DNA from: an uncultured Pseudomonadota bacterium
Lineage (GTDB): Bacteria; Oederibacteriota; Muellerivitia; Muellerivitales; Muellerivitaceae
Direction of reading: 5' to 3'
Assembly (NCBI GenBank): GCA_963843375.1
Contig: CAWJKT010000029.1
Coordinates: 13,710-77,709 of the forward strand
DNA length: 64,000 bases
This document shows, one piece after another, positions 1-64,000 of this stretch. The stretch's first letter is position 1; every line of letters starts with the position of its first letter. A program made the translations under genes and the position numbers. The notes under the pieces are model-generated. The model did no database searches, had not been told where the DNA came from, and was given only the letters and a program-made list of their open reading frames with translations.

Positions 1-174
1 CACCACATCCAGCCCTTCGGCTTTCTTTGCTCGCGCGGCTTCCAGCATCGAAAAGGTTTTCCCCACGCCCGGAGAGGCGCCGAAAAAAATCTTTAGCTTA
101 CCCCGTTTTTCCTGGGCCGCTTCCATTTGGACGCGATTGAGAAGCTGGTCGGGATCGGGTCGCTTGTCGTTCAT
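1..174 (-). CDS. kdpD: Sensor histidine kinase KdpD, N-terminal part (runs off the window)
   Basis: Not in the ORF track. The reverse strand reads MNDKRPDPDQLLNRVQMEAAQEKRGKLKIFFGASPGVGKTFSMLEAARAKKAEGLDVV, the KdpD N-terminus with its Walker A motif. Confidence 0.93.
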   Translation of the reverse strand, partial: MNDKRPDPDQLLNRVQMEAAQEKRGKLKIFFGASPGVGKTFSMLEAARAKKAEGLDVV

Positions 175-425
175 GAATGGATTTTACGGCCCGGCGAGGG
201 GGACTGTCCATGAAAGGGGTCATAAAATCTCTTTATTTTAATTTTTCCCATATGCCCCAGGTTTCCTTTTAACAGCATTCATATTGGGTTTCTCCGTATC
301 TTTTGAATACCGAACGCTCATGACGCAAGTCCTATCGCGTAATTAAAAGATCACAAAAATGATCTAGGGCTTAAGGGAGTGGTCAAAAAATATCCGTGGG
401 TAGGGGATATTGAGAGAGGTGAGCC

Positions 426-683
426 ATGAAAAAAATTGAGGCCATTCTGCGGCCGGCTGGGTTCGGCGAAATGGAGAGAATATTGAAAGGGTTCGGCTAT
501 CCGGGGATCGTTCCCGCAACCGCCCAAGAGTATGAAAAATCCAAAAGCATTTCCTGGAGTTGGGGTCCATTGGATTTTAAGGTGGAATTCCTCCCGGATT
601 TGAAGCTGGAAATATGGGGTCCGGACATGTTCGTGGATAAAATTTCCAAGGCGATGGCTCAACAACCCAGAACCGCGGCTTAA
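426..683 (+). CDS. Truncated, divergent PII-like protein (85 aa)
   Basis: MKKIEAILRP...GYPG...KVEFLPDLKLEI matches the PII N-terminal two thirds; the GDGKIF and RxRTG motifs are absent. RBS GAGAGG. Confidence 0.75.
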   Translation: MKKIEAILRPAGFGEMERILKGFGYPGIVPATAQEYEKSKSISWSWGPLDFKVEFLPDLKLEIWGPDMFVDKISKAMAQQPRTAA

Positions 684-856
684 AAACCATTGATATTAAT
701 CTTTCCCATATAGCTTGGGATTCCCTCTTAATAGCATCCATATCCGGTTTCGTCATATCTTTTCTTTGAAGAGAAAAAGATATGCCTGTGGATGACATGG
801 GTCATAAGTGGATTTTGAAGAAGGGGCGATCATTATATCGCCCGAAGGAGGATGCC

Positions 857-1003
857 ATGACAAGGATATTGTTTCTGTTGAGTCCGGTCATTTTCGGCGG
901 GCTGTGTCTTTTGATCGGGGAAACGTTCAGCTGGTTGAAACAAAAACGGGGAGAATCGGGTTTGACGAAAATGACGATTGTGTCTAACACGAGGAGGAAA
1001 TAA
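857..1003 (+). CDS. Small single-TM peptide (48 aa)
   Basis: AAGGAGG RBS, then MTRILFLLSPVIFGGLCLLIGETFSWLKQK... Confidence 0.55.
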   Translation: MTRILFLLSPVIFGGLCLLIGETFSWLKQKRGESGLTKMTIVSNTRRK

Positions 1004-1005
1004 TC

Positions 1006-1104
1006 ATGTTGGAATTTTGGTGTGTAGCTTTGTTCCTGGCCTTGTCCGTTATAACGGTTGGTTTGATCGGCCTGTTGGACAAGATGATGGGAGGGGAACC
1101 ATGA
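1006..1104 (+). CDS. Small single-TM peptide (32 aa), coupled to kdpF
   Basis: AGGAGG RBS, then MLEFWCVALFLALSVITVGLIGLLDKMMGGEP; the stop overlaps the kdpF start (ATGA). Confidence 0.7.
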   Translation: MLEFWCVALFLALSVITVGLIGLLDKMMGGEP

Positions 1105-1190
1105 GCGCGGTTTACTTGATCAGCGCGGTCGTCTCGGGGGGGCTTCTGGTTTACCTGGTAATTGCTTTGTTGAAGCCGGAGTGGTTTTAA
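1101..1190 (+). CDS. kdpF: K+-transporting ATPase subunit F
   Basis: MSAVYLISAVVSGGLLVYLVIALLKPEWF carries the YLxxALxxPExF signature and lies directly before kdpA. Confidence 0.92.
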   Translation: MSAVYLISAVVSGGLLVYLVIALLKPEWF

Positions 1191-1250
1191 ATTTCTTTCG
1201 TCCGCCGGCAGCCGTTAACTTGTTAGACAAAGATTTTAGGAGATACATAA

Positions 1251-3044
1251 ATGACGACCAATCAATGGCTTCAGATCGCGGCGTATTTCGTGGTCCTTTT
1301 GGTTTTGTCGATACCCTTAGGCACTTACATGGCAAAGGTTTACGAAAATAAGCCATTTTTCCTGGAGAAGCTGTTCGGATGGCTTGAAAAATTAATTTAT
1401 AAAATTGCGGGCGTCCAACCAGACAAGGAAATGGATTGGAAAGGGTATGCCCTAGCGATGCTTCTTTTTAATATCGTGGGGGGATTAATCCTTTACGCGA
1501 TCCAACGGTTCCAGGCCTCCATGCCCCTGAACCCAGCCGGTCAAAGCGCGGTGCCGCCGGACTTGGCCTTCAATACCGCCATCAGCTTCATCACTAACAC
1601 CAATTGGCAGTTTTATGGCGGTGAAACCACCATGAGCTATTTCACCCAGATGGCGGGATTGGCGGTTCATAATTTTCTTTGTGCCGCATCGGGTATGGCA
1701 ACCTTGGTGGCCCTTATTCGGGGCATTGTCCGAAAAGAATCGAAATTTCTTGGGAATTTTTGGGCCGATATGACCCGGGGAACCCTTTATATCCTCTTGC
1801 CCTTGAGCATTCTCTTTACCCTGGTCCTCATCCAGCAGGGGTCTCCTCAAACCTTCGCCAACACCGCCACCGCCACCTTGGTCCAGCCAACTTCCTATGA
1901 CCAGCCGGTAACGAATGCCCAGGGTGCGCCCGTGACGGGCAAGGACGGCAAGCCGGAAATGACGCATGTGGTTGTCACGGAACAACCTATTTCCCTGGGG
2001 CCAGTGGCTTCCCAGGAAGCCATCAAGATGCTCGGAACCAATGGGGGCGGTTATTTCAACGTGAACTCCGCCCATCCTTATGAAAACCCCACTCCTCTCA
2101 CCGACTTTTTGGAACTATTGGCGATTCTTTGGATTCCCGCTGCATTGTGCTTCACCTTTGGAGCTATGGCGAAAGATATGCGGCAGGGCTGGTGCATCCT
2201 GGCGGCCATGTTCCTGCTCTTGGCGCCCATGCTTTATCTTTGCGGCCAGCAGGAACAATCGGGTAACCCTCTTTTAAATAAGATCACCGCAGGCGCCCAT
2301 GGCGAGGTTCTCTCCGATGGTAATATGGAGGGGAAGGAAGTGCGTTTTGGAATTGTCAACTCGGCTCTATGGGCCACAGTGACTACCGCTGCTTCCAACG
2401 GATCGGTCAATAGTATGCATGATTCTTTCACTCCTCTGGGCGGAATGGTTCCCATGTGGATGATCATGCTGGGAGAGGTTTCCTTCGGTGGTGTCGGCTC
2501 GGGACTTTACGGCATGTTGGCTTTCGTCATTTTGGCGGTTTTCGTGGCAGGACTAATGGTTGGACGCACGCCTGAGTATTTGGGGAAGAAGATCCAAACC
2601 TACGAAATGAAGATGGCCTCTATTATGATCCTGATTCCGCCTCTTCTGGTTTTGATTTGTACGGCGGTGGCGGTGGCCTCGGGCGGGGCGGGCACCAACA
2701 ATCCAGGGGCCCATGGTTTTTCAGAGCTTTTATACGCCTTTGATTCTATGTCCAACAATAACGGCAGCGCATTCGCGGGGCTTTCAACCAACACTCTTTA
2801 CAATCTCATGGGCGGAACGGCGATGTTTTTGGGTCGTTTCTGGCTGGCCATTCCAGTTTTGGCCATGGCGGGAAGTTTGGCAAAAAAGAAGGCCGTTCCC
2901 GAGAGCGCGGGAACCCTTCCGACCCACACGGTCCTTTTTACCATCATGCTGATTTCCACGATCATCATTGTCGGCGCTCTTACTTTCTTTCCAGCCTTGG
3001 CTTTGGGTCCTATTGTGGAGCACTTAAAAATGGTCCACATGTGA
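1251..3044 (+). CDS. kdpA: K+-transporting ATPase subunit A
   Basis: Filter motifs TNTNWQ, GTNGGG, SNGS and [18 protein letters not shown]. Confidence 0.98.
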
Positions 3045-3186
3045 CGGTTTGAAGATGAAAAAAACAAGAAAGACCAGGAGCGACAGCGTTAAAAGAAGAA
3101 AAAAAGAAATCAAGAAGCAGGGCAGAAAAAAAATAAAAAAAGATTCCAACCCGGGCCTTTGGGCCCCTCCAAAAGAGGTATTGAAA

Positions 3187-5262
3187 ATGACATCTGAAAA
3201 AATCAAAGAACGGAAATTGTTCGAAGGCGAGATCACCCGCAAGGCGATCCTTGAGGCCTTCAAAAAGCTGAACCCGGGGCACATGATCAAAAACCCCGTC
3301 ATGTTCACGGTTTACGTGGGCAGCATTCTGACGACCGGTCTTTGGTTACAGGCTCTTACGGGTAAAGGGGAAGCGGGTCCGGGTTTCATCTTCGCGGTTT
3401 CGCTTTGGTTGTGGTTTACTGTGCTTTTCGCCAATTTTGCAGAGGCTATGGCCGAGGGCCGGGGCAAGGCTCAAGCCGATACCTTGCGCAAATCCCGCCA
3501 GGAAGTGAAGGCGAAGAAACTATCCAAAGCCGACAGGGATTCCAAACAAACCGAGGTCTTATCCGGTGACCTTCGCAAAGACGATCTCGTACTGGTGGAA
3601 TCGGGCGATTTCATACCCGCCGACGGCGAAGCCCTGGTGGGTATCGCCATGGTGGATGAGAGCGCTATTACGGGGGAGTCGGCGCCCGTGGTTCGCGAAT
3701 CGGGCGGAGACCGCAGCGCTGTTACCGGTGGAACAAGGGTTATTTCCGATTGGCTTGTCATCAGGGTTTCCTCCAACCCAGGTGAGTCCTTCCTGGACCG
3801 TATGATATCCATGGTGGAAGGCGCCAAACGGCAAAAGACTCCCAACGAGATCGCCCTCAATATATTACTAGCGGCTTTAACCATTGTTTTTCTCATCGTC
3901 TGCGCGACCCTGCTTCCTTTTTCTCTCTATAGCGTAATGGCATCGGGAGCCGGCAAGGCCGTGACGGTCACGGTGCTGGCCGCTTTATTTGTTTGTCTGG
4001 CCCCCACCACCATCGGCGGGCTCCTGTCAGCCATCGGCATCGCAGGAATGGACCGCATGATCCAGGCCAATGTCATTGCAATGTCGGGAAGGGCGGTGGA
4101 GGCGGCGGGAGACGTGGACATGCTCCTTTTGGACAAGACCGGAACCATCACCCTGGGCAACCGCCAAGCTACTGAATTCATCCCCGCCTCGGATGTAGAT
4201 ATCAAGGAATTAGCCGAAGCGGCTCAATTGTCCTCCCTCGCGGATGAGACCCCGGAGGGACGCAGTATTGTGGTGCTGGCCAAGGAAAAGTACGGCCTGC
4301 GGGGCAGTTTAATCCACAACCTTAACGCGACTTTTGTGTCCTTTACGGCTCAAACCCGCATGAGCGGGGTGGACATGGGGAAGCGGTCCATTCGAAAAGG
4401 GGCGGCTGAATCTATTGAGGAGTACGTGAAAGATCAGGGGGGCAAATATCCGGAGGATGTGCGGCGAGGGGTGGATTCCATTTCCCGCCTGGGTGGTACG
4501 CCTTTGGTGGTAGCCGAGGGAAAAAAGGTTCTCGGGGTCATTCATTTGAAGGATATCGTAAAGGGCGGCATCCAGGAGCGTTTCGCCGAACTGCGTCGAA
4601 TGGGCATCAAGACCGTCATGATAACGGGAGACAATCCCTTGACGGCTGCCGCCATCGCGGCGGAAGCCGGGGTGGACGACTTTTTGGCGCAAGCCACTCC
4701 TGAAACGAAACTCAAGCTTATCCGGGAATCCCAAGCGGGAGGGCGGCTAGTCGCCATGGCAGGGGACGGCACCAACGACGCCCCAGCTTTGGCTCAAGCG
4801 GACGTGGCAGTGGCCATGAATACCGGCACCCAGGCCGCCAAGGAAGCGGGAAACATGGTGGATTTGGATTCTAACCCCACCAAATTGATTGAGGTTGTCA
4901 AAATCGGGAAACAGCTTTTAATGACCCGGGGATCCTTGACGACCTTCTCCATCGCCAATGACGTGGCAAAATATTTCGCCATTATCCCGGCGGCATTTGC
5001 TGTCACTTACCCGGAACTCAATGCCTTGAATATCATGCGGTTGGCCACGCCCCAATCGGCCATCCTTTCGGCTGTTATTTTCAACGCACTCATTATCGTG
5101 TTCTTGGTGCCTTTGGCCCTGAAAGGGGTCAAGTACCGGCCCGCTTCAGCTTCCAAGTTATTACAGGATAACTTTCTGATTTATGGAGTCGGAGGTCTCA
5201 TCGTTCCATTCGTTGGCATCAAGCTGATCGATATGATCCTGGTGGGTTTGGGGCTTGTTTAA
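3187..5262 (+). CDS. kdpB: K+-transporting ATPase subunit B (the ORF is open back to 3049)
   Basis: KNPVMF, TGES, DKTGT and GDGTND motifs; GAGGT RBS before ATG 3187. Confidence 0.97.
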
Positions 5263-5322
5263 TTCAGTTAAGTTTCAGCCGGCGGCTGAGGGCCTACGGC
5301 TAGATTTATTCGGAGGTTTCTC

Positions 5323-5910
5323 ATGATGAATGAAATCGCGGTTCAATTGCGGAATTCATTTGTTTTCGTCGTGCTTTTCACGTTTTTGGTGGGGCTTCTC
5401 TATCCAGGGGCGATGACTTTAGTAGGACATGTATTGTTTCCCCGTCAGGCCTCAGGGAGCCTGATTACGGTGAATGGAAAAACAATGGGCTCGGAATTGA
5501 TCGGCCAGCCTTTTGACGACGTCAAATATTTTTGGAGCAGGCCCAGCGCGACCTCGCCCCAAGCCTATAATGCCGCTAATTCCAGCGGCTCCAACTTGGG
5601 GCCCACCAATCCCGATTTCATCACTTCAGTGAAAGGGAGGGTTGACACGCTGCGGAAGGCCGATCCGGACAAGGCGGAGGCTCCCGTTCCCATGGACCTC
5701 GTGACGGCTTCCGGATCCGGCCTGGATCCGCATATCAGCCCGGCAGCGGCCGAATACCAGGTGTCCCGCGTGGCGAAGGCCCGGAACCTCGCCCCCGCCA
5801 AGGTTGAAGAATTAATCGCGCAGAACACCGATGGGCGTTGGCTTGGCTTTATTGGGGACCCGGGTGTGAATGTGTTGAAATTAAATCTTGCGCTGGATTC
5901 CATCAAATAA
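5323..5910 (+). CDS. kdpC: K+-transporting ATPase subunit C
   Basis: [27 protein letters not shown] and [11 protein letters not shown] motifs. Confidence 0.97.
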
Positions 5911-6119
5911 GTGATTTAACCGTGAGAAATTTGGGGTATCGGAGATCCGGTACTTATAGGATTTAAGATTGATTGCGTTGTTTTAAGTTTAAAGGCACCT
6001 CAGGTTACCGTTAAAACCGCTTATTTTAATTATTTTTTGATACTTCCAAGGTCTTTCCTTAGGGAATTTTAATCTCGATTCGTCCTAGACTTGCGTGTTT
6101 TTACTTTTAGGAGGGCAAA

Positions 6120-6197
6120 ATGGATTCAGGCATATGGTCATTAGTGGTTCTTGGGGTTATGGTTTTGATGAGCGTGGTTTATTTGAAAGATTATTGA
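6120..6197 (+). CDS. Putative 25-aa membrane micropeptide
   Basis: AGGAGG RBS, MDSGIWSLVVLGVMVLMSVVYLKDY, terminator immediately after the stop. Confidence 0.55.
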   Translation: MDSGIWSLVVLGVMVLMSVVYLKDY

Positions 6198-6210
6198 GAA
6201 AAGATTTCGG

Positions 6211-6245
6211 AAAAGCCCTCCACCGGCGGTGGGGGGCTTTTTTTA
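6211..6245 (+). terminator. Intrinsic terminator
   Basis: AAAGCCCTCCACC-loop-GGTGGGGGGCTTT followed by a T tract. Confidence 0.8.
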
Positions 6246-6413
6246 TTTTAGCCCTGCCTAGAATAATCATTATTGAAATTTAGATAAAACCTTGGCCCTT
6301 CAGGCAAAAGCTTTTGATTGTCCGGGGGTTTTGAGCCTGCCAACATTAATCTTCGCAACTATAACTTAGACATAACATCTCAAGGATCAGGTCTTTTCGG
6401 CTCCGTTTTTTAT

Positions 6414-7061
6414 TCAGGGGGGAGCCGTGAATCCGTTCGCGGAACCTTTGCGTTGGCGTTTGAATGTGGGCGTGGGGGTGTTCTCGCCTATGGCAGGCGC
6501 GTTCACGTCCCATTGGACATCATCCTTGTTGCGCCAATAGTCCTCATTGATCTCGGCGAAGGTTTTTCCAGAAGCCCGCCGTTGAATGATGTCTTTCGGA
6601 TCGCGCCCGTAATATTCGGACAGGAATTTCAAATTGGCTAAATTGATCAAATCCGCATCGGTCATGTTGAAGGGGTTTTGCCGGTTTTTGTATTCCCCAT
6701 AAACCTTTTCAAAAGGCGTGTGGCTTGTGTCAAAGGTAAGGTAAGTATAAAAAACCAAGGGATTTAAACGGAAATGATAAGCCACCTGCATCCAGTTCAA
6801 GCCGCTGGAATGGACATTCGTTACCGATTCGGGTCCCAGGTTGTTTCTTTGGGCCATGAAAAAAACAACCGGAAGTTCCTCATCCGTTATGCCGGTGGTC
6901 TTGGCATCGGCTACCTGTTGTTCCGAAACCTTGAAATAATCCTGAAGGGCTAAATGGTAGTTGTCGCCCTCCGCCATAGCCTTTACCGAAAATCCCACTG
7001 TCGCCAAAAGAATTAAGATAAAAAGCCTTATTCGTCGGGTGTTCGATAGGTTCATTTTCAT
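6414..7061 (-). CDS. Secreted hypothetical protein
   Basis: Sec signal peptide (AMA cleavage), 215 aa, no family recognised. Confidence 0.75.
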   Translation of the reverse strand: MKMNLSNTRRIRLFILILLATVGFSVKAMAEGDNYHLALQDYFKVSEQQVADAKTTGITDEELPVVFFMAQRNNLGPESVTNVHSSGLNWMQVAYHFRLNPLVFYTYLTFDTSHTPFEKVYGEYKNRQNPFNMTDADLINLANLKFLSEYYGRDPKDIIQRRASGKTFAEINEDYWRNKDDVQWDVNAPAIGENTPTPTFKRQRKGSANGFTAPP

Positions 7062-7604
7062 CTGGATTTAGAGCTCCTTTGGCCGATGCCATGGATTTAA
7101 TGTTTTTGGTAATCGGCACAAGGCTCAAAATATAACCTAGTTCACGAGGTCTTGTCTATTCCGTAAAAGCTCTCGATGGTTTGTATTTCTTGGTTTCTTC
7201 CCGAAGAAAGTTTTCAAAATCATTTGCCAATTGGATAGAAAAAAACAAAAGGTGAACCGGTAGATAATTTAAAACGCTGAGCCAATGGGCGGATTTAAAA
7301 ATGAATTAGAACAACTTCTTCTTAATAAAATAACAACAATTTAATGTGGCCATCCTGACAAATTAAAAATGCCGATAGGTTTTGTTGTTGGTCTGCGCGC
7401 GGGCCCTCCGGAGTTTTCAAAAAAAAATAAATTGAAAATTAATTTCAAAAACAACCTCGTTAGTTTGCCGTTAGTTTTTTTATTTTTATTGTTAGTAAGT
7501 TGTTATGAAATGTTGGAAAGAACAATTTAGGTCAGACGCACACAAATTTGTGTTTTCAAATTTAAATTTGTGATTGTTTTTGATGGATTAGCTCCTTGTT
7601 AGGA

Positions 7605-7621
7605 TTGGCATGAGTGTTGCT
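7605..7621 (+). promoter_or_regulatory. sigma54 -24/-12 promoter of porin 1
   Basis: TTGGCATGAGTGTTGCT fits TGGC-N7-TTGC. Confidence 0.8.
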
Positions 7622-7810
7622 TTTGTGTTAGGTGCATATAGGTTCCGGGCGGAAGAAATTCAAGCCCCGGATGGAGGGAAGAGACGAGTTGAGAATCAAA
7701 GGCTGAAAAAGGAGGGAGGCGCTTTCCTGGCGGGTCGGGATCAACTGATCTAAAAGGGGGCGGGTTCCTCAAAATTTAACCCTGGAAATTGGGGAAAGGT
7801 GGGTGTTTTT

Positions 7811-9463
7811 ATGAGGTCGAGTAAGATTAAAAAAAGGATGGGCCAAGGAATTTCGCTGTTCTTTTTCTTGGCAGTAGCCCTATTCGGAGCCGGGGGGAGA
7901 GCCTGGGCGGATGATGCCGCTGCCGCAACCACGCCCGCAGCCACGCCTGCGGCGACGGCAGCACCCACTTCATTGATGGGCTTCATGAATTATGCGGACT
8001 TCACTTGGGTGAATGGTAACACCCACGAGGTGGACTTCCCCTTGGCGGGGAAAGTTTGGTCACCGGAGTTCCTTTTCGACACAAACTACGCCTACGATTT
8101 CGCTCGTCCAAACGACCATGTGATTTCGGGATCCACTTGCACCAACATCAGCAATCAGGTGGTCTTGGAGCATTTGGGATTTGGAGGTGACGCATGGCTT
8201 GACAACGTCCATTTGCGTATTATGACCGAATTCGGCATGTACGCCACGGAGGTGCCAAGGGACGACGAGACCCCGGCCAGGGGCTCTTGGGCTGTCGTGC
8301 CGGGAGTCCAGTATCTTACTGAGGCTTACGGCGGTTACCACTTTGATATCGCTGGCACGGATGGCATCAACATCGATTTCGGCCAGTTTCCGTCCTATGT
8401 CGGCCTTTACAGCTTCTATGACTCGGAAAACTGGACCTATCAGGCCTCTTACGTGTCATCCAACACTCCCTGGTTCTTTACGGGGGAACGCACCCAGATA
8501 TTCCCGAATGACAGATTTAAAATCGAGCTTTGGCTTATCAACGGCTGGCAGACTTACAACGAATTCGATGAGGGGTTGGGAAATGTGGGCCTCAATTTCG
8601 GCTGTGAACTCCGTGGCGCGCCGAATCCGAACCTGGTCTTGATTTCCAACGATTACATTGGTCCGGACAATCCCGATTCGCCGCAATGTATCAAGTCCCA
8701 CACGGACGACAGCATTGTGTGCAAATATTTCGATGACCCGAAATCAGGCGGTCTGGACAAGATGGCCTTCTCCTTGACTTGCGACGCGGGTATGCAACAA
8801 GGGCCTTTGTATGTGGGAGGGTCACCCACCAGTCCTGCAGCCATATATGACAGCGAAAGCACGGTATATGGTAACGGTCCTTCGGACATAGGAATTGGGG
8901 AAAATGGCAACCCGACGGGTTATGGGCCCATTAATGCGCCGGCCTATACCGTCAACAGCGCGTACGTTACCGTTGGTCCCGGAAACAAACCCGGACAATA
9001 CGCGGAATATTTCCTTGGAACCATGGCATACGACCGCATGTGGTTCGCCCACGATACCATCGCCATTACACTTGGCGGCGGTTGGATGACGAATCCCGGA
9101 CGTTACTTGGCTCTGCTTCCGGATATCGACGGGGATACGGCCGCTCAATACGGTGGTGATCCTATCGCCACAGCCGCGTTCAACGAAGAACCTGGGCTTC
9201 CTTGGACCTGCTGGGATTACGACATCAGTCTTCAAATTATGTCCAACGAATATATCACCTGGGATTTCGAATATACCCATCGCAACTCCAGCGTGCCTTA
9301 CTTCGTCGGTCCGGGTGGCGTCACTTCCTCCGACGGGTGGACGGCGGGAGCGGCTACGGGATCAACCCAAGCCAACGGGGGTGGCGGTGCCTTTACTTCT
9401 TATCATCCGGATCTCGTGAACTATGAGGACATCCTTGTGGGTGCGGTGATGATCCACATCTAA
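7811..9463 (+). CDS. Outer-membrane beta-barrel protein (BBP2/DUF1597-like), copy 1
   Basis: Signal peptide; family-type motifs EAYGGYHF, FPSYVGLYS, NWTYQASYVSSNTPWFF and LWLINGWQ. Confidence 0.8.
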   Translation: MRSSKIKKRMGQGISLFFFLAVALFGAGGRAWADDAAAATTPAATPAATAAPTSLMGFMNYADFTWVNGNTHEVDFPLAGKVWSPEFLFDTNYAYDFARPNDHVISGSTCTNISNQVVLEHLGFGGDAWLDNVHLRIMTEFGMYATEVPRDDETPARGSWAVVPGVQYLTEAYGGYHFDIAGTDGINIDFGQFPSYVGLYSFYDSENWTYQASYVSSNTPWFFTGERTQIFPNDRFKIELWLINGWQTYNEFDEGLGNVGLNFGCELRGAPNPNLVLISNDYIGPDNPDSPQCIKSHTDDSIVCKYFDDPKSGGLDKMAFSLTCDAGMQQGPLYVGGSPTSPAAIYDSESTVYGNGPSDIGIGENGNPTGYGPINAPAYTVNSAYVTVGPGNKPGQYAEYFLGTMAYDRMWFAHDTIAITLGGGWMTNPGRYLALLPDIDGDTAAQYGGDPIATAAFNEEPGLPWTCWDYDISLQIMSNEYITWDFEYTHRNSSVPYFVGPGGVTSSDGWTAGAATGSTQANGGGGAFTSYHPDLVNYEDILVGAVMIHI

Positions 9464-9570
9464 AGTGAAGGTGGGAAAGAAGTTTTAAAAAGAGAGTGAA
9501 CGTGAAGCGCCGGGCCGGATTTCAGGGATTCGGCCCGACGCCCTCTCCTCCAAGTTGATCGGCAGGAACG

Positions 9571-9604
9571 GGGACGGTTCTTCGGAACCGTCCCTTTCCT
9601 TTTT
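9571..9604 (+). terminator. Intrinsic terminator with UUCG loop
   Basis: GGGACGGTTC-TTCG-GAACCGTCCC then Ts. Confidence 0.85.
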
Positions 9605-9722
9605 GGGGGCGGTTATGAAGGGAACAAACCCTGAATCAAGGTCCAATAAGATTTTTTAAATTTCTTGTTTTTAAATTGCAGAACGATTTTTCAAGTACTC
9701 GGTTATCCAACAGGAATGAACG

Positions 9723-10418
9723 ATGGCCCACAAATATTTAATTCTTATGATTGAGGATGAAAAACCGATCAGGCGGTTCCTGAAGCCCTATCTGGAAAGC
9801 CACGATTTTAAAGTGATTGAGGCGGCTAACGCCCGGGAAGGTCAGGCCCTGGCTTCTTCCCATAAACCGGATTTGATTCTTTTGGACTTAGGATTGCCCG
9901 ATGAGGATGGACTGGTAGTCCTGCGCCGCCTTCGGGAATGGTCCCAGGTACCCGTTATCATCCTGACCGCAAGAGGCAAGGAAAAGGAAAAAGTGGAGGG
10001 ACTGGACGCGGGGGCCGACGATTATCTCGCCAAGCCCTTTGACGTCGAGGAACTGATGGCCCGTATTCGCGTGGCCTTGAAGCACCTAAACAGCATGAAA
10101 CAACAAAATGACACCCCGGTTTTTGAGACCCCGGATTTCAAGGTGGATTTGGCGGCCCGTATCGTCAAGGTCGGGGGAAATGAAGTTCACCTGACCCCAA
10201 ATGAGTTCAGTCTTTTGGCCTTCTTGGTCCGGCACGCGGGCAAAGTGGTCACCCAAAAGCTGATTATCAACGAGATCTGGGGGCCCACCAGCGACGACCA
10301 GGGGCGCTCCTTGAGGCTATATATCCACCTGTTGCGCCAAAAGATAGAAACCGATCCCGCTCTTCCAAAGTACATCCTGACCGAACCCGGAGTGGGTTAC
10401 CGTTTGAAGTACCAGTAA
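9723..10418 (+). CDS. kdpE: KdpE response regulator (OmpR family), copy 1
   Basis: REC domain (LLDLGLPD, GADDYLAKPF) plus winged helix ending ILTEPGVGYRL. Confidence 0.92.
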   Translation: MAHKYLILMIEDEKPIRRFLKPYLESHDFKVIEAANAREGQALASSHKPDLILLDLGLPDEDGLVVLRRLREWSQVPVIILTARGKEKEKVEGLDAGADDYLAKPFDVEELMARIRVALKHLNSMKQQNDTPVFETPDFKVDLAARIVKVGGNEVHLTPNEFSLLAFLVRHAGKVVTQKLIINEIWGPTSDDQGRSLRLYIHLLRQKIETDPALPKYILTEPGVGYRLKYQ

Positions 10419-10658
10419 ATCTTTATCCAATTCCCTTTCGGAAAAATAAAGAAATGATGAACAAGGCGCTGGCTTGGAGTTGAAGCGCAAAATAAGTTTT
10501 TCCTTTGCCATTCGAAAAGGACGAAGGAGAGAGAGGAAGTGAAGTCTCGCGAAGAAAAAGAGGGAGATCTCCCCCGCCTTGGTGAGCGGATTCAATAGAT
10601 TAGTTGGAACGGGCTTGAAAAATACAATCATGTCAATTCGCGAAAGGCGGGTGTTGTT

Positions 10659-12290
10659 ATGAAGTCGAGAGAACTTAAAAAAAGGACAGGCCAAGGAATA
10701 TCATTATTGCTTTTTTTGGCTATAGCCGTCATCGGATTATGGGGAAAAGTCTGGGCGGAGGAGGCTGTTGCCACAACGCCAGCGGCCACGCCGGTTGCCG
10801 CGGCGCCCGCCTCCCTGATGGGCTTCATGAATTATGCCGACTTCACTTGGGTGAACGGAAACACCCATGAGGTTGATTTTCCTTTGGCGGGGAAAGTTTT
10901 CACGCCCGAGTTCCTTTTCGACTCCAATTACTGTTACGATTTTTCCCGTGCGAATGACCATAATATATCCGGGTCCACCTGTACGAATCTGAGTGGCCAG
11001 GTCGTTGTCGAACATTTGGGTTTTGGGGGTGACGCCTACATCGATAACGCCCATTTGCGCATTATGACCGAGTTTGGAATGTATGCCACCGAGGTGCCCA
11101 GGGATGATGAGACCCCGGCCCGGGGTTCTTGGGCTGTGGTACCGGGGGTCCAGTATCTCACCGAAGCCTTTGGAGGTTACCACTTCGATGTTGCGGGGAC
11201 GGATGGGATCAATGTCGACTTAGGCCAGTTTCCCTCTTATGTCGGTCTTTACAGCTTCTATGACTCGGAAAACTGGACCTACCAGGCTTCCTACGTTTCC
11301 TCCAATACACCCTGGTTTTTCACGGGTATGCGTGTTCAGTTGTTCCCCAGTGATTATTTCAAATTGGAACTTTGGGCCATCAACGGGTGGCAGACCTACG
11401 GCATTTTCGACGAAGGCTTGGGAGGCTCGGGACTCAATTACGGCTTTGAAGTCCGCGCTGCGCCAAACCCTTCGCTGGTCCTGATCTCGAATGATTACGT
11501 CGGGCCGGATAATGCCGATTCTCCGAACTGCATCAAGTCCCATACGGATGACAGCATCATCTGCAAGTATTTCGACAATCCGAAATCAAACGGTCTGGAT
11601 AAGATGGCCTTCTCCTTGACTTGCGATGCGGGTATGCAACAAGGGCCTTTGTATGTGGGTCCGAGCGCGCCGTTATACGACAGTGAAAGTACCGTATACG
11701 GCGGGGGTAACGGCACGGGTTTTGGACCAAGTTATGGGCCCATCAATGCGCCTTATGCCACTGTTGGTCCGAGTGGCTGGGTTACGGTCGGTCCCGGGAA
11801 CAAACCCGGGCAGTACGCGGAGTATTTCCTGGGGGCCATGGCCTATAACCGTATGTGGTTCGCCCACGACACCATCGCCTTTACGTTTGGCGGAGGTTGG
11901 ATGGATAATCCCGGACGTTATCTGGCGCTTCTTCCGGTGATCGATGGGGATACGGCCGGCAATTACGGCAGTGATCCTGTCGCCACGGCTGCTTTTAACG
12001 AATCGCCGGGCGTCCCCTGGCAAGCATGGGATTACGATTTAAGCTTACAGATTATGCCAAACGAATATCTCACATTCGGTTTGGAGTATACGCATCGTTC
12101 CTCCAGCGTACCTTACTTCGTTGGGCCTGGGGGCATCACTTCCACCGATGGATGGGGACCGGGCGCGGGTACTTCAAGCATCAATGTCAGCACGGCTCCC
12201 GGTACTCCGAATGGTACCTACACTTCCTATCATCCCGACCTGGTGACCTACGAAGATTTGATCGTGGGCGCGATTATGGTCCATATTTAA
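10659..12290 (+). CDS. Outer-membrane beta-barrel protein, copy 2
   Basis: Clear full-length paralog of 7811..9463. Confidence 0.8.
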   Translation: MKSRELKKRTGQGISLLLFLAIAVIGLWGKVWAEEAVATTPAATPVAAAPASLMGFMNYADFTWVNGNTHEVDFPLAGKVFTPEFLFDSNYCYDFSRANDHNISGSTCTNLSGQVVVEHLGFGGDAYIDNAHLRIMTEFGMYATEVPRDDETPARGSWAVVPGVQYLTEAFGGYHFDVAGTDGINVDLGQFPSYVGLYSFYDSENWTYQASYVSSNTPWFFTGMRVQLFPSDYFKLELWAINGWQTYGIFDEGLGGSGLNYGFEVRAAPNPSLVLISNDYVGPDNADSPNCIKSHTDDSIICKYFDNPKSNGLDKMAFSLTCDAGMQQGPLYVGPSAPLYDSESTVYGGGNGTGFGPSYGPINAPYATVGPSGWVTVGPGNKPGQYAEYFLGAMAYNRMWFAHDTIAFTFGGGWMDNPGRYLALLPVIDGDTAGNYGSDPVATAAFNESPGVPWQAWDYDLSLQIMPNEYLTFGLEYTHRSSSVPYFVGPGGITSTDGWGPGAGTSSINVSTAPGTPNGTYTSYHPDLVTYEDLIVGAIMVHI

Positions 12291-12388
12291 ACCTGAGGTT
12301 TTGGATGAATTTTGGAAGAAAGTTAAATAAAACTTCGGTCTGAGTTTTAACGATAGGTCACAAGTCTTTTCTCTTAGTTGAGAAAGCA

Positions 12389-12418
12389 GGGATGGTTCTT
12401 CGGAGCCGTCCCTTTTTT
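12389..12418 (+). terminator. Intrinsic terminator
   Basis: GGGATGGTTC-TTCG-GAGCCGTCCC-TTTTTT. Confidence 0.85.
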
Positions 12419-12931
12419 ATTGGGCGCTAAAAAGTCCGATTTGCGAACTTTTCCCCTGCGTTTTTGAAAATAACCGAAACGGGTTTCGGGGCCCTAATTC
12501 ATTGATGAATTCCCAACCATATGAATTATGAATATAGAAGGTTCTTTTCTTCAAACAGCCACATTGAACGGGGGATTCAATGTTCGCGAAACAATGGGCG
12601 AGTTTTATAAATCCATCAAAGCAATTCCGTCTTAACAAAACCATAACCTTTAAACGGCAATCTTTATGGATTACTAATGCGCCGTTGTTTTATGATCCGC
12701 TCTCGTAAACACAAAAAGAGATTTTTTTCGGCGAATTAAAAAGTGGAAATTAATTTTTAAAATAATTTTTTAACCGTTTGGATAATTGGTTACATCGGCC
12801 ATTCATTTTAAATTTTATAAAGAATTAGTTAGGAAATGTTAAAAAGAACAATTAAGGGCAGACACGAACAAATTTGTGTTTTCACTTTAGAGTTTGGTTT
12901 TCGTTTTTAAGGCAATAGCGCGTTGTTAGGA

Positions 12932-12948
12932 TTGGCATGAGTGTTGCT
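12932..12948 (+). promoter_or_regulatory. sigma54 promoter of porin 3
   Basis: TTGGCATGAGTGTTGCT, identical to the site at 7605. Confidence 0.8.
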
Positions 12949-13129
12949 TTGAGGTTAAGCGCTTATAGGTTCCGGGTTGAAGAAATTCAAGTTCCGGATG
13001 GAGGGAAGAGAAGAGCTGGGAATCAAAGCTGAAAAAGGAGGGGCGCTTTCCCGGAGGGCCAGAACTGGCCTGAAAGGGGGCGAGTTCCTCAAATTTAACC
13101 CTGGAAATTGGGGAAAGGTTGGTGTTTTT

Positions 13130-14776
13130 ATGAGGTCGAAAAAGATTAAAAAAAGGATGGGCCAAGGAATTTCGCTATTCCTTTTCATGGCGGTAGCCTT
13201 ATTTGGATGGGGTGGTAAAGCCTGGGCAGACGCAGCAGCCACGCCCGCGGCTACGCCTGCGGCGACGGCAGCCGCGCCCACTTCATTGATGGGCTTCATG
13301 AATTACGCAGACTTCACATGGGTGAACGGTAACACCCACGAGGTGGACTTCCCCTTGGCGGGGAAAGTTTGGTCACCGGAGTTCCTTTTCGACACAAACT
13401 ACGCCTACGATTTCGCTAAGCCGAATGACCATGCGATTTCGGGGTCCACTTGTACTAACATCAGCAATCAGGTGGTGCTTGAACATTTTGGATTTGGCGG
13501 TGATGCGTGGATCGACAATGTCCATTTGCGGTTAATGACCGAATTCGGAATGTATTCCACTGAGGTTCCGAGGGACGATGAGACCCCGGCTAGGGGCTCC
13601 TGGAACGTCATAACGGGAACCCAGTATCTCACCGAGGCTTACGGCGGTTATCACTTCGATATACCGGGAACGGATGGAATTAACATCGATTTTGGCCAGT
13701 TTCCGTCCTATGTCGGCCTTTACAGCTTCTATGACTCGGAAAACTGGACCTACCAAGCGTCTTATGTGTCATCCAACACTCCCTGGTTCTTCACGGGGGA
13801 ACGCACGCAGATTTTCCCGGATGACCATTTAAAAATAGAGCTCTGGCTCATCAACGGCTGGCAGACCTACAACGAATTTGATGAAGGGTTGGGAGGCTCG
13901 GGCCTCAATTACGGATGTGAAATCCGTGCCGCACCGAACCCAGGGCTAGTCTTGATTTCCAACAATTACGTTGGTCCGGACAACCCCGACTCACCACAAT
14001 GTATCAAGTCCCACACGGACGACAGCATTGTGTGCAAATATTTCGATGACCCGAAATCAGGCGGTCTGGACAAGATGGCCTTCTCCTTGACTTGCGACGC
14101 GGGTATGCAACAAGGGCCTTTGTATGTGGGAGGGTCACCCACTAGTCCTGCAGCCATATATGACAGCGAAAGCACGGTATATGGTAACGGTCCTTCAGAC
14201 ATAGGAATTGGGGAAAATGGAAACCCGACGGGTTATGGGCCCATTAATGCGCCGGCTTATAGCGTCTCAAGCGCCTACGTCACGGTTGGTCCCGGAAATA
14301 AACCCGGCCAATACGCCGAATATTTCCTGGGAGCCATGTGTTACGACCGTATGTGGTTTGCCCACGATACCCTTGCCTTTACGGTTGGGGGTGGCTGGAT
14401 GACGAACCCGGGACGTTACCTTGCTCTGCTTCCCCCTGTTGATGGGGATACGGCCGCCACTTATGGCAGTGATCCCATCGCCACAGCCGCTTTCAACGAG
14501 GAACCTGGGCTTCCTTGGACCTGTTGGGATTACGACATCAGTTTACAAATCATGACCAACGAGTACATCACCTGGGATTTGGAATATACCCATCGCAATT
14601 CCAGCATTCCATACTTCGTCGGGCCGGGTGGCGTCACTTCCTCCGACGGATGGACAACGGGAGCGGCCACGGGGTCAACCCAAGCCAACGGGGGCGGGGG
14701 TACCTTTACTTCTTATCATCCCGATCTCGTGACCTACGAGGATATCCTTGTTGGATCGGTCATGATTCATATCTAG
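13130..14776 (+). CDS. Outer-membrane beta-barrel protein, copy 3
   Basis: Closest paralog of copy 1; start placed by homology (MRSKKIKKR). Confidence 0.8.
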   Translation: MRSKKIKKRMGQGISLFLFMAVALFGWGGKAWADAAATPAATPAATAAAPTSLMGFMNYADFTWVNGNTHEVDFPLAGKVWSPEFLFDTNYAYDFAKPNDHAISGSTCTNISNQVVLEHFGFGGDAWIDNVHLRLMTEFGMYSTEVPRDDETPARGSWNVITGTQYLTEAYGGYHFDIPGTDGINIDFGQFPSYVGLYSFYDSENWTYQASYVSSNTPWFFTGERTQIFPDDHLKIELWLINGWQTYNEFDEGLGGSGLNYGCEIRAAPNPGLVLISNNYVGPDNPDSPQCIKSHTDDSIVCKYFDDPKSGGLDKMAFSLTCDAGMQQGPLYVGGSPTSPAAIYDSESTVYGNGPSDIGIGENGNPTGYGPINAPAYSVSSAYVTVGPGNKPGQYAEYFLGAMCYDRMWFAHDTLAFTVGGGWMTNPGRYLALLPPVDGDTAATYGSDPIATAAFNEEPGLPWTCWDYDISLQIMTNEYITWDLEYTHRNSSIPYFVGPGGVTSSDGWTTGAATGSTQANGGGGTFTSYHPDLVTYEDILVGSVMIHI

Positions 14777-14874
14777 GTGAATTTTGGAACGAGTATGAAA
14801 ATAGGATCAAAGTGAAGTGTCGGGCTGGAACTCAGGGATCCGGCCCGGCGCTCTCTCCTTCTAGTTGAAAGTTG

Positions 14875-14908
14875 GGGACGGTTCTTCGGAGCCGTCCCTT
14901 TCCTTTTT
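14875..14908 (+). terminator. Intrinsic terminator
   Basis: GGGACGGTTC-TTCG-GAGCCGTCCC then Ts. Confidence 0.85.
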
Positions 14909-15066
14909 CAGGGTAAATATTTGATAACATTTGTGAAATAAATATGCAACTAACGGGAAATCCATTCATAAAAAAATTAAAAGGTTATAATAAGTCTCGT
15001 ACCGGTTTCGAGTTTGTTGAAAGGGCTAATAATTATTTTTGGTATTCTGCTAAAGAGGAATGAACG

Positions 15067-15762
15067 ATGTCCAACAAATATTCAGTTCTCATGATTGAAG
15101 ACGAAAAGCCGATCCGGCGGTTTCTGAAGCCCTATTTGGAGAGCCATGATTTCAAAGTCATCGAAGCTGTCAACGCCCAAGAAGGTTTGTCCCTGGCTTC
15201 TTCTCACAAGCCGGATTTGATCCTCTTGGACTTGGGATTGCCCGACCAGGATGGGCTAGTAGTCTTGCGTCGTCTCCGGGAGTGGACTCAGGTACCCGTC
15301 ATCATCCTGACGGCCCGGGGCAAGGAAAAGGAAAAAGTAGAGGGATTGGACGCCGGGGCCGATGATTATCTCGGCAAACCTTTTGATGTCGAGGAACTAA
15401 TGGCCCGCATCCGCGTGGCCTTGAGACATCTAAACAGCATTAAACAACAAGGTGAGGAGCCGGTTTTTGAGACCCACGATTTCAAGGTGGATTTGGCGGC
15501 CCGCATCGTCACCGTCAGGGGAAAAGAGGTTCACCTGACCCCGAATGAATATGGACTTTTGGCTTTTTTGGTCCGGCATGCGGGTAAAGTAGTCACACAA
15601 AAGTTGATTATCAATGAGATATGGGGACCCAATAATGACGACCAGGGGCGTTCCTTACGGCTTTATATCCACCAATTGCGACAAAAAATGGAAGTTGATC
15701 CGGCTCTTCCCAGGTACATTCTCACCGAACCCGGGGTGGGTTACCGGTTGAAATACGAGTAG
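15067..15762 (+). CDS. kdpE: KdpE response regulator, copy 2
   Basis: Close paralog of 9723..10418, same length, directly upstream of kdpD. Confidence 0.93.
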   Translation: MSNKYSVLMIEDEKPIRRFLKPYLESHDFKVIEAVNAQEGLSLASSHKPDLILLDLGLPDQDGLVVLRRLREWTQVPVIILTARGKEKEKVEGLDAGADDYLGKPFDVEELMARIRVALRHLNSIKQQGEEPVFETHDFKVDLAARIVTVRGKEVHLTPNEYGLLAFLVRHAGKVVTQKLIINEIWGPNNDDQGRSLRLYIHQLRQKMEVDPALPRYILTEPGVGYRLKYE

Positions 15763-16041
15763 GTATTTTCAATTCCGCCCATCCGCCCTTCCTGTTCTAA
15801 CTCCAAGGAAGTCTTGGAATTCCCAGCAAAAATTATCAATAATAATAATTTGAACCTTGTTCACCACGAAAAAAATAAGTGTTCGAATTAAGCCACCCAT
15901 ACCATTTCGCTTTTAGGTCTTGAGGGTATTTGGTGGTGAAAAATATTTTTTTAGATTCTCTGGATCTTGTCCTGGTTTCCATTGCGGCAAATGCGGTTAT
16001 AGGGCTCGAAATCGATTGGTCATCAAACTTTGGTGGTGGGA

Positions 16042-18744
16042 ATGAAAGATAAACGTCCAAATCCGGATGAGCTTCTAAAGCAATTCCATGAAGGGGAAAA
16101 GAACCGCAACCGGGGTAAGCTGAAAATTTTCTTCGGCGCCTATCCAGGCGTGGGCAAAACCTTTTCTATGCTGGAAGCCGCGCGCATCAAAAAGGCAGAG
16201 GGGATTGAAGTGGTGGTAGGAATCGTGGATATCCACGACAGCAAAGAGACGGAAGCCCTGTTGCAAGGTATGGAAGTTTTGCCCCACTTGGAAGTTCCGC
16301 AAAAGGGCGATTGTTTATGGGAATTTGACTTAGATGGCGCCTTGAAAAGAAGGCCGGAACTCATCATCGTTGACCACCTAGCCCATACCAATGCCGAAGG
16401 GTTTCGCCACCATAAACGCTGGCAGGACGTGGAAGAGATCCTTGAAAGCGGCATCGATGTCTATACAACCCTGAATGTCCAGCACCTCGAAAGCCTTCAC
16501 GATATCGTCACGCGGCTAACCGATGTCAAGGTCTGGGAAACGATTCCTGACTCAGTGCTGGAGAACGCGGACGAGATGGAATTGGTCGACCTGCCCCCTA
16601 GCGACTTGCTGGAGCGGTTGGAAGAAGGACAGATCTACATTCCCGAAACCCACCAGCCGGCCTTCTGGCATTTTTTCAAGCGGGCTAACCTGGACGCCTT
16701 TCGGGAAATGGCCCTGAGAATCACCACCGATTGGGTGAATGAGCAGGTTCAAGTCCATCATCGGGGAATGGCTACCGCCCAAGCTTGGCCCATTCGGGAA
16801 CACCTTTTGGTCTGCCTGAGCGCCAGCCCTACTGCGGCTAAATTGGTGCGGGCTGGCCATCGAATGGCCAAAAGCCTCAGAGCGAACTGGACTGCCGTTT
16901 ATGTCGAAACCTTTTTGCATACAAAAGACAGGGGTGAAAGGGAGGCCTTGGCCATCCAAAATCTCCGATTAGCGGAGCGGTTAGGAGCTGAAACCGCCAT
17001 TTTGACAGGATCGGATTTTACCGAGGAAGTCCTCACCTACGCCAAGGACAAAGAAATTACCAAGATCATCATTGGACAAGCACCAAAGCCTTCCTGGCGC
17101 TCTCCTTTTCCCAACACCCTGATTGACAAGCTTTTGCGCGATTGCGGGGATATCGACGTCATCGTGACCCGGGGAGAACCGGATAATCCAAGTTCAACAA
17201 GAACAGTTGCCGAAAAGGTCCCTTTCAAATGGGATTGGAAGAGTTACGCTTATTCCCTCCTCCAAGTCATCCTTTGCACGGGGATTTGCGAAATCCTTTT
17301 TCATTACATGCGTTCCACCAATGAAACCATGATTCATGTCAACCAAATCATGGTTTACCTCATGGGCATAACGGTTTTATCCGCGTTCCAAGGAATAGGG
17401 CCTTCCATATTGTCCTGTTACCTCAGCGTTACGGCCTTCGACTTTTTTTTCGTGCCGCCCCTTTATACCCTCACCGTTTATGACAGCCAGTACGTCATTA
17501 TCTTTTTCGCCATGCTGGGAGTCGGGATTTTCATCAGTACCCTAACGGTAAGGTTCCAAATTCAAAACCGTCTTTCCCGTTTGCGGGAAAGACGCACCGA
17601 GGCTCTATACGCTCTTTCCAGGGAATTGGCCTCGACCCGGGGGTCCGCCGAACTTTTGGAAAAAGCGGTAAAACATATTTCGGAGATTTTTGAGAGTTCG
17701 GTTTTGGCTTTCTTGCCAAACGCACATGGACGGCTGGAGGTGCATTCGGGAAAAACGGTCGATTTTAATCTTTCCAGCAAGGAAATGGGGGTAGCCCAAT
17801 GGGCCTATGATCTGGGGCAAATGGCGGGAAAAGGAACGGAAACCCTCTCGGATGCGGAAGCCCTTTATGTTCCGTTGATGGCCTCGGGAGAGCCCGTGGG
17901 AGCCTTGAGCGTCAAATCCCGATTTCCGGACCGTTTGTTCATACCCGAGCAACTGCAATTATTGGAGGCTTTCGCCCATCAGACGGCCATCGCGGTTTTG
18001 GGGGATAAAATGGCCGAGGAAAAACAACACGCCCAATTGCAGATGGAAACGGAAAAGTTACGGAGCTCCCTTTTAAGCTCCGTATCCCATGACTTGCGTA
18101 CCCCTTTGGCCACTATCAAGGGATCGATTGGGGGACTGCTGGAATCGGGTGAAACTATGGAAGTTGCCACTCGCAGAGATTTCCTAGAGAACATCCATGA
18201 TGAAACGGACCGTTTGGAAAGGCTGGTGACCAACCTCTTGGAGATGACCCAGTTGGAGGCGGGAGCCATCCAGCCTCGCAAGGAACCCAATGACCCAGTG
18301 GATGTGATTGGGTCGGCGGTGGCAAGGGTCCAAAAAAGGCTGGAAGGTCGGAAACTGGAACTGCGCGTGCCGCCCGACATGCCCCTGGTTCCCATGGATG
18401 GCATTTTAATAGGCCAGGTGGTGACCAACCTGTTGGACAACGCCGCCAAATATACCCCCGAGGGAAGTCCAATTGAAATTTCCTCCTGGATTGACGAAAA
18501 CCAGTGGGTGGTCCAGGTCTCCGACCGCGGTCCCGGTGTTCCGGAACAAGACTTGCCTCATTTGTTCGATAAATTCTATAGGGGTCCTCAAAAAGAAAAC
18601 AAAAGCGGGGCCGGGCTTGGTTTGGCCATTTGCCAGGGGATCGTGGATATCCACGGGGGAAACCTGACTGCGGAAAACCGTTCGGAAGGCGGGATGTTTT
18701 TTCGGTTGGTCTTACCCTTGGAAAAAGAGATAAATAAAGACTAA
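16042..18744 (+). CDS. kdpD: Sensor histidine kinase KdpD (KdpD-USP-4TM-GAF-HisKA-HATPase)
   Basis: RGKLKIFFGAYPGVGKT, KRWQDVEE, SHDLRTPL and GAGLGLAIC motifs. Confidence 0.96.
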   Translation: MKDKRPNPDELLKQFHEGEKNRNRGKLKIFFGAYPGVGKTFSMLEAARIKKAEGIEVVVGIVDIHDSKETEALLQGMEVLPHLEVPQKGDCLWEFDLDGALKRRPELIIVDHLAHTNAEGFRHHKRWQDVEEILESGIDVYTTLNVQHLESLHDIVTRLTDVKVWETIPDSVLENADEMELVDLPPSDLLERLEEGQIYIPETHQPAFWHFFKRANLDAFREMALRITTDWVNEQVQVHHRGMATAQAWPIREHLLVCLSASPTAAKLVRAGHRMAKSLRANWTAVYVETFLHTKDRGEREALAIQNLRLAERLGAETAILTGSDFTEEVLTYAKDKEITKIIIGQAPKPSWRSPFPNTLIDKLLRDCGDIDVIVTRGEPDNPSSTRTVAEKVPFKWDWKSYAYSLLQVILCTGICEILFHYMRSTNETMIHVNQIMVYLMGITVLSAFQGIGPSILSCYLSVTAFDFFFVPPLYTLTVYDSQYVIIFFAMLGVGIFISTLTVRFQIQNRLSRLRERRTEALYALSRELASTRGSAELLEKAVKHISEIFESSVLAFLPNAHGRLEVHSGKTVDFNLSSKEMGVAQWAYDLGQMAGKGTETLSDAEALYVPLMASGEPVGALSVKSRFPDRLFIPEQLQLLEAFAHQTAIAVLGDKMAEEKQHAQLQMETEKLRSSLLSSVSHDLRTPLATIKGSIGGLLESGETMEVATRRDFLENIHDETDRLERLVTNLLEMTQLEAGAIQPRKEPNDPVDVIGSAVARVQKRLEGRKLELRVPPDMPLVPMDGILIGQVVTNLLDNAAKYTPEGSPIEISSWIDENQWVVQVSDRGPGVPEQDLPHLFDKFYRGPQKENKSGAGLGLAICQGIVDIHGGNLTAENRSEGGMFFRLVLPLEKEINKD

Positions 18745-18916
18745 AAGATTCTAACGAAATCCTTTTGAGCCACGAAGGACATTGAGGTCGCCGAATAAAA
18801 CAAAAGGCAAGCTTGTTTAAACCCCGAAAAATAACGGTTGTTTTTTATTTTATGGGTTAGTTTAAAATTGTTCTTGAAGCTCTCGATGAATTAGAAGAAT
18901 TAGAAAAGGATCATCA

Positions 18917-20126
18917 ATGAATTTTAAAATGAAAAATTGGATTGTGTTTCTAGCTTGGGGCCTTTTGGCCGCGGCCCAGACCCGATCCCAGGAAATCAAC
19001 AATGTCCAATTCAAATTGGACAACCAGAAAAAGGAAGTTCACATTACTTATGATCTATTTGACCCCCAGGAAAGGGCCAACGATGTGATGGTCCAAGCCT
19101 CCAATGACCAAGGAAAAACTTGGGACCTGCTTCCTTCCCCTAAAGTGCTATCCGGTGATGTGCATGGCGTTAAACCCGGAAAAGGAAAAAGTATCGATTG
19201 GAAGGCTGGAGATGATTTCCAGGGGTTCTCCACTGAATTGTTCCAGGTTCGTCTGGTCCTGGTACAGGTGGTAAGTTCAGCTTCCTCGGCAACTACAAAT
19301 CTCGACCCGGTGGCTGAGGCGACACGAGAAGCCGAGGTGGAGGAAAAAGAAAATCAGCTTGAACTAACCAAGTCAAAAGACCTTCCTCAAACCATGACAG
19401 GAAAAGATGGAGCCTCCATGGTTTTGATTCCAGCTGGATATTTCACGATGGGTTCACCCAATGGAAAGGGCGGGAAGGATGAACATCCCGCCCATCGGGT
19501 TTGGGTCAGTGCTTATTACTTGGACCAATATTTGGTGACTTTCAACCAATTTGACAAGTTTTGTGAAGCTACCGGAAGGCAAAAACCGTTAGACGGCATT
19601 ACCCTAACCGTAGCCATCACCAAACATTGGGGAAGGGATCAAAGCCCGGCCATGAATCTTAACTGGTATGAAGCGGAGGCCTATTGCAAGTGGGCGGGTG
19701 GCCGCTTGCCCACGGAAGCGGAGTGGGAAAAAGCTGCGAGAGGCGGAACTGAATCGATTTACTTTTGGGGAAACGACGGGGGTAAAGCGGCCGATTACGC
19801 CTGGTATGACGGAGATTCCCGTTATAAGACTTGGCCTGTGGGGCAATTAAAACCCAACCCTTTTGGATTGTACGATATCGTTGGAAATCTGTGGGAATGG
19901 GTGTCCGACTGGTATGGAGCGGATTATTACGGAGAAAGTCCGGGCCGTAATCCTGCGGGTCCGGAAGAGGGGAGGCTAAAGGTGCTACGGGGAGGATCCT
20001 TCTCAAACGGCCGATGACACCTTGCAGGTGGCGCACCGGAGCAGTTGGGATCCGGAAAAACAAGATGGCGAGGAATTAATGGGCCATCGTTATGAACATG
20101 GCTGCCGTTGCGCATTTACGCCTTAG
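18917..20126 (+). pseudogene. Secreted FGE/SUMF1-domain protein, frameshifted near the C-terminus
   Basis: RLPTEAEWEKAARGG, PNPFGLYDIVGNLWEW and LRGGSF; a shifted frame after about 20010 continues ...GCRCAFTP* to 20126. Confidence 0.75.
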
Positions 20127-20319
20127 AACCTAAAACGAAAATTTTTTTACCAACAATTTCGCCAGACTCTTCGAATCGCAGCGAGTGACACCGGACCAAG
20201 AGCGACGAAAGGCAAAATGTTTTAAATCCAATTTTGTATTCGGCGTGACCTTAATGATCTTGGTGATTTGAATTGTCCTACTTCCTGGGTTTTGTGAGAG
20301 ATTCTTTTTTAATCGGTGT

Positions 20320-21078
20320 TTAATGGTATTGGTGGTTGAAGCTGTCAAGTCCGCCTTGACCTGAGGTTGTTTTATCATCTTGCTTGTTGAGGGGAACAAA
20401 GGTTTCTTTCACGACCGGTTCGGTGACATCTTCTTCTGTTCCGGTAGTGAAAAGATCCTCTCCTAAAGTCCCGTTGGCGGAACAATCGTAGTAATGACCG
20501 TTTTCCAAGTAAACCTGGAACTGATTTTTTTTAAGCCCCTGCCATCGCCAATAGCCACGGTCGAAATACAACCATCGTTCAGCGTAAACATCGTGCCACC
20601 AAAAATGCTTACCAAGGTAAAGAGTCCAATAAAAATCGCCGCCTGAGGACCAGCCATACCACTGAACTCCTGTTCCGCTGCGGAAATGGACATAATCCAT
20701 GCCCTTCAAGGAATGCCAGTAATAAATCTTGGACTTATTCTCCGATTTGTTGAAGGATTCGATTTGAGGAAGGAAGGAAGGGTCGGCCAAACTGTTGAGA
20801 GCTTCCCCCAGGGGAAGCTGGGCGCTGTTTTCCAACTGGAGGGGTTTTCCATCAACGTTTTTTCCGGGAGGCGACGGAATGGAATGATTTTCCGAGTCAT
20901 GCATTTTTTCTAAATCTCCCAAGACGATTGGGCCCGGGACCTGCGTGATTGACAATGGAATGTTTGAACTAGGGGTTTCTATTGCTGTGGGAGTGGATAC
21001 TTCCGAAGCTAGGAGTCCAATGGCGCCTCCTCCGCATAAAAGCAGGAATAAGCCCAGACTCGAAATTGTTTTTTTCAT
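20320..21078 (-). CDS. Secreted Trp/Tyr-rich hypothetical protein (paralog of 42943)
   Basis: Signal peptide; shares the YYWH...WYGW...FWWHD.YAER.LYFDRGYW block with 42943. Confidence 0.8.
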   Translation of the reverse strand: MKKTISSLGLFLLLCGGGAIGLLASEVSTPTAIETPSSNIPLSITQVPGPIVLGDLEKMHDSENHSIPSPPGKNVDGKPLQLENSAQLPLGEALNSLADPSFLPQIESFNKSENKSKIYYWHSLKGMDYVHFRSGTGVQWYGWSSGGDFYWTLYLGKHFWWHDVYAERWLYFDRGYWRWQGLKKNQFQVYLENGHYYDCSANGTLGEDLFTTGTEEDVTEPVVKETFVPLNKQDDKTTSGQGGLDSFNHQYH

Positions 21079-21365
21079 CGAACGCCTTCCTTTCGCCACC
21101 GGATTATACAAGTTTTTGAGGATTATGTGGCTCGTCCGTTCTCACGGTTCAATCTTGGTTTGAATTGACCCCATCGGAAATGCAAGCTTTATGGGTTTTT
21201 AATCGCGGAATTTTACTCAACAATTTTAGAGTGAATAAATGGCAAAACCTGGCTTTTAGCGGCAAGCAGCCAATCAACTCAACTGTTTAGGGTTTGGAAT
21301 AATACTAATCCAGCTGATTGAGATGACGCCTTGAAATAAAAACCCGAAATCCTCCAACAAAACAT

Positions 21366-21443
21366 TTTCCTAACGAATCTCTAATTACTTACTAACAAAC
21401 GCCTCCGTAACAGTCTCCTACCACCTTCTAACAGCAACCTAAT
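21366..21443 (+). promoter_or_regulatory. Array of CTAAC-like direct repeats, about 11-bp period (candidate OmpR-family/KdpE sites)
   Basis: Units at 21370, 21381, 21392, 21407, 21418, 21428 and 21439. Confidence 0.65.
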
Positions 21444-21526
21444 CGGTACCGGACATATATTTTATTTGAAAGAAACGGTCGGTTCTTTCCAAAGCTATTT
21501 GAAGAACCGAAACAAAGGGGGAAGTC

Positions 21527-21628
21527 ATGAATTTATTAATTATAGTCGGCTTGGGCTTGTTTCTAACCACCACCGGACTATCGGGAATGATAGGCGTAAT
21601 GCTTTTTAAAAAAGACGATTTATTTTAA
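21527..21628 (+). CDS. Putative 33-aa membrane peptide
   Basis: AAGGGGG RBS, MNLLIIVGLGLFLTTTGLSGMIGVMLFKKDDLF. Confidence 0.55.
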   Translation: MNLLIIVGLGLFLTTTGLSGMIGVMLFKKDDLF

Positions 21629-21665
21629 TTCAAATAATTTTAGACTTTTAAAAAGGAGCAAAACA

Positions 21666-22022
21666 ATGAAAACTTTAACATTAGTCTTAACCATGGTTTT
21701 GGTGTTTGCAAGTGTTGGAATTGGTTTTGCGGGTAATAAGCCAGCCGTAACCTATCCAGCGGGGATTTTGGTCTCGGCCAGTAACACCGTCCAAATGAAT
21801 GAATTGACCCCGTGGCACAAAGGAGCATTTCAACACCCCGCAGGAATTGTTACTGCGGGAGTTTGGTACCGTACCTGCCCCGTGATGACCGGTGTTATCC
21901 TTAACTCGAAACGTGAATCCGAAGTTACTTTGTCAAACGGAAAAAGAATCATGCTTTCCTGGGCAGGTTTAAAGGATAAGGTGGAAGCTAATCTTCAGAA
22001 ATACCAGCCTTATATGTATTGA
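21666..22022 (+). CDS. Small secreted hypothetical protein
   Basis: AAGGAG RBS and a Sec signal peptide. Confidence 0.8.
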   Translation: MKTLTLVLTMVLVFASVGIGFAGNKPAVTYPAGILVSASNTVQMNELTPWHKGAFQHPAGIVTAGVWYRTCPVMTGVILNSKRESEVTLSNGKRIMLSWAGLKDKVEANLQKYQPYMY

Positions 22023-22133
22023 TGTTTAATGGACAGGGTTTCCAAAAACGGTAAGAGTCAAAACCGTTTTTGATTTTCGGTCAGCCGGGAAACGGATAAA
22101 CCTAATGGATCTGAAGCTTGAGATAGGTGAAAA

Positions 22134-22514
22134 ATGAAAAAAATAGAGGCAATCATCCGGCCCGTAAAGTTTGACGATGTGAAGATGGCCTTGGCGGAAA
22201 CGGGTTATGGGGGGATTACCGTTACGGAAGTCGAAGGTCACGGCACACAAAAAGGCTTCACTCAAGTTTGGCGGGGCAGGGAATATAAGGTTGATTTGTT
22301 GCCCAAGATTAAGTTAGAGATTGTCTGTCCTGAAAAAGACACGGCCAAACTGGTTAAAGCTATTTTAAAAAGCGCATGGACTGGCCAAGCGGGTGATGGG
22401 AAAATCTTCGTCTATGAAATTGCCGAGGCCTATCGGATTAGCAGTGGGGAAGAGGGCGAAAAGGTCCTTTTTGAAAACCAAAATCCCGTTTCCAAGACGG
22501 TAAAAGCCGTCTAG
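22134..22514 (+). CDS. PII family nitrogen regulator, full T-loop, C-terminal tail
   Basis: MKKIEAIIRP, WRGREYKVDLLPK, GDGKIF. Confidence 0.95.
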   Translation: MKKIEAIIRPVKFDDVKMALAETGYGGITVTEVEGHGTQKGFTQVWRGREYKVDLLPKIKLEIVCPEKDTAKLVKAILKSAWTGQAGDGKIFVYEIAEAYRISSGEEGEKVLFENQNPVSKTVKAV

Positions 22515-22567
22515 ACACATTTCGGGGATAAGAATAGCCGTATCTTTGTTTCTTTTTGGATGAAGAC

Positions 22568-22599
22568 AAAGGCTGACCCATCAAGGTTAGCCTTTTTTT
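22568..22599 (+). terminator. Intrinsic terminator
   Basis: AAAGGCTGACC...GGTTAGCCTTTTTT. Confidence 0.7.
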
Positions 22600-22708
22600 A
22601 TAAGCAGGTTGGCGGTTCACAATTGTTAATTTACGGCTTTGTGCCATAAATTCAGGTTTTCCCCTGGCTTTCAAACGTGAACTTCCAACGGGTCAGCGGG
22701 AGTTCGCC

Positions 22709-23074
22709 ATGTTAAAAATTGAGGCGGTTATTCGGCCTGAAAAACTGGATCCGGTTTGCGCAAAACTACGGCGAATTGGTTATCCCGGAATGATGGTGAT
22801 GGAAATGGAAGGCCATGGGCGCCAAGGGGGCCTTCATGCTCATTGGCCGGAAGGAATGCGGATTAATTTTCTTCCGAAAGTCCGGATGGAAATCGTAGTC
22901 GAGAACAAGGATATGAGAAAAGTGATATCGGCCATTCTTTCGGGGGCGCGAACCGGGGAAGAGGGCGATGGTAAAATCTTTATTTCGGAAATTAAGGAAG
23001 CCATTCGCATTCGTACGGGCGAAAGGGGCTCCAAGGCTCTTTCGAAGGAGAAAGGATTGTCCCTGAAGAAATAA
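22709..23074 (+). CDS. PII family protein, divergent T-loop
   Basis: KIEAVIRP, FLPKVRMEI, GDGKIF, IRIRTGE. Confidence 0.93.
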   Translation: MLKIEAVIRPEKLDPVCAKLRRIGYPGMMVMEMEGHGRQGGLHAHWPEGMRINFLPKVRMEIVVENKDMRKVISAILSGARTGEEGDGKIFISEIKEAIRIRTGERGSKALSKEKGLSLKK

Positions 23075-23121
23075 GGGAATTCGAGGCTAAATCAAAATTA
23101 TTTGGACCAAGGGGAAAACGG

Positions 23122-23457
23122 ATGAAACGAATCGAAGCCATTATCAGGCCTAATGCCCTCAAGGCGGTTTTGGACAGCTTAGAAGAAATCGGTTATCCCG
23201 GTGTGACGGTTCAGGAAGCCCAAGGGCACGGCACCCAAAAAGGTGCTACCGACATTTACCGGGGCCAAAGCGTTGAAGGTCTGCTTCCCAAACTTGTAGT
23301 GTCCATGGTGGTAGAGGATAAAATTTTGGATAAGGCCATTGAAACAATTGTCAAGGCGTCGCGTAAAGGTGAAATTGGCGACGGTAAAATTTTTGTTTAT
23401 TCGGTTTTTGAAGCCGTGCGAATCCGTACCGGGGAGAGGGGCAAGGAAGCGCTTTAG
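23122..23457 (+). CDS. PII family protein
   Basis: RIEAIIRP, YRGQSVEGLLPK, GDGKIF, VRIRTGE. Confidence 0.95.
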   Translation: MKRIEAIIRPNALKAVLDSLEEIGYPGVTVQEAQGHGTQKGATDIYRGQSVEGLLPKLVVSMVVEDKILDKAIETIVKASRKGEIGDGKIFVYSVFEAVRIRTGERGKEAL

Positions 23458-23737
23458 ACCCCGTTCCCCATTTGGCGGTACAACACAACGGTATGTTGAG
23501 GAAAACTCTTAACAACAATATGAGGTTCAAGTCGATTCTATCCCCCCTGCGATTAGAATCCTGCCGAAAAAATCCTTCGGATTTTTTTATTAGAAATTGT
23601 GGATAGGTTTATTCCGGTTTTCTCTCCTTGATTTGCTCAAACGCTTTCCTAACGAATTCGGATTTCTTCTAACAGCAATTTAATGCCCTGCTGTCGTAAA
23701 CTTCCGGTATGAAAATTTCACATTTGTTAATTCTAAA

Positions 23738-24373
23738 ATGAAAATATCACATCTGTTAATTCTCATGCGCGAAACAGATCTCTCGCCCGAACAACTGGCC
23801 ACGCGGTTGGGAATTTCCAACATGACTGTGCGCCGCTGGATGAAAAGATCGCCGGGTGAGACGCTTCCCGTCATTTATCGAAGAACAGTGCAGGACGCTA
23901 TTTACCAGATGGTCATTGATGGAGTTTTAACGGCGGATTCCCGATCTTATCAATCGGTTTTAAAAATGAGCCAGGGTTTATCTTTTGTGACGATCCTTAA
24001 AAGTTTGGGGATCAAAAACGATTTCAAAAAGGCGCCTAGTTTTGCGCCTGACCGCTTGATGGTGGGGCTTTCCCAAATTGGGGCCAAGGAAAGGCAAAAG
24101 AAGGAAGTGGATAAGAATTACAAAAAAATAAGGTCATTCAGTCGATTGAGCCGGGAGTGGAAAGATAGGATTTCGACACTAATGCGGGTGGTTTTGTCCG
24201 GAAAATTGAATTCCTCGGACAAGTTAGTTGCATATGGAGCTTTGTTTTACCTGTTATGCCCTTTTGATTTAATCCCGGATAACATCCCGGTTTTCGGCTT
24301 GATGGACGATTACGTTGTGCTGGGGTTGGCCTCGGCACATTACATTAATAAATACAAAATTCTTTTTGGATGA
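23738..24373 (+). CDS. Cro/C1-type HTH fused to a DUF1232/YkvA domain
   Basis: LSPEQLATRLGISNMTVRRW at the N-terminus; ALFYLLCPFDLIPDNIPVFGLMDD at the C-terminus. Confidence 0.8.
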   Translation: MKISHLLILMRETDLSPEQLATRLGISNMTVRRWMKRSPGETLPVIYRRTVQDAIYQMVIDGVLTADSRSYQSVLKMSQGLSFVTILKSLGIKNDFKKAPSFAPDRLMVGLSQIGAKERQKKEVDKNYKKIRSFSRLSREWKDRISTLMRVVLSGKLNSSDKLVAYGALFYLLCPFDLIPDNIPVFGLMDDYVVLGLASAHYINKYKILFG

Positions 24374-24380
24374 ACTGAAA

Positions 24381-25772
24381 ATGAAAAAAATATTTTATGG
24401 AATTCTTTTCGCTTCCTGGGGTCTCGCCGGCGTTGTTGGCGCCCAAACCTTTACCCTGGAACAAGCCATCCTTTCTACCTGGGATAACTCTTCCCAATTA
24501 AAAGCCCAAAAGTCTTTGGGGGTGATCTATTCGGATGACACCTGGAGGCGGTTTATACCCGAAGAACCCCAAGTTTCCTATACCTGGTCGGACAACAATG
24601 CCGAGCAATCCTGGGGCCTTTCCTTGGACTATCCCATCCCTTTTAAAAGCTTGGCCTATACCCAACTGGATTCGGCTGTTGCCCAGCAGCAAAGATGGGA
24701 ATTCACTGCTCAAAAATATGACCTGGCGGTCACCATCGCTCAAGCTTACATGAACTGCGCTACGGACCAGGCCATGATCGTTTTTCAAACACAAAACGTA
24801 CAGGATTTAGAAACCATTACTGATGCGATCCGAATCCAGTACACCCATGGGCATTCCAATCAAACCCAAAAAATCAGCGCTGAGCTCCAATTAACCCAGG
24901 CCCAAAGAGACCTCAAAACTGCCCAAGACCAGATGAAAACGGCTGTGGAACTTTATGCCCGGCTAATGAAGGTTCCGCCCGGCCAGGTGACGGGTTTTGA
25001 ACTCCCAGACGACGTTCCGTCATCAATTATCAAGGAATTGGGGGACCGGACATCGGGCCAATTACGGGATAAAGCCTCAGTAGAAGTGGGGGAGGCCAAT
25101 CGCGCAACAGGGTTTTGGTCCCAAATACCCGATTTGGATTTAAGCGTCGGCCAAAACCAATGGCTCAACCTGCCAGCAAGCCCTTCGGGCTTGCAATATG
25201 ACTACACCTTCAGTGTTGCCATCACCGTTCCCATCCTTTTTCCATTCCATGAAGTGGCCGAAGCGGGTAGAGCTGAAAACCAGGGGATTGTTTCCAGGGA
25301 AATGGCCAAAATTCAACTTTTGCAGGACAACTCGGCCCAGGAAGCGGGAGCCCTTGATTACGTTCGCAGCAAAGAGCGTTTCAAGCAGTTGCATTCCAGG
25401 GATTTGGTTCTGGCTGAGACCATGAAGGAAAGCGCAGTGGAAGCCTATAAAAGGGGAACGCTCCAATTTTCAGATTTGATGTTGGCCCGTCAGACTTACG
25501 CCAGTTTGAAAACCGAGGATATTCAAATCCGCGCGGAAATTGTTAATGCCCATCTGGCCGGTTTGAGGGATATCGAGGAATCGTCCGAAGGCTCAACAAC
25601 GAATGGTTCGAATGATGCGGAAAAAAATACACCCCCAGCGTCGGTAGATCAGGTTCCATTGTCCGTCCCAAGTCCACAGCCCCTTTTGGGCGCCAATAAT
25701 CCGCCGGTGGATTCTACCCCGACTCCGGCGGCGGGAACCAACGACGGGGATGGTTCAAAAGAAGCGAAATAA
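24381..25772 (+). CDS. TolC-family outer-membrane efflux protein
   Basis: Signal peptide, FSVAITVPILF strand, AYKRGTLQFSDLM helix; precedes MFP and RND genes. Confidence 0.82.
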   Translation: MKKIFYGILFASWGLAGVVGAQTFTLEQAILSTWDNSSQLKAQKSLGVIYSDDTWRRFIPEEPQVSYTWSDNNAEQSWGLSLDYPIPFKSLAYTQLDSAVAQQQRWEFTAQKYDLAVTIAQAYMNCATDQAMIVFQTQNVQDLETITDAIRIQYTHGHSNQTQKISAELQLTQAQRDLKTAQDQMKTAVELYARLMKVPPGQVTGFELPDDVPSSIIKELGDRTSGQLRDKASVEVGEANRATGFWSQIPDLDLSVGQNQWLNLPASPSGLQYDYTFSVAITVPILFPFHEVAEAGRAENQGIVSREMAKIQLLQDNSAQEAGALDYVRSKERFKQLHSRDLVLAETMKESAVEAYKRGTLQFSDLMLARQTYASLKTEDIQIRAEIVNAHLAGLRDIEESSEGSTTNGSNDAEKNTPPASVDQVPLSVPSPQPLLGANNPPVDSTPTPAAGTNDGDGSKEAK

Positions 25773-25789
25773 GTTTATTTTTTAACGAG

Positions 25790-26755
25790 GTGACGACGAT
25801 GAAAATAATTCAAGCATTCCTTTTGGCCGGGACTATGGCCGCGGGAACACAGGCTGGGGCCACTGATTATCAATGGACCAAGGTGGTGGCAGGTGAAGAA
25901 ATTACGGGGCTTAGGGCGACTGGAATGATCATTCCCCAGGAAGGAGCCTTGAAGAACCAATCAGCCAATACCCAAGGGCGGGTTTTAGCTGTCCTTAAAA
26001 GGGAAGGGGATGAGGTCGTACCGGGTACGCCGCTTTTCCTGGTCAATGACTCGGAATGCATCTCCTTGGCCCAGGAAATGCGCCTAGCCCAGAAAAACGG
26101 AGTCCAAGAATTAATTGATGCGGCTGCCGAACGTGAAAAGCAATTAGGTGTCAAAGTGGAAAACGGCCAATATGAAATTGTTTCCCTTTATACGGGTGTG
26201 ATCACCCATATCAACGTCAATTCGGGAACGAATTACAACCCCGGGGACCAGTTGGCAAACATTCTGGATATGCACAAGCTCACCGTGGAATTGGATATTG
26301 CTGAAAAATATGTATCCGATCTTCACCGGGGCCAGAAGGTCACATTCCAATTGGCTTCCGATTCCCTGACTTCCTATACCTCCACCATTCGGACAATTGT
26401 GCCGACGATTGATCCTAACCAGCGCACGACCATCGTGCGCCTGAAGCCGGTAACCCTCCCGGAGGATGTCAACCTTTCCGAGTTGGTATACGGCATAGTC
26501 CAAACCGGAGCTAATCAGCCTGTTTTAAAAATTCCATCTTCGGCCCTGGTTTTCAGCCACGACCAGCAGTATGTCCTGAAAGGCGATGAAAAAAACCACA
26601 CCGCGGTTCCGGTGCAGGTGGTAAATGAAACGGATGATCTAAGTTCGGTGAGGCCGGTCAACCCGGGAGAATTGAAAGAAGGAGATTCGGTGGTCAGTAC
26701 CGGCGCCATTTATTTATTCAGTGAAATGAAGGACAGCGATGGTGGAGGGAGTTGA
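25790..26755 (+). CDS. RND periplasmic adaptor (MFP)
   Basis: Lipoyl-like halves, PTIDPNQRT, IPSSALV, LKEGDSVV. Confidence 0.88.
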   Translation: MTTMKIIQAFLLAGTMAAGTQAGATDYQWTKVVAGEEITGLRATGMIIPQEGALKNQSANTQGRVLAVLKREGDEVVPGTPLFLVNDSECISLAQEMRLAQKNGVQELIDAAAEREKQLGVKVENGQYEIVSLYTGVITHINVNSGTNYNPGDQLANILDMHKLTVELDIAEKYVSDLHRGQKVTFQLASDSLTSYTSTIRTIVPTIDPNQRTTIVRLKPVTLPEDVNLSELVYGIVQTGANQPVLKIPSSALVFSHDQQYVLKGDEKNHTAVPVQVVNETDDLSSVRPVNPGELKEGDSVVSTGAIYLFSEMKDSDGGGS

Positions 26756-26874
26756 TCTATCGGTTCCCCCAACCAGGTTTGAAAAGATTTCTTTAAACCC
26801 TTTGGGCGGGTTGAATGGGGTCGCTTGGAACCAAAAGTTTCAACGAAGTAATTATCGGTTTGAGGATTTAAAAC

Positions 26875-29800
26875 ATGAATAAGCTATTACTGCGCTGGTT
26901 CCAGTTCCAAAGGGAAAGTTTTGTTCTTTTCCTATTCCTTCTGATGTGCCTGGTCGGGTATGGAGCCTTTATCGCCTTTAACAGTGAAATACAAGCTTTT
27001 CCCGAGTTCACTAACGTCCAAGTCCAAATCCAGACTCTTTTTCCGGGAAAAGCCGCGGAGGAGGTGGAAAGACTGGTCACTATTCCCCTGGAAGTCGCCA
27101 CCCGAAGTGTTCCCGGACTCATCAATTCCCGTTCCATCTCGGAGTTCGGCTTAAGCGTAATTACCCTGACTTTTGACGATGATATCGCGGACTGGAAAGC
27201 TCGAAGCGATACAAACCTCTATATGGCTAACGCCACCCTGCCTAACGGGATCCAGCCGGGACTTTCAGCCGACAGTACGCCTTTGGGCGAAATATACCGC
27301 TATACCCTTGAAGGGGACCTGCCGGTAAATGAAAAACGGATGATCCAGGACTGGACCCTGGAAAGGGCCTTCAAGGGAATCTCCGGCGTAGCCGATGTGG
27401 TGGGCTTCGGGGGTCCAACCCGAACCATCGAGGTGAAAATCGATGTGCCCCGAATGAAATCTCTGGGACTCAGCGTCGCCCAAATCGCCCAGAACTTGGG
27501 AGCCAATCATGCCAATGCCGGAGGCAGCATCATCACCCATGGCGAGGAAAGTTATGTGGTGCGTTCCATCGGGTTGTACCAGGATCCTGTAGAGCTGGAA
27601 GACGCCGTCATTGCCACCCAGGGAAACACTCCGATCCGGGTGCGGGACGTGGGTACGGTGAGCATCGGAAACCATATTCGCTTGGGGATGGTAGGGCGGG
27701 ACCACGAGGATGACGTGGTGGAAGGTATCGTCCTTTTAAGGATAGGGGCAAACACCCTGCGAACCTGTGCGCTCATCCGGGATAAAGTTAAGGATTTGAA
27801 TGAGAATATTCTCCCGAAGGGCTGCAAACTGGTCAATTATTACGACCGTACCGACCTCATTCGTCGCAGCAGTCATACAGTTTTCCACAATATCTTTTTC
27901 GGCATCATGCTGGTCTGCGTACTTTTGATCCTTGGTTTCGGAGTCCAATATTGGGCCATGTCGGCGGGAGTGGCTTTGATTATTCCCTTCGCGCTCTTGG
28001 TGGCGTTCGTGGGCCTTCACTTGGAAGGTTATAACCCCAACCTGATTTCGCTAGGCGCGGTGGATTTCGGGATCATTGTGGAGACCGCCATTTTCGCGGC
28101 CGAAGCGGTGCTAGCCACGATTTCAAAACCCAAACAGCATGATGAAAATATCGTCTTGTCTCTGGCCGATGTGCTGGGCCCGGCCCTGCTTTGCGCGTTC
28201 CTTTTGTTGATCGCCTTTATTCCCATCATCAGCCTTCAGCGGGTGGAAGGCCGTATTTTCAGGCCTTTGGGTATCACCCTCATTTCCGCCCTGATCGGTG
28301 GCCAAATGGGCGCCTTCATTTTTATCCCTTTGGCCACCTCCTGGGTGCCGATGGGACCCCAGCCCACAAATAAAGCGGACCGTTTTTTTGTGTGGGTCAT
28401 GCAACGATGCCGCAAGGTAATGCTTTTCTTCGATCGTTGGAAGAGGCTGTTCCTGATCGCAGGGGTCTTCTTCGCGGCAGTCCTGGTGGCCCTCAATTGG
28501 GGTCTGGGAGGAGAATTCCTCCCCACCATGAACGAGGGCAATCTTTGGGTCCGTATCACCGCTCCTCCCACCATCTCTCGTGAGGAAGCGGTAAGGCTTG
28601 TCCATAAAATCCGTGAAAGGTTCATGGAAATTCCCGAGGTCCGGACGGTCATCTCTCAGACGGGCCGCCCGGACGATGGTAGCGACGTCAACGGGTTCGA
28701 CGTCACGGAATTCGATGTGGACCTTGGCGATCCCGAAAATTGGAAAAGCGCCAAGGATATTAATGGGTTCATTGCCGAAGCCGAAGACAAGATGAAAGAC
28801 ATCGATGGTGTGGATTTCAACTATTCCCAATATATCAAGGACAACGTGGATGAGGCCATCAGCGGGGTCAAGGGCGAGTTGGTAGTTAAGATTGTCGGGC
28901 CAAAATTGGAACAACTTCAAAACATCGCCGATGAAATCGAGGCGATTGTTAAAAAAGTGCCGGGCGCGGAGGACGTGGGAGCCGAAAAAATATTACAGCA
29001 ACCTGAACTCCAATTCGTCATGGACCGTCCTGCTCTGGACCGTTACGGCATCCAGGTAGCCACGGCGGAGGATGTCTTGGAGTCCGCCCTTTCGGGCAAG
29101 TGGTCCACCCAGATGGTGGATGACCAGGGCCGCTATGTGGACGTGCTCGTGAAGCCCAGCCTGCCTAACCATGTGACTGAGAATATTCTTTCCTCCCTGC
29201 CCGTCCTCTCTCCGGGTGGCGCCGAGATCCCCTTGGGAGAAGTGAGCCATCCAAAGTTGGTCGAGGGTGTTTCGGCTATTTATCGGGAAGAAGGGGACCG
29301 CCGTATTGCCGTTAAATGTTCCGTCCGCGGTCGGGCGGTTGTAGATTTCGTGAAGCAAGCGGATGCAATGATCAGGCAGAAAGTGACTTTACCGGCCCAT
29401 TATCATATGTCTTGGTCTGGTTCTTTCGAGAATGCAAAGAGGGCAAGCGCACAACTGGCTATCCTTGTTCCACTTTGCCTGACAGCCATGGTGATCATTC
29501 TTTATACCTGGTTCAAGGATTGGACCCTGGTAGGACTCTTATTATGGGAAATACCCTTTTCGGGTCTGGGTGGATTATCAGCCATCCGGTTAGCCGGACT
29601 CAACTTCAGCATTTCGGCGGCAGCTGGGGGAGTTGTTTTGATCGGAGTCTCATTCCTCACAGGAATGATGCTTATTTCCGAGTGGGTTCACGTAAGGGAC
29701 GCCTGGAAAGCTTTAGAAGAAAAAGGACGGAGCATCATTATTTCAAGCGGGGTGGCGATTATCGGCTTAATTCCCGCTTCTTTCTCCCACGGCATGGGAT

Positions 29801-29937
29801 CGGAAACGGCCAGGCCCTTTGCGGTGATGATTATGGGCGGGTTGACCAGTTCACTCTTTTTTTCCCTTACCTTGCTCCCGGCCTTTTTGAAAAAAATTGA
29901 GGGAAGGTATAGGAAGGATAAGGGTCATGCGGATTAA
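26875..29937 (+). CDS. CzcA/CusA-family RND permease, divergent
   Basis: AAEEVERLVTIPLE, RSISEFGLS, ISLGAVDFGII, EGRIFRPL, GSETARPFA. Confidence 0.92.
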   Translation: MNKLLLRWFQFQRESFVLFLFLLMCLVGYGAFIAFNSEIQAFPEFTNVQVQIQTLFPGKAAEEVERLVTIPLEVATRSVPGLINSRSISEFGLSVITLTFDDDIADWKARSDTNLYMANATLPNGIQPGLSADSTPLGEIYRYTLEGDLPVNEKRMIQDWTLERAFKGISGVADVVGFGGPTRTIEVKIDVPRMKSLGLSVAQIAQNLGANHANAGGSIITHGEESYVVRSIGLYQDPVELEDAVIATQGNTPIRVRDVGTVSIGNHIRLGMVGRDHEDDVVEGIVLLRIGANTLRTCALIRDKVKDLNENILPKGCKLVNYYDRTDLIRRSSHTVFHNIFFGIMLVCVLLILGFGVQYWAMSAGVALIIPFALLVAFVGLHLEGYNPNLISLGAVDFGIIVETAIFAAEAVLATISKPKQHDENIVLSLADVLGPALLCAFLLLIAFIPIISLQRVEGRIFRPLGITLISALIGGQMGAFIFIPLATSWVPMGPQPTNKADRFFVWVMQRCRKVMLFFDRWKRLFLIAGVFFAAVLVALNWGLGGEFLPTMNEGNLWVRITAPPTISREEAVRLVHKIRERFMEIPEVRTVISQTGRPDDGSDVNGFDVTEFDVDLGDPENWKSAKDINGFIAEAEDKMKDIDGVDFNYSQYIKDNVDEAISGVKGELVVKIVGPKLEQLQNIADEIEAIVKKVPGAEDVGAEKILQQPELQFVMDRPALDRYGIQVATAEDVLESALSGKWSTQMVDDQGRYVDVLVKPSLPNHVTENILSSLPVLSPGGAEIPLGEVSHPKLVEGVSAIYREEGDRRIAVKCSVRGRAVVDFVKQADAMIRQKVTLPAHYHMSWSGSFENAKRASAQLAILVPLCLTAMVIILYTWFKDWTLVGLLLWEIPFSGLGGLSAIRLAGLNFSISAAAGGVVLIGVSFLTGMMLISEWVHVRDAWKALEEKGRSIIISSGVAIIGLIPASFSHGMGSETARPFAVMIMGGLTSSLFFSLTLLPAFLKKIEGRYRKDKGHAD

Positions 29938-30031
29938 TCGAACTGTTTTATGGTTTTGAAAAAGATAGAACCGGAACTAGATAGATGAAGAGTTAAACCA
30001 ACCACCCATCTGGTTCCGGTAAGATTAGAAT

Positions 30032-30286
30032 TTACACAATCCCTTTGCGTGCCTCAGAAGTTTGGGTAATGATGCCGGCTATCACCCAAAAATCAAAAGT
30101 GATCATGATGGAACAATAGAGGGTCATTGCCCAGGCGAAAAGCTGGTGCTGTTCCCATAACTCGGTCCAGGCTTGAGCTAAAGTATAGTCGGGGAGTTGT
30201 AAAAGATTAATTAAGCCTGCAGAGACGATGGCTACACCGGCCCCGGTCAATAATCCCATTACTGTTAACAACTGTGATTTTTTCAT
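30032..30286 (-). CDS. Small two-TM membrane protein
   Basis: AAGGAGG RBS; two hydrophobic segments. Confidence 0.75.
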   Translation of the reverse strand: MKKSQLLTVMGLLTGAGVAIVSAGLINLLQLPDYTLAQAWTELWEQHQLFAWAMTLYCSIMITFDFWVIAGIITQTSEARKGIV

Positions 30287-30556
30287 GGCGTGCCTCCTTC
30301 TTAATAAAATGCTAACACAACTATTAAAATCTTAATAATAAAATTCAATAAATCGAGTGTTAGTATTAATAAAGTATTAGTAAGTTGTTAGGATTTTGCG
30401 ATTGAAATAACATTTTTGTGGATTCGGAACCTGTAAAACTGAAATAACCTCAAAGTGAGGATCTCTTTGGGAAAGTCTATGCTTTGAAGTTTTGGCCGGG
30501 CAATATCGAATTTTTATAAAGCGGTGTGAATCTCAACAGCGTTTGCTGGAGAAAGG

Positions 30557-32536
30557 TTATAACACCCGCACGGGCACAATCATCATATTCACGCCCTTGA
30601 AGAGAAGACGGCGCTGGATTTCCAAGGACGTTTGGTTGTGCAATAGGTTGGTCCAAAGAGATTCCTTTGCAAAGATAAGTTTCCCGGAAAAGAATGTCGC
30701 GTCGGGAAATTCGGCCGAAACTATTTCGCATAACCTTTCCATTCCCGCGATGACGTCGATATCATCCACGTGCCTATAGTCCGACCGGTAGCCCATTTTG
30801 TGGGCCAGGGCCACGTATTTTTGAAGGTTCTCTTCAGTGTTTTTTCTCAAGTTATCCAGTTCTTCAATCCCCTTGAACTTACTGGAGTCGATCCGGCCGA
30901 TGGAAACGAAAATAAAATCCTGGAAACGGTTGGCGAAAAGTTTTTGGATCGAAAAGATGGCATGAATGCCAAGTCCGTTATAGCGCTCCACCATTACCAC
31001 CGCGACAGGTTTGGATTTGTCACAGGGCCCTAAGGCGGGTTCGCTGGCGTCCCGGTCGGGCAAAGGGAGATTGATCAAGGCGTCATCCAAACGGGTCAAG
31101 GCTTGTTGGACCCCTCGGTAATGGCGTTTGACCAAGTAACAAAGGATGATCAGGACAGTGGTCATCAGGATGGTCACGCAACCGCCTTGCAGGAATTTCG
31201 ACATTACGGTGGCTACCAAGATGATGGAAGTCAGTGTGAGCCCCAAGCCGTTGATGAAAAATCGGCGCGGCCAGTCTTTCTGATCATGGCGAGCCTGCCA
31301 CCAATGCACACACATCGAAAGCTGGGATAAGCTGAAGGTGATGTAAACATTGATAGCGTAAAGAAGGATCATGACATCCACATTTCCCTTAGCGATGATG
31401 AGAATGATGAGGGAAAAGATGCCCATAACCAAGATGCCATTCATGCGCACAAGGCGGTGAGAAAGGTTGGCAAAGCGGTGGGGAAGCCAGGAATCCACCG
31501 CCATATTGGAAAGGACATTGGGGCCGTCGATAAAACCGGTCTGGGCGGCAATAAATAAAAGAAGACCTTCGGACAGGAGGGTTACGGTGATGAGGGTCTT
31601 GCCCATCGCCCATCCCCCAAAGGTCCATGAACCGAATACCGCCTTAGCCAATGTGCCGTTCATGGTCTCATTGGGAATGGTGGGAATATCACAAAGCATG
31701 TATAAGAGAAGGATACCGCCAGCGGTGAAGGCCAGAGAAGTGGCCATGTACATCATGGTGCGTTTTCCCGTCTGGACTCGGGGTTCCCTCAGGTTTGCCA
31801 ATCCGTTAGACACGGCTTCAATTCCCGTGTAGGTTCCGCCGCCCAAGCTATAAGCCGTAAAGAAGATAACCAGAAACCCCCAAAGCCCCAATGGACCGCT
31901 GATAATTTCGTGGGTTTCCTTAAAAGTACTTTGGACTACGGGAACAATTTGCCCGGAATGGCCGAAGAGCCCAGACATGATCAATACGATATGGGTAGCC
32001 ACGAAAACAAGGAATATCGGAAGAAGGGCCTGAACCGATTCCTTGATACCCCGCATATTCAGCCAAATGAGCAGAATCATCAAAAGAACTTCGACCCAAA
32101 GTTTATAAGTGGTGAAGAGGGGAGGCATAAAGTCGGCGATGGCGTCTACTCCCGCGGCGATGGAAAGGTTAATAGTAAGCACATAGTCCACGATAAGGGC
32201 CGAACCGGATATCAGGCCGGCTACGGGATGCAGCAGCTTGCTGGCCACAACGTAACCACCGCCGCCCGAGGGAAAATATTCGATGACTTGGCTATAACTG
32301 GCCGAAATAATGAAAACGGTTGCGGCCACAGCGATGGCCAAGTAAAGGGCGATGTGATGATATTGGGCGCCCAGAGCTTTATAAGTTTCTTCCGGGCCAT
32401 AGGCGGAGGAGGAAAGGCCGTCAGCGCCCAGGCCAACCCATGCCAGGAAGGCAATGAGGCTTAATTTGTGGAAGACATTTTGATCGAGGGGATTCTTGGC
32501 CTTGCCGAAAACGAGCTCTTTAACTTTTTCAACCAT
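30557..32536 (-). CDS. KimA/YdaO-like APC K+/H+ symporter
   Basis: GADGLSSSAYGPEE, GGGYVVA and TGIEAVSNG; cytosolic domain with LLHNQT; c-di-AMP riboswitch upstream. Confidence 0.88.
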   Translation of the reverse strand: MVEKVKELVFGKAKNPLDQNVFHKLSLIAFLAWVGLGADGLSSSAYGPEETYKALGAQYHHIALYLAIAVAATVFIISASYSQVIEYFPSGGGGYVVASKLLHPVAGLISGSALIVDYVLTINLSIAAGVDAIADFMPPLFTTYKLWVEVLLMILLIWLNMRGIKESVQALLPIFLVFVATHIVLIMSGLFGHSGQIVPVVQSTFKETHEIISGPLGLWGFLVIFFTAYSLGGGTYTGIEAVSNGLANLREPRVQTGKRTMMYMATSLAFTAGGILLLYMLCDIPTIPNETMNGTLAKAVFGSWTFGGWAMGKTLITVTLLSEGLLLFIAAQTGFIDGPNVLSNMAVDSWLPHRFANLSHRLVRMNGILVMGIFSLIILIIAKGNVDVMILLYAINVYITFSLSQLSMCVHWWQARHDQKDWPRRFFINGLGLTLTSIILVATVMSKFLQGGCVTILMTTVLIILCYLVKRHYRGVQQALTRLDDALINLPLPDRDASEPALGPCDKSKPVAVVMVERYNGLGIHAIFSIQKLFANRFQDFIFVSIGRIDSSKFKGIEELDNLRKNTEENLQKYVALAHKMGYRSDYRHVDDIDVIAGMERLCEIVSAEFPDATFFSGKLIFAKESLWTNLLHNQTSLEIQRRLLFKGVNMMIVPVRVL

Positions 32537-32585
32537 AACGGCCTCCAATAGAATTTGGGCCGTCCTCTACTCGACGCGCCCTTCG

Positions 32586-32712
32586 ATGCCTGCGAGGTTA
32601 GCTGTCGGGCTCGGCGCGAAAGGTTCGCCGTTCTTTCCCATCAAGTCGGGTTAGAAATTAGCCCCAAATACCTGGGTCCCCCGTTCGCTCTAAACAAGCG
32701 ATTCGGCTATAA
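32586..32712 (-). ncRNA. c-di-AMP (ydaO/yuaA) riboswitch
   Basis: Minus strand: AGCCGAA...CGGGGGACCCA...UUGGGGCUAAU...GCCGAGCCCGACAGCUAACCUCGCAGGC. Confidence 0.92.
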
Positions 32713-32915
32713 GCCGAGAATCTTTATACTTTTTTAATATGAAATCAATGGAAATAGGAAAGAGGGTCGAAATTAATAAAATTTTAACATCTAAAAAAAT
32801 TACATATTATAAATATTTCCAATATTTCAGCCCCGCTTTTGAAGCCATCAGAGGACCAGGTGAAGATTTGTCACCAATTTGGATATAAAAATTGTGTTTT
32901 TTCAGCTGAAAGGGG

Positions 32916-34754
32916 TCAACCGACAATAATCAGGGCAGCGGATTCGGGAAGACGTTCCGCCAGGTTCTTAAGCATTCGTCCTCTAACCATTCGCCAAAAG
33001 AAAGTCCGCTTGGAGGAACCCACAAACACATGGGTAACCCTGAGGTTTGTCGCGGCTTCGGCAAGGGAATGGCCGGCATCTTCCGCCATCCTCCAAATAG
33101 GAATGCAACCGACCTTGTGTTTTTGAAGGACAGCGCAGGAACCCGTCAAAACATTAATGGCTTCGGGGGATGGCTTGATTTCCTGGGGAAGAAAAAGGCC
33201 CGGCATTTCATCGATGTAAATCACATAAACATTAACCCGTTTTAAGCCCTTGGCGTAAGTGGCCGCGTCTTGAAGGAGCTTTTCATTGACGAACCTTAAC
33301 GCCACGATAATGGGCGAGGATTCCATGGCGGAAGCCTCGATCGCTTCTTCCAGGGTGAGTATATTGGAAGCTTCCGGAAGGTTCGCCACCCTGGATTCGG
33401 CTTCGGCAAATTGAAGTACCGCTTTTTGGGACGCCTTAACGCGATGCCAGACGCCGACCCCCACCAAGATTGTGGCCAAGGTGCCTCCAAACATAAGAGC
33501 TTCAGGCTTGTGGAACATGTTGATAACCCACGCGGCCAAAAGGGCCAGGGTGGTGAAGGCCCCCGTCCAAAATTTTATTCCCCGGACCCCATCCCTCCAG
33601 CGAAGCTTATCAATGGCCAGGGAGGAGAGGGATAGGGTGCCCAATAAGCCGAAATTGTAAAGGTCGCCAAGCGCGTCCACGTTGGCCCGAGTGATAAGAA
33701 TGATGGCCATAGGGACCAACCCCGAGATGAGAATTGAAAAATAGGGCGTTCCAAGAGTCGGATGGCGTTTTCTTAAAAATGATGGGAGGAAGCCCAGATC
33801 CGAAAGTCGGACGTTTACGTGGTAGTTCCCGACGATAGCGGTATTGCAAGCCATGAAAAGCAAAGACGAAGCGGCTAATACCACCGCGACCCCCATCAAA
33901 GGTCCGCCGATTTGAAAACCTAGGGCGGAAAGTAGGGAATCGGATTGAGTTTGTTTCACCGAATCCGGAAGCAAGTAAAGCACCACGGAAGTCATGGGAG
34001 AGGATACCAAGGCGATGGTCACAATGACCCACATCATGGCTTTGCCGGCGGTGGCTTTGATAGGGAAGCGCATAGAACCGGATATCTGGGCGACCGATTC
34101 AAGGCCCGAATAAGCCAGCCAAGTAGTGGCATAACCAATCATGACCGCTCCAAAAGTAATGGGAATGCCGGGATGAGTAATGCTATTCCACCAACCTGAC
34201 CAGGAATAATGGGGATTGAAGGCGATTTTTAAAAAGGCCCAGCCCAAGAGAAGAAAAGTGACGATGATTTCCACGGTGGCGAAACTCGAGGTTACGGACG
34301 CCGATTCCTTGATGCCGATCATATTGATTAGCACCAGACAGAGGAACAAAACCATGGAAGCGGCAATAACCAAATCCTTGGTTTCGGGCATGAGACTGGA
34401 AAGGTAATAAAGACCTGAGACGCCCGATATGGCCGAAGTAAGAAAATAATCCACCGTAATGAAAGCCCCCCCGACCAGGGGGAGAAATTCCAGAGCGGAA
34501 AAGGCTTCCCGCACGATCGATACCACTCCGCCGCCATCGGGGCAACGCTCACAGATTTCCACGTATTTAAGAGCGATGGAAACGAATACGCCGGTAGTGA
34601 TGAACTGTGCCAGGGTGGCCAGGTTGCCGATGGAGCCAAATAGGATGCCGGGAGTGTAAAAAACGGATGTTCCGATGTCCGCATAAACGATGGCGAAAAC
34701 CAGTACCCAGCCTAGCTGATGAACTTTCACGGATGTTGAATTGGAATCGGACAC
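32916..34754 (-). CDS. APC permease with C-terminal USP-like domain (KimA-related)
   Basis: YADIGTSVFY, PDGGGVV, YSGLESVAQ; USP-like tail VFVGSSKR...; GTG start after GGAGG. Confidence 0.85.
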   Translation of the reverse strand: MSDSNSTSVKVHQLGWVLVFAIVYADIGTSVFYTPGILFGSIGNLATLAQFITTGVFVSIALKYVEICERCPDGGGVVSIVREAFSALEFLPLVGGAFITVDYFLTSAISGVSGLYYLSSLMPETKDLVIAASMVLFLCLVLINMIGIKESASVTSSFATVEIIVTFLLLGWAFLKIAFNPHYSWSGWWNSITHPGIPITFGAVMIGYATTWLAYSGLESVAQISGSMRFPIKATAGKAMMWVIVTIALVSSPMTSVVLYLLPDSVKQTQSDSLLSALGFQIGGPLMGVAVVLAASSLLFMACNTAIVGNYHVNVRLSDLGFLPSFLRKRHPTLGTPYFSILISGLVPMAIILITRANVDALGDLYNFGLLGTLSLSSLAIDKLRWRDGVRGIKFWTGAFTTLALLAAWVINMFHKPEALMFGGTLATILVGVGVWHRVKASQKAVLQFAEAESRVANLPEASNILTLEEAIEASAMESSPIIVALRFVNEKLLQDAATYAKGLKRVNVYVIYIDEMPGLFLPQEIKPSPEAINVLTGSCAVLQKHKVGCIPIWRMAEDAGHSLAEAATNLRVTHVFVGSSKRTFFWRMVRGRMLKNLAERLPESAALIIVG

Positions 34755-34768
34755 GCAAACGCCTCCGA

Positions 34769-34926
34769 AGCCTGCGGGGTTAGCTGTCGGGCTCGGCGGG
34801 AATGCTCGCCGGTTCAATCCTTTTATTAAGAGGATGAAACTTCGCCCCGAAAAAACTGGGTCCCCCGTTTGGCCTTCCGTTTGTTCCATGGAACAGGAAC
34901 ATTGCGTCAAGGCCAATTCGGCTATT
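34769..34926 (-). ncRNA. c-di-AMP (ydaO/yuaA) riboswitch
   Basis: Minus strand: AGCCGAA...CGGGGGACCCA...CGGGGCGAA...GCCGAGCCCGACAGCUAACCCCGCAGGC. Confidence 0.92.
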
Positions 34927-35151
34927 AAGGTGAATCTTTATACTTTTTTAATATTTAATTTCAAGGGGATTATATTATCTGGAATCCTTCCTTGAGGTGA
35001 AAAAAGCCTTTTTTGTAATGGAAAACGACTCTTTACGATGGCCATTTTCCCATAAAAAAGAAAGCCGAAATGAACCTAATTGAGAAGCAATAACAAACCG
35101 CATTCGAGTTAAAGTGGGGACAAGGTTTGGTTATGGTTGGTGAATTCCCAA

Positions 35152-35322
35152 TTAAGGGTGGGTGTCCTCATAGGCGTTGTGGGAAATCGGCCTGGGCTGC
35201 AAGTTTTCCGGATGGGAATAAAAACTCCAGCCCGCCCAGCCGATGAGAGCGATAAACCCAGCCCAAAAAATCAGCTCCACCAGTCCCATCCCCTTTTGGT
35301 TTTTGATCGAAATCCATTTCAT
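35152..35322 (-). CDS. Very short prepilin-like protein
   Basis: NQKG|MGLVE class III signal followed by a hydrophobic helix. Confidence 0.55.
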   Translation of the reverse strand: MKWISIKNQKGMGLVELIFWAGFIALIGWAGWSFYSHPENLQPRPISHNAYEDTHP

Positions 35323-35482
35323 GCTTTCATCATAAAACACTTAAAACCTTTGAACAACTTAACCAAAAATAAAATAAGGGCGATTCGGGGACGATTAAAA
35401 CCCAATTTTAATTTCACCCACTTTCACGCCGGGTAGTTGATAATAAGGCCCCATAAAACTTTCATTCCGAATTGGGAGATTC

Positions 35483-36316
35483 ATGTCCTACCGGAAATAT
35501 CCTCGATTCACCCTTCTACTGGCCCTGCTGACGCTTGCTGGCGTTCTCGGGATTGTTGTTTCCTATCGCGTAAGTGAAAAGAAAGAAGCCCTTTCCGGCA
35601 TTGTTTATACCTGTCCCATGCATTGCTTAAATGGAAAAACTTATCCAGGACCGGGGCGTTGCCCGATTTGCCATATGGAACTGGTTCCTGTCGTCAACCC
35701 TCAAATACTGGGAGATGCCCGGAGTCAAGACGGGCGTAATGAGGTCCAAATCGAGGGAAAAACCTCTATGGGTTTCTCATCCTACCAAGTTCAGCGCCGA
35801 TCTATTGAAAGCATCATTTGGACTGCTGGGCGTCTTTCCCCCAATGGGTTGAGGCTGGAAGCGGAGGTGGACCCGGCGACGGAGGCCGGTTTCCAAAAAG
35901 GGGGATTGGCGATTGTAACTTTGGACGCGGACTCTTCCAGCGCCTTTGTAGCTAAAATTGAAAGCCTATCAAACCAGGGGCGGATCACACTCCGATTATC
36001 CCGTCCCGCACCTGGAAGTCGCTACGCTCAGGCCCAGATGATCCGAGAAAAACCCGACTGCTTGGCCATTCCCCTGAACGCCCTCTGGTACCAGAATGGG
36101 AAAAATTACGTTTATCTTATGGATAAGGGTATCCCCCAAATGCGGGAAGTCCAATTGGGATTGAAAGGGGAACATTTCGTTGAAGTGGTCCAGGGTCTGG
36201 TGGAGGGGGACACCATCGCGGAGTCCGGTTTGTTTTTTTTGAACGCTGAAAGAGTATTTCAGGAATCAGAACCGGGTGACTCTTCAGACGATGCGATTCA
36301 CGGCAAGGCACTCTGA
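35483..36316 (+). CDS. CusB-like adaptor with heavy-metal-binding domain
   Basis: YTCPMH...PGRCPICHMEL plus an MFP C-terminus. Confidence 0.85.
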   Translation: MSYRKYPRFTLLLALLTLAGVLGIVVSYRVSEKKEALSGIVYTCPMHCLNGKTYPGPGRCPICHMELVPVVNPQILGDARSQDGRNEVQIEGKTSMGFSSYQVQRRSIESIIWTAGRLSPNGLRLEAEVDPATEAGFQKGGLAIVTLDADSSSAFVAKIESLSNQGRITLRLSRPAPGSRYAQAQMIREKPDCLAIPLNALWYQNGKNYVYLMDKGIPQMREVQLGLKGEHFVEVVQGLVEGDTIAESGLFFLNAERVFQESEPGDSSDDAIHGKAL

Positions 36317-36348
36317 CTTTTGTAAAAAATAAAAAATGAAAGGCATTC

Positions 36349-39300
36349 TTGTTTTCCAGAATCACCGAATTCTCAGTTAAAAAATCCAACTGGATATTGA
36401 TTTTCTTCTCTCTGGGAACCCTGGCGGGTTTAGGATCGTTGGCCCTTTGCCCCCTGGACGCCATCCCCGATTTATCCGATCCTCAGGTGCTCCTTTATGC
36501 CCGGGTGCCCGGGAATCCCCGGGAAGTTTCCCAAACGGCTACCCAGCCGATGATGGAGCGTTTGTCGGGGCTGCCGGAGGTCGAGGCGGTACGCGGTTTT
36601 TCCGACTTGGACTACAGCTATATCACGGTGGTGTTGAAGGAAAAAGCGGACAACCCCGAAGCCCGCCAAAAAATCGGGGATTTGGCCAACGGATTCAGCG
36701 CTAGCTTTCCCGTGACCTGGCAAGTTTCTCAGGACAATTCAGGAGTGGGCTGGGTTTACGAATACAGTCTTTGCCACCGCAAAAACGGGCTGGATTTATA
36801 CGGTCTTCGTTCCCTTCAGGAAAATGTGATCAAACCCGCCCTCGCCCGTTTGGAGGGTGTCGCCGAGGTGGCGACCGTGGGAGGCTACTCCAAGCAGTTT
36901 CAGATCGTGATTAATCCCTACCTATTAAGAGCTTATGGATTGACGCCCATGGACCTTAGTCTGGCTTTGGACGCGCGGGAAAAAGAACTCAAGGGCCGTA
37001 CGATCGAATTGAATGAAAGGGAAGCGATTCTCGATTTTTCCGGTTCACTTCCCCCGGAGAAGCTGGGAAAAATCAAGTTTCTTGCTCATGGGCCCATCAC
37101 CAGCCTGGAGGATCTGGCGGCGTTGAGGTTCCAGTTTAAAGGAAAGGAAATGGCCCTGGGCCAAGTGGCGACGGTTCGCTTGGAGCCGGATTTAAGCTGG
37201 GGAACCGCCGATTTGGACGGTAAAGGGGAAGTAGTAGGAGGAATCGTCATCGCCCGCAAAGGGGTTAATAGTCTTGTTTTGATCCGGCGCATCAAGGAAG
37301 AAATGGAGCGGTTGAATCCATCATTTTCAGGAGTTGAAGTCCAAACGGTTTATGACCGCAGTCAGCTCATCCGATCCACCCTTAGGACGGTTGGCTGGGA
37401 AATATTCCAAGAGTTATTTCTTTTGTCGCTGGTGGTATCACTCTTTCTGGGGCATTACCGATCCGCAGTGGTTCTGGGCTTGGCTTTCCCGGCGGCTCTG
37501 TCGATTTGTTTTGTCCCCTTTCACGCGGTGGGCCTTTCCTTAAACCTGATGACCCTGGGGGGATTGGCCATCGCTATTGGCGATATGCTCGATGCGGGCA
37601 TCATCCTGGTGGAAAATGCCAACCGCAGGCTAGCCCAATCCGGCCGGCCAGCTTTATTAAAAGAGGGCGTCCGCCGCAGGGAACTGGTATTGGCCTGTTC
37701 CGCCTTGATGCGGCCGCTGGTTTTTACCCTACTGATCGTTACCGTTTCCTTTCTGCCGGTTTTTGCGCTTCCGGGTCAGTTGGGACGGCTTTTTGTCCCA
37801 CTAGCTGCCGCCAAGACTCTGGGCATGTTGTCCGCCTTAGCCGTTACTTTATTCCTCTTGCCGGCGTTGTGCGTCAAACTATTGAAAGGGAAATTCCAAA
37901 AGGAAGAACAAAACCAAATCTCCATGAAGCTGCAATCTTTATACCGGCCCAGTCTCGAATGGGTGCTTCAACGGCCACGGCGGGTGCTGGCTTCGGCCTT
38001 TCTTTTAATCGCGCTGACCTTGCCTCTTTTCTTTTCGCTGCACCGGGAATTCCTACCGTCGTTCAATGAGGGGAGCTTGCTTTTTATGCCCCTCACCTTG
38101 CCGGGCGCGGATTACGAGACGACAAAAAATTGGCTTGTTGCGACGGATAGAAGACTGGCGGCCTTTCCTGAGGTTGAGCGGGTTTTCGGGAAAGCGGGTC
38201 GGGCCGAAAGCGCCACCGATCCCGCACCTCTTTCCATGATTGAAAGCACTGTCTTGCTAAAGCCCCGAAGTCAATGGCCGTTCAGCATGACAGAGGATAA
38301 GCTTGCCCGAGAAATGGATGCGGCTCTTCAATTTTTAGGAGTTTCCAACGGTTGGACCCAGCCCATCCGAGGGCGCATTGACATGCAGGCGACCGGTATC
38401 CGGACTCCTCTGGGAATCAAGGTTTCGGCTTCTACTCTGGAGAAGGCCCAGGCGGGAGCAATAGATTTGGAAAAGGTCCTTATTCAAATGGGGGGCGTCA
38501 AATCGGCGACGGCTGAGAGAGTAGTGAAGGCGCCCTATTTAGAAGTGGTTGTGGACCCAACGGCTGCGTCGAAGGTGGGGCTTTCTCCGGAGGAAGTGCA
38601 GGGTCAAGTGATATCCTTTGCGGGTGCCGCGGCCTTGGGGAAAACGTCGAATGGACCGGACGGCTTTCCAGTCGCCGTGATTTATTCACCGGAATTCATC
38701 AATAGCCTGGACAAATTGAACCGTTTCCCGATTTTCACTTCCCCGGGAAAAACCGTTCCGTTGGAAAGATTGGCCCGAGTGGGATGGGGAGATGGCCCGG
38801 ATATGATTCCCTTAGAAAATGGAAAACCCACTGTGATTGTCTATTTGGATTTGGACTCCACGGATACTTTTGGGTGGGTCCAGCGCAACCGGGTTCGGCT
38901 CGACCAGGTTTTCCCTCCCGGTTCAGACCTTCATCTTGAAATTTCCGGGCAATACCAAGAGGCTCGACAGGCTTGGGACCGGCTAAAATGGCTGGCACCC
39001 CTTTGCATTTTATTGATCGCAATTCTCTTGTGGATCGCTTTGGCATCTTGGAGGGAGGCGGGAATCATCCTTCTTTCGGTGCCTTTCGCTTTTCTAGGTG
39101 GCGTTTGGATGCAGGCTCTATTGGATATTCCCTTGTCGGCTTCGGCCTGGGTGGGCTATATCGCCCTTTTCGCGGTGGCGGTTCAGACCGGAGTAGTGAT
39201 GGTGGTTTACCTGACACAAGCCTTGGAACGCGAAGGCCCCCGGGCCAAGTTTGATCCGGAAAGCTTTCGGCAGGTAATCCTGCGGGGTTCGGTTTTGAGG

Positions 39301-39543
39301 CTTAGGCCCAAGCTCATGACGGTGGCCACTAATGTTGCCGCATTCCTTCCCCTACTTTGGACCCGAGGAACCGGCGGGGATTTCCTGGCTTCGGTGGCCG
39401 CACCGATCGTAGGGGGAATGATCACTTCAGCCATTCATGTGCTTTATATCACCCCGGTTCTTTTTTATTGGGTGAGAGGTATGCGAAAAGAGAAATCCGG
39501 AATAGGAGGAAAAAAGCCCAAAATGTTTGTAAAAAGGCCATAA
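36349..39543 (+). CDS. cusA: CusA-type Cu/Ag RND permease
   Basis: LDAIPDLSD, GVGWVYEY, Met triad (LFMP, PLSM, RIDM), RLRPKLMT. Confidence 0.9.
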   Translation: MFSRITEFSVKKSNWILIFFSLGTLAGLGSLALCPLDAIPDLSDPQVLLYARVPGNPREVSQTATQPMMERLSGLPEVEAVRGFSDLDYSYITVVLKEKADNPEARQKIGDLANGFSASFPVTWQVSQDNSGVGWVYEYSLCHRKNGLDLYGLRSLQENVIKPALARLEGVAEVATVGGYSKQFQIVINPYLLRAYGLTPMDLSLALDAREKELKGRTIELNEREAILDFSGSLPPEKLGKIKFLAHGPITSLEDLAALRFQFKGKEMALGQVATVRLEPDLSWGTADLDGKGEVVGGIVIARKGVNSLVLIRRIKEEMERLNPSFSGVEVQTVYDRSQLIRSTLRTVGWEIFQELFLLSLVVSLFLGHYRSAVVLGLAFPAALSICFVPFHAVGLSLNLMTLGGLAIAIGDMLDAGIILVENANRRLAQSGRPALLKEGVRRRELVLACSALMRPLVFTLLIVTVSFLPVFALPGQLGRLFVPLAAAKTLGMLSALAVTLFLLPALCVKLLKGKFQKEEQNQISMKLQSLYRPSLEWVLQRPRRVLASAFLLIALTLPLFFSLHREFLPSFNEGSLLFMPLTLPGADYETTKNWLVATDRRLAAFPEVERVFGKAGRAESATDPAPLSMIESTVLLKPRSQWPFSMTEDKLAREMDAALQFLGVSNGWTQPIRGRIDMQATGIRTPLGIKVSASTLEKAQAGAIDLEKVLIQMGGVKSATAERVVKAPYLEVVVDPTAASKVGLSPEEVQGQVISFAGAAALGKTSNGPDGFPVAVIYSPEFINSLDKLNRFPIFTSPGKTVPLERLARVGWGDGPDMIPLENGKPTVIVYLDLDSTDTFGWVQRNRVRLDQVFPPGSDLHLEISGQYQEARQAWDRLKWLAPLCILLIAILLWIALASWREAGIILLSVPFAFLGGVWMQALLDIPLSASAWVGYIALFAVAVQTGVVMVVYLTQALEREGPRAKFDPESFRQVILRGSVLRLRPKLMTVATNVAAFLPLLWTRGTGGDFLASVAAPIVGGMITSAIHVLYITPVLFYWVRGMRKEKSGIGGKKPKMFVKRP

Positions 39544-39651
39544 AACCTTAAAGTTAAAGTGGAAGGTCAATGGACTAGGGATTACAATGAGAGTATATTA
39601 ATTGTCATCTTATCAACCTTGCAACGATTGTAGTGTCTATCGGAAGAATTT

Positions 39652-41064
39652 ATGAAAAAACAAATTATCTTTTTTGTGTTGGCTGGTTTCTTTGTCACCT
39701 TTTTAGCCCATCCTCGGCCATCCTATGCTCAATTAAATATGCTCATTTACGGGGACACAGACCCCGGAATCTCGGATACGGCACCCGGTTTCAATGTGAC
39801 GGTTTGGAATGACGCGACTTGGACAGCGGCCTCCACTGCGGATTTCGCCGCATTCAATGTCATTGTGTTCGCCGACGCCCCCGCACCTTTTTGTCTTACC
39901 AGTTCAAGCGTTTGGAATACCGCAATAGCCACACAGGCGACTTGGGGGCCGGCTATTACGGGCAACGTCCTGATCATCGGATCAGATCCTGATTACCATA
40001 TCACCAATTCGGGCGTGTCTCCCAACGTCGAATACAATTTTTTGAATTTTGCCGCGTCCGGTAAAGGCACAGGTCTTTATGTCGCCTTGAGCTGTGTATT
40101 TAATGGGGTTTCGCCAAGTACGGCTGTTCCGCTTCTTAGCCCTCTGGGAACATTTACCGTGGAAGGTGCCGCGTCCGGAGGTTATGACGCGGCCCATATT
40201 GTTGCCGATAGCCCCGCCCTTACGGGTGTGACGGACACCATGCTTTCCAATTGGGATTTTTCCGTCCATGAGGGTTTCGATGTTTGGCCGAGCACCTTCA
40301 TACCCTTGGCAATCGCCACTGACGCCACCGATCCCAATTACACCGCCTCGGATGGGACCTCGGGGTTGGTTTACATCTTGGCATCAGGCCAAATCGTGAA
40401 CCTCGGAACCAACACGCCTACCCCTTATCCCTCCAATACCCCAACTCCGACTCCCAACTTTACTTTAACTTTAACGCCCGTGAATACATCCACCCCAACT
40501 CCTACCCCCAACCTAACGTTGACTTTGACGCCGCCGAATACTCCTACGCCTACTTCCACTCTCACGCTTACGCCCACTCCCACCATCTCCTCCACCCCCA
40601 CGGTTACGACCACTTCCACACTTACTTTCACTGTCACACTAACCGCGACTAAGACCGAAAGCTTTACTCCCACTAATAGCCCTACCTTGACCGATACCTT
40701 TACGATTACCAACACCCCTACGATGACCTACAGTCCAACTATCACCCCAACGCCAACAGCCACCGTACCCACTTTTGACGTATTCTATGTCTCGGCCAAT
40801 GAATTCAACCCTTCAACGGATAATCCGGTTTCCATTTACGTTGGCTACAGCGCGTACCCGGGGGAATACGATTTATGGATCTATAATTCGGCGGGAGAAC
40901 ACATTAAAACACTCGACCATCAAGAAATGAGCGGTCCGCTTACGCAATCCTATCATTGGGACGGCACGAACAAATATGGGGATAAATGTGCCAGCGGAGT
41001 TTATATATTTTACTTGGTTGAACCCTTCTCCCAAAAAATGAAGCGGATTGCCCTGATACGGTGA
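39652..41064 (+). CDS. Secreted protein with Thr/Pro linker and FlgD-Ig-like C-terminal domain
   Basis: Signal peptide, TPTPT repeats, WDGTNKYGDKCASGVYIF. Confidence 0.85.
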   Translation: MKKQIIFFVLAGFFVTFLAHPRPSYAQLNMLIYGDTDPGISDTAPGFNVTVWNDATWTAASTADFAAFNVIVFADAPAPFCLTSSSVWNTAIATQATWGPAITGNVLIIGSDPDYHITNSGVSPNVEYNFLNFAASGKGTGLYVALSCVFNGVSPSTAVPLLSPLGTFTVEGAASGGYDAAHIVADSPALTGVTDTMLSNWDFSVHEGFDVWPSTFIPLAIATDATDPNYTASDGTSGLVYILASGQIVNLGTNTPTPYPSNTPTPTPNFTLTLTPVNTSTPTPTPNLTLTLTPPNTPTPTSTLTLTPTPTISSTPTVTTTSTLTFTVTLTATKTESFTPTNSPTLTDTFTITNTPTMTYSPTITPTPTATVPTFDVFYVSANEFNPSTDNPVSIYVGYSAYPGEYDLWIYNSAGEHIKTLDHQEMSGPLTQSYHWDGTNKYGDKCASGVYIFYLVEPFSQKMKRIALIR

Positions 41065-41261
41065 TTTGCAGGGGGGGCGGGCTAGAAGGCTTTCCTCATA
41101 ATCGGACGCCAACAGGAGGCTGGGTTTTTCTTTTATACCAGGATTTTTATTACTCCGGTATTTAAAGGCTAACCCCGTTGGCCAATTGGACTAGGAATTG
41201 GGATTAGGGTATATTTAATGTCATCTGTAAACTTGGAAGATTACTATCACCGGAAGAATTT

Positions 41262-42524
41262 ATGAAAAAACAAATTTCCACTTTTCTCCTTATAATAGTG
41301 ACCAGTTTCTTTGCTTATTTAGGGCATCCCCTTCCATCCTACGGGCAATTGAACATGCTTGTTTACGGGGACACCTCTCCTGGTATTGCGAATTCGGCAC
41401 CAGGATTTAATGTGACGGTTTGGGACGATGCCACATGGGCAGCGGCCTCCACTGCGGATTTCGCCGCCTTCAACGTCATCGTATTCGCGGACGCCCCGCT
41501 TCCTTCTTGTATTACAAGTTCGAGCGTTTGGAGTACCGCTATAGCGACACAAGCGGCTTGGGGACCAGCCATTACGGGAAACGTTCTGATCATTGGTTCG
41601 GATCCGGATTTCCACATCACTTATTCGGGTGTTTCTTCGAACGTGGAGTACAATTTCTTAAATTACGCCGCGAGCGGTAACGGCACCGGGCTCTTTGTTG
41701 CTTTGAGTTGTGTTTATAACGGAGTCGCGAAGGGAACAGCAGTTCCGCTCCTTAACCCTTTGGGGACCTTTACCGTGGAGGGTGCTGCGGCAGGCGGCTA
41801 TAATGAATCCCATATCGTCGCCAATAGTCCTGCCCTTACGGGTGTGACGGACGCCATGCTTTCCAACTGGGATTTTTCGGTTCATGAAGGTTTTGATGTT
41901 TGGCCCACCAATTTCATACCCCTGGCGATCGCCACTGACGCCACCGATCCCAATTATACCGCCGAGGATGGAACTACGGGTTTAGTGTACATCTTGGCGA
42001 CCGGCTCGATCGTGGGCCTGGGAACCAACACCCCTACTCCCCTCCCTACCTGGACCCCCACCTCCACTCCTTCGGCAACTGGCACTTTTACTCCAACTTT
42101 TTCTCCTACTAATACGACCACCCTGACGCCCATATTCACTCCGACTCAAACCCCGACAATAACGCCTACTTTCACTCCAACCCCAACGACCAGCTGGACA
42201 CCCTCTCAAACAACCACCCAGACACCTACCGTTACTCCGACTTTTACCCCTACTTGCGAGACCCATATATGGCCCGATCCCTATAATTCCCAATATGCCG
42301 TGGGTCAAATGCTGAATATCAGTTGCCTGCCGTCGAACGCTACGGTTTATTTTTATACCTTATCAGGGGAATTGGTAGGCCAGGCAACGGAATGGCAAGG
42401 TCTGGCGCAATGGAACGGAAAAAATCAGCGGGGGGTTCCGGTATCGGCGGGAATTTATTTCTACGTCATCAAGAACGGGCAGCAAAAGGTGATTGGAACT
42501 GGCAAATTCCTCGTGAGCCATTAA
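41262..42524 (+). CDS. Paralogous secreted Thr/Pro-linker protein
   Basis: Same N-terminal domain; C-terminus WNGKNQRGVPVSAGIYFY. Confidence 0.85.
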   Translation: MKKQISTFLLIIVTSFFAYLGHPLPSYGQLNMLVYGDTSPGIANSAPGFNVTVWDDATWAAASTADFAAFNVIVFADAPLPSCITSSSVWSTAIATQAAWGPAITGNVLIIGSDPDFHITYSGVSSNVEYNFLNYAASGNGTGLFVALSCVYNGVAKGTAVPLLNPLGTFTVEGAAAGGYNESHIVANSPALTGVTDAMLSNWDFSVHEGFDVWPTNFIPLAIATDATDPNYTAEDGTTGLVYILATGSIVGLGTNTPTPLPTWTPTSTPSATGTFTPTFSPTNTTTLTPIFTPTQTPTITPTFTPTPTTSWTPSQTTTQTPTVTPTFTPTCETHIWPDPYNSQYAVGQMLNISCLPSNATVYFYTLSGELVGQATEWQGLAQWNGKNQRGVPVSAGIYFYVIKNGQQKVIGTGKFLVSH

Positions 42525-42942
42525 GTTAACCAAAACTCGATAAGTCACGATTAAAAATTGATTTAGAATAATCCGGACTTTTGAACCGAAAAATTTTTCC
42601 CCTTTATTTCGAACTCCGTAAAATCAATCAGCGGATTGTTTCAATCATTAAAATCTCAAAATTGTTATTTGCTATATTTTGGTGGTCAAATGGACTCCGA
42701 AACGAATTCGGATTCTTTGGAATTTTTTAATTTCCCGGGTGTAAATTAGGCCAAATCCGAAAACCATTTGATTGAAGTTCAACCTAATATGAATTCGTGT
42801 TCTTTTGAAGGGTTTTTCATGGGCGGAGATTCCTTCCGCACACGGAGCTGAAGACCAGGCAGTAATTGCCTCGCCTCATGATATTATGATCTATCTTCAC
42901 TTTAGCGTCATGAACCGGATTAATCATTAAGGGGAAAGTAGA

Positions 42943-43731
42943 ATGAATCTCTGGCAGATCGGACTATTCTTTCTATTAGGTTTTAATTTAGTTTCGATAA
43001 GAGTTTGGGCCCAAGTATCTTTTGCTTTGGATAGGGAGACTCCCGGCGTCTCACCCACCATCCAAGCAGTTGAAAACCCCACCCTGACTCCCGATAAAAC
43101 CGTCCGCATACCTAAGCCAATCGTTCTAAAGGATTCTGACAGGTTAGGCGATTCCGAATTCCGTTCAAATCCCAAAGCCCCGATGAAAGGGTTCGATGGT
43201 AATTCCTTGCAAATCGAGGTTGATGACCGTATTCCACGTGGTTTGGCGATGATACAGATGGAAGAACCCGCTTTTTCCCTGCAGATGGAGGACTGGAACA
43301 AATCCGAGAAAAAGCCAAGGGTTTATTATTGGCATACGTATATGGGGATTGACTATTGTCATTATCGCGGCGGGTCGGGCACTGAGTGGTATGGTTGGGC
43401 GGAGGGTTCCGCATTCCGTTGGGTACTTTATCATTCGGGGCATTTCTGGTGGCACGATGGCTACGCCGAGAGGTCACTTTATTTTGACCGGGGCTATTGG
43501 TGGTGGCAGGGGAAGCGCAAAGACCAATTCCAGGTTTACCTGGAGGATGGACATTATCACGTTTGCGGACCCGATGGAGTTTTAGGGGATGACCTATTTA
43601 CAACCGGAACCGAGGAAGTGGCTACCCAACCGGTGGAAAAAGATCTAACTCCCGCTTCAACTCCATCGGATGATTCGGGACCGCCTGGGGGAATGGGGGG
43701 GAGCGGAACGGGTTCGGGTTTTGGTCATTAG
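42943..43731 (+). CDS. Secreted Trp/Tyr-rich hypothetical protein (paralog of 20320)
   Basis: Shared aromatic block ending LG.DLFTTGTEE. Confidence 0.8.
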   Translation: MNLWQIGLFFLLGFNLVSIRVWAQVSFALDRETPGVSPTIQAVENPTLTPDKTVRIPKPIVLKDSDRLGDSEFRSNPKAPMKGFDGNSLQIEVDDRIPRGLAMIQMEEPAFSLQMEDWNKSEKKPRVYYWHTYMGIDYCHYRGGSGTEWYGWAEGSAFRWVLYHSGHFWWHDGYAERSLYFDRGYWWWQGKRKDQFQVYLEDGHYHVCGPDGVLGDDLFTTGTEEVATQPVEKDLTPASTPSDDSGPPGGMGGSGTGSGFGH

Positions 43732-43799
43732 TCGGATCATAAAAAGTTCCCCGGCGATCTTTTTATAGTATGGTTAACATCTTCAAAGGATTAAAAATT

Positions 43800-44156
43800 A
43801 TGACTGAAAAAAACAAATCTTTTCTCGAACAAAGGCATCAATCGCGAGTCCCCGTGAAGATTCCGGTTCAATTCGAATTAGTCGAAGATCCGAAGGAATT
43901 GGATGAGCTCAAAAGTCGGACGGGTTTGGCCAAGGATTTGAGTCTGGATGGAATGTTCGTCAAGACGGACAAATCAGTTAAGCCGGGAGATGTTTTTCGG
44001 TTGGATATTTCTTTGCCAGAGAAATCAAAACAACTATTCGCCTTCGCGGAAGTGGTATGGGCCAATGAAACCGGCGCCGGCCTTCGCCTGATGTTAATGG
44101 CCGTTGAGGATAAGGAGGAATTGAAAGGCTATTTGGTCGGGGCCGTCTCCAGTTAA
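43800..44156 (+). CDS. PilZ domain protein
   Basis: RHQSR (RxxxR) and DLSLDG (DxSxxG). Confidence 0.88.
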   Translation: MTEKNKSFLEQRHQSRVPVKIPVQFELVEDPKELDELKSRTGLAKDLSLDGMFVKTDKSVKPGDVFRLDISLPEKSKQLFAFAEVVWANETGAGLRLMLMAVEDKEELKGYLVGAVSS

Positions 44157-44175
44157 CCTGTTGGGGATTTATTAT

Positions 44176-44658
44176 TCAATTCGGTAGGGCGTTTCCCAGG
44201 TCTTTTTCCAGATCTTCCGGTTTTGTGGTGGAAGCGTAACGTTTGATCGGCTCGCCTTTCGAATCGACCAGAAATTTTGTGAAATTCCATTTGATGGCTT
44301 CGCTTCCCAAAATTCCCGGTCTTTCATTGGTCAGGTATTTGTAAAGTGGATGGGCATTGACGCCATTAACCTCGATCTTGGAGAAGAGCGGAAAGGTAAC
44401 CCCGAAATTCAGATCGCAGAAATTTTTGATTTCCGCTTCAGTGCCAGGCTCTTGGGAACCAAACTGGTTGCAAGGAAATCCCAGGGTGATAAATCCTCTA
44501 TCCTTGTATTTTTTGTAAAGTTTTTCCAATCCCTCGTATTGAGGCGTAAAACCGCATTGGCTGGCCACGTTCACGATCAGTAGAACTTTCCCTTGGTATT
44601 CGGAGAAGGAAATTTCCTTTCCTTCGATGTTGGTAGCTTTAAATGAATAAATGGACAT
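44176..44658 (-). CDS. Glutathione peroxidase family protein (Cys type)
   Basis: VNVASQCG, GFPCNQFG, WNFTKFL. Confidence 0.96.
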   Translation of the reverse strand: MSIYSFKATNIEGKEISFSEYQGKVLLIVNVASQCGFTPQYEGLEKLYKKYKDRGFITLGFPCNQFGSQEPGTEAEIKNFCDLNFGVTFPLFSKIEVNGVNAHPLYKYLTNERPGILGSEAIKWNFTKFLVDSKGEPIKRYASTTKPEDLEKDLGNALPN

Positions 44659-44733
44659 GGAGCCTCCTTGGGGCATCTTCCGTTCCAACGTATCTTAATT
44701 AATGAACATTTAAGCAGAAATATATTTCAATAG

Positions 44734-44747
44734 TGTATTTAGATACA
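44734..44747. promoter_or_regulatory. Palindromic operator candidate TGTATTTAGATACA
   Basis: Identical 14-mer upstream of amtB at 52800. Confidence 0.65.
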
Positions 44748-44853
44748 ATGTTGTAGTGACTCTCTGATTAGCAAAATTTGTAGAATTCCTCCGAAACCTA
44801 ACTTTTCCCTAACGCTTTCATGTAAAAAATTCATAATTTTTTGCTGTGGTGGA

Positions 44854-44870
44854 GTGGCATGAGAGTTGCT
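44854..44870 (+). promoter_or_regulatory. sigma54 promoter of the APC-PII gene
   Basis: GTGGCATGAGAGTTGCT. Confidence 0.78.
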
Positions 44871-44918
44871 TTTCTTCTTCCGACATTAGTTAAGTTTGAC
44901 TATTTTTAGGAGGAAAAT

Positions 44919-46889
44919 ATGGCTAAGTCCGAAGCACCTCAAGCCCCAACCGAAATTGCCCGTGTACTCGATTGGAAAGGGGCATCCATCAACGCTATGG
45001 CGCTCATCGCGCCGGGGGCCTTTTTATGGATCACCTATCAACTTCAAGTGGCAGCTACTGATCCCACTGGGGCCTCTTGCGCCAATGACATGTGGGCCGG
45101 GATTCTCGTGGCCCTGGGATTAGCCTTATTGACGGCCCTCTCCTACGCCGAGTTGGCCAAGATTTATCCGGAAGCGGGTTTCGCCGGTTGCGTTTATTTC
45201 GCCGAAAAGGCCTTTATTGATGACCAGAAACTTAAAAGGCCGGGTCCAGAATCTATGGCTCGTATTGCCAAGCTGATCACCGGCTGGGCTGCCCATTTGT
45301 TTTACTGGGTTTATCCAGGAGTCATGGTGGCCTTCATGGGCACCCTGGCTTCGTACATTTATGGCGCAGTTACTGGCGGGACCATGACGATCATGTGGGA
45401 ATTGGTAATTGCCTGGGTTTTCGCATTTGGGGTGGGGTATATCGCCTACAAGGGCGTGGCAGGGTCTACGAAAGCCAATATGTGGGGCAATATCATTCAA
45501 TGGGTCACCCTGGTTATCTTTAGCGTCTTAGCTATCGCCTATCGGTGGGTTAATCCGGATCACGCTACCAATTGGGCCTTCAGTGGGGGATTCGATATTG
45601 TAAAGTTCCATTCGATCAAGGGGGTCCTGGTTCAATCCACCATCGCAATCCTGATTCTCGTCGGATTCGAAAGCTGTACTTCCTTATCGGCTGAAACCAA
45701 GGAACCAGAAAAGAATATACCGAAAGCCATTATTGTGGCCTTGATCGTCCAATGCGTATTCGCTTATATGTTCGAGTATTGGGCAGCCAACTACATGGTG
45801 AGTGAGAAACTGACGGGGACCGTTCCAGTACCGGCTGTGGCCGCCGTTGCGGCCGTACCGGCAAGCGTGAGTGCCGCTGGAGTTACCACCGCCGCCGTCG
45901 CCGCGGTTGCCGCCGCGCCCGCGACCACCAAGATCGTCACGGGCTTTGATGCCATGGCCGCTTCCAGCGCTCCCATCGGGGACATGGTGGTTCGTCTGGG
46001 GGACAGCTTTTTTGGCCATCTGGGTTTCGCTTTAATGATCATTATGGCGATCACGGTGGCTATCGCTGTCGTGGGAACCACCCTGGCCTGCTATAACACG
46101 GCTGTCCGCGTGACTGCCGGGATGGCCGAGGACCGGGAACTACCCGCCTTCCTGGGATTCATCCACTTGAAGAATAAATCGCCCCACACGGCGATCTGGC
46201 TTTTGGTTGCGGTTTCCTGCGTGATTGCCACCATTGGTTGCCAATCGGTGGACGGATTGACCGGCATCACCCTGGCTTCCAACTTCGGGACCTTCGTTCT
46301 TTACGGCTCGGTCTGTATCTGGACCTTCATCGCCTACAAGAGACGCAAGGATTTCAACGCCTTCAAACACGCTTTAATCCCCTTGGGAGGGCTTATCCTG
46401 AACGTGCTGATGTGCTGGGGCGTCATCTACCTCTACACTATCGGAAACGCGGACTCGCAGCTTGAGGCGAAGATCTTCTTCTATATCGCCGGCGGCTGGT
46501 TCCTGGTTTGGTTCCTCTACTTGTTCTTCACGTCCACGTTGAAATCGCATGGGATGAAGATGATCTCGGTGATCATCCGGCCGGATTCATTGGAAAACCT
46601 GGCGGATGCCTTGAATAAGGAAGAACTAGTCCAAGGAATGACGGTATCCGAGGTGAAGGGCTTCGGCCGTACGAAAGGATCGAAGACCGACGACTCGCCC
46701 GCCAAAGTCAAGTTCCTGGAAAAGGTCCGGGTGGATGTGGTGGTGAACACATGGGATGTGCCCCATGTTATCGACGTCATGAAGGAGATCTTATACACCG
46801 GTAACAAGGGCGATGGAAAGATCTTCGTCCTTGAAACGACCGAGGCCGTCCGTGTCCGCACTGGCGAATCGGGAATCGCCGCAGTTTAA
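44919..46889 (+). CDS. APC amino-acid permease fused to a C-terminal PII domain
   Basis: LIAPGAF, SYAELAKIYPEAG and VGFES; from 46554 MKMISVIIRP...KGFG...GDGKIF...VRVRTGE in the same frame. Confidence 0.92.
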   Translation: MAKSEAPQAPTEIARVLDWKGASINAMALIAPGAFLWITYQLQVAATDPTGASCANDMWAGILVALGLALLTALSYAELAKIYPEAGFAGCVYFAEKAFIDDQKLKRPGPESMARIAKLITGWAAHLFYWVYPGVMVAFMGTLASYIYGAVTGGTMTIMWELVIAWVFAFGVGYIAYKGVAGSTKANMWGNIIQWVTLVIFSVLAIAYRWVNPDHATNWAFSGGFDIVKFHSIKGVLVQSTIAILILVGFESCTSLSAETKEPEKNIPKAIIVALIVQCVFAYMFEYWAANYMVSEKLTGTVPVPAVAAVAAVPASVSAAGVTTAAVAAVAAAPATTKIVTGFDAMAASSAPIGDMVVRLGDSFFGHLGFALMIIMAITVAIAVVGTTLACYNTAVRVTAGMAEDRELPAFLGFIHLKNKSPHTAIWLLVAVSCVIATIGCQSVDGLTGITLASNFGTFVLYGSVCIWTFIAYKRRKDFNAFKHALIPLGGLILNVLMCWGVIYLYTIGNADSQLEAKIFFYIAGGWFLVWFLYLFFTSTLKSHGMKMISVIIRPDSLENLADALNKEELVQGMTVSEVKGFGRTKGSKTDDSPAKVKFLEKVRVDVVVNTWDVPHVIDVMKEILYTGNKGDGKIFVLETTEAVRVRTGESGIAAV

Positions 46890-46917
46890 AAGAGTTTTTA
46901 TAAAATTTGAAGCATTG

Positions 46918-46948
46918 AAGCCTCTGTGGGTAACCACGGAGGCTTTTT
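46918..46948 (+). terminator. Intrinsic terminator
   Basis: AAGCCTCTGTGG...CCACGGAGGCTTTTT. Confidence 0.8.
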
Positions 46949-47173
46949 GTTTAGTTGCTATTTTGGGTTGCGTGAATTTTAATTTCTTTTTGGATAAGGA
47001 TCCAACCTATTTGAGGGCCGCAGCCTAAGTTTCTATCCAAAATGGCCCTTTCAACCCACTTGTATGAGTAAGTATTAGATTTTCATGTTTTCTAAACCCT
47101 TACCTCGGGTTCGTGGTTTTCTTTTAAGGGGGATTTTAGTAACATACAACTTCTTCCAACCATTTCCCGGAGG

Positions 47174-47629
47174 TTGAGCATGTCAGATTATCCAACTCCC
47201 TATGTTTTTGTTTATGATGTTTTTTTGAAAGATGCGGTAAAACATATTCAAATCGCGCCTTACGTGAAAACATGGGCCAGGGCGGAAATGCCAGGCAAGT
47301 TGTACCAGCTTCCAACGGGGCTGCCAATCGTTGTGGAAGAAGATGGGGGTAAAGTCTTCGGGGAAGTCATGACTTTTGAGGACATGGATGAAGTTATGGG
47401 AATAATTGATTCCCAGGAAGGGTTTCGTTCAGAAGCCCCTCAAAATAGCCGTCTTTTAAGGGAAGTGAGGGAAGTTACCTTATCCCCTGGCGGCGAAAAG
47501 GTAAAAGCTATGGTTTATCTCTTTCCGAAGGAGAAATTCAACGCCAAGGAAATGTATGCGGTTTTTGCCCATGGCGGTGATTGGCGCAAGTTCGTCATGA
47601 TGCCCCGATTTGACGGGTACCAACATTAA
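47174..47629 (+). CDS. Gamma-glutamylcyclotransferase (AIG2-like) family protein
   Basis: VFVY..., GKLYQL, VFGEV, D..EG and GDW pattern. Confidence 0.7.
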   Translation: MSMSDYPTPYVFVYDVFLKDAVKHIQIAPYVKTWARAEMPGKLYQLPTGLPIVVEEDGGKVFGEVMTFEDMDEVMGIIDSQEGFRSEAPQNSRLLREVREVTLSPGGEKVKAMVYLFPKEKFNAKEMYAVFAHGGDWRKFVMMPRFDGYQH

Positions 47630-47720
47630 GTCGATTCTCGGTATAAACTTTTAAAGCAAATGGAAGTTTAACCCTCCCTACCCTAAAATGACCCCTCTTT
47701 GATTCCGGCGCGGGGGTTGA

Positions 47721-48512
47721 ATGGTTTCCAAAATCGCATTTCTATATTTTGGTTTTATGTCCTGGGGATGTCTGGTCCTGTTACCCATGGTGAAACTTCA
47801 GGAAATAGGGCAGGGATTTTACCGTTTTTTTGGTTTTTTTTGCGTGACCCTGGACACGCTCTCCTTGGGGTTGGCCCTTTTCAGTGGGCCAGATTTTGAC
47901 GATTATTTCCATAGGGCCGCTTGGGCCATGGGCGGATCCCTTCTTTTCACCCTTTGTTTCACCATAGCTTTAAAAGTGCGGGTCCGTTGGTTTCTATGGG
48001 GATGTTTTTGGTTGGCGGTTCTAAGTGGATGGCTGGCGATTGGATTTTACCCTTGGCAGACGGGGGTTAGTCCCGCATTCCTTTTTTTTCATGCGGTCTG
48101 CTCGAGTCTTGTCTTGGGAATGGGCATCCTTGCCATGATGTTGGGCCACTGGTACCTGGTGACTCCCAAACTTTCCATCAACCCCTTGAAGCGTTACTCG
48201 GGGGGGTATATTCTTCTGACGGTTTTGACGGCACTGGAATTGGTTTTAAGTTATATCCTGTATGTAGGGTTTGGTTCCGAACCCGCTACACTTATAGGTG
48301 CCCGTCTTATTCATGATGAAGTGATTTTCACCCTTTTTCGTGTAGCTTGGGGAATTCTCCCTCCATTGGGAATGGCCTATTGGATTTGGGAAACGGTGCG
48401 AATGAAGTCCACCCAATCCGCCACCGGCATCCTTTATGCGGCCATGGTCTGTACTATTATTGGCGAAGGAATGGGGCTTTACCTTACTGTACAGACGGGA
48501 GTTCCTTTTTAA
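47721..48512 (+). CDS. Multi-pass membrane protein
   Basis: About 8 TM segments; MMLGHWYL and STQSATGILY. Confidence 0.8.
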   Translation: MVSKIAFLYFGFMSWGCLVLLPMVKLQEIGQGFYRFFGFFCVTLDTLSLGLALFSGPDFDDYFHRAAWAMGGSLLFTLCFTIALKVRVRWFLWGCFWLAVLSGWLAIGFYPWQTGVSPAFLFFHAVCSSLVLGMGILAMMLGHWYLVTPKLSINPLKRYSGGYILLTVLTALELVLSYILYVGFGSEPATLIGARLIHDEVIFTLFRVAWGILPPLGMAYWIWETVRMKSTQSATGILYAAMVCTIIGEGMGLYLTVQTGVPF

Positions 48513-48956
48513 ATGGAGATCAATAGTTATTGTCCGGAATGCGAGAATGGAATTTTCCTTGATGAACTGCCCAAGGCAGGTTTTTTGCCTTGTAAGCGTT
48601 GCGGCAAAGGAAGGGAAGTCACCGGAAACGGAGAACTGGACGCTCAAGGGGCCATTCAAAAGTGCGGTTTATGCGGCTGCACGGAGTTTTACCGGCAAAA
48701 GGATTTCAACACCAAACTAGGGCTTTGGTTGATTGTTTTGATGGTAATTTTGGCCATCGTTTTTAATAAGTGGTTTATCCAAATCCTGGTCGTTTTCGCG
48801 GTCCTGGACTTGGCTCTTTATTTCGGTCTGGGGGATATCGTCCTCTGTTATAACTGCAGGGCCATTTATCGCGGTTTGCCTATTTCGGATAAAATCGGCG
48901 GCTTTGATTTGAAAATTCATGATCAATATGCATTTAAGAATAAACAACCGGAATAA
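48513..48956 (+). CDS. Cys-rich (CxxC) membrane protein
   Basis: Four CxxC motifs, YRQKDFN, two TM segments. Confidence 0.8.
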   Translation: MEINSYCPECENGIFLDELPKAGFLPCKRCGKGREVTGNGELDAQGAIQKCGLCGCTEFYRQKDFNTKLGLWLIVLMVILAIVFNKWFIQILVVFAVLDLALYFGLGDIVLCYNCRAIYRGLPISDKIGGFDLKIHDQYAFKNKQPE

Positions 48957-48965
48957 GGAGAAGTT

Positions 48966-49841
48966 ATGCCGGACCATCCATCCAACCCCGCCAGTCCCCA
49001 GGGCAACAACCAAGATCCTCTTTACGCCCCGGAGTCGGGTTTTTCTCTTTTCTTAAAGCTATTTATCGTCCCGGCCGCAATCGTGGCGGTGGCCTTAGGT
49101 ATCTTTTTATTAGGTACACTCGCCATTCAGCATCCCAAAAGCGCCCAAGAGTATCTGGAAGAGCTGAAAAGTGACAGCACTAGCCGACGCTGGCAGGCGG
49201 CCTATGAACTTTCCCGCATGTTGAACCAAGGGGAAAAAGTGGAGTTCGACGAAAATCTCCGCGCTGACTTGGTGAAAACATTCACCGAGGCCAAAAAAGA
49301 CGATCCCCGGGTAAGGGAATACTTGGCCTTGGTTTTGGGACGAATGAAAGAAAAATCGGCGGTGCCGGCGCTTTCTGACGCCGTCAATGATGAATCCGAT
49401 GATGTGAAAATCTATAGCCTGTGGGCTCTCGGCAATATTGAGGATCCGGCGGGCGGGCCCGCGGCCCTTCAAGCCTTATCGAATTCAGATCAGGAGGTTC
49501 AACGCATGGCGGTGGGAGCCCTGAGCGCTCTTCGTTATGAACCGGCCAAGAACGCCCTCGAAGCCAATTTAACCACTTCCAATGAGGCTTTGAAATATGA
49601 CTCGGCGGTTGCCCTTGCCCGGATCAAGGACGAAAAAGCCATCCCAACCCTCCTATATATGATGAACCTCAAGGCGACCGGACAAGCTAGTGACGAAATC
49701 ATTGAGTCGGCCAAAATAGCCGCCATTGAAGGCGCCCAGGAACTTAACAATAAAGACCTGTATTCCGAATTGGTTGCCCTAAGCAAGAACGACCCTGATT
49801 TGAAGATACGCGAAGCCGCGTTGGATGCGCTCAGGAAATAA
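48966..49841 (+). CDS. Membrane-anchored HEAT-repeat protein
   Basis: Repeated D..VR...A.ALG units after one TM segment. Confidence 0.88.
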   Translation: MPDHPSNPASPQGNNQDPLYAPESGFSLFLKLFIVPAAIVAVALGIFLLGTLAIQHPKSAQEYLEELKSDSTSRRWQAAYELSRMLNQGEKVEFDENLRADLVKTFTEAKKDDPRVREYLALVLGRMKEKSAVPALSDAVNDESDDVKIYSLWALGNIEDPAGGPAALQALSNSDQEVQRMAVGALSALRYEPAKNALEANLTTSNEALKYDSAVALARIKDEKAIPTLLYMMNLKATGQASDEIIESAKIAAIEGAQELNNKDLYSELVALSKNDPDLKIREAALDALRK

Positions 49842-49858
49842 TAAGTTTCGAGGCACCT

Positions 49859-50551
49859 TTGATTATTTCCGAAACCTTAATTGATAAACACTCCTGCATT
49901 ATTTTGGATCCGCCGATTATCCAACCTGGCATGCCAGTGGTTATAGTCTTGCATGGATTAGGAACTAACTCGGATGACCTTGTCCCTTTTTGCGAACAAT
50001 TAAAGATTCCCGATTGCCGATTTGTCCTTCCCGACGCCCCTCTTCATTTGCCTGGTTATCCGGAAGGGGCCTACGCCTGGTATGATTTTCAGTCCCATGA
50101 AAGATTGGAAATTATAAATAGCCGGGAATATCTTGATAAAGTCATGGACCGATTTTCGGATGATCCTAATTTGAGGCCTTCTCCCGGCAGCGAGAAAAAG
50201 CCTCATCCGATCATCCTGATGGGTTTTTCTCAGGGCGGGGTGATGGCTTTGGAAGCTGGATTAAACTATAAGGGCAATATCGCAGCCATCATTTCCATGA
50301 GCGGCTATATGCCCGATCCTTGGGCGACTTTAACTAAAGCTGAGGCGCCTCTTGAAACCCCTATTCTTTTGGTGCATGGAGCCGAAGACCAAGTCGTGCC
50401 GCTTGAAGGTTCGCATCACGCGGCTGAATCGCTCAAGCAGACGGGTTACAACCCTGTCCTCAAAATATTTCCCATGGGTCATACCATCACTTTGGAATCC
50501 CTCCAGGAAGTTTCAAATTTTCTTAAGGAAATCATTGTTAAAAATCGTTAA
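49859..50551 (+). CDS. Phospholipase/carboxylesterase (alpha/beta hydrolase)
   Basis: LHGLG, GFSQGG, HGAEDQVVP, MGH. Confidence 0.92.
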   Translation: MIISETLIDKHSCIILDPPIIQPGMPVVIVLHGLGTNSDDLVPFCEQLKIPDCRFVLPDAPLHLPGYPEGAYAWYDFQSHERLEIINSREYLDKVMDRFSDDPNLRPSPGSEKKPHPIILMGFSQGGVMALEAGLNYKGNIAAIISMSGYMPDPWATLTKAEAPLETPILLVHGAEDQVVPLEGSHHAAESLKQTGYNPVLKIFPMGHTITLESLQEVSNFLKEIIVKNR

Positions 50552-50677
50552 CCGCCTGTTCATAAAGGCTTCTCAGCCGGCTGTGAATGACTTGAAAACC
50601 CATCCAACCCTTTGTAACTTAGCGGCGTTGTTTTCAACGGGATTTGAAACCTAATTTCTCATTCTGGAGGAGTAAAC

Positions 50678-51592
50678 ATGAGTTGGCTTCGAAGAATTTT
50701 CCTTTTTGTACTGGTCAATATCCTGGTAATGGTGACCATCACCACGGTCATTCAATTGCTCGGCCTTCAATCTTTTTTCTCCCAAAGGGGAATGGATTAT
50801 GGTTCCCTGATGGTTTTTTGTCTGGTTTGGGGTTTTGGGGGTGCTTTTATTTCGCTTCTCCTTTCCCGTTGGATGGCCAAAACCATGATGGGAGTCCAGG
50901 TTATTGACCCGGCCAACCCGGGAAGCCAAGAGGAACGCTGGTTGGTAGAGACCGTTTATCGTCTTGCCAAGAACGCCGGTTTAGAAACCATGCCGGAGGT
51001 AGGTTTTTACAACAGTCAGGATCCCAACGCTTTTGCCACGGGCCCTGGCCGGGACAGCGCTCTAGTGGCTGTTTCCAGCGGACTTTTTCAAATGATGGAT
51101 AAAGACGAAATCGAAGGTGTTTTGGGGCACGAACTTACCCACGTTACCAATGGGGACATGGTCACCATGACTTTGCTTCAGGGCGTCATTAACGCCTTCG
51201 TCATGTTTTTAGCTTATGCCGTTTCATTCGCCCTTACCCGCGGTAACGACAGGCGGGAAAACAACTTTATGACCCAATATTTTGTTCGGATGGCGTTACA
51301 AATGGTTTTTGGAATCCTGGGAATGATCCCCTTGATGGCTTTTTCCCGCTGGCGGGAATACCGCGCGGACGCGGGAAGCGCAAGGCTGGCCGGGAAAACA
51401 AAAATGATCAACGCTTTGAGAGAACTCCAAAGGGCCTATGAGCATCCGGTGCAGGCCCCGGCAGAACCGGCCGCGGTCGCGGCTTTCAAGATTTCCAGCC
51501 GGGACGGCTTTTCCCTTTTTGCCAGCCACCCGCCTTTGGAAAAACGAATTGAACGGTTGGAGTCAGCTTCGTTAATCGCTTCTGAAGATTAA
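50678..51592 (+). CDS. htpX: Protease HtpX
   Basis: PNAFATG, HELTH, SRWREYRAD, SHPPLEKRI. Confidence 0.96.
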   Translation: MSWLRRIFLFVLVNILVMVTITTVIQLLGLQSFFSQRGMDYGSLMVFCLVWGFGGAFISLLLSRWMAKTMMGVQVIDPANPGSQEERWLVETVYRLAKNAGLETMPEVGFYNSQDPNAFATGPGRDSALVAVSSGLFQMMDKDEIEGVLGHELTHVTNGDMVTMTLLQGVINAFVMFLAYAVSFALTRGNDRRENNFMTQYFVRMALQMVFGILGMIPLMAFSRWREYRADAGSARLAGKTKMINALRELQRAYEHPVQAPAEPAAVAAFKISSRDGFSLFASHPPLEKRIERLESASLIASED

Positions 51593-51605
51593 AATTGATG
51601 GGCTT

Positions 51606-51637
51606 AAAAGGCGGTTCCTTTTGGGGGCCGCCTTTTT
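51606..51637. terminator. Bidirectional terminator
   Basis: AAAAGGCGG...CCGCCTTTTT between convergent genes. Confidence 0.8.
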
Positions 51638-51641
51638 GGAT

Positions 51642-52700
51642 TTACGGCCAGTTGATTGGTAGGGAAGATGGACAGAATGAAGACCCTTCTTTTTTATAAC
51701 GAGATGCTAAATGATTAACTTTCCCATCCCTCAATGTTTCCACGTGGAGTTGTTCCCAATCGTAGTCGTTTTTGTCCGTGATGGTTTTGGCTTGGCGCCA
51801 AAATTTACGACCCTTGGATCGGTTACCTTTTAAAAATTCGATTTCCGCAAATCCCAAAAGGGTATAAATGCGACCCCGGGTATCACCGGTTTTCGTGAAG
51901 AGGCTGTCTGCTTTTTGGAAGGCCGACCAAGCCGGGGAATAGTCGCCTAACATTTTATCGTGTGGTGCCGATGGACCAGAGGGTATAAGCGTAACTGACC
52001 CGGTCGCCAATTGTTCCGTAGAGTTTTTCGGCTTTTTTATAAAAGGGAATGGCTTGTTTAAAACGGTTAGCCATCCGTTCCCCGTTCCCTAAACCACAGT
52101 AAGAGTAGGCGATTCCAAATGTGTCCTTCGGCGGCGCATGAGTCGGTTTGCCGCTTCGTAAAAATCTCTCGATTCTCCGTAGCGGCCCAGCATTCGGAAA
52201 ATTCCGCCCAAAGCGCAACAGGTATAGGCGATCCCCTCGTCATTTTTGAGGTGCTTAAACATTTTCAGGGATGTTTGAAGTTCTTTTAACCCTTTCTTCA
52301 TTGCGACCGGCAATTCGAAGGTGCCTCCCAAAGCCCAATGGGTGAAAGCCTCCCCTTGGTAATCTTTTTGCTTACGATAAGCTTGGAGAACTTTTTGAAG
52401 TAGAAGCAGGGATTCCCTAGATCTGCCGCAGGCTCGGGCGGCCAAAGCCCAACCCACCTGTGCATCCCAATAAGTTTCCGAATCCGTTTTACCCAGAATG
52501 AGGGAAGCTTTTTTGTAATTTTTGAGAGATTGTTGAAAATCTCCCTGGATTCTTTCGACGTCCGCTAAACCGAGGAGTGTTTCGATTTTTTCAGAAGAAT
52601 TTAAGGAAGGATCCCGCATTAATTTTTCATAAATTTTTTGGGCGGATCGGAATTCAGAGGCCCGCCGGGCTTTTTCCGCCTTATCAAGTAAACGATTCAA
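51642..52700 (-). pseudogene. TPR-repeat protein split by several indels
   Basis: Three overlapping TPR-like ORFs in different frames (52089-52700, 51955-52218, 51642-52010). Confidence 0.75.
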
Positions 52701-52797
52701 AAGTGATCCTTTTTCATTTAGATAACGTTAAGAATAGCGAATTGGTTTTTTAGAAAGGGAACCAATTAAATTTTCATACAAACAAAAAACAAACGTT

Positions 52798-52815
52798 TTT
52801 GTATTTAGATACAAA
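52798..52815. promoter_or_regulatory. Palindromic operator candidate TTTGTATTTAGATACAAA
   Basis: Near-perfect inverted repeat whose core is shared with 44734. Confidence 0.65.
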
Positions 52816-52886
52816 TAAGTTGTTTTGTATGCATAATGCTCCCGCAAGTGGATTTTTTCAAATATTTTGAAGAAAAGGAGAAAAAG

Positions 52887-54242
52887 ATGAAGTTTCTTCG
52901 TGTGTTATTCAATATTTTAAGGAAAAAACCGGCACTCTTTGCTACCGCTGGTTTTTATTCCATGGTGGTTACTTCGACCATGGCCCAGTCTACCGCTCCC
53001 CTATCCTCGCCAGTGGCTGGGACTCCTGCAATCAGCGCGGGCGATACAGCATGGGTTTTGGTCTCGGCGGCATTGGTTTTGTTGATGACGCCGGGTTTGG
53101 CTTTTTTCTATGCGGGAATGGTCCGTAAAAAGAACGTTATGGCTACCATCATGCAGAGCTTTTTCATGATTGCGCTCATCAGCGTCCAGTGGGTTATCTG
53201 GGGTTACTCCCTGGGTTTTGGTCCAGGGAAAAATTTCTTCTTGGGCGGATTGGACTGGTTCTTGTTGAAAGAAATGCCAGCGGTTAGTTCGCTTGCGCCC
53301 ACAGTCCCCCATTATGCTTTCATGATTTTCCAAGCCATGTTTGCTGTTATTACCCCTGCCCTGATTTGTGGGGCTTTCGCGGAACGGGTTAAGTTTACCG
53401 GATTCGTAGTTTTCTCCTTGCTATGGGCCACTTTTGTTTATGACGTCGTCTGTCATTGGGTATGGGGGGGCGGCTACTTCGGAACCCTGGGAGCTTTGGA
53501 TTTTGCGGGAGGGACAGTGGTTCATATGACCTCCGGCTATTCCGCCCTTACCCTGGCCTTGCTTTTGGGTAAGCGGAAAGGTTATGGAAAAGAATCCATG
53601 GTGCCACACAACCTGACCTTGGTGCTTTTGGGAGCCAGCTTGTTGTGGTTTGGATGGTTTGGTTTTAATGCGGGTTCGGCTGGAGCCGCCAATTCCTTGG
53701 CCTGCAACGCCTTCGTGACCACGAATACCGCGACAGCTATGGCAACCCTGATGTGGTGCTTCATCGAAATGATCCACAGGGGAAAGCCTACGACCCTGGG
53801 CGCGGCTTCGGGGGCGGTGGCGGGCTTGGTGGCGATTACCCCCGCTTGCGGTTTCGTGGATTTGACAGGGTCTCTTTGGATAGGGGCAATCGTGAGCATC
53901 CTTTGTTACACGGCCATTCAAGTGAAGGTCAAACTAGGATATGACGATTCGCTGGATACCTTCGGCGTACACGGCGTGGGTGGAACTTTTGGAGCCCTTG
54001 CAACCGGTTTATGGGCCTTGAAGGCCATCAATAGCGGGGGGGCGGACGGATTGTTTGCGGGAAACCCGGCGCAATTTATCATTCAATTAAAAACGGTTCT
54101 TGCGACGGCGGTTTGGTCAGTGGGAGTAACGGTTGTTCTTTACTTTCTTGTTGAAAAGACGATAGGATTCAGAGTCAGCCAAAAAGATGAAGAATTGGGT
54201 TTGGACTTATCCCAACACAGCGAAGAAGGCTACCACATCTAA
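52887..54242 (+). CDS. amtB: Ammonium transporter
   Basis: LMTPGLAFFY, DFAGGTVVH, WFGWFGFNAGS, DDSLDTFGVHG. Confidence 0.97.
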   Translation: MKFLRVLFNILRKKPALFATAGFYSMVVTSTMAQSTAPLSSPVAGTPAISAGDTAWVLVSAALVLLMTPGLAFFYAGMVRKKNVMATIMQSFFMIALISVQWVIWGYSLGFGPGKNFFLGGLDWFLLKEMPAVSSLAPTVPHYAFMIFQAMFAVITPALICGAFAERVKFTGFVVFSLLWATFVYDVVCHWVWGGGYFGTLGALDFAGGTVVHMTSGYSALTLALLLGKRKGYGKESMVPHNLTLVLLGASLLWFGWFGFNAGSAGAANSLACNAFVTTNTATAMATLMWCFIEMIHRGKPTTLGAASGAVAGLVAITPACGFVDLTGSLWIGAIVSILCYTAIQVKVKLGYDDSLDTFGVHGVGGTFGALATGLWALKAINSGGADGLFAGNPAQFIIQLKTVLATAVWSVGVTVVLYFLVEKTIGFRVSQKDEELGLDLSQHSEEGYHI

Positions 54243-54284
54243 GATTAAAACAACATTATTCCACTATTAGAACTTGAAGGAGGA

Positions 54285-54626
54285 ATGAGAATGAAAAAAA
54301 TAGAAGCAGTAATTCGCCCCAGCGCGTTGCGGGAGGTTTTGGACGGTTTAAAAGCCGTGGGCTATTCGGGGGTGACCGTGAATGAAGTGTCGGGCCACGG
54401 TAAACAAAAAGGGATAACGGAATCTTACCGGGGACAAAGTGTCGAGGGGTTGCTGCCCAAGTTAATCCTAACGGTGGTGACAGGAGATAAGCAGGTTAAA
54501 AAAATAACCGGCATTATCATCAAAACTTCCAGAACGGGAGAAATTGGGGATGGAAAGATATTTGTGTCTCCCATTACGGAAGTAATCCGAATTCGTACAG
54601 GTGAAAAAGGAGAAAAAGCCCTTTAG
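54285..54626 (+). CDS. glnK: PII protein linked to amtB
   Basis: PII motifs; directly downstream of amtB. Confidence 0.9.
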   Translation: MRMKKIEAVIRPSALREVLDGLKAVGYSGVTVNEVSGHGKQKGITESYRGQSVEGLLPKLILTVVTGDKQVKKITGIIIKTSRTGEIGDGKIFVSPITEVIRIRTGEKGEKAL

Positions 54627-54718
54627 TCTGATTTTGAGTTAAACTAATGGTCTTAAACCCGGTTTAAAAACGGGCTTTAGGGCCATTTTTTTTGCCCGAC
54701 GAGAAAAAGGGGGGGGGG

Positions 54719-55714
54719 ATGCGCCAAAAATTATATTGTCTTTCACTTCTTTGGTTCCTGGTGGCGGTTCAAACCTCGGCTGAAGAATCATTTCCAACCT
54801 TGACAGTTGATCCGTGGAATGGCCACAAGGCGGCAACATCATTTACTTTCGATGATGGCGATCCTTCGCATTTGGATGTGGTCGTACCTGAGTTGAATCA
54901 GAGGCATATGAAAGGAACTTTTTTTCTTATTGCCAATCGCATTGATCGAAAGGATGACTGGCGCAAAATCCTGGCGGCGGGACATGAAATCGGAAACCAT
55001 ACCTTGGATCACAAACACGCCAATGAACTTACCCCCCAAGATGAGGAAGCCCAGGTGGTCGGGGCGCAAAATGTATTACAAAAGGAATTTGGCGTAACCG
55101 TCGATACCTTTGCCTATCCCTATACCGAAATAACCCCCGGCCTTAAGGCGCAGGTCGAAAAGACCAATCTGTTGGCTCGGGGAGGCTATGGCGCCAACTT
55201 TGAGATAACTCCCGATCAGGACATTGATTGGATGAATATTCCTTCTCGCACGACAATGACACTTTTACCTTTTTCCACCTATCAAACCTGGATTGAAACG
55301 GATTTCAATAAGGGTGGCTGGCTTGTGTGGATGATCCACGGATTGGAAGGAACTCCCTGGGGCTGGGAACCTATTAAGAAAAAAATATTCGAGCAGATAT
55401 TGGACGCGGTTCAAGCCAAGGATATTTGGGAGGGAACTTTTTTGGAAGTTGGTTCTTATTTACGCGCTCAAAAGATTTTTGAGAAAAGCGCGATTCAAAA
55501 AACGGCTTCTGAGGAAACTTGGACTTGGGTCATTCCGGACCACTTGCATTCCAATGTTATTCTGAAATTGAAGGTCCGATCCGGTTCCAAAATGGATGAC
55601 AAAAACATAGAGATCTGGCAAGGGATTCGAAAGCTTTCACCCGATGAAAAAGGCGATTACTCGGTCGACTTTTCCCAAGAAAAGCTCATTATTCGTCTCA
55701 CCGCTAAAAATTGA
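54719..55714 (+). CDS. Secreted polysaccharide deacetylase
   Basis: TFDDG, HEIGNHTLDH, FAYPY. Confidence 0.9.
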   Translation: MRQKLYCLSLLWFLVAVQTSAEESFPTLTVDPWNGHKAATSFTFDDGDPSHLDVVVPELNQRHMKGTFFLIANRIDRKDDWRKILAAGHEIGNHTLDHKHANELTPQDEEAQVVGAQNVLQKEFGVTVDTFAYPYTEITPGLKAQVEKTNLLARGGYGANFEITPDQDIDWMNIPSRTTMTLLPFSTYQTWIETDFNKGGWLVWMIHGLEGTPWGWEPIKKKIFEQILDAVQAKDIWEGTFLEVGSYLRAQKIFEKSAIQKTASEETWTWVIPDHLHSNVILKLKVRSGSKMDDKNIEIWQGIRKLSPDEKGDYSVDFSQEKLIIRLTAKN

Positions 55715-55912
55715 GTTGAAAATGAATAAAGAATGAAGTTCTTTCCCTTAGCCTTCAGAAAAATGACAGGTGTGAAAAATTTTATGTAATTCATTTTCCA
55801 AATAAGATATGGTCTGGTTTTCTAACATAAATTCTGCTTAGAATGACTGTCAAATTTATCACAAGCTTATTTTTTAGTTAGGTCTAATTTTTCATAAAAT
55901 CAGGAGACCACT

Positions 55913-56929
55913 GTGGCAACAATCAAGGACGTCGCCAAAATGGCGGGAGTCACCATTGGAACCGTTTCGAGGGTTTTGAACAACAAAAAATGGGTCAGCG
56001 AGGATTGCCGCAAGAAAGTTTTAGTCGCAATCAAGGATCTTCACTACAAACCCCAGGCGCATGCCCGCCGTTTGCGCCAAAAACATTCCCGCATCTGTGG
56101 CGTCATCGCCCCTCATCATACCTCCGTTTTTCATAGCCCTTTCTTTACCAGCATCATGGAAGGACTTGAGGAAGTCGCCGCTGAGAAACAATACCGCCTT
56201 CTTCTTCATCCACTAAGCGAAACGGCCCGCGCCCAGATTTCCTACCGCACTCTTTTAGGAGATGGCAGCGTAGATGGTATGTTTGTTTTGAACGCCTGGT
56301 CAACCGATGCTTCCATCCGGGATTTGACTGAAGCGAATGTCCCCTTTGTGCTGATCAACGGCAAAATCACGGGACATGAAGACCTTCCGTATGTGGGTTT
56401 CGATAACCGAGGTGGCGTCAAAAAGGCGATCGAACACTTGGTTCAATTAGGGCACGAACGTATTGGCATCATCAATGGGCGCATGACTACAACGAACGCC
56501 TTGGAGCGTTTCCAATCCTTTCAGGAAAATCTGGCCGAGCATAAATTGGAATTCCACCAAGAATGGGTAGCCGATGGGGATTTTGAAGAAGAGGGTGGTT
56601 ATAAGGCGGCTTTGAAAATACTGGCTTCGGTGAGGCGCCCCAGCGCGATTCTTTGCGCCAGCGATCTTATGGCTATCGGAGCTGTTCGGGCCTTAAAAGA
56701 AAAGGGAATATCCATTCCCGAAGACATGTCCATTGTTGGGTTTGATAATATGGAGGAGGCGATCTATCACGAGCCTCTTTTAACCACGGTCGCTTTCTCA
56801 GCCTATGAAATGGGCAAATTAGCCGCTCAAAAAATTTTCCAAATCATCGCAGAGGAACCTTTGGCGGAAAAGGCGACCACCCTTCAGGCCGAATTGATCG
56901 CAAGGGAATCCACCCGGAAAATCAAATAA
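55913..56929 (+). CDS. LacI family transcriptional regulator
   Basis: TIKDVAKMAGVTIGTVSRVLN, IPEDMSIVGFDN. Confidence 0.96.
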   Translation: MATIKDVAKMAGVTIGTVSRVLNNKKWVSEDCRKKVLVAIKDLHYKPQAHARRLRQKHSRICGVIAPHHTSVFHSPFFTSIMEGLEEVAAEKQYRLLLHPLSETARAQISYRTLLGDGSVDGMFVLNAWSTDASIRDLTEANVPFVLINGKITGHEDLPYVGFDNRGGVKKAIEHLVQLGHERIGIINGRMTTTNALERFQSFQENLAEHKLEFHQEWVADGDFEEEGGYKAALKILASVRRPSAILCASDLMAIGAVRALKEKGISIPEDMSIVGFDNMEEAIYHEPLLTTVAFSAYEMGKLAAQKIFQIIAEEPLAEKATTLQAELIARESTRKIK

Positions 56930-57095
56930 TCTCATCTGAAACCAAGCATTACAATAAGCCTTGTCGTAGGGCTACAGCCTACCGATAGGGTTTTTTATTT
57001 TGGGGGGCTATTTCCAAGAAGTGAGGCGTCCAAACCAGAACCCTGTTATTTTTACGAAAGGTAACTATCATTTGAATATATGCGTATTTAGCCAC

Positions 57096-58889
57096 ATGAA
57101 TCAAATCAACCGTATTTTCGCTTTCGCCACTTTTTTTGTCCTGTCGGCTATTGGGTCCGTACAGGGACAGTTACCCGCCAATAGCAGCCAGGTCGTGACG
57201 GTCCAAGGATTCCCTTCCTTAAAACCCATTCATCCGGGAACCTTATTTACGGTTGCCATCCAAGTTCAAGTCAAAGAGGGATGGCATGTGAATGCCAACC
57301 AAGGCCTGCCAGAATTCTTTATTCCCGCCGTGCTTTCGCTCGATTCTGGTGGACCAGTTAGCCAAGTTTCATCCACTCGTTATCCCGAGGGTGTGAAAAA
57401 AGCGCTAGGAGGGGTCGCCCAAGCCTTTCCAGTATATGAAGGAACAGTCCTCCTTTATGCTGATTTAAAATTGAACGAGGACGCCCAGAGGGGTTCACTG
57501 ATGTTGCCCTTCACCTTAAGGGTACAGGCTTGCAATAACCAGGTTTGCTTGGCCCCGGCTTCAATAATGGTTAAGGTTCCCATTGAGGTAGCGGGGTTGG
57601 ATCAGCCAGTGGCTCCGGTCTATCCTGAATTGTTTCAAACCGCCCCAACGTCCCAAACCGGCGAGGAAGTCTCTGAGAATATCATCGCCAAATATCTGCG
57701 GAACAACGGGATCCTATTGACCTTCGTTCTGATTTTCCTGGGTGGCTTGGCTTTAAATTTGACGCCCTGTGTTTATCCCATGATTCCCATCACGATTTCT
57801 TATTTCGGGAATCAAAAGGCCGAAAAGCCGTTGGTTATTCTGGGGCGGGCAGTGGCTTATGTCGTGGGTATCTCGATTACTTATTCCTCGTTGGGCGTTA
57901 CGGCTGCTCTCACGGGGAAAATTCTCGGGTCCACTCTTCAGTCACCTTTTGTTTTGATAGGAATCTCTTTAGTTCTTGTTACCCTTTCATGTTCCATGTT
58001 CGGGCTCTACGAAATCCAGGCTCCGAATTGGCTATTAACCAAAATCGCCTCCAGCAACACCCAAGGATGGCTGGGCGCTTTGGGAATGGGACTGGTTTTT
58101 GGCATAGTGGCGGCCCCCTGCGTGGATCCGTTTTCGATCGGCCTGTTAACTTTCGTGGCGGCGAAAGCCAATCCTTTCCTGGGTTTCATTATGTTTTTCA
58201 CTCTTTCGCTTGGGTTGGGATTTCCTTATATATGGCTTGGTTTTTTTTCCACAGAACTTCAAAGACTGCCCAAATCGGGTATGTGGATGGTTTGGGTAAA
58301 AAAAGTATTCGGCCTCATTCTTTTTGGGATGCCGCTTTATTTCCTCAATCCTCTGATGCCGAAGGATTTAAACCATTATCTTGTTTCAATCTATTTGGTT
58401 GGCAGCGGAATTTTACTAGGGTGGTTTTTCTCGGGTAACGGGGTGACGCCCGGATTCAAGAAATTCCAAAACACTTTCGGTTTGGCGGTGCTGGCGCTGG
58501 GGATAGTGGTCTTCACAGCTTGGCCCAAGCCCACGGAGCTGTCCTTCACCCCTTATGATGCCGGGTTACTTCAAGAGGCCCAGAGGGAAGGAAAACCCGT
58601 CTTTATCGACTTTACCGCCACTTGGTGCCTGCCCTGCAAGGAATTGGAAATTAAGACATTTTCCGATCCAGGGGTGCGCCAGGCTTTTGAAAAGTGGGTT
58701 CTCTTAAAGGCCGACCTGACTCAATATTCCTCCGGGCCGGTGGAGGAATTAAAAAAAACCTACGGCATTGAGGGGGTTCCCACCCTGATCTTTATCGGGG
58801 TGGATGGCCAAGAAAGAAAGAACCTACGGGCCGTTGGTTTTATTCCAAGCGGCGATCTTCTTCAAAAAATCAACCAAACTTCCAATTAA
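57096..58889 (+). CDS. dsbD: Thiol:disulfide interchange protein DsbD
   Basis: QACNNQVC, LTPCVYPMIP, AAPC, LPKSGMWM, WCLPC. Confidence 0.92.
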   Translation: MNQINRIFAFATFFVLSAIGSVQGQLPANSSQVVTVQGFPSLKPIHPGTLFTVAIQVQVKEGWHVNANQGLPEFFIPAVLSLDSGGPVSQVSSTRYPEGVKKALGGVAQAFPVYEGTVLLYADLKLNEDAQRGSLMLPFTLRVQACNNQVCLAPASIMVKVPIEVAGLDQPVAPVYPELFQTAPTSQTGEEVSENIIAKYLRNNGILLTFVLIFLGGLALNLTPCVYPMIPITISYFGNQKAEKPLVILGRAVAYVVGISITYSSLGVTAALTGKILGSTLQSPFVLIGISLVLVTLSCSMFGLYEIQAPNWLLTKIASSNTQGWLGALGMGLVFGIVAAPCVDPFSIGLLTFVAAKANPFLGFIMFFTLSLGLGFPYIWLGFFSTELQRLPKSGMWMVWVKKVFGLILFGMPLYFLNPLMPKDLNHYLVSIYLVGSGILLGWFFSGNGVTPGFKKFQNTFGLAVLALGIVVFTAWPKPTELSFTPYDAGLLQEAQREGKPVFIDFTATWCLPCKELEIKTFSDPGVRQAFEKWVLLKADLTQYSSGPVEELKKTYGIEGVPTLIFIGVDGQERKNLRAVGFIPSGDLLQKINQTSN

Positions 58890-58931
58890 CGTTCTAGTAA
58901 AGAAAATTTTCCCACTCGGAAATTCGGCAGG

Positions 58932-60290
58932 TTATTCGCCTAGTTTATGAAGGGTGTCAAAGGAATAAAGGCCCGTGCCGTGCCCGTCGGACCATTGAAA
59001 ATGCAAGGCGTACCGCCCCACGGGGGCCACGCCCATGATGCGGACTTCCGGGTCAATGGTTTCCAAATTAACCATCCGCTCACCGGTGACTTCGTTTACG
59101 CACTGGGCGCAGGGGCACATGCTGCGCAGGTAACGATTGGGGTAGCGCATTGTCTTTCCGTCGTCCCAGGTGATGACTGTCACATGGGGGTCCTTGGTGT
59201 CCACTTCCTTTGGGCGGTTTGAAATTTTGCTGGTGGCGTTGTTAATAATGGAAAGTTGGGAAGCCATCTGCTTGGCCATCAAGTCGTAAGCAATTCCAGC
59301 CGGTGTTTCAGGATGGGCGGCTACCGTCGGCATACCGTAATCCCCATCGGCGGCAATGATGGGCTCCAGGGGTACTTCACCGAGGAAGGGAACCACCAAT
59401 TCCTCCGACATTTTTTTTCCGCCGCCCTTTTTGAAAATGTGGGTCGTTTCATGGCAATGTTCGCAGACGAACCCGCTCATGTTTTCCACAATGCCAATGA
59501 TAGGGACCTGGAGCTGTTGGAACATGCGCAACCCTTTTTGGGTGATGGTGCGGGCCACGTCCTGCGGCGTGGTGACGATGATAGCCCCTGCCAGGGGAAC
59601 GGATTGGGTCAGAGTCAACTGGATATCCCCGGTGCCAGGGGGCAAGTCGATCAAAAGGTAATCCAAAGCCCCCCACTCAACTCCACCTAAAAATTGCTGG
59701 ACCAGTTTGCTCGCCATGGGTCCGCGCCAAATGAGCGCGGTGTCGGATTCCTGTTGAAGCATTCCCACGGACATAAATTTAATACCATATTTCTCAAAGG
59801 GGATCATTTTCTTGGAGAGTGGATCGGTAGCGGGTTGTTGTCCGATCACGCCCAACATTCGGGGGATAGAAGGGCCATAGACGTCAGCGTCCATCAAACC
59901 AACAGCAGCTCCGGTTTTGGCCAGTGCCAGGGCTAGGTTGGCGGAGACGGTGCTTTTACCCACCCCCCCTTTGCCGGAAGCGACGGCGATGAGATTTTTC
60001 ACCGTGGGCATATTGAGGTTCTTGATGCCCGTTGGGGCTTGCCGTACGTTGGAGGTCATGGTGACCTCCACATGGGTGACGCCCGCGATTTTTTTGACTT
60101 CTTCGGCGGCCTGGGCCTTGAACATGTCCTTGACCGGGCAGGCGGGAGTGGTCAATTCGATCTCAAAACTGACCTTACCCGAATCAATCTTCATGTTTTT
60201 AATGAATCCCAAAGACACAATATCCTGGTGAAGATCGGGGTCCTTGATGACTTTCAGGGCGTCCAGCACATTTTGTTCGTTCAAACTCAT
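58932..60290 (-). CDS. mrp: Mrp/ApbC Fe-S carrier ATPase with C-terminal DUF971-like domain
   Basis: LTTPACP, SGKGGVGKST, DLPPGTGD; tail CPCAQC...WSDGHGTGLY. Confidence 0.92.
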   Translation of the reverse strand: MSLNEQNVLDALKVIKDPDLHQDIVSLGFIKNMKIDSGKVSFEIELTTPACPVKDMFKAQAAEEVKKIAGVTHVEVTMTSNVRQAPTGIKNLNMPTVKNLIAVASGKGGVGKSTVSANLALALAKTGAAVGLMDADVYGPSIPRMLGVIGQQPATDPLSKKMIPFEKYGIKFMSVGMLQQESDTALIWRGPMASKLVQQFLGGVEWGALDYLLIDLPPGTGDIQLTLTQSVPLAGAIIVTTPQDVARTITQKGLRMFQQLQVPIIGIVENMSGFVCEHCHETTHIFKKGGGKKMSEELVVPFLGEVPLEPIIAADGDYGMPTVAAHPETPAGIAYDLMAKQMASQLSIINNATSKISNRPKEVDTKDPHVTVITWDDGKTMRYPNRYLRSMCPCAQCVNEVTGERMVNLETIDPEVRIMGVAPVGRYALHFQWSDGHGTGLYSFDTLHKLGE

Positions 60291-60577
60291 GAGTTTGCGG
60301 CTCCTTATTTATCGTGAGGGTATAAAATCAAGTTTTGTCGCGGAAAATACAAGAAGGCAATTTGTTTTCCTTTCGGCCTTTGCCCAATTGGGAGTGAGGC
60401 GATATTGTGCCATCGGATTTTGATTCGGAAAAGTTATATTTTCCTGAGGAATTACGTTAAAATAACTTGGCGAATCTTTCGATGTCTTTTCAAATAAAGT
60501 GTTTTTCCTTGGCCTTTCCCAACGGAAAGGAATTCCGGCCCGACTTTTGTGGCCTGCGTAACGTACAGGTTCTTCAT

Positions 60578-63079
60578 ATGAAAGCTGTCATCATGGCCGG
60601 CGGGTTTGGTACCCGCATGCGCCCTCTTACGATCAATCTTCCTAAACCCATGATTCCCATGGTTAACCGGCCCATTCTGGAACTCATCGTGGATCTACTA
60701 AAAAAACACAAACTCACCGATCTGATCGGGGTCGTTTTCTATCAACCGGAAGTCATCACGGAGTATTTTCATGAGGGCACCGAATTTGGCGTACAGATGC
60801 AATACAAAGCCGCTGAAAGTGACCTGGGAACCGCCGGATCGGTCAAGAACTGCCAATCCCTGATCGGTAAGGAAAGGTTCGTAGTCATCTCCGGGGACGT
60901 ACTTACTGATTTCGATTTGACCGCCGCCATCAAGTTCCACGAACAAAACAAAGCCAAGGCCACCATGATTCTGACCCGGGTGGAAAACCCCCTGGCTTTC
61001 GGCGTGGTCATCACCGGCAAGGATGGCAAGATCGAGCGCTTCCTTGAAAAACCCACCTGGGGCGAAGTATTTTCCGACACGGTTAATACTGGAATTTATA
61101 TCCTGGAGCCCGAAGTTCTCGACCTGATTCCTGAAAAAACAGAGTTCGATTTTTCAAAAAATCTTTTTCCCCACATGCTCAAGGAAGGCATGTCGCTTTA
61201 CGGTTACATCGCTCAAGGCTATTGGGCGGACATCGGCAACCTGGACCAATACCGCATCGCACACCAGGATATTTTCGCGGGCAAGGTCGAAGTCAATATT
61301 CCAGGTTCCCGGCAAAACAAGGTCGGCAAAGAAATTTGGTCCGGTAAAGGTTCTTATATCGATCCGACGGCCCAGCTTTCCGGGACGGTCGTTATCGGCG
61401 ACAACTGTAACATTGGCAAGAATGCCAAGGTGACCAACTCAGTTCTTGGCGATGGCTGCCAGGTGGAAGAAGGGGCGGTTTTGATTAACGCCACCCTTTG
61501 GCGAAACGTTTTGATTGGCGCCGAAGCGCAAGTGAGGGAATGCGTTATCGCTTCTGGCACGGATGTTCAGGAAAAGGCTAGCATCTTCGAGGGCGCCATT
61601 GTTTCGGATAACTGCACTATCGGCAAAGAAGCCGTCATCAAGGCAGGAGTTAAAGTTTGGCCCAATAAAGTGGTGGAGGACGGGGCACAGCTTTCCACTT
61701 CGCTCGTTTGGGGTGACAAGTGGGCTCGTTCCATTTTCGGGCAGCATGGTGTCACGGGCATGGCGGGTATCGACATCACACCGGAATTCGCAGCAAAGTT
61801 GGGGGCGGCCTATGGGGCTTCGCTACCGAAGGGTTCGACGGTATTGACGGCCCGAGACATCCACAAGACCAGCCGCATGATCAACCGAGCCTTGATTTCC
61901 GGAATCCTTTCTTCGGGCGTGAACGTGCATGACCTTCAAGAAATGCCGATCTCAGTATCCCGTTATGCGGTGCCGAAACTTTCCGATGCGGGCGGGCTTC
62001 ACACGCGCAAAAGCCCCTTTGATAAACAGTTCGTCGACATAAAGTTTTTTGAAGGGCGAGGGTTGGCCCTTTCCTCCGGGAAAGAAAAGGGCATCGAGAA
62101 CCTTTTTTACCGCGAGGATTTTCGCCGAGCCACCATGGAAGAAACGGGAGAATTGGTTTTTCCTCATCGCATGCTGGAGTTCTACCACCAAGGTTTCCTG
62201 GACGCGCTCAACACCAAGTCGATTACCCAGTACAAGCCCAAAGTGATCATCGATTACGCCTTCTCGGCGGCGGCTCCGATTTTCCCCTTGCTTTTGGGAA
62301 AACTTGGTTGCGAGGTCGTGGCTTTGAACGCTTATATGGACGAAACCAAACTCACCAAAACGCCCGAAGAATTTCAAGCCGCCCTCAAACAACTTTCGGA
62401 TATCGTGCCTACACTGAAAGCTAATTTCGGGGTTTTGTTTGACGCCGGGGCGGAAAAGATTTTTGTGGTGGACGAGAAAGGGCATCTGTTGGACGGAACG
62501 GAATTATTAGCCCTTTTCTCCCTTTATACCTACCGTCATCACAAAGGGGCCAAAACAGTGGTTCCGGTAAACGGCTCCCATATCCTGGACGACTTGGCCA
62601 AGAGCAACGGCGGAAAACTTCAAAGGACCCGAATCAGTTATTATTCTCTCATGGAAGCCGCCACCCAAAAGGACGTGGCTTTCGTCGGAGAAGCGGACGG
62701 GGGCTTTATTTTCCCGGCTTTTGCCCCTTTTATGGACGCCATGATGTCGACCGCGAAATTGATGGAATTTATCGCCCTGGAAGGCAAGCCGATTTCTCAT
62801 TACCTTGAGCAAATCCCCAAGAAGATCCAGGTGAGCCAAAAGGTGCCCTGTTCCTGGGAAATGAAGGGAACAATCATGCGTCATCTGATTGAGGATACTG
62901 CCAATGAAAAGCGGGACCTGATTGACGGGGTCAAAATCAATCAGAACGGTTCTTCGATCATGATCCTTCCCGACGCGGATATGGCGATCTTTCATGTAAC
63001 GGCTGAAGCCGAAAACGAGAAGAAAGCTCACGAATTGGTCACCACCTACGTGGACAAGATCAAGAAGTGGCAGGGTTAA
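60578..63079 (+). CDS. Mannose-1-phosphate guanylyltransferase / phosphomannomutase-like fusion
   Basis: MAGGFGTRMRPLT..PKP, hexapeptide repeats, PGM/PMM-like C-terminal half. Confidence 0.9.
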   Translation: MKAVIMAGGFGTRMRPLTINLPKPMIPMVNRPILELIVDLLKKHKLTDLIGVVFYQPEVITEYFHEGTEFGVQMQYKAAESDLGTAGSVKNCQSLIGKERFVVISGDVLTDFDLTAAIKFHEQNKAKATMILTRVENPLAFGVVITGKDGKIERFLEKPTWGEVFSDTVNTGIYILEPEVLDLIPEKTEFDFSKNLFPHMLKEGMSLYGYIAQGYWADIGNLDQYRIAHQDIFAGKVEVNIPGSRQNKVGKEIWSGKGSYIDPTAQLSGTVVIGDNCNIGKNAKVTNSVLGDGCQVEEGAVLINATLWRNVLIGAEAQVRECVIASGTDVQEKASIFEGAIVSDNCTIGKEAVIKAGVKVWPNKVVEDGAQLSTSLVWGDKWARSIFGQHGVTGMAGIDITPEFAAKLGAAYGASLPKGSTVLTARDIHKTSRMINRALISGILSSGVNVHDLQEMPISVSRYAVPKLSDAGGLHTRKSPFDKQFVDIKFFEGRGLALSSGKEKGIENLFYREDFRRATMEETGELVFPHRMLEFYHQGFLDALNTKSITQYKPKVIIDYAFSAAAPIFPLLLGKLGCEVVALNAYMDETKLTKTPEEFQAALKQLSDIVPTLKANFGVLFDAGAEKIFVVDEKGHLLDGTELLALFSLYTYRHHKGAKTVVPVNGSHILDDLAKSNGGKLQRTRISYYSLMEAATQKDVAFVGEADGGFIFPAFAPFMDAMMSTAKLMEFIALEGKPISHYLEQIPKKIQVSQKVPCSWEMKGTIMRHLIEDTANEKRDLIDGVKINQNGSSIMILPDADMAIFHVTAEAENEKKAHELVTTYVDKIKKWQG

Positions 63080-63154
63080 TTAAAGCTACTTTAAGTTTTG
63101 ATTAATAAAGCTAATTAGTGCCGGTCTGAATCCCGTTTTCTTACTATTGATAAC

Positions 63155-64000
63155 CTAATCTTGTTGGGATCGCGCTTGTCGCAAGACATCCAAGAAAACG
63201 GCTCCGTAGCGCTTCAACTTGGTTTCCCCCACGCCCGATATCTGGGCGAATTCGTTTAAGGTTGTGGGGCGGCGGGACACCATTTCGCGCAGGGTGCTGT
63301 CGTGAAAGACCACATAAGCGGGAAGGTTTTGTTCTTGGGCTAGGGTTGCCCGTAAACTGCGTAAAGCCTCGAAAAGGGAAGATTCCTGGCCGTCCAAAAG
63401 AACCGGTGGCTTTGGGATGGATTTGTCTTTGCGAGAATGCTTTTCAATCTTGCGGGCTGGCGGGTCTTCCCTTAGCCAGACCTTTTGGCCTTCCTTTAAC
63501 ACCGCCCAGGATTTCGGGTTTAGTTTGAAAGTTCCGTAGCCTTCCAAATCCACTTCGAGATAATCCGCCGCAACCAATTGGCGGAATACTGAATCCCACT
63601 TTCTTTTTTCAAATTCCTTGCCTACGCCGAATACACTTAACTGAGTATGTCCATTCTGGGTGGCTTTTTCCGTTTCATTGCCCAAGAGAACATCAATCAC
63701 ATGGCCCGCCCCGAACCGCTGGCCGGTGCGGTAAACGCAGGAAAGGGCCTTTTGGGTGGCGATCGTCGCATCCCAGGTCTTGGGCGGTTGAAGGCAGTTA
63801 TCACAACCGGAGCAATTTCCACGATGTTCTTCGCCAAAATAAGACAGGATCGACTGGCGGCGGCAACTGACCGTTTCGCAAAGGCCCAACATGGCGTTCA
63901 GTTTTTGAACGCCAAGGCGTTTGTAAGACTCCGCCCCTTCGCCGCCCTCAATCATCCGCCGGATTTTCACAACGTCGTCCAGGGAATAGGCCATCCAGGC
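63155..64000 (-). CDS. recQ: DNA helicase RecQ, C-terminal part
   Basis: CRRQSILSYFGE...CSGCDNC, RQC domain (TGQRFG), HRDC domain (PAYVVFHD). Confidence 0.95.
   Translation of the reverse strand, partial: AWMAYSLDDVVKIRRMIEGGEGAESYKRLGVQKLNAMLGLCETVSCRRQSILSYFGEEHRGNCSGCDNCLQPPKTWDATIATQKALSCVYRTGQRFGAGHVIDVLLGNETEKATQNGHTQLSVFGVGKEFEKRKWDSVFRQLVAADYLEVDLEGYGTFKLNPKSWAVLKEGQKVWLREDPPARKIEKHSRKDKSIPKPPVLLDGQESSLFEALRSLRATLAQEQNLPAYVVFHDSTLREMVSRRPTTLNEFAQISGVGETKLKRYGAVFLDVLRQARSQQD

Follow-up and report, generated by a model that had tools for sequence, protein, structure and literature searches.

A conserved KdpE-type operator joins kdpFABC, PII genes and an RND pump operon in the 64,000-nucleotide stretch of DNA analysed here (the window), a link supported by sequence comparison. 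K+ uptake in this uncultured soil bacterium thus appears to be coupled to the sensing of nitrogen and energy. The first-pass idea of one regulon is partly supported: a regulon made of Kdp, PII and RND is flanked by two further regulatory layers.

The recurrence of CTAAC in intergenic regions, pointed out in the first-pass annotation, is real: 26 of the 47 copies of CTAAC/GTTAG in positions 1-35482 are intergenic (intergenic bases make up 20.5%), and the motif is one half of a 22-nt operator. The operator consists of two CTAAY half-sites, 11 bp apart, and lies about 9-10 nt upstream of TATATT. Its geometry is that of the OmpR/PhoB-family box. No tandem array of CTAAC is found in the window. It does contain 10 phased direct repeats of the form CTAAY-N5-7-YTAAY, nine of them intergenic, versus 3.3 ± 1.8 in block shuffles (maximum 8 in 200). 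The box precedes four units: the short PII gene, kdpFABC, a peptide-hyp118-PII1-PII2-PII3 operon and an HTH/DUF1232-OEP-MFP-RND operon. Repeats upstream of one further gene, the last listed here, possibly form a fifth, weaker box promoter.

266..287, + strand: KdpE-type box, copy 1 (CTTTTAACAGCATTCATATTGG), before the short PII gene; rank 4 with the relatives matrix, rank 6 with the kdp-only matrix.
725..746, + strand: KdpE-type box, copy 2 (CTCTTAATAGCATCCATATCCG), in the promoter of the peptide-kdpFABC operon; rank 1 with the kdp-only matrix.
21370..21461, + strand: PII operon promoter, with distal CTAAC repeats, a proximal box at 21425-21446 (CTTCTAACAGCAACCTAATCGG), then TATATT.
23666..23687, + strand: KdpE-type box of the RND operon (CTTCTAACAGCAATTTAATGCC); rank 3 with the relatives matrix, rank 5 with the kdp-only matrix.
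30036-30288, - strand: 84-aa membrane protein, with CTAACAACTTACTAAT-type repeats upstream (30365-30395).

The relatives matrix was built from 11 sites, none from this genome, and scanned over 8,101,280 genome positions. The four window sites occupied ranks 1-4 (scores 34.2, 25.0, 23.5 and 22.6; next best 19.5), and the PII operon box had the best score of the whole genome, 34.2. With the kdp-only matrix, made of six kdpF-upstream boxes, all from other genomes, the same sites ranked 1, 3, 5 and 6 among 8.1 million positions, the PII operon box being third. Fifteen aligned sites from this genome and from the relatives G010, G011, G013 and G005, located ahead of kdpF, of the PII and RND operons and of some porins, have in common the consensus YTAACAGCAWC-CTAATCGG, then ~9-10 nt, then TATATT. 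Orthologous boxes stand before kdpF in G010, G011, G013, G001, G018 and G021. In three of these genomes (G013, G018 and G021) a single kdpDE pair was found beside kdp, which ties the box to KdpE.

The kdp locus occupies the beginning of the window.

1..174, - strand: 5' end of kdpD1, read in translation, divergent from kdpFABC; only the first 58 codons are inside the window.
426..683, + strand: truncated PII-like ORF, 85 aa, without B-loop and C-terminus (PF00543, 21.8 bits, below cut-off).
1006..1104, + strand: 32-aa membrane-peptide ORF overlapping the kdpF start; conserved, with homologous ORFs in G010 and G011.
1101-1190, + strand: kdpF, peptide read in translation.
1251-3044, + strand: kdpA (Pfam KdpA, 793 bits).
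3049-5262, + strand: kdpB (Pfam E1-E2 ATPase and HAD).
5323-5910, + strand: kdpC (Pfam KdpC, 257 bits).
6209..6243, + strand: terminator-like hairpin after kdpC, with a 16-bp stem.

The remainder of kdpD1, followed by kdpE1, a third kdpE, is located upstream of the window on the same contig (tblastn), with a PF02702 match for kdpD1 at contig coordinates 13188-13817. Apparent frameshifts in kdpD1 and kdpE1 are not real and correspond to 1-base assembly errors at homopolymers. The whole genome encodes exactly two KdpD proteins, both at this locus, and contains one copy each of rpoN and of the diadenylate cyclase gene. The ORF at 426-683 is probably a relic paralogue of PII1, inserted along with a duplicate kdp promoter. 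DNA repeats D10, D12 and D16 were detected in its region, and no counterpart was found in G010 or G001.

Further along the + strand, the PII operon is followed by that of the RND pump.

21527-21628, + strand: 33-aa membrane peptide, first ORF of the PII operon.
21666-22022, + strand: hyp118, an exported protein.
22134-22514, + strand: PII1, matching a canonical P-II model.
22709-23074, + strand: PII2, matching a canonical P-II model.
23122-23457, + strand: PII3, matching a canonical P-II model.
22568-22595 and 23564-23580, + strand: terminator-like hairpins in the PII operon region.
23738-24373, + strand: HTH-DUF1232 protein (Pfam).
24315-25772, + strand: TolC-like OEP (Pfam).
25790-26755, + strand: adaptor MFP (Pfam).
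26875-29937, + strand: RND1, HME-like (Pfam, NCBIfam).

All the genes first listed for the island (kdpFABC, two kdpD, two kdpE, three porins, four PII genes and the RND system) are confirmed, the fourth PII gene being the truncated ORF. The RND system had been called atypical, a fair description: RND1 scores 687 bits against its best family, CusA/CzcA TIGR00914, below the cut-off of 701, and carries a variant TM4 motif (DFGIIVETAIFAAEA). RND1 is of the heavy-metal type, and the default expectation is a metal substrate, unrelated to K+ or nitrogen. A classical HME-RND, whose adaptor is a heavy-metal-binding one, is encoded 5 kb further along. Contig C8 of this genome carries a second operon of the RND1 type, in which the pump gene is immediately followed by a PII gene of the PII3 type.

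PII1, PII2 and PII3 fall into three separate supported clades. The nearest relatives of PII1 are the kdpC-linked PIIs of G001, G011 and G075 (clade A, 97/98 support), and PII3 is the sister of amtB-linked GlnK, within the GlnK clade. GDGKIF and RI(R/S)(T/S)GE are kept in all three proteins, which look functional, and both PII1 and the kdp-linked PII of G001 align without gaps to solved canonical PII structures. The three genes could be ordinary nitrogen regulators, extra copies of GlnB/GlnK with targets elsewhere, whose position beside Kdp and RND is meaningless; the canonical model matches, the placement of PII3 and the abundance of PII in the lineage (up to 13 matches per genome) would fit. 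We regard this as improbable: their operon is under a kdp-type box and not an independent promoter type, four further genomes preserve the succession PII1-PII2-PII3 ahead of the RND genes, and PII is repeatedly paired with or fused to transporters in the family (kdpC-PII, Amt-like-PII, RND1'-PII, APC-PII fusion). In G001, G011 and G075, the start of a PII gene lies 33-70 nt beyond kdpC. Such a layout is rare: of 41 genomes bearing kdpC, three have it, and one more has PII 1.5 kb off. It is absent from the window, where only the truncated PII relic precedes kdpF. None of the six loci retrieved in a metagenome scan with the kdp-linked PII lay beside kdp; three were PII-PII-GGACT and three amtB-PII.

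Between kdp and the PII operon lie additional KdpE-like and KdpD-like regulators.

9723-10418, + strand: RR1, KdpE-like OmpR-type response regulator (Pfam; best NCBIfam KdpE, 257 bits, cut-off 325), with no adjoining kinase gene.
15067-15762, + strand: RR2, KdpE-like OmpR-type regulator (Pfam).
16030-18744, + strand: KdpD2, full-length kinase (Pfam KdpD, DUF4118, GAF, HisKA, HATPase; NCBIfam KdpD, 803 bits, cut-off 1123).
18917..20017, + strand: exported FGE-sulfatase-domain protein (PF03781, 180 bits), syntenic in G010, G011, G005 and G072.

The neighbourhood survey did find conserved co-occurrence in relatives. The block porin-RR-kdpD-FGE-hyp118-PII1-PII2-PII3-(HTH-DUF1232)-OEP-MFP-RND1 is also present in G010, G011, G005 and G072; it is kept in four genera, always on the kdpFABC contig. 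Orthologues of RR2 and KdpD2 show 71-75% identity in G010 and G011; for those of G005 and G072 the figure is 57-58%. Of 99 genomes of the phylum, six encode RND1 orthologues (at least 63% identity), in all six on the same contig as kdpC, at 6-37 kb on either side. These counts are not independent, since the relatives are kin, all from one phylum and mostly from one family. The whole block is missing from G001, of the same genus, although G001 keeps kdp, and is therefore dispensable. Compared with G001, positions 5911-30556 have the look of a single insertion separating kdpC from the KimA-like gene, and the G+C content falls to 0.43-0.44 in two places, at 6-8 kb and at 20-22 kb. Such features, like the separate controls clearly acting on the riboswitch genes, the sigma-54 genes and amtB-glnK, would be expected of mere co-location, an ion-transport neighbourhood assembled by chance or island insertion with modules regulated unrelatedly. 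Against this stand the specificity of the operator (ranks 1-4), its conservation at the orthologous promoters of four further genomes and the kdpC linkage in 6/6 genomes, which make mere co-location the least probable of the explanations considered.

A stronger competitor, possible but clearly less favoured than a common regulon, is that of two insulated systems: KdpD1/KdpE1 would control kdpFABC in response to K+, while the duplicated KdpD2/RR2 (and RR1), with a changed signal such as a toxic mono- or divalent cation, would run a metal-resistance island of the PII-NG type, comprising the porins, the FGE-like protein, the three PIIs and the HME-RND. The boxes would then be alike through shared ancestry of the regulators, without co-regulation, and the nitrogen/energy link would only be the generic, still unexplained association of PII-NG with czc pumps. 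The two KdpDE pairs may indeed be insulated from each other: the recognition helices of KdpE1, RR1 and RR2 are near-identical overall, but three positions differ between the RR1/RR2 and KdpE1 types (GRS versus V/I/T-Q-Y), and in the second half-site block promoters favour CTAATCGG and kdp promoters CWTATCC. The best family of RND1, the neighbouring classical HME-RND, the absence of the block from G001 and the weak leads (0.84) from hyp118 to YHS metal-binding clusters point the same way, as do PII-NG and czcABC in Geobacter, Co(II)-induced and Fur-controlled according to PMC7726332. On the other hand, both promoter classes have the same, unvarying first half-site, TAACAGCA, and block promoters rank 3 and 5 genome-wide with the kdp-only matrix. 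The box is also found before porins in G011 and G005, and in G013, G014 and G071 a porin gene belongs to the kdp operon. In addition, no KdpD domain is missing from KdpD2, the block has remained with kdpC on one contig in 6/6 genomes despite rearrangement, and the kdpC-linked PIIs are the nearest relatives of PII1.

The two further layers concern porins and APC transporters.

7455..7621, + strand: porin 1 control region, with an inverted-orientation CTAACGGCAAACTAAC repeat (about 7459-7474), a ACAAATTTGT palindrome and a sigma-54 promoter (TGGCATGAGTGTTGCT, 7606-7621).
7811..9463, + strand: BBP2 porin 1 (PF07642, 91 bits); terminator hairpin 9570-9609 (family D11).
10659..12290, + strand: BBP2 porin 2; terminator hairpin 12388-12427.
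12933..12948, + strand: sigma-54 promoter of porin 3, a perfect site.
13130..14776, + strand: BBP2 porin 3, ATG at 13130; terminator hairpin 14874-14913.
30557-32548, - strand: KimA-like K+ transporter (PDB 6s3k, E 9e-59).
32572-32718, - strand: c-di-AMP riboswitch leading the KimA homologue (Rfam RF00379, 77 bits).
32916 to about 34754, - strand: distant APC transporter with a C-terminal extension, 24% identical to the KimA homologue.
34755-34933, - strand: second c-di-AMP riboswitch, leading the distant APC protein (61.5 bits).
44919-46889, + strand: APC permease with a PII domain fused at its C-terminus, outside 1..34960.
44798 and 44855-44870, + strand: CTAAC-N7-CTAAC repeat and sigma-54 promoter upstream of the APC-PII gene.
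52836..54626, + strand: canonical amtB-glnK pair, outside 1..34960.

The assignment of the porins to sigma-54 holds for porin 1 and porin 3, each preceded by a perfect TGGCAT-N5-TTGCT (7606 and 12933) within paralogous upstream regions (76-80% identical, repeats D7 and D9), and fails for porin 2, which has no such site upstream. The sigma-54 promoters of porin 1, porin 3 and the APC-PII gene are perfect and conserved; no activator was identified for these three. Both riboswitches ahead of APC transporters proved real, above the Rfam gathering cut-off of 38. The riboswitch and KimA-like orthologue recur in G001 and G075, and distant APC orthologues stand behind a riboswitch in G001, G075, G072, G021 and G018. 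The proposal of a single regulon is supported for Kdp, PII and RND, through the shared operator, synteny and the PII genes in kdp operons of three relatives. It does not extend to two porins and APC-PII, under sigma-54, to the two APC transporters, under riboswitches with no KdpE-type box before them, or to amtB-glnK, with neither riboswitch nor box.

We give an even chance to the whole explanation, namely that the KdpDE regulon for potassium starvation has expanded in a lineage-specific way. An ancestral unit of box promoter, kdpFABC, porin and kdpDE would have had its 3' half (porin, kdpD, kdpE) duplicated, and the operator would then have been acquired by two more operons, the PII trio of three clades and the HME-like RND. 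When K+ is scarce, phosphorylated KdpE-type regulators would bind the paired CTAAY half-sites at the -35 position and so induce the Kdp pump, the three PIIs and the RND pump in concert. Reading ATP/ADP and 2-oxoglutarate, the PIIs could gate, post-translationally, the transporters induced with them. The likeliest target would be the RND pump, which is trimeric; where relatives have a kdpC-PII operon, Kdp itself or its kinase would be a candidate. Cation traffic under K+ starvation would be matched to nitrogen/energy status, for instance by limiting NH4+ entry or cycling via K+ systems. In parallel, sigma-54 promoters would serve outer-membrane porins and the APC-PII fusion transporter, and c-di-AMP riboswitches two APC transporters, one a KimA homologue. 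The sequence data establish the gene content, the riboswitches, the promoter motifs, the operator with its specificity across the genome, the synteny and the PII clades. Which regulator binds the box, what signal induces it, any contact of a PII with a target and the RND substrate are inferred, as are PII gating of transporters and the K+/NH4+ link, be it K+/NH4+ discrimination or K-glutamate balance. Futile cycling of NH4+ through E. coli Kdp is reportedly the subject of one study, by its title. In yeast, NH4+ is toxic under K+ limitation (PMC1609136).

No description of Kdp-PII-RND wiring under a common box was found in the literature searched, where the claim that no characterised system has such a composition holds; it falls short for PII beside a czc-type RND pump, which is already PII-NG. 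The PII-regulated transporters tabulated in a 2023 review include AmtB/Amt1, NrtABCD, UrtABCDE and SbtA; Kdp, which is not a trimer, fits poorly with the generalisation made there on PII targets. The KdpDE regulon and PII-linked RND pumps are already-known parts. A PII gene beside czcABC is described as PII-NG in PMC7726332 and, likewise here, PII genes lie beside an HME-like RND.

The gene order of the locus, which comes from an uncultured bacterium, was taken from an ORF listing and from Pfam and NCBIfam scans of the window.

Genes and elements of the window
1-174, minus strand: 5' end of kdpD1 (ORF listing, Pfam, NCBIfam)
426-683, plus strand: short PII-like ORF of 85 aa (21.8 bits, under the Pfam cut-off)
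1101-5910, plus strand: kdpF (1101-1190), kdpA, kdpB and kdpC (Pfam); two small membrane-peptide ORFs precede kdpF
6209-6243, plus strand: strong hairpin terminator after kdpC
6414-7061, minus strand: exported protein (ORF listing)
Between the 6414-7061 gene and KdpD2, plus strand: BBP2 porin1, RR1, porin2, porin3 and RR2, in this order (Pfam, NCBIfam)
16030-18744, plus strand: full-length KdpD2 (Pfam, NCBIfam)
After KdpD2: exported FGE-sulfatase-domain protein (plus strand), then a hypothetical gene (minus strand)
21527-23457, plus strand: 33-aa membrane peptide, exported hyp118 and three PII genes (PII1-3)
Up to 29937, plus strand: HTH-DUF1232 protein, OEP, MFP and the pump RND1
After RND1, minus strand: small membrane protein
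Minus strand: two APC transporters (APC1, KimA-like; APC2, more distant), each behind a c-di-AMP riboswitch above the Rfam gathering score
35483-39543: RND2, a second, classical HME-RND with a heavy-metal-binding adaptor (CusA/CzcA 772 bits), beyond the 35 kb of the first-pass annotation
Also beyond these 35 kb: gene of a PilZ protein
44855-44870 region, start 44855, plus strand: sigma-54 promoter of APC-PII, a perfect site
44919-46889, plus strand, also beyond these 35 kb: APC permease with a fused C-terminal PII domain (APC-PII)
Plus strand, also beyond these 35 kb: canonical amtB-glnK pair

KdpFABC is complete, in the order F-A-B-C (KdpA 793 bits, KdpB with E1-E2 and HAD domains, KdpC 257 bits, KdpF 29 aa). 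KdpD2 contains, according to Pfam, a KdpD sensor, DUF4118, GAF and HisKA/HATPase domains, and is paired with an OmpR-type regulator. The best NCBIfam matches are KdpD and KdpE, yet their scores stay under the equivalog cut-offs (803 versus 1123 bits for KdpD, 257-261 versus 325 for KdpE), a divergence to be expected in a distant phylum. The three KdpE-like regulators of the locus have near-identical recognition helices; one three-residue difference divides the KdpE1 type from the RR1/RR2 type.

The first-pass annotation had counted two kdpD genes. These are the only two KdpD genes of the genome (G000, which also has one rpoN and one diadenylate cyclase gene) and both lie at this locus, but just 58 codons of the second are inside the window. 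Upstream of the window, kdpD1 and its partner kdpE1 each show one apparent frameshift, at a T5 or A4 run (L063, position 12495 of the contig in kdpD1 and 10403 in kdpE1). A pseudogene reading was rejected, since covering contigs X1-X3, from three other public runs belonging to two studies, are one base shorter at both sites. At 10403, the base is missing from X1, X2 and one X3 contig, while a second X3 contig lacks it one position on, at 10404; at 12495, it is missing from X1 and X3. Hence, kdpD1 and kdpE1 are considered intact and the assembly wrong at both places.

Four PII genes had also been counted, of which three are full-length PIIs. The fourth is the truncated ORF at 426-683, which lacks the B-loop and the C-terminus. 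A kdp promoter segment of roughly 90 nt is present on both sides of it, and no counterpart was found in G010, another genome of the phylum, or in G001, of the same genus. We read it as a probable relic of a PII1-like gene, inserted with the promoter duplication. Genome-wide, PF00543 has nine matches, six of them on the window's contig; within the family, PII matches reach 13 per genome.

The CTAAC repeat, first noticed as recurring between genes, does so: 26 of the 47 CTAAC/GTTAG copies fall in the 20.5% of bases that are intergenic. The motif occurs in phased direct repeats rather than in tandem. These were observed 10 times, compared to 3.3 ± 1.8 in shuffles, and nine of the ten are intergenic. 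The tandem array was rejected: CTAACCTAAC at up to one mismatch gave one match versus 1.6 expected, and Tandem Repeats Finder returned nothing relevant. A search for YTAACAGC in the window and in the relatives' loci yielded an alignment of 15 sites with the same layout: a distal TTTCCTAACA, then YTCTAACAGCAWC-CTAATCGG about 22-24 nt on, then TATATT 9-10 nt further on. The CTAACAGCAAC-CTAATCGG pair has an 11-bp period and stands 10 nt ahead of TATATT, which fits an OmpR/PhoB-type operator with two direct half-sites at the -35 position. Pho boxes and other class II sites of the OmpR/PhoB family have this layout, with a half-site spacing of 11 bp and a distance of 10 nt to a -10-like hexamer. This 22-nt box, with two CTAAY half-sites, is found at four places in the window.

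Boxes in the window
266, plus strand: before the short PII gene
725, plus strand: before the peptide-kdpFABC operon
21425, plus strand: before the peptide-hyp118-PII1-3 operon
23666, plus strand: before the HTH-DUF1232-OEP-MFP-RND1 operon

Orthologous boxes precede the corresponding operons in G010, G011 and G005, kdpF in G013, G001, G018 and G021, and porins in G011 and G005. In total, a box lies upstream of kdpF in the window and in six other genomes. Two non-circular matrix tests, with matrices built from sites of other genomes, single out the window sites. With the matrix from 11 relatives' sites, the four window sites take ranks 1-4 among the 8,101,280 positions of the whole genome (scores 34.2 to 22.6, the next being 19.5). 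With a matrix from the six kdpF-upstream boxes of other genomes alone, they take ranks 1, 3, 5 and 6. Since the box precedes kdpF in genomes where only one kdpDE pair was found next to kdp, the simplest reading would make it a KdpE operator.

Two membrane-peptide ORFs, of 32 and 33 aa (1006-1104 and 21527-21628), are the first cistrons after two of the box promoters. The former, which runs into the start of kdpF, is kept in G010 and G011, the latter in G010. Further downstream, hyp118 has no Pfam or NCBIfam match, and its Atlas matches reach just 0.84-0.85, under the 0.9 level; some are to YHS clusters, which may serve as a lead only. Between PII1 and PII2, a terminator-like hairpin with an 11-bp stem (22568-22595) could split or attenuate the PII operon.

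The arrangement of these genes was followed in relatives. Strong homologues of the porin occur in six of the 40 relatives searched; in G013, G014 and G071 it is placed between kdpC and kdpD, inside the kdp unit. The whole block, porin-RR-kdpD-FGE-hyp118-PII1-PII2-PII3-(HTH-DUF1232)-OEP-MFP-RND1, is kept in this order in G010, G011, G005 and G072. Because of the kept order and the position of the porin in the relatives' kdp units, the block looks like a duplicated 3' half of the kdp unit that gained PII and RND genes. The gene neighbourhood, which the first-pass annotation had proposed to survey, is kept across genera: RND1 orthologues (at least 63% identity) were found in six of the 99 phylum genomes, in four genera, and in all six the orthologue shares a contig with kdpC, 6-37 kb off, sometimes upstream and sometimes downstream. 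The same-genus G001 is collinear with the window without 5911-30556 and reads kdpABC-PII-KimA-like-APC2. The gene after kdpC was then recorded in all 41 kdpC-bearing genomes out of the 99.

Genes found after kdpC
PII gene, 33-70 nt downstream: G001, G011, G075
PII gene, 1.5 kb downstream: G002
Porin: G013, G014, G071
Convergent riboswitch-led APC gene: G005, G020, G012, G016, G008, G009, G018, and, behind the PII gene, G001 and G075
kdpD: most genomes outside the family

A search of genome contigs for RND1 gave just nine distant loci (34-35% identity; Chryseolinea, Obscuribacterales/Melainabacteria and a Chitinophagaceae MAG), with kdp within 10 kb in none of the nine and a PII nearby in one (L040), a set uninformative on distribution. 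Among metagenome contigs, the kdp-linked PII was found at six loci, none adjoining kdp.

PII1-3 are canonical PIIs, with 89-99 bits to PF00543. Residues 1-109 of PII1 align without gaps to 1pil, and the kdp-linked PII of G001 is likewise gapless against a solved PII. All PIIs compared keep GDGKIF, in the B-loop, and the C-terminal RI(R/S)(T/S)GE, which are nucleotide-binding elements. In the gapless alignment, position 51 of E. coli GlnB is Tyr in PII1; the G001 kdp-linked PII has Phe there, in contrast to the T-loop Tyr of the solved PII 2eg1. A tree of 38 sequences showed three supported clades. Clade A groups PII1 with the kdpC-linked PIIs and with PIIs adjoining an Amt-like gene, clade B groups PII2 with PIIs adjoining a GGACT gene, and clade C contains the amtB-linked GlnK, PII3 and a copy on another contig (C8).

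Two types of PII module are seen in relatives: an Amt-like gene (31-35% identical to the window AmtB) followed by two or three PIIs, and a PII gene with a GGACT (gamma-glutamyl cyclotransferase-like) gene behind it. They were found at L045, L050, L054, L057, L059 and L061 (in G001, G072, G075, G018, G021 and G073). In addition, a second copy of APC-PII is present in G000 (C3:178813-180093). In public metagenome data, both domains of APC-PII occur together in 119 of the best 120 matches, and some entries carry the name "amino acid transporter/nitrogen regulatory protein PII"; its permease portion is unlike KimA. Thus, this lineage repeatedly places PII next to transporters or fuses it with them, as in the kdpC-PII, Amt-like-PII and RND-PII arrangements and the APC-PII fusion. 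The PII-regulated transporters tabulated in a 2023 review are ammonium, nitrate, urea and bicarbonate systems; K+, RND and APC targets are absent from that list.

RND1 itself falls under the CusA/CzcA TIGR00914 cut-off (687.2 versus 701.45), which its neighbour RND2 passes. Divalent-metal HME-RND pumps have a TM4 motif DFG...DGA...VEN. In RND1 and its orthologues TM4 reads DFGIIVETA(I/V)F(A/G)AEA; the acidic residues are kept, D being replaced by E and VEN by AEA. RND2 has neither a PII gene nor a box beside its operon. A second RND1-type operon (C8:240922-248061, minus strand) consists of HTH-DUF1232 (twice), OEP, MFP and RND1', followed by a PII3-type gene, with a weak box at 248107. Several frame breaks make its OEP and RND1' look broken; these may be assembly errors like those of kdpD1/kdpE1.

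PII1-3 upstream of OEP-MFP-RND1 and the PII3-type gene after RND1' on C8 show the gene clustering of PII-NG. PMC7726332 reports PII-NG with czcABC-type RND pumps (Geobacter GSU2134-2137, citing Sant'Anna et al. 2009) and describes it as proteobacterial, with an unexplained role. A single dedicated PII-NG clade is argued against here, since the three PIIs fall in three different local clades. The main alternative is that the duplicated KdpD2/RR2 pair senses another signal and runs a PII-NG-type metal island, the boxes being alike by descent alone. The HME-like character of RND1, the two recognition-helix types of the regulators and the fact that G001 does without the block all point that way; we hold this alternative to be possible though rather doubtful. 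In view of the operator and synteny results, we consider it much less likely that the modules are purely co-located or that the PIIs are ordinary nitrogen PIIs.

The first-pass annotation had further spoken of sigma-54 porins. Sigma-54 promoters were indeed found before porin1 and porin3, but none before porin2. Searched with the consensus TGGCAY-N5-TTGCW (GG-N10-GC core), the window has three perfect sites, TGGCATGAG(T/A)GTTGCT, before porin1, porin3 and APC-PII. This count is not above chance (4.3 expected at up to one mismatch); the support comes from position and conservation. G010, G005 and G033 keep such sites before porins, and five of six genomes keep them before APC-PII, the sixth having a site with one mismatch. 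CTAAC repeats lie upstream of the porin1 and APC-PII sigma-54 promoters; G010 and G012 also have the APC-PII repeat, whereas ATCAAG repeats take its place in G001, G018 and G075. In the latter three (L044, L057 and L055 for G001, G018 and G075), ATCAAGRAA direct repeats with an 11-bp period precede the APC-PII sigma-54 promoter, and a kinase-regulator pair, missing in the window, adjoins the gene.

As for the activator, about 10 PF00158 genes exist in the genome, none on the window's contig. In G033, from another family (L028, C46, 1913-8252), a sigma-54-driven porin adjoins two NtrC-type regulators, a HAMP-PAS kinase and a KdpD-sensor fusion; these porin-adjacent activators have no clear orthologue among the roughly 10 of G000 (best 36-37% identity). 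The G033 fusion is a 544-aa protein that joins a KdpD sensor domain to a PTS EIIA-2 domain. As a "Rosetta stone", it may reflect the KdpD-EIIA(Ntr) contact known from E. coli, where PtsN acting on KdpD forms the bridge between K+ and NH4+.

The BBP2 porins score 85-95 bits to PF07642 (cut-off 26.2) and have a signal-peptide-like N-terminus. Between sigma-54 promoter and start codon, the leaders of porin1 and porin3 (7622-7810 and 12949-13129, about 190 nt) are 80% identical. In an alignment of five leaders, hairpin-forming stretches are partly conserved in G010 and G005. No Rfam family matched the leader at gathering level; it may be a cis-regulatory RNA.

The two riboswitch-led APC transporters were confirmed by RF00379 matches of 77 and 61.5 bits (threshold 38) over the full model (positions 1-134 of 134), placed immediately before the ORFs. 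In relatives, eight matches were found in five of seven loci searched, the other two loci having none. Seven of the eight stand directly before APC1 or APC2 orthologues (G001, G075, G072, G021, G018), and the eighth (L050, 292-469) precedes no mapped gene. APC1 matches the KimA structure 6s3k (E 9e-59, residues 9-488 of 663), its C-terminal domains being unmatched. APC2 is 24% identical to APC1.

These elements suggest the following working. When K+ is scarce, KdpD1 and/or KdpD2 would phosphorylate KdpE-type regulators, which would bind the box and co-induce the Kdp pump together with the three PIIs and the RND system; the porins would be raised via sigma-54. In parallel, a fall in c-di-AMP would release KimA-type uptake, and the PIIs would set transporter activity according to ATP/ADP and 2-oxoglutarate. 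We infer regulator binding, co-induction and PII action from the parts, the operator and their conservation in the genomes compared. The most plausible direct PII target would be the RND pump, since RND pumps are trimers, PII flanks RND1-type genes twice in G000 and the PII/czc pattern is known. A second possible target, suggested by the relatives' kdpC-PII operons, would be the Kdp pump or its kinase; PII acting on NtrB is the classical precedent for PII on a kinase. K+ competes with NH4+ for the same transport routes, and it is poorly understood how the two are reconciled in bacteria. A physiological reason for K+/nitrogen wiring exists: K+ routes leak NH4+, which becomes toxic when K+ is limiting, as described for yeast (PMC1609136).

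A more specific proposal is that the PIIs of this lineage directly gate non-Amt cation transporters: the kdp-operon PII would brake KdpFABC/KdpD and three PIIs would dock as a hetero-set on the trimeric RND exporter, all induced through the KdpE operator. We regard this as unlikely. If it were true, 2-oxoglutarate and ATP/ADP would decide, under K+ starvation, K+/NH4+ entry and what is expelled; PII control would thereby extend to K+ transport for the first time, and the long-unexplained PII-NG/RND association would have a function.

No sensors of nitrogen and energy state are more widespread than the PIIs. The locus offers a concrete, testable wiring, with one operator common to a K+ pump, three PIIs and an RND exporter. 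It also provides a way into the regulation of PII-linked RND pumps, which have lacked an explanation since their first description. Relatives add a PII inside the kdp operon and, in one case, a fusion of the KdpD sensor with an EIIA(Ntr)-type domain. All components come from known families; what is new is the wiring: the Kdp-type operator on PII and RND operons, the three-clade PII trio, PII genes inside kdp operons, and sigma-54 porins apparently derived from a kdp-operon porin. In line with the initial statement that no characterised system has this composition, no paper describing the wiring was found, nor any on a PII in a kdp operon, a kdp-associated porin or an APC-PII fusion; most subscription journals lay outside the search, so that an earlier mention is possible.

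The locus shares with E. coli KdpDE-kdpFABC the pump subunits, the KdpD domain set, an OmpR-type KdpE, regulator genes adjoining the pump genes and an operator upstream of kdpF. However, the locus has two KdpD and three KdpE-like genes, and in relatives G013, G014 and G071 an outer-membrane porin belongs to the kdp unit. The operator here consists of CTAAY direct repeats at the -35 position, whereas the E. coli KdpE site is T-rich and further upstream, and it additionally precedes PII genes and an RND pump. The USP region of KdpD2, SAS-X20-WTAVY, matches both the S. aureus c-di-AMP-binding motif (with Trp for Phe) and the E. coli-type RXXXR-X8-WXAVY. S. aureus KdpD binds c-di-AMP via its USP domain, where Ser and Tyr matter (PMC4686210). 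KdpD2 retains this Ser and Tyr, and G000 is predicted to make c-di-AMP with its one diadenylate cyclase; given the Trp and the E. coli-type motif, c-di-AMP binding is not predictable from the stretch.

In Kdp loci known from Bacteroidota annotations, the KdpD sensor is split, the kinase is separate and the response regulator depends on sigma-54. A sigma-54 promoter before a BBP2 porin is common to both, and the G033 porin adjoins NtrC-type regulators and a KdpD-sensor protein. In contrast, the regulators adjoining the G000 porins are OmpR-type, and the contig carries no sigma-54 activator. As with the B. subtilis ydaO/kimA riboswitch and KimA (6s3k), a KimA homologue here directly follows an RF00379 aptamer, an arrangement kept in relatives. 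The window differs in having two tandem riboswitch-transporter units, a second transporter only distantly related to the first, and a KimA match without the C-terminal domains.

As in GlnK-AmtB, a small PII gene is predicted to be co-transcribed with a cation transporter gene, and the relatives' kdpC-PII order mirrors amtB-glnK; here the putative partner is either a P-type ATPase complex or an RND pump. Finally, PII-NG/czcABC loci are alike in having PF00543 genes directly upstream of an OEP-MFP-HME-type RND operon, with an unexplained function in both cases. Unlike PII-NG, the window has three PII genes instead of one, in three clades common with the family's non-RND PIIs and one of them sister to GlnK, and the operon stands behind a Kdp-type box, not under Fur or metal control.
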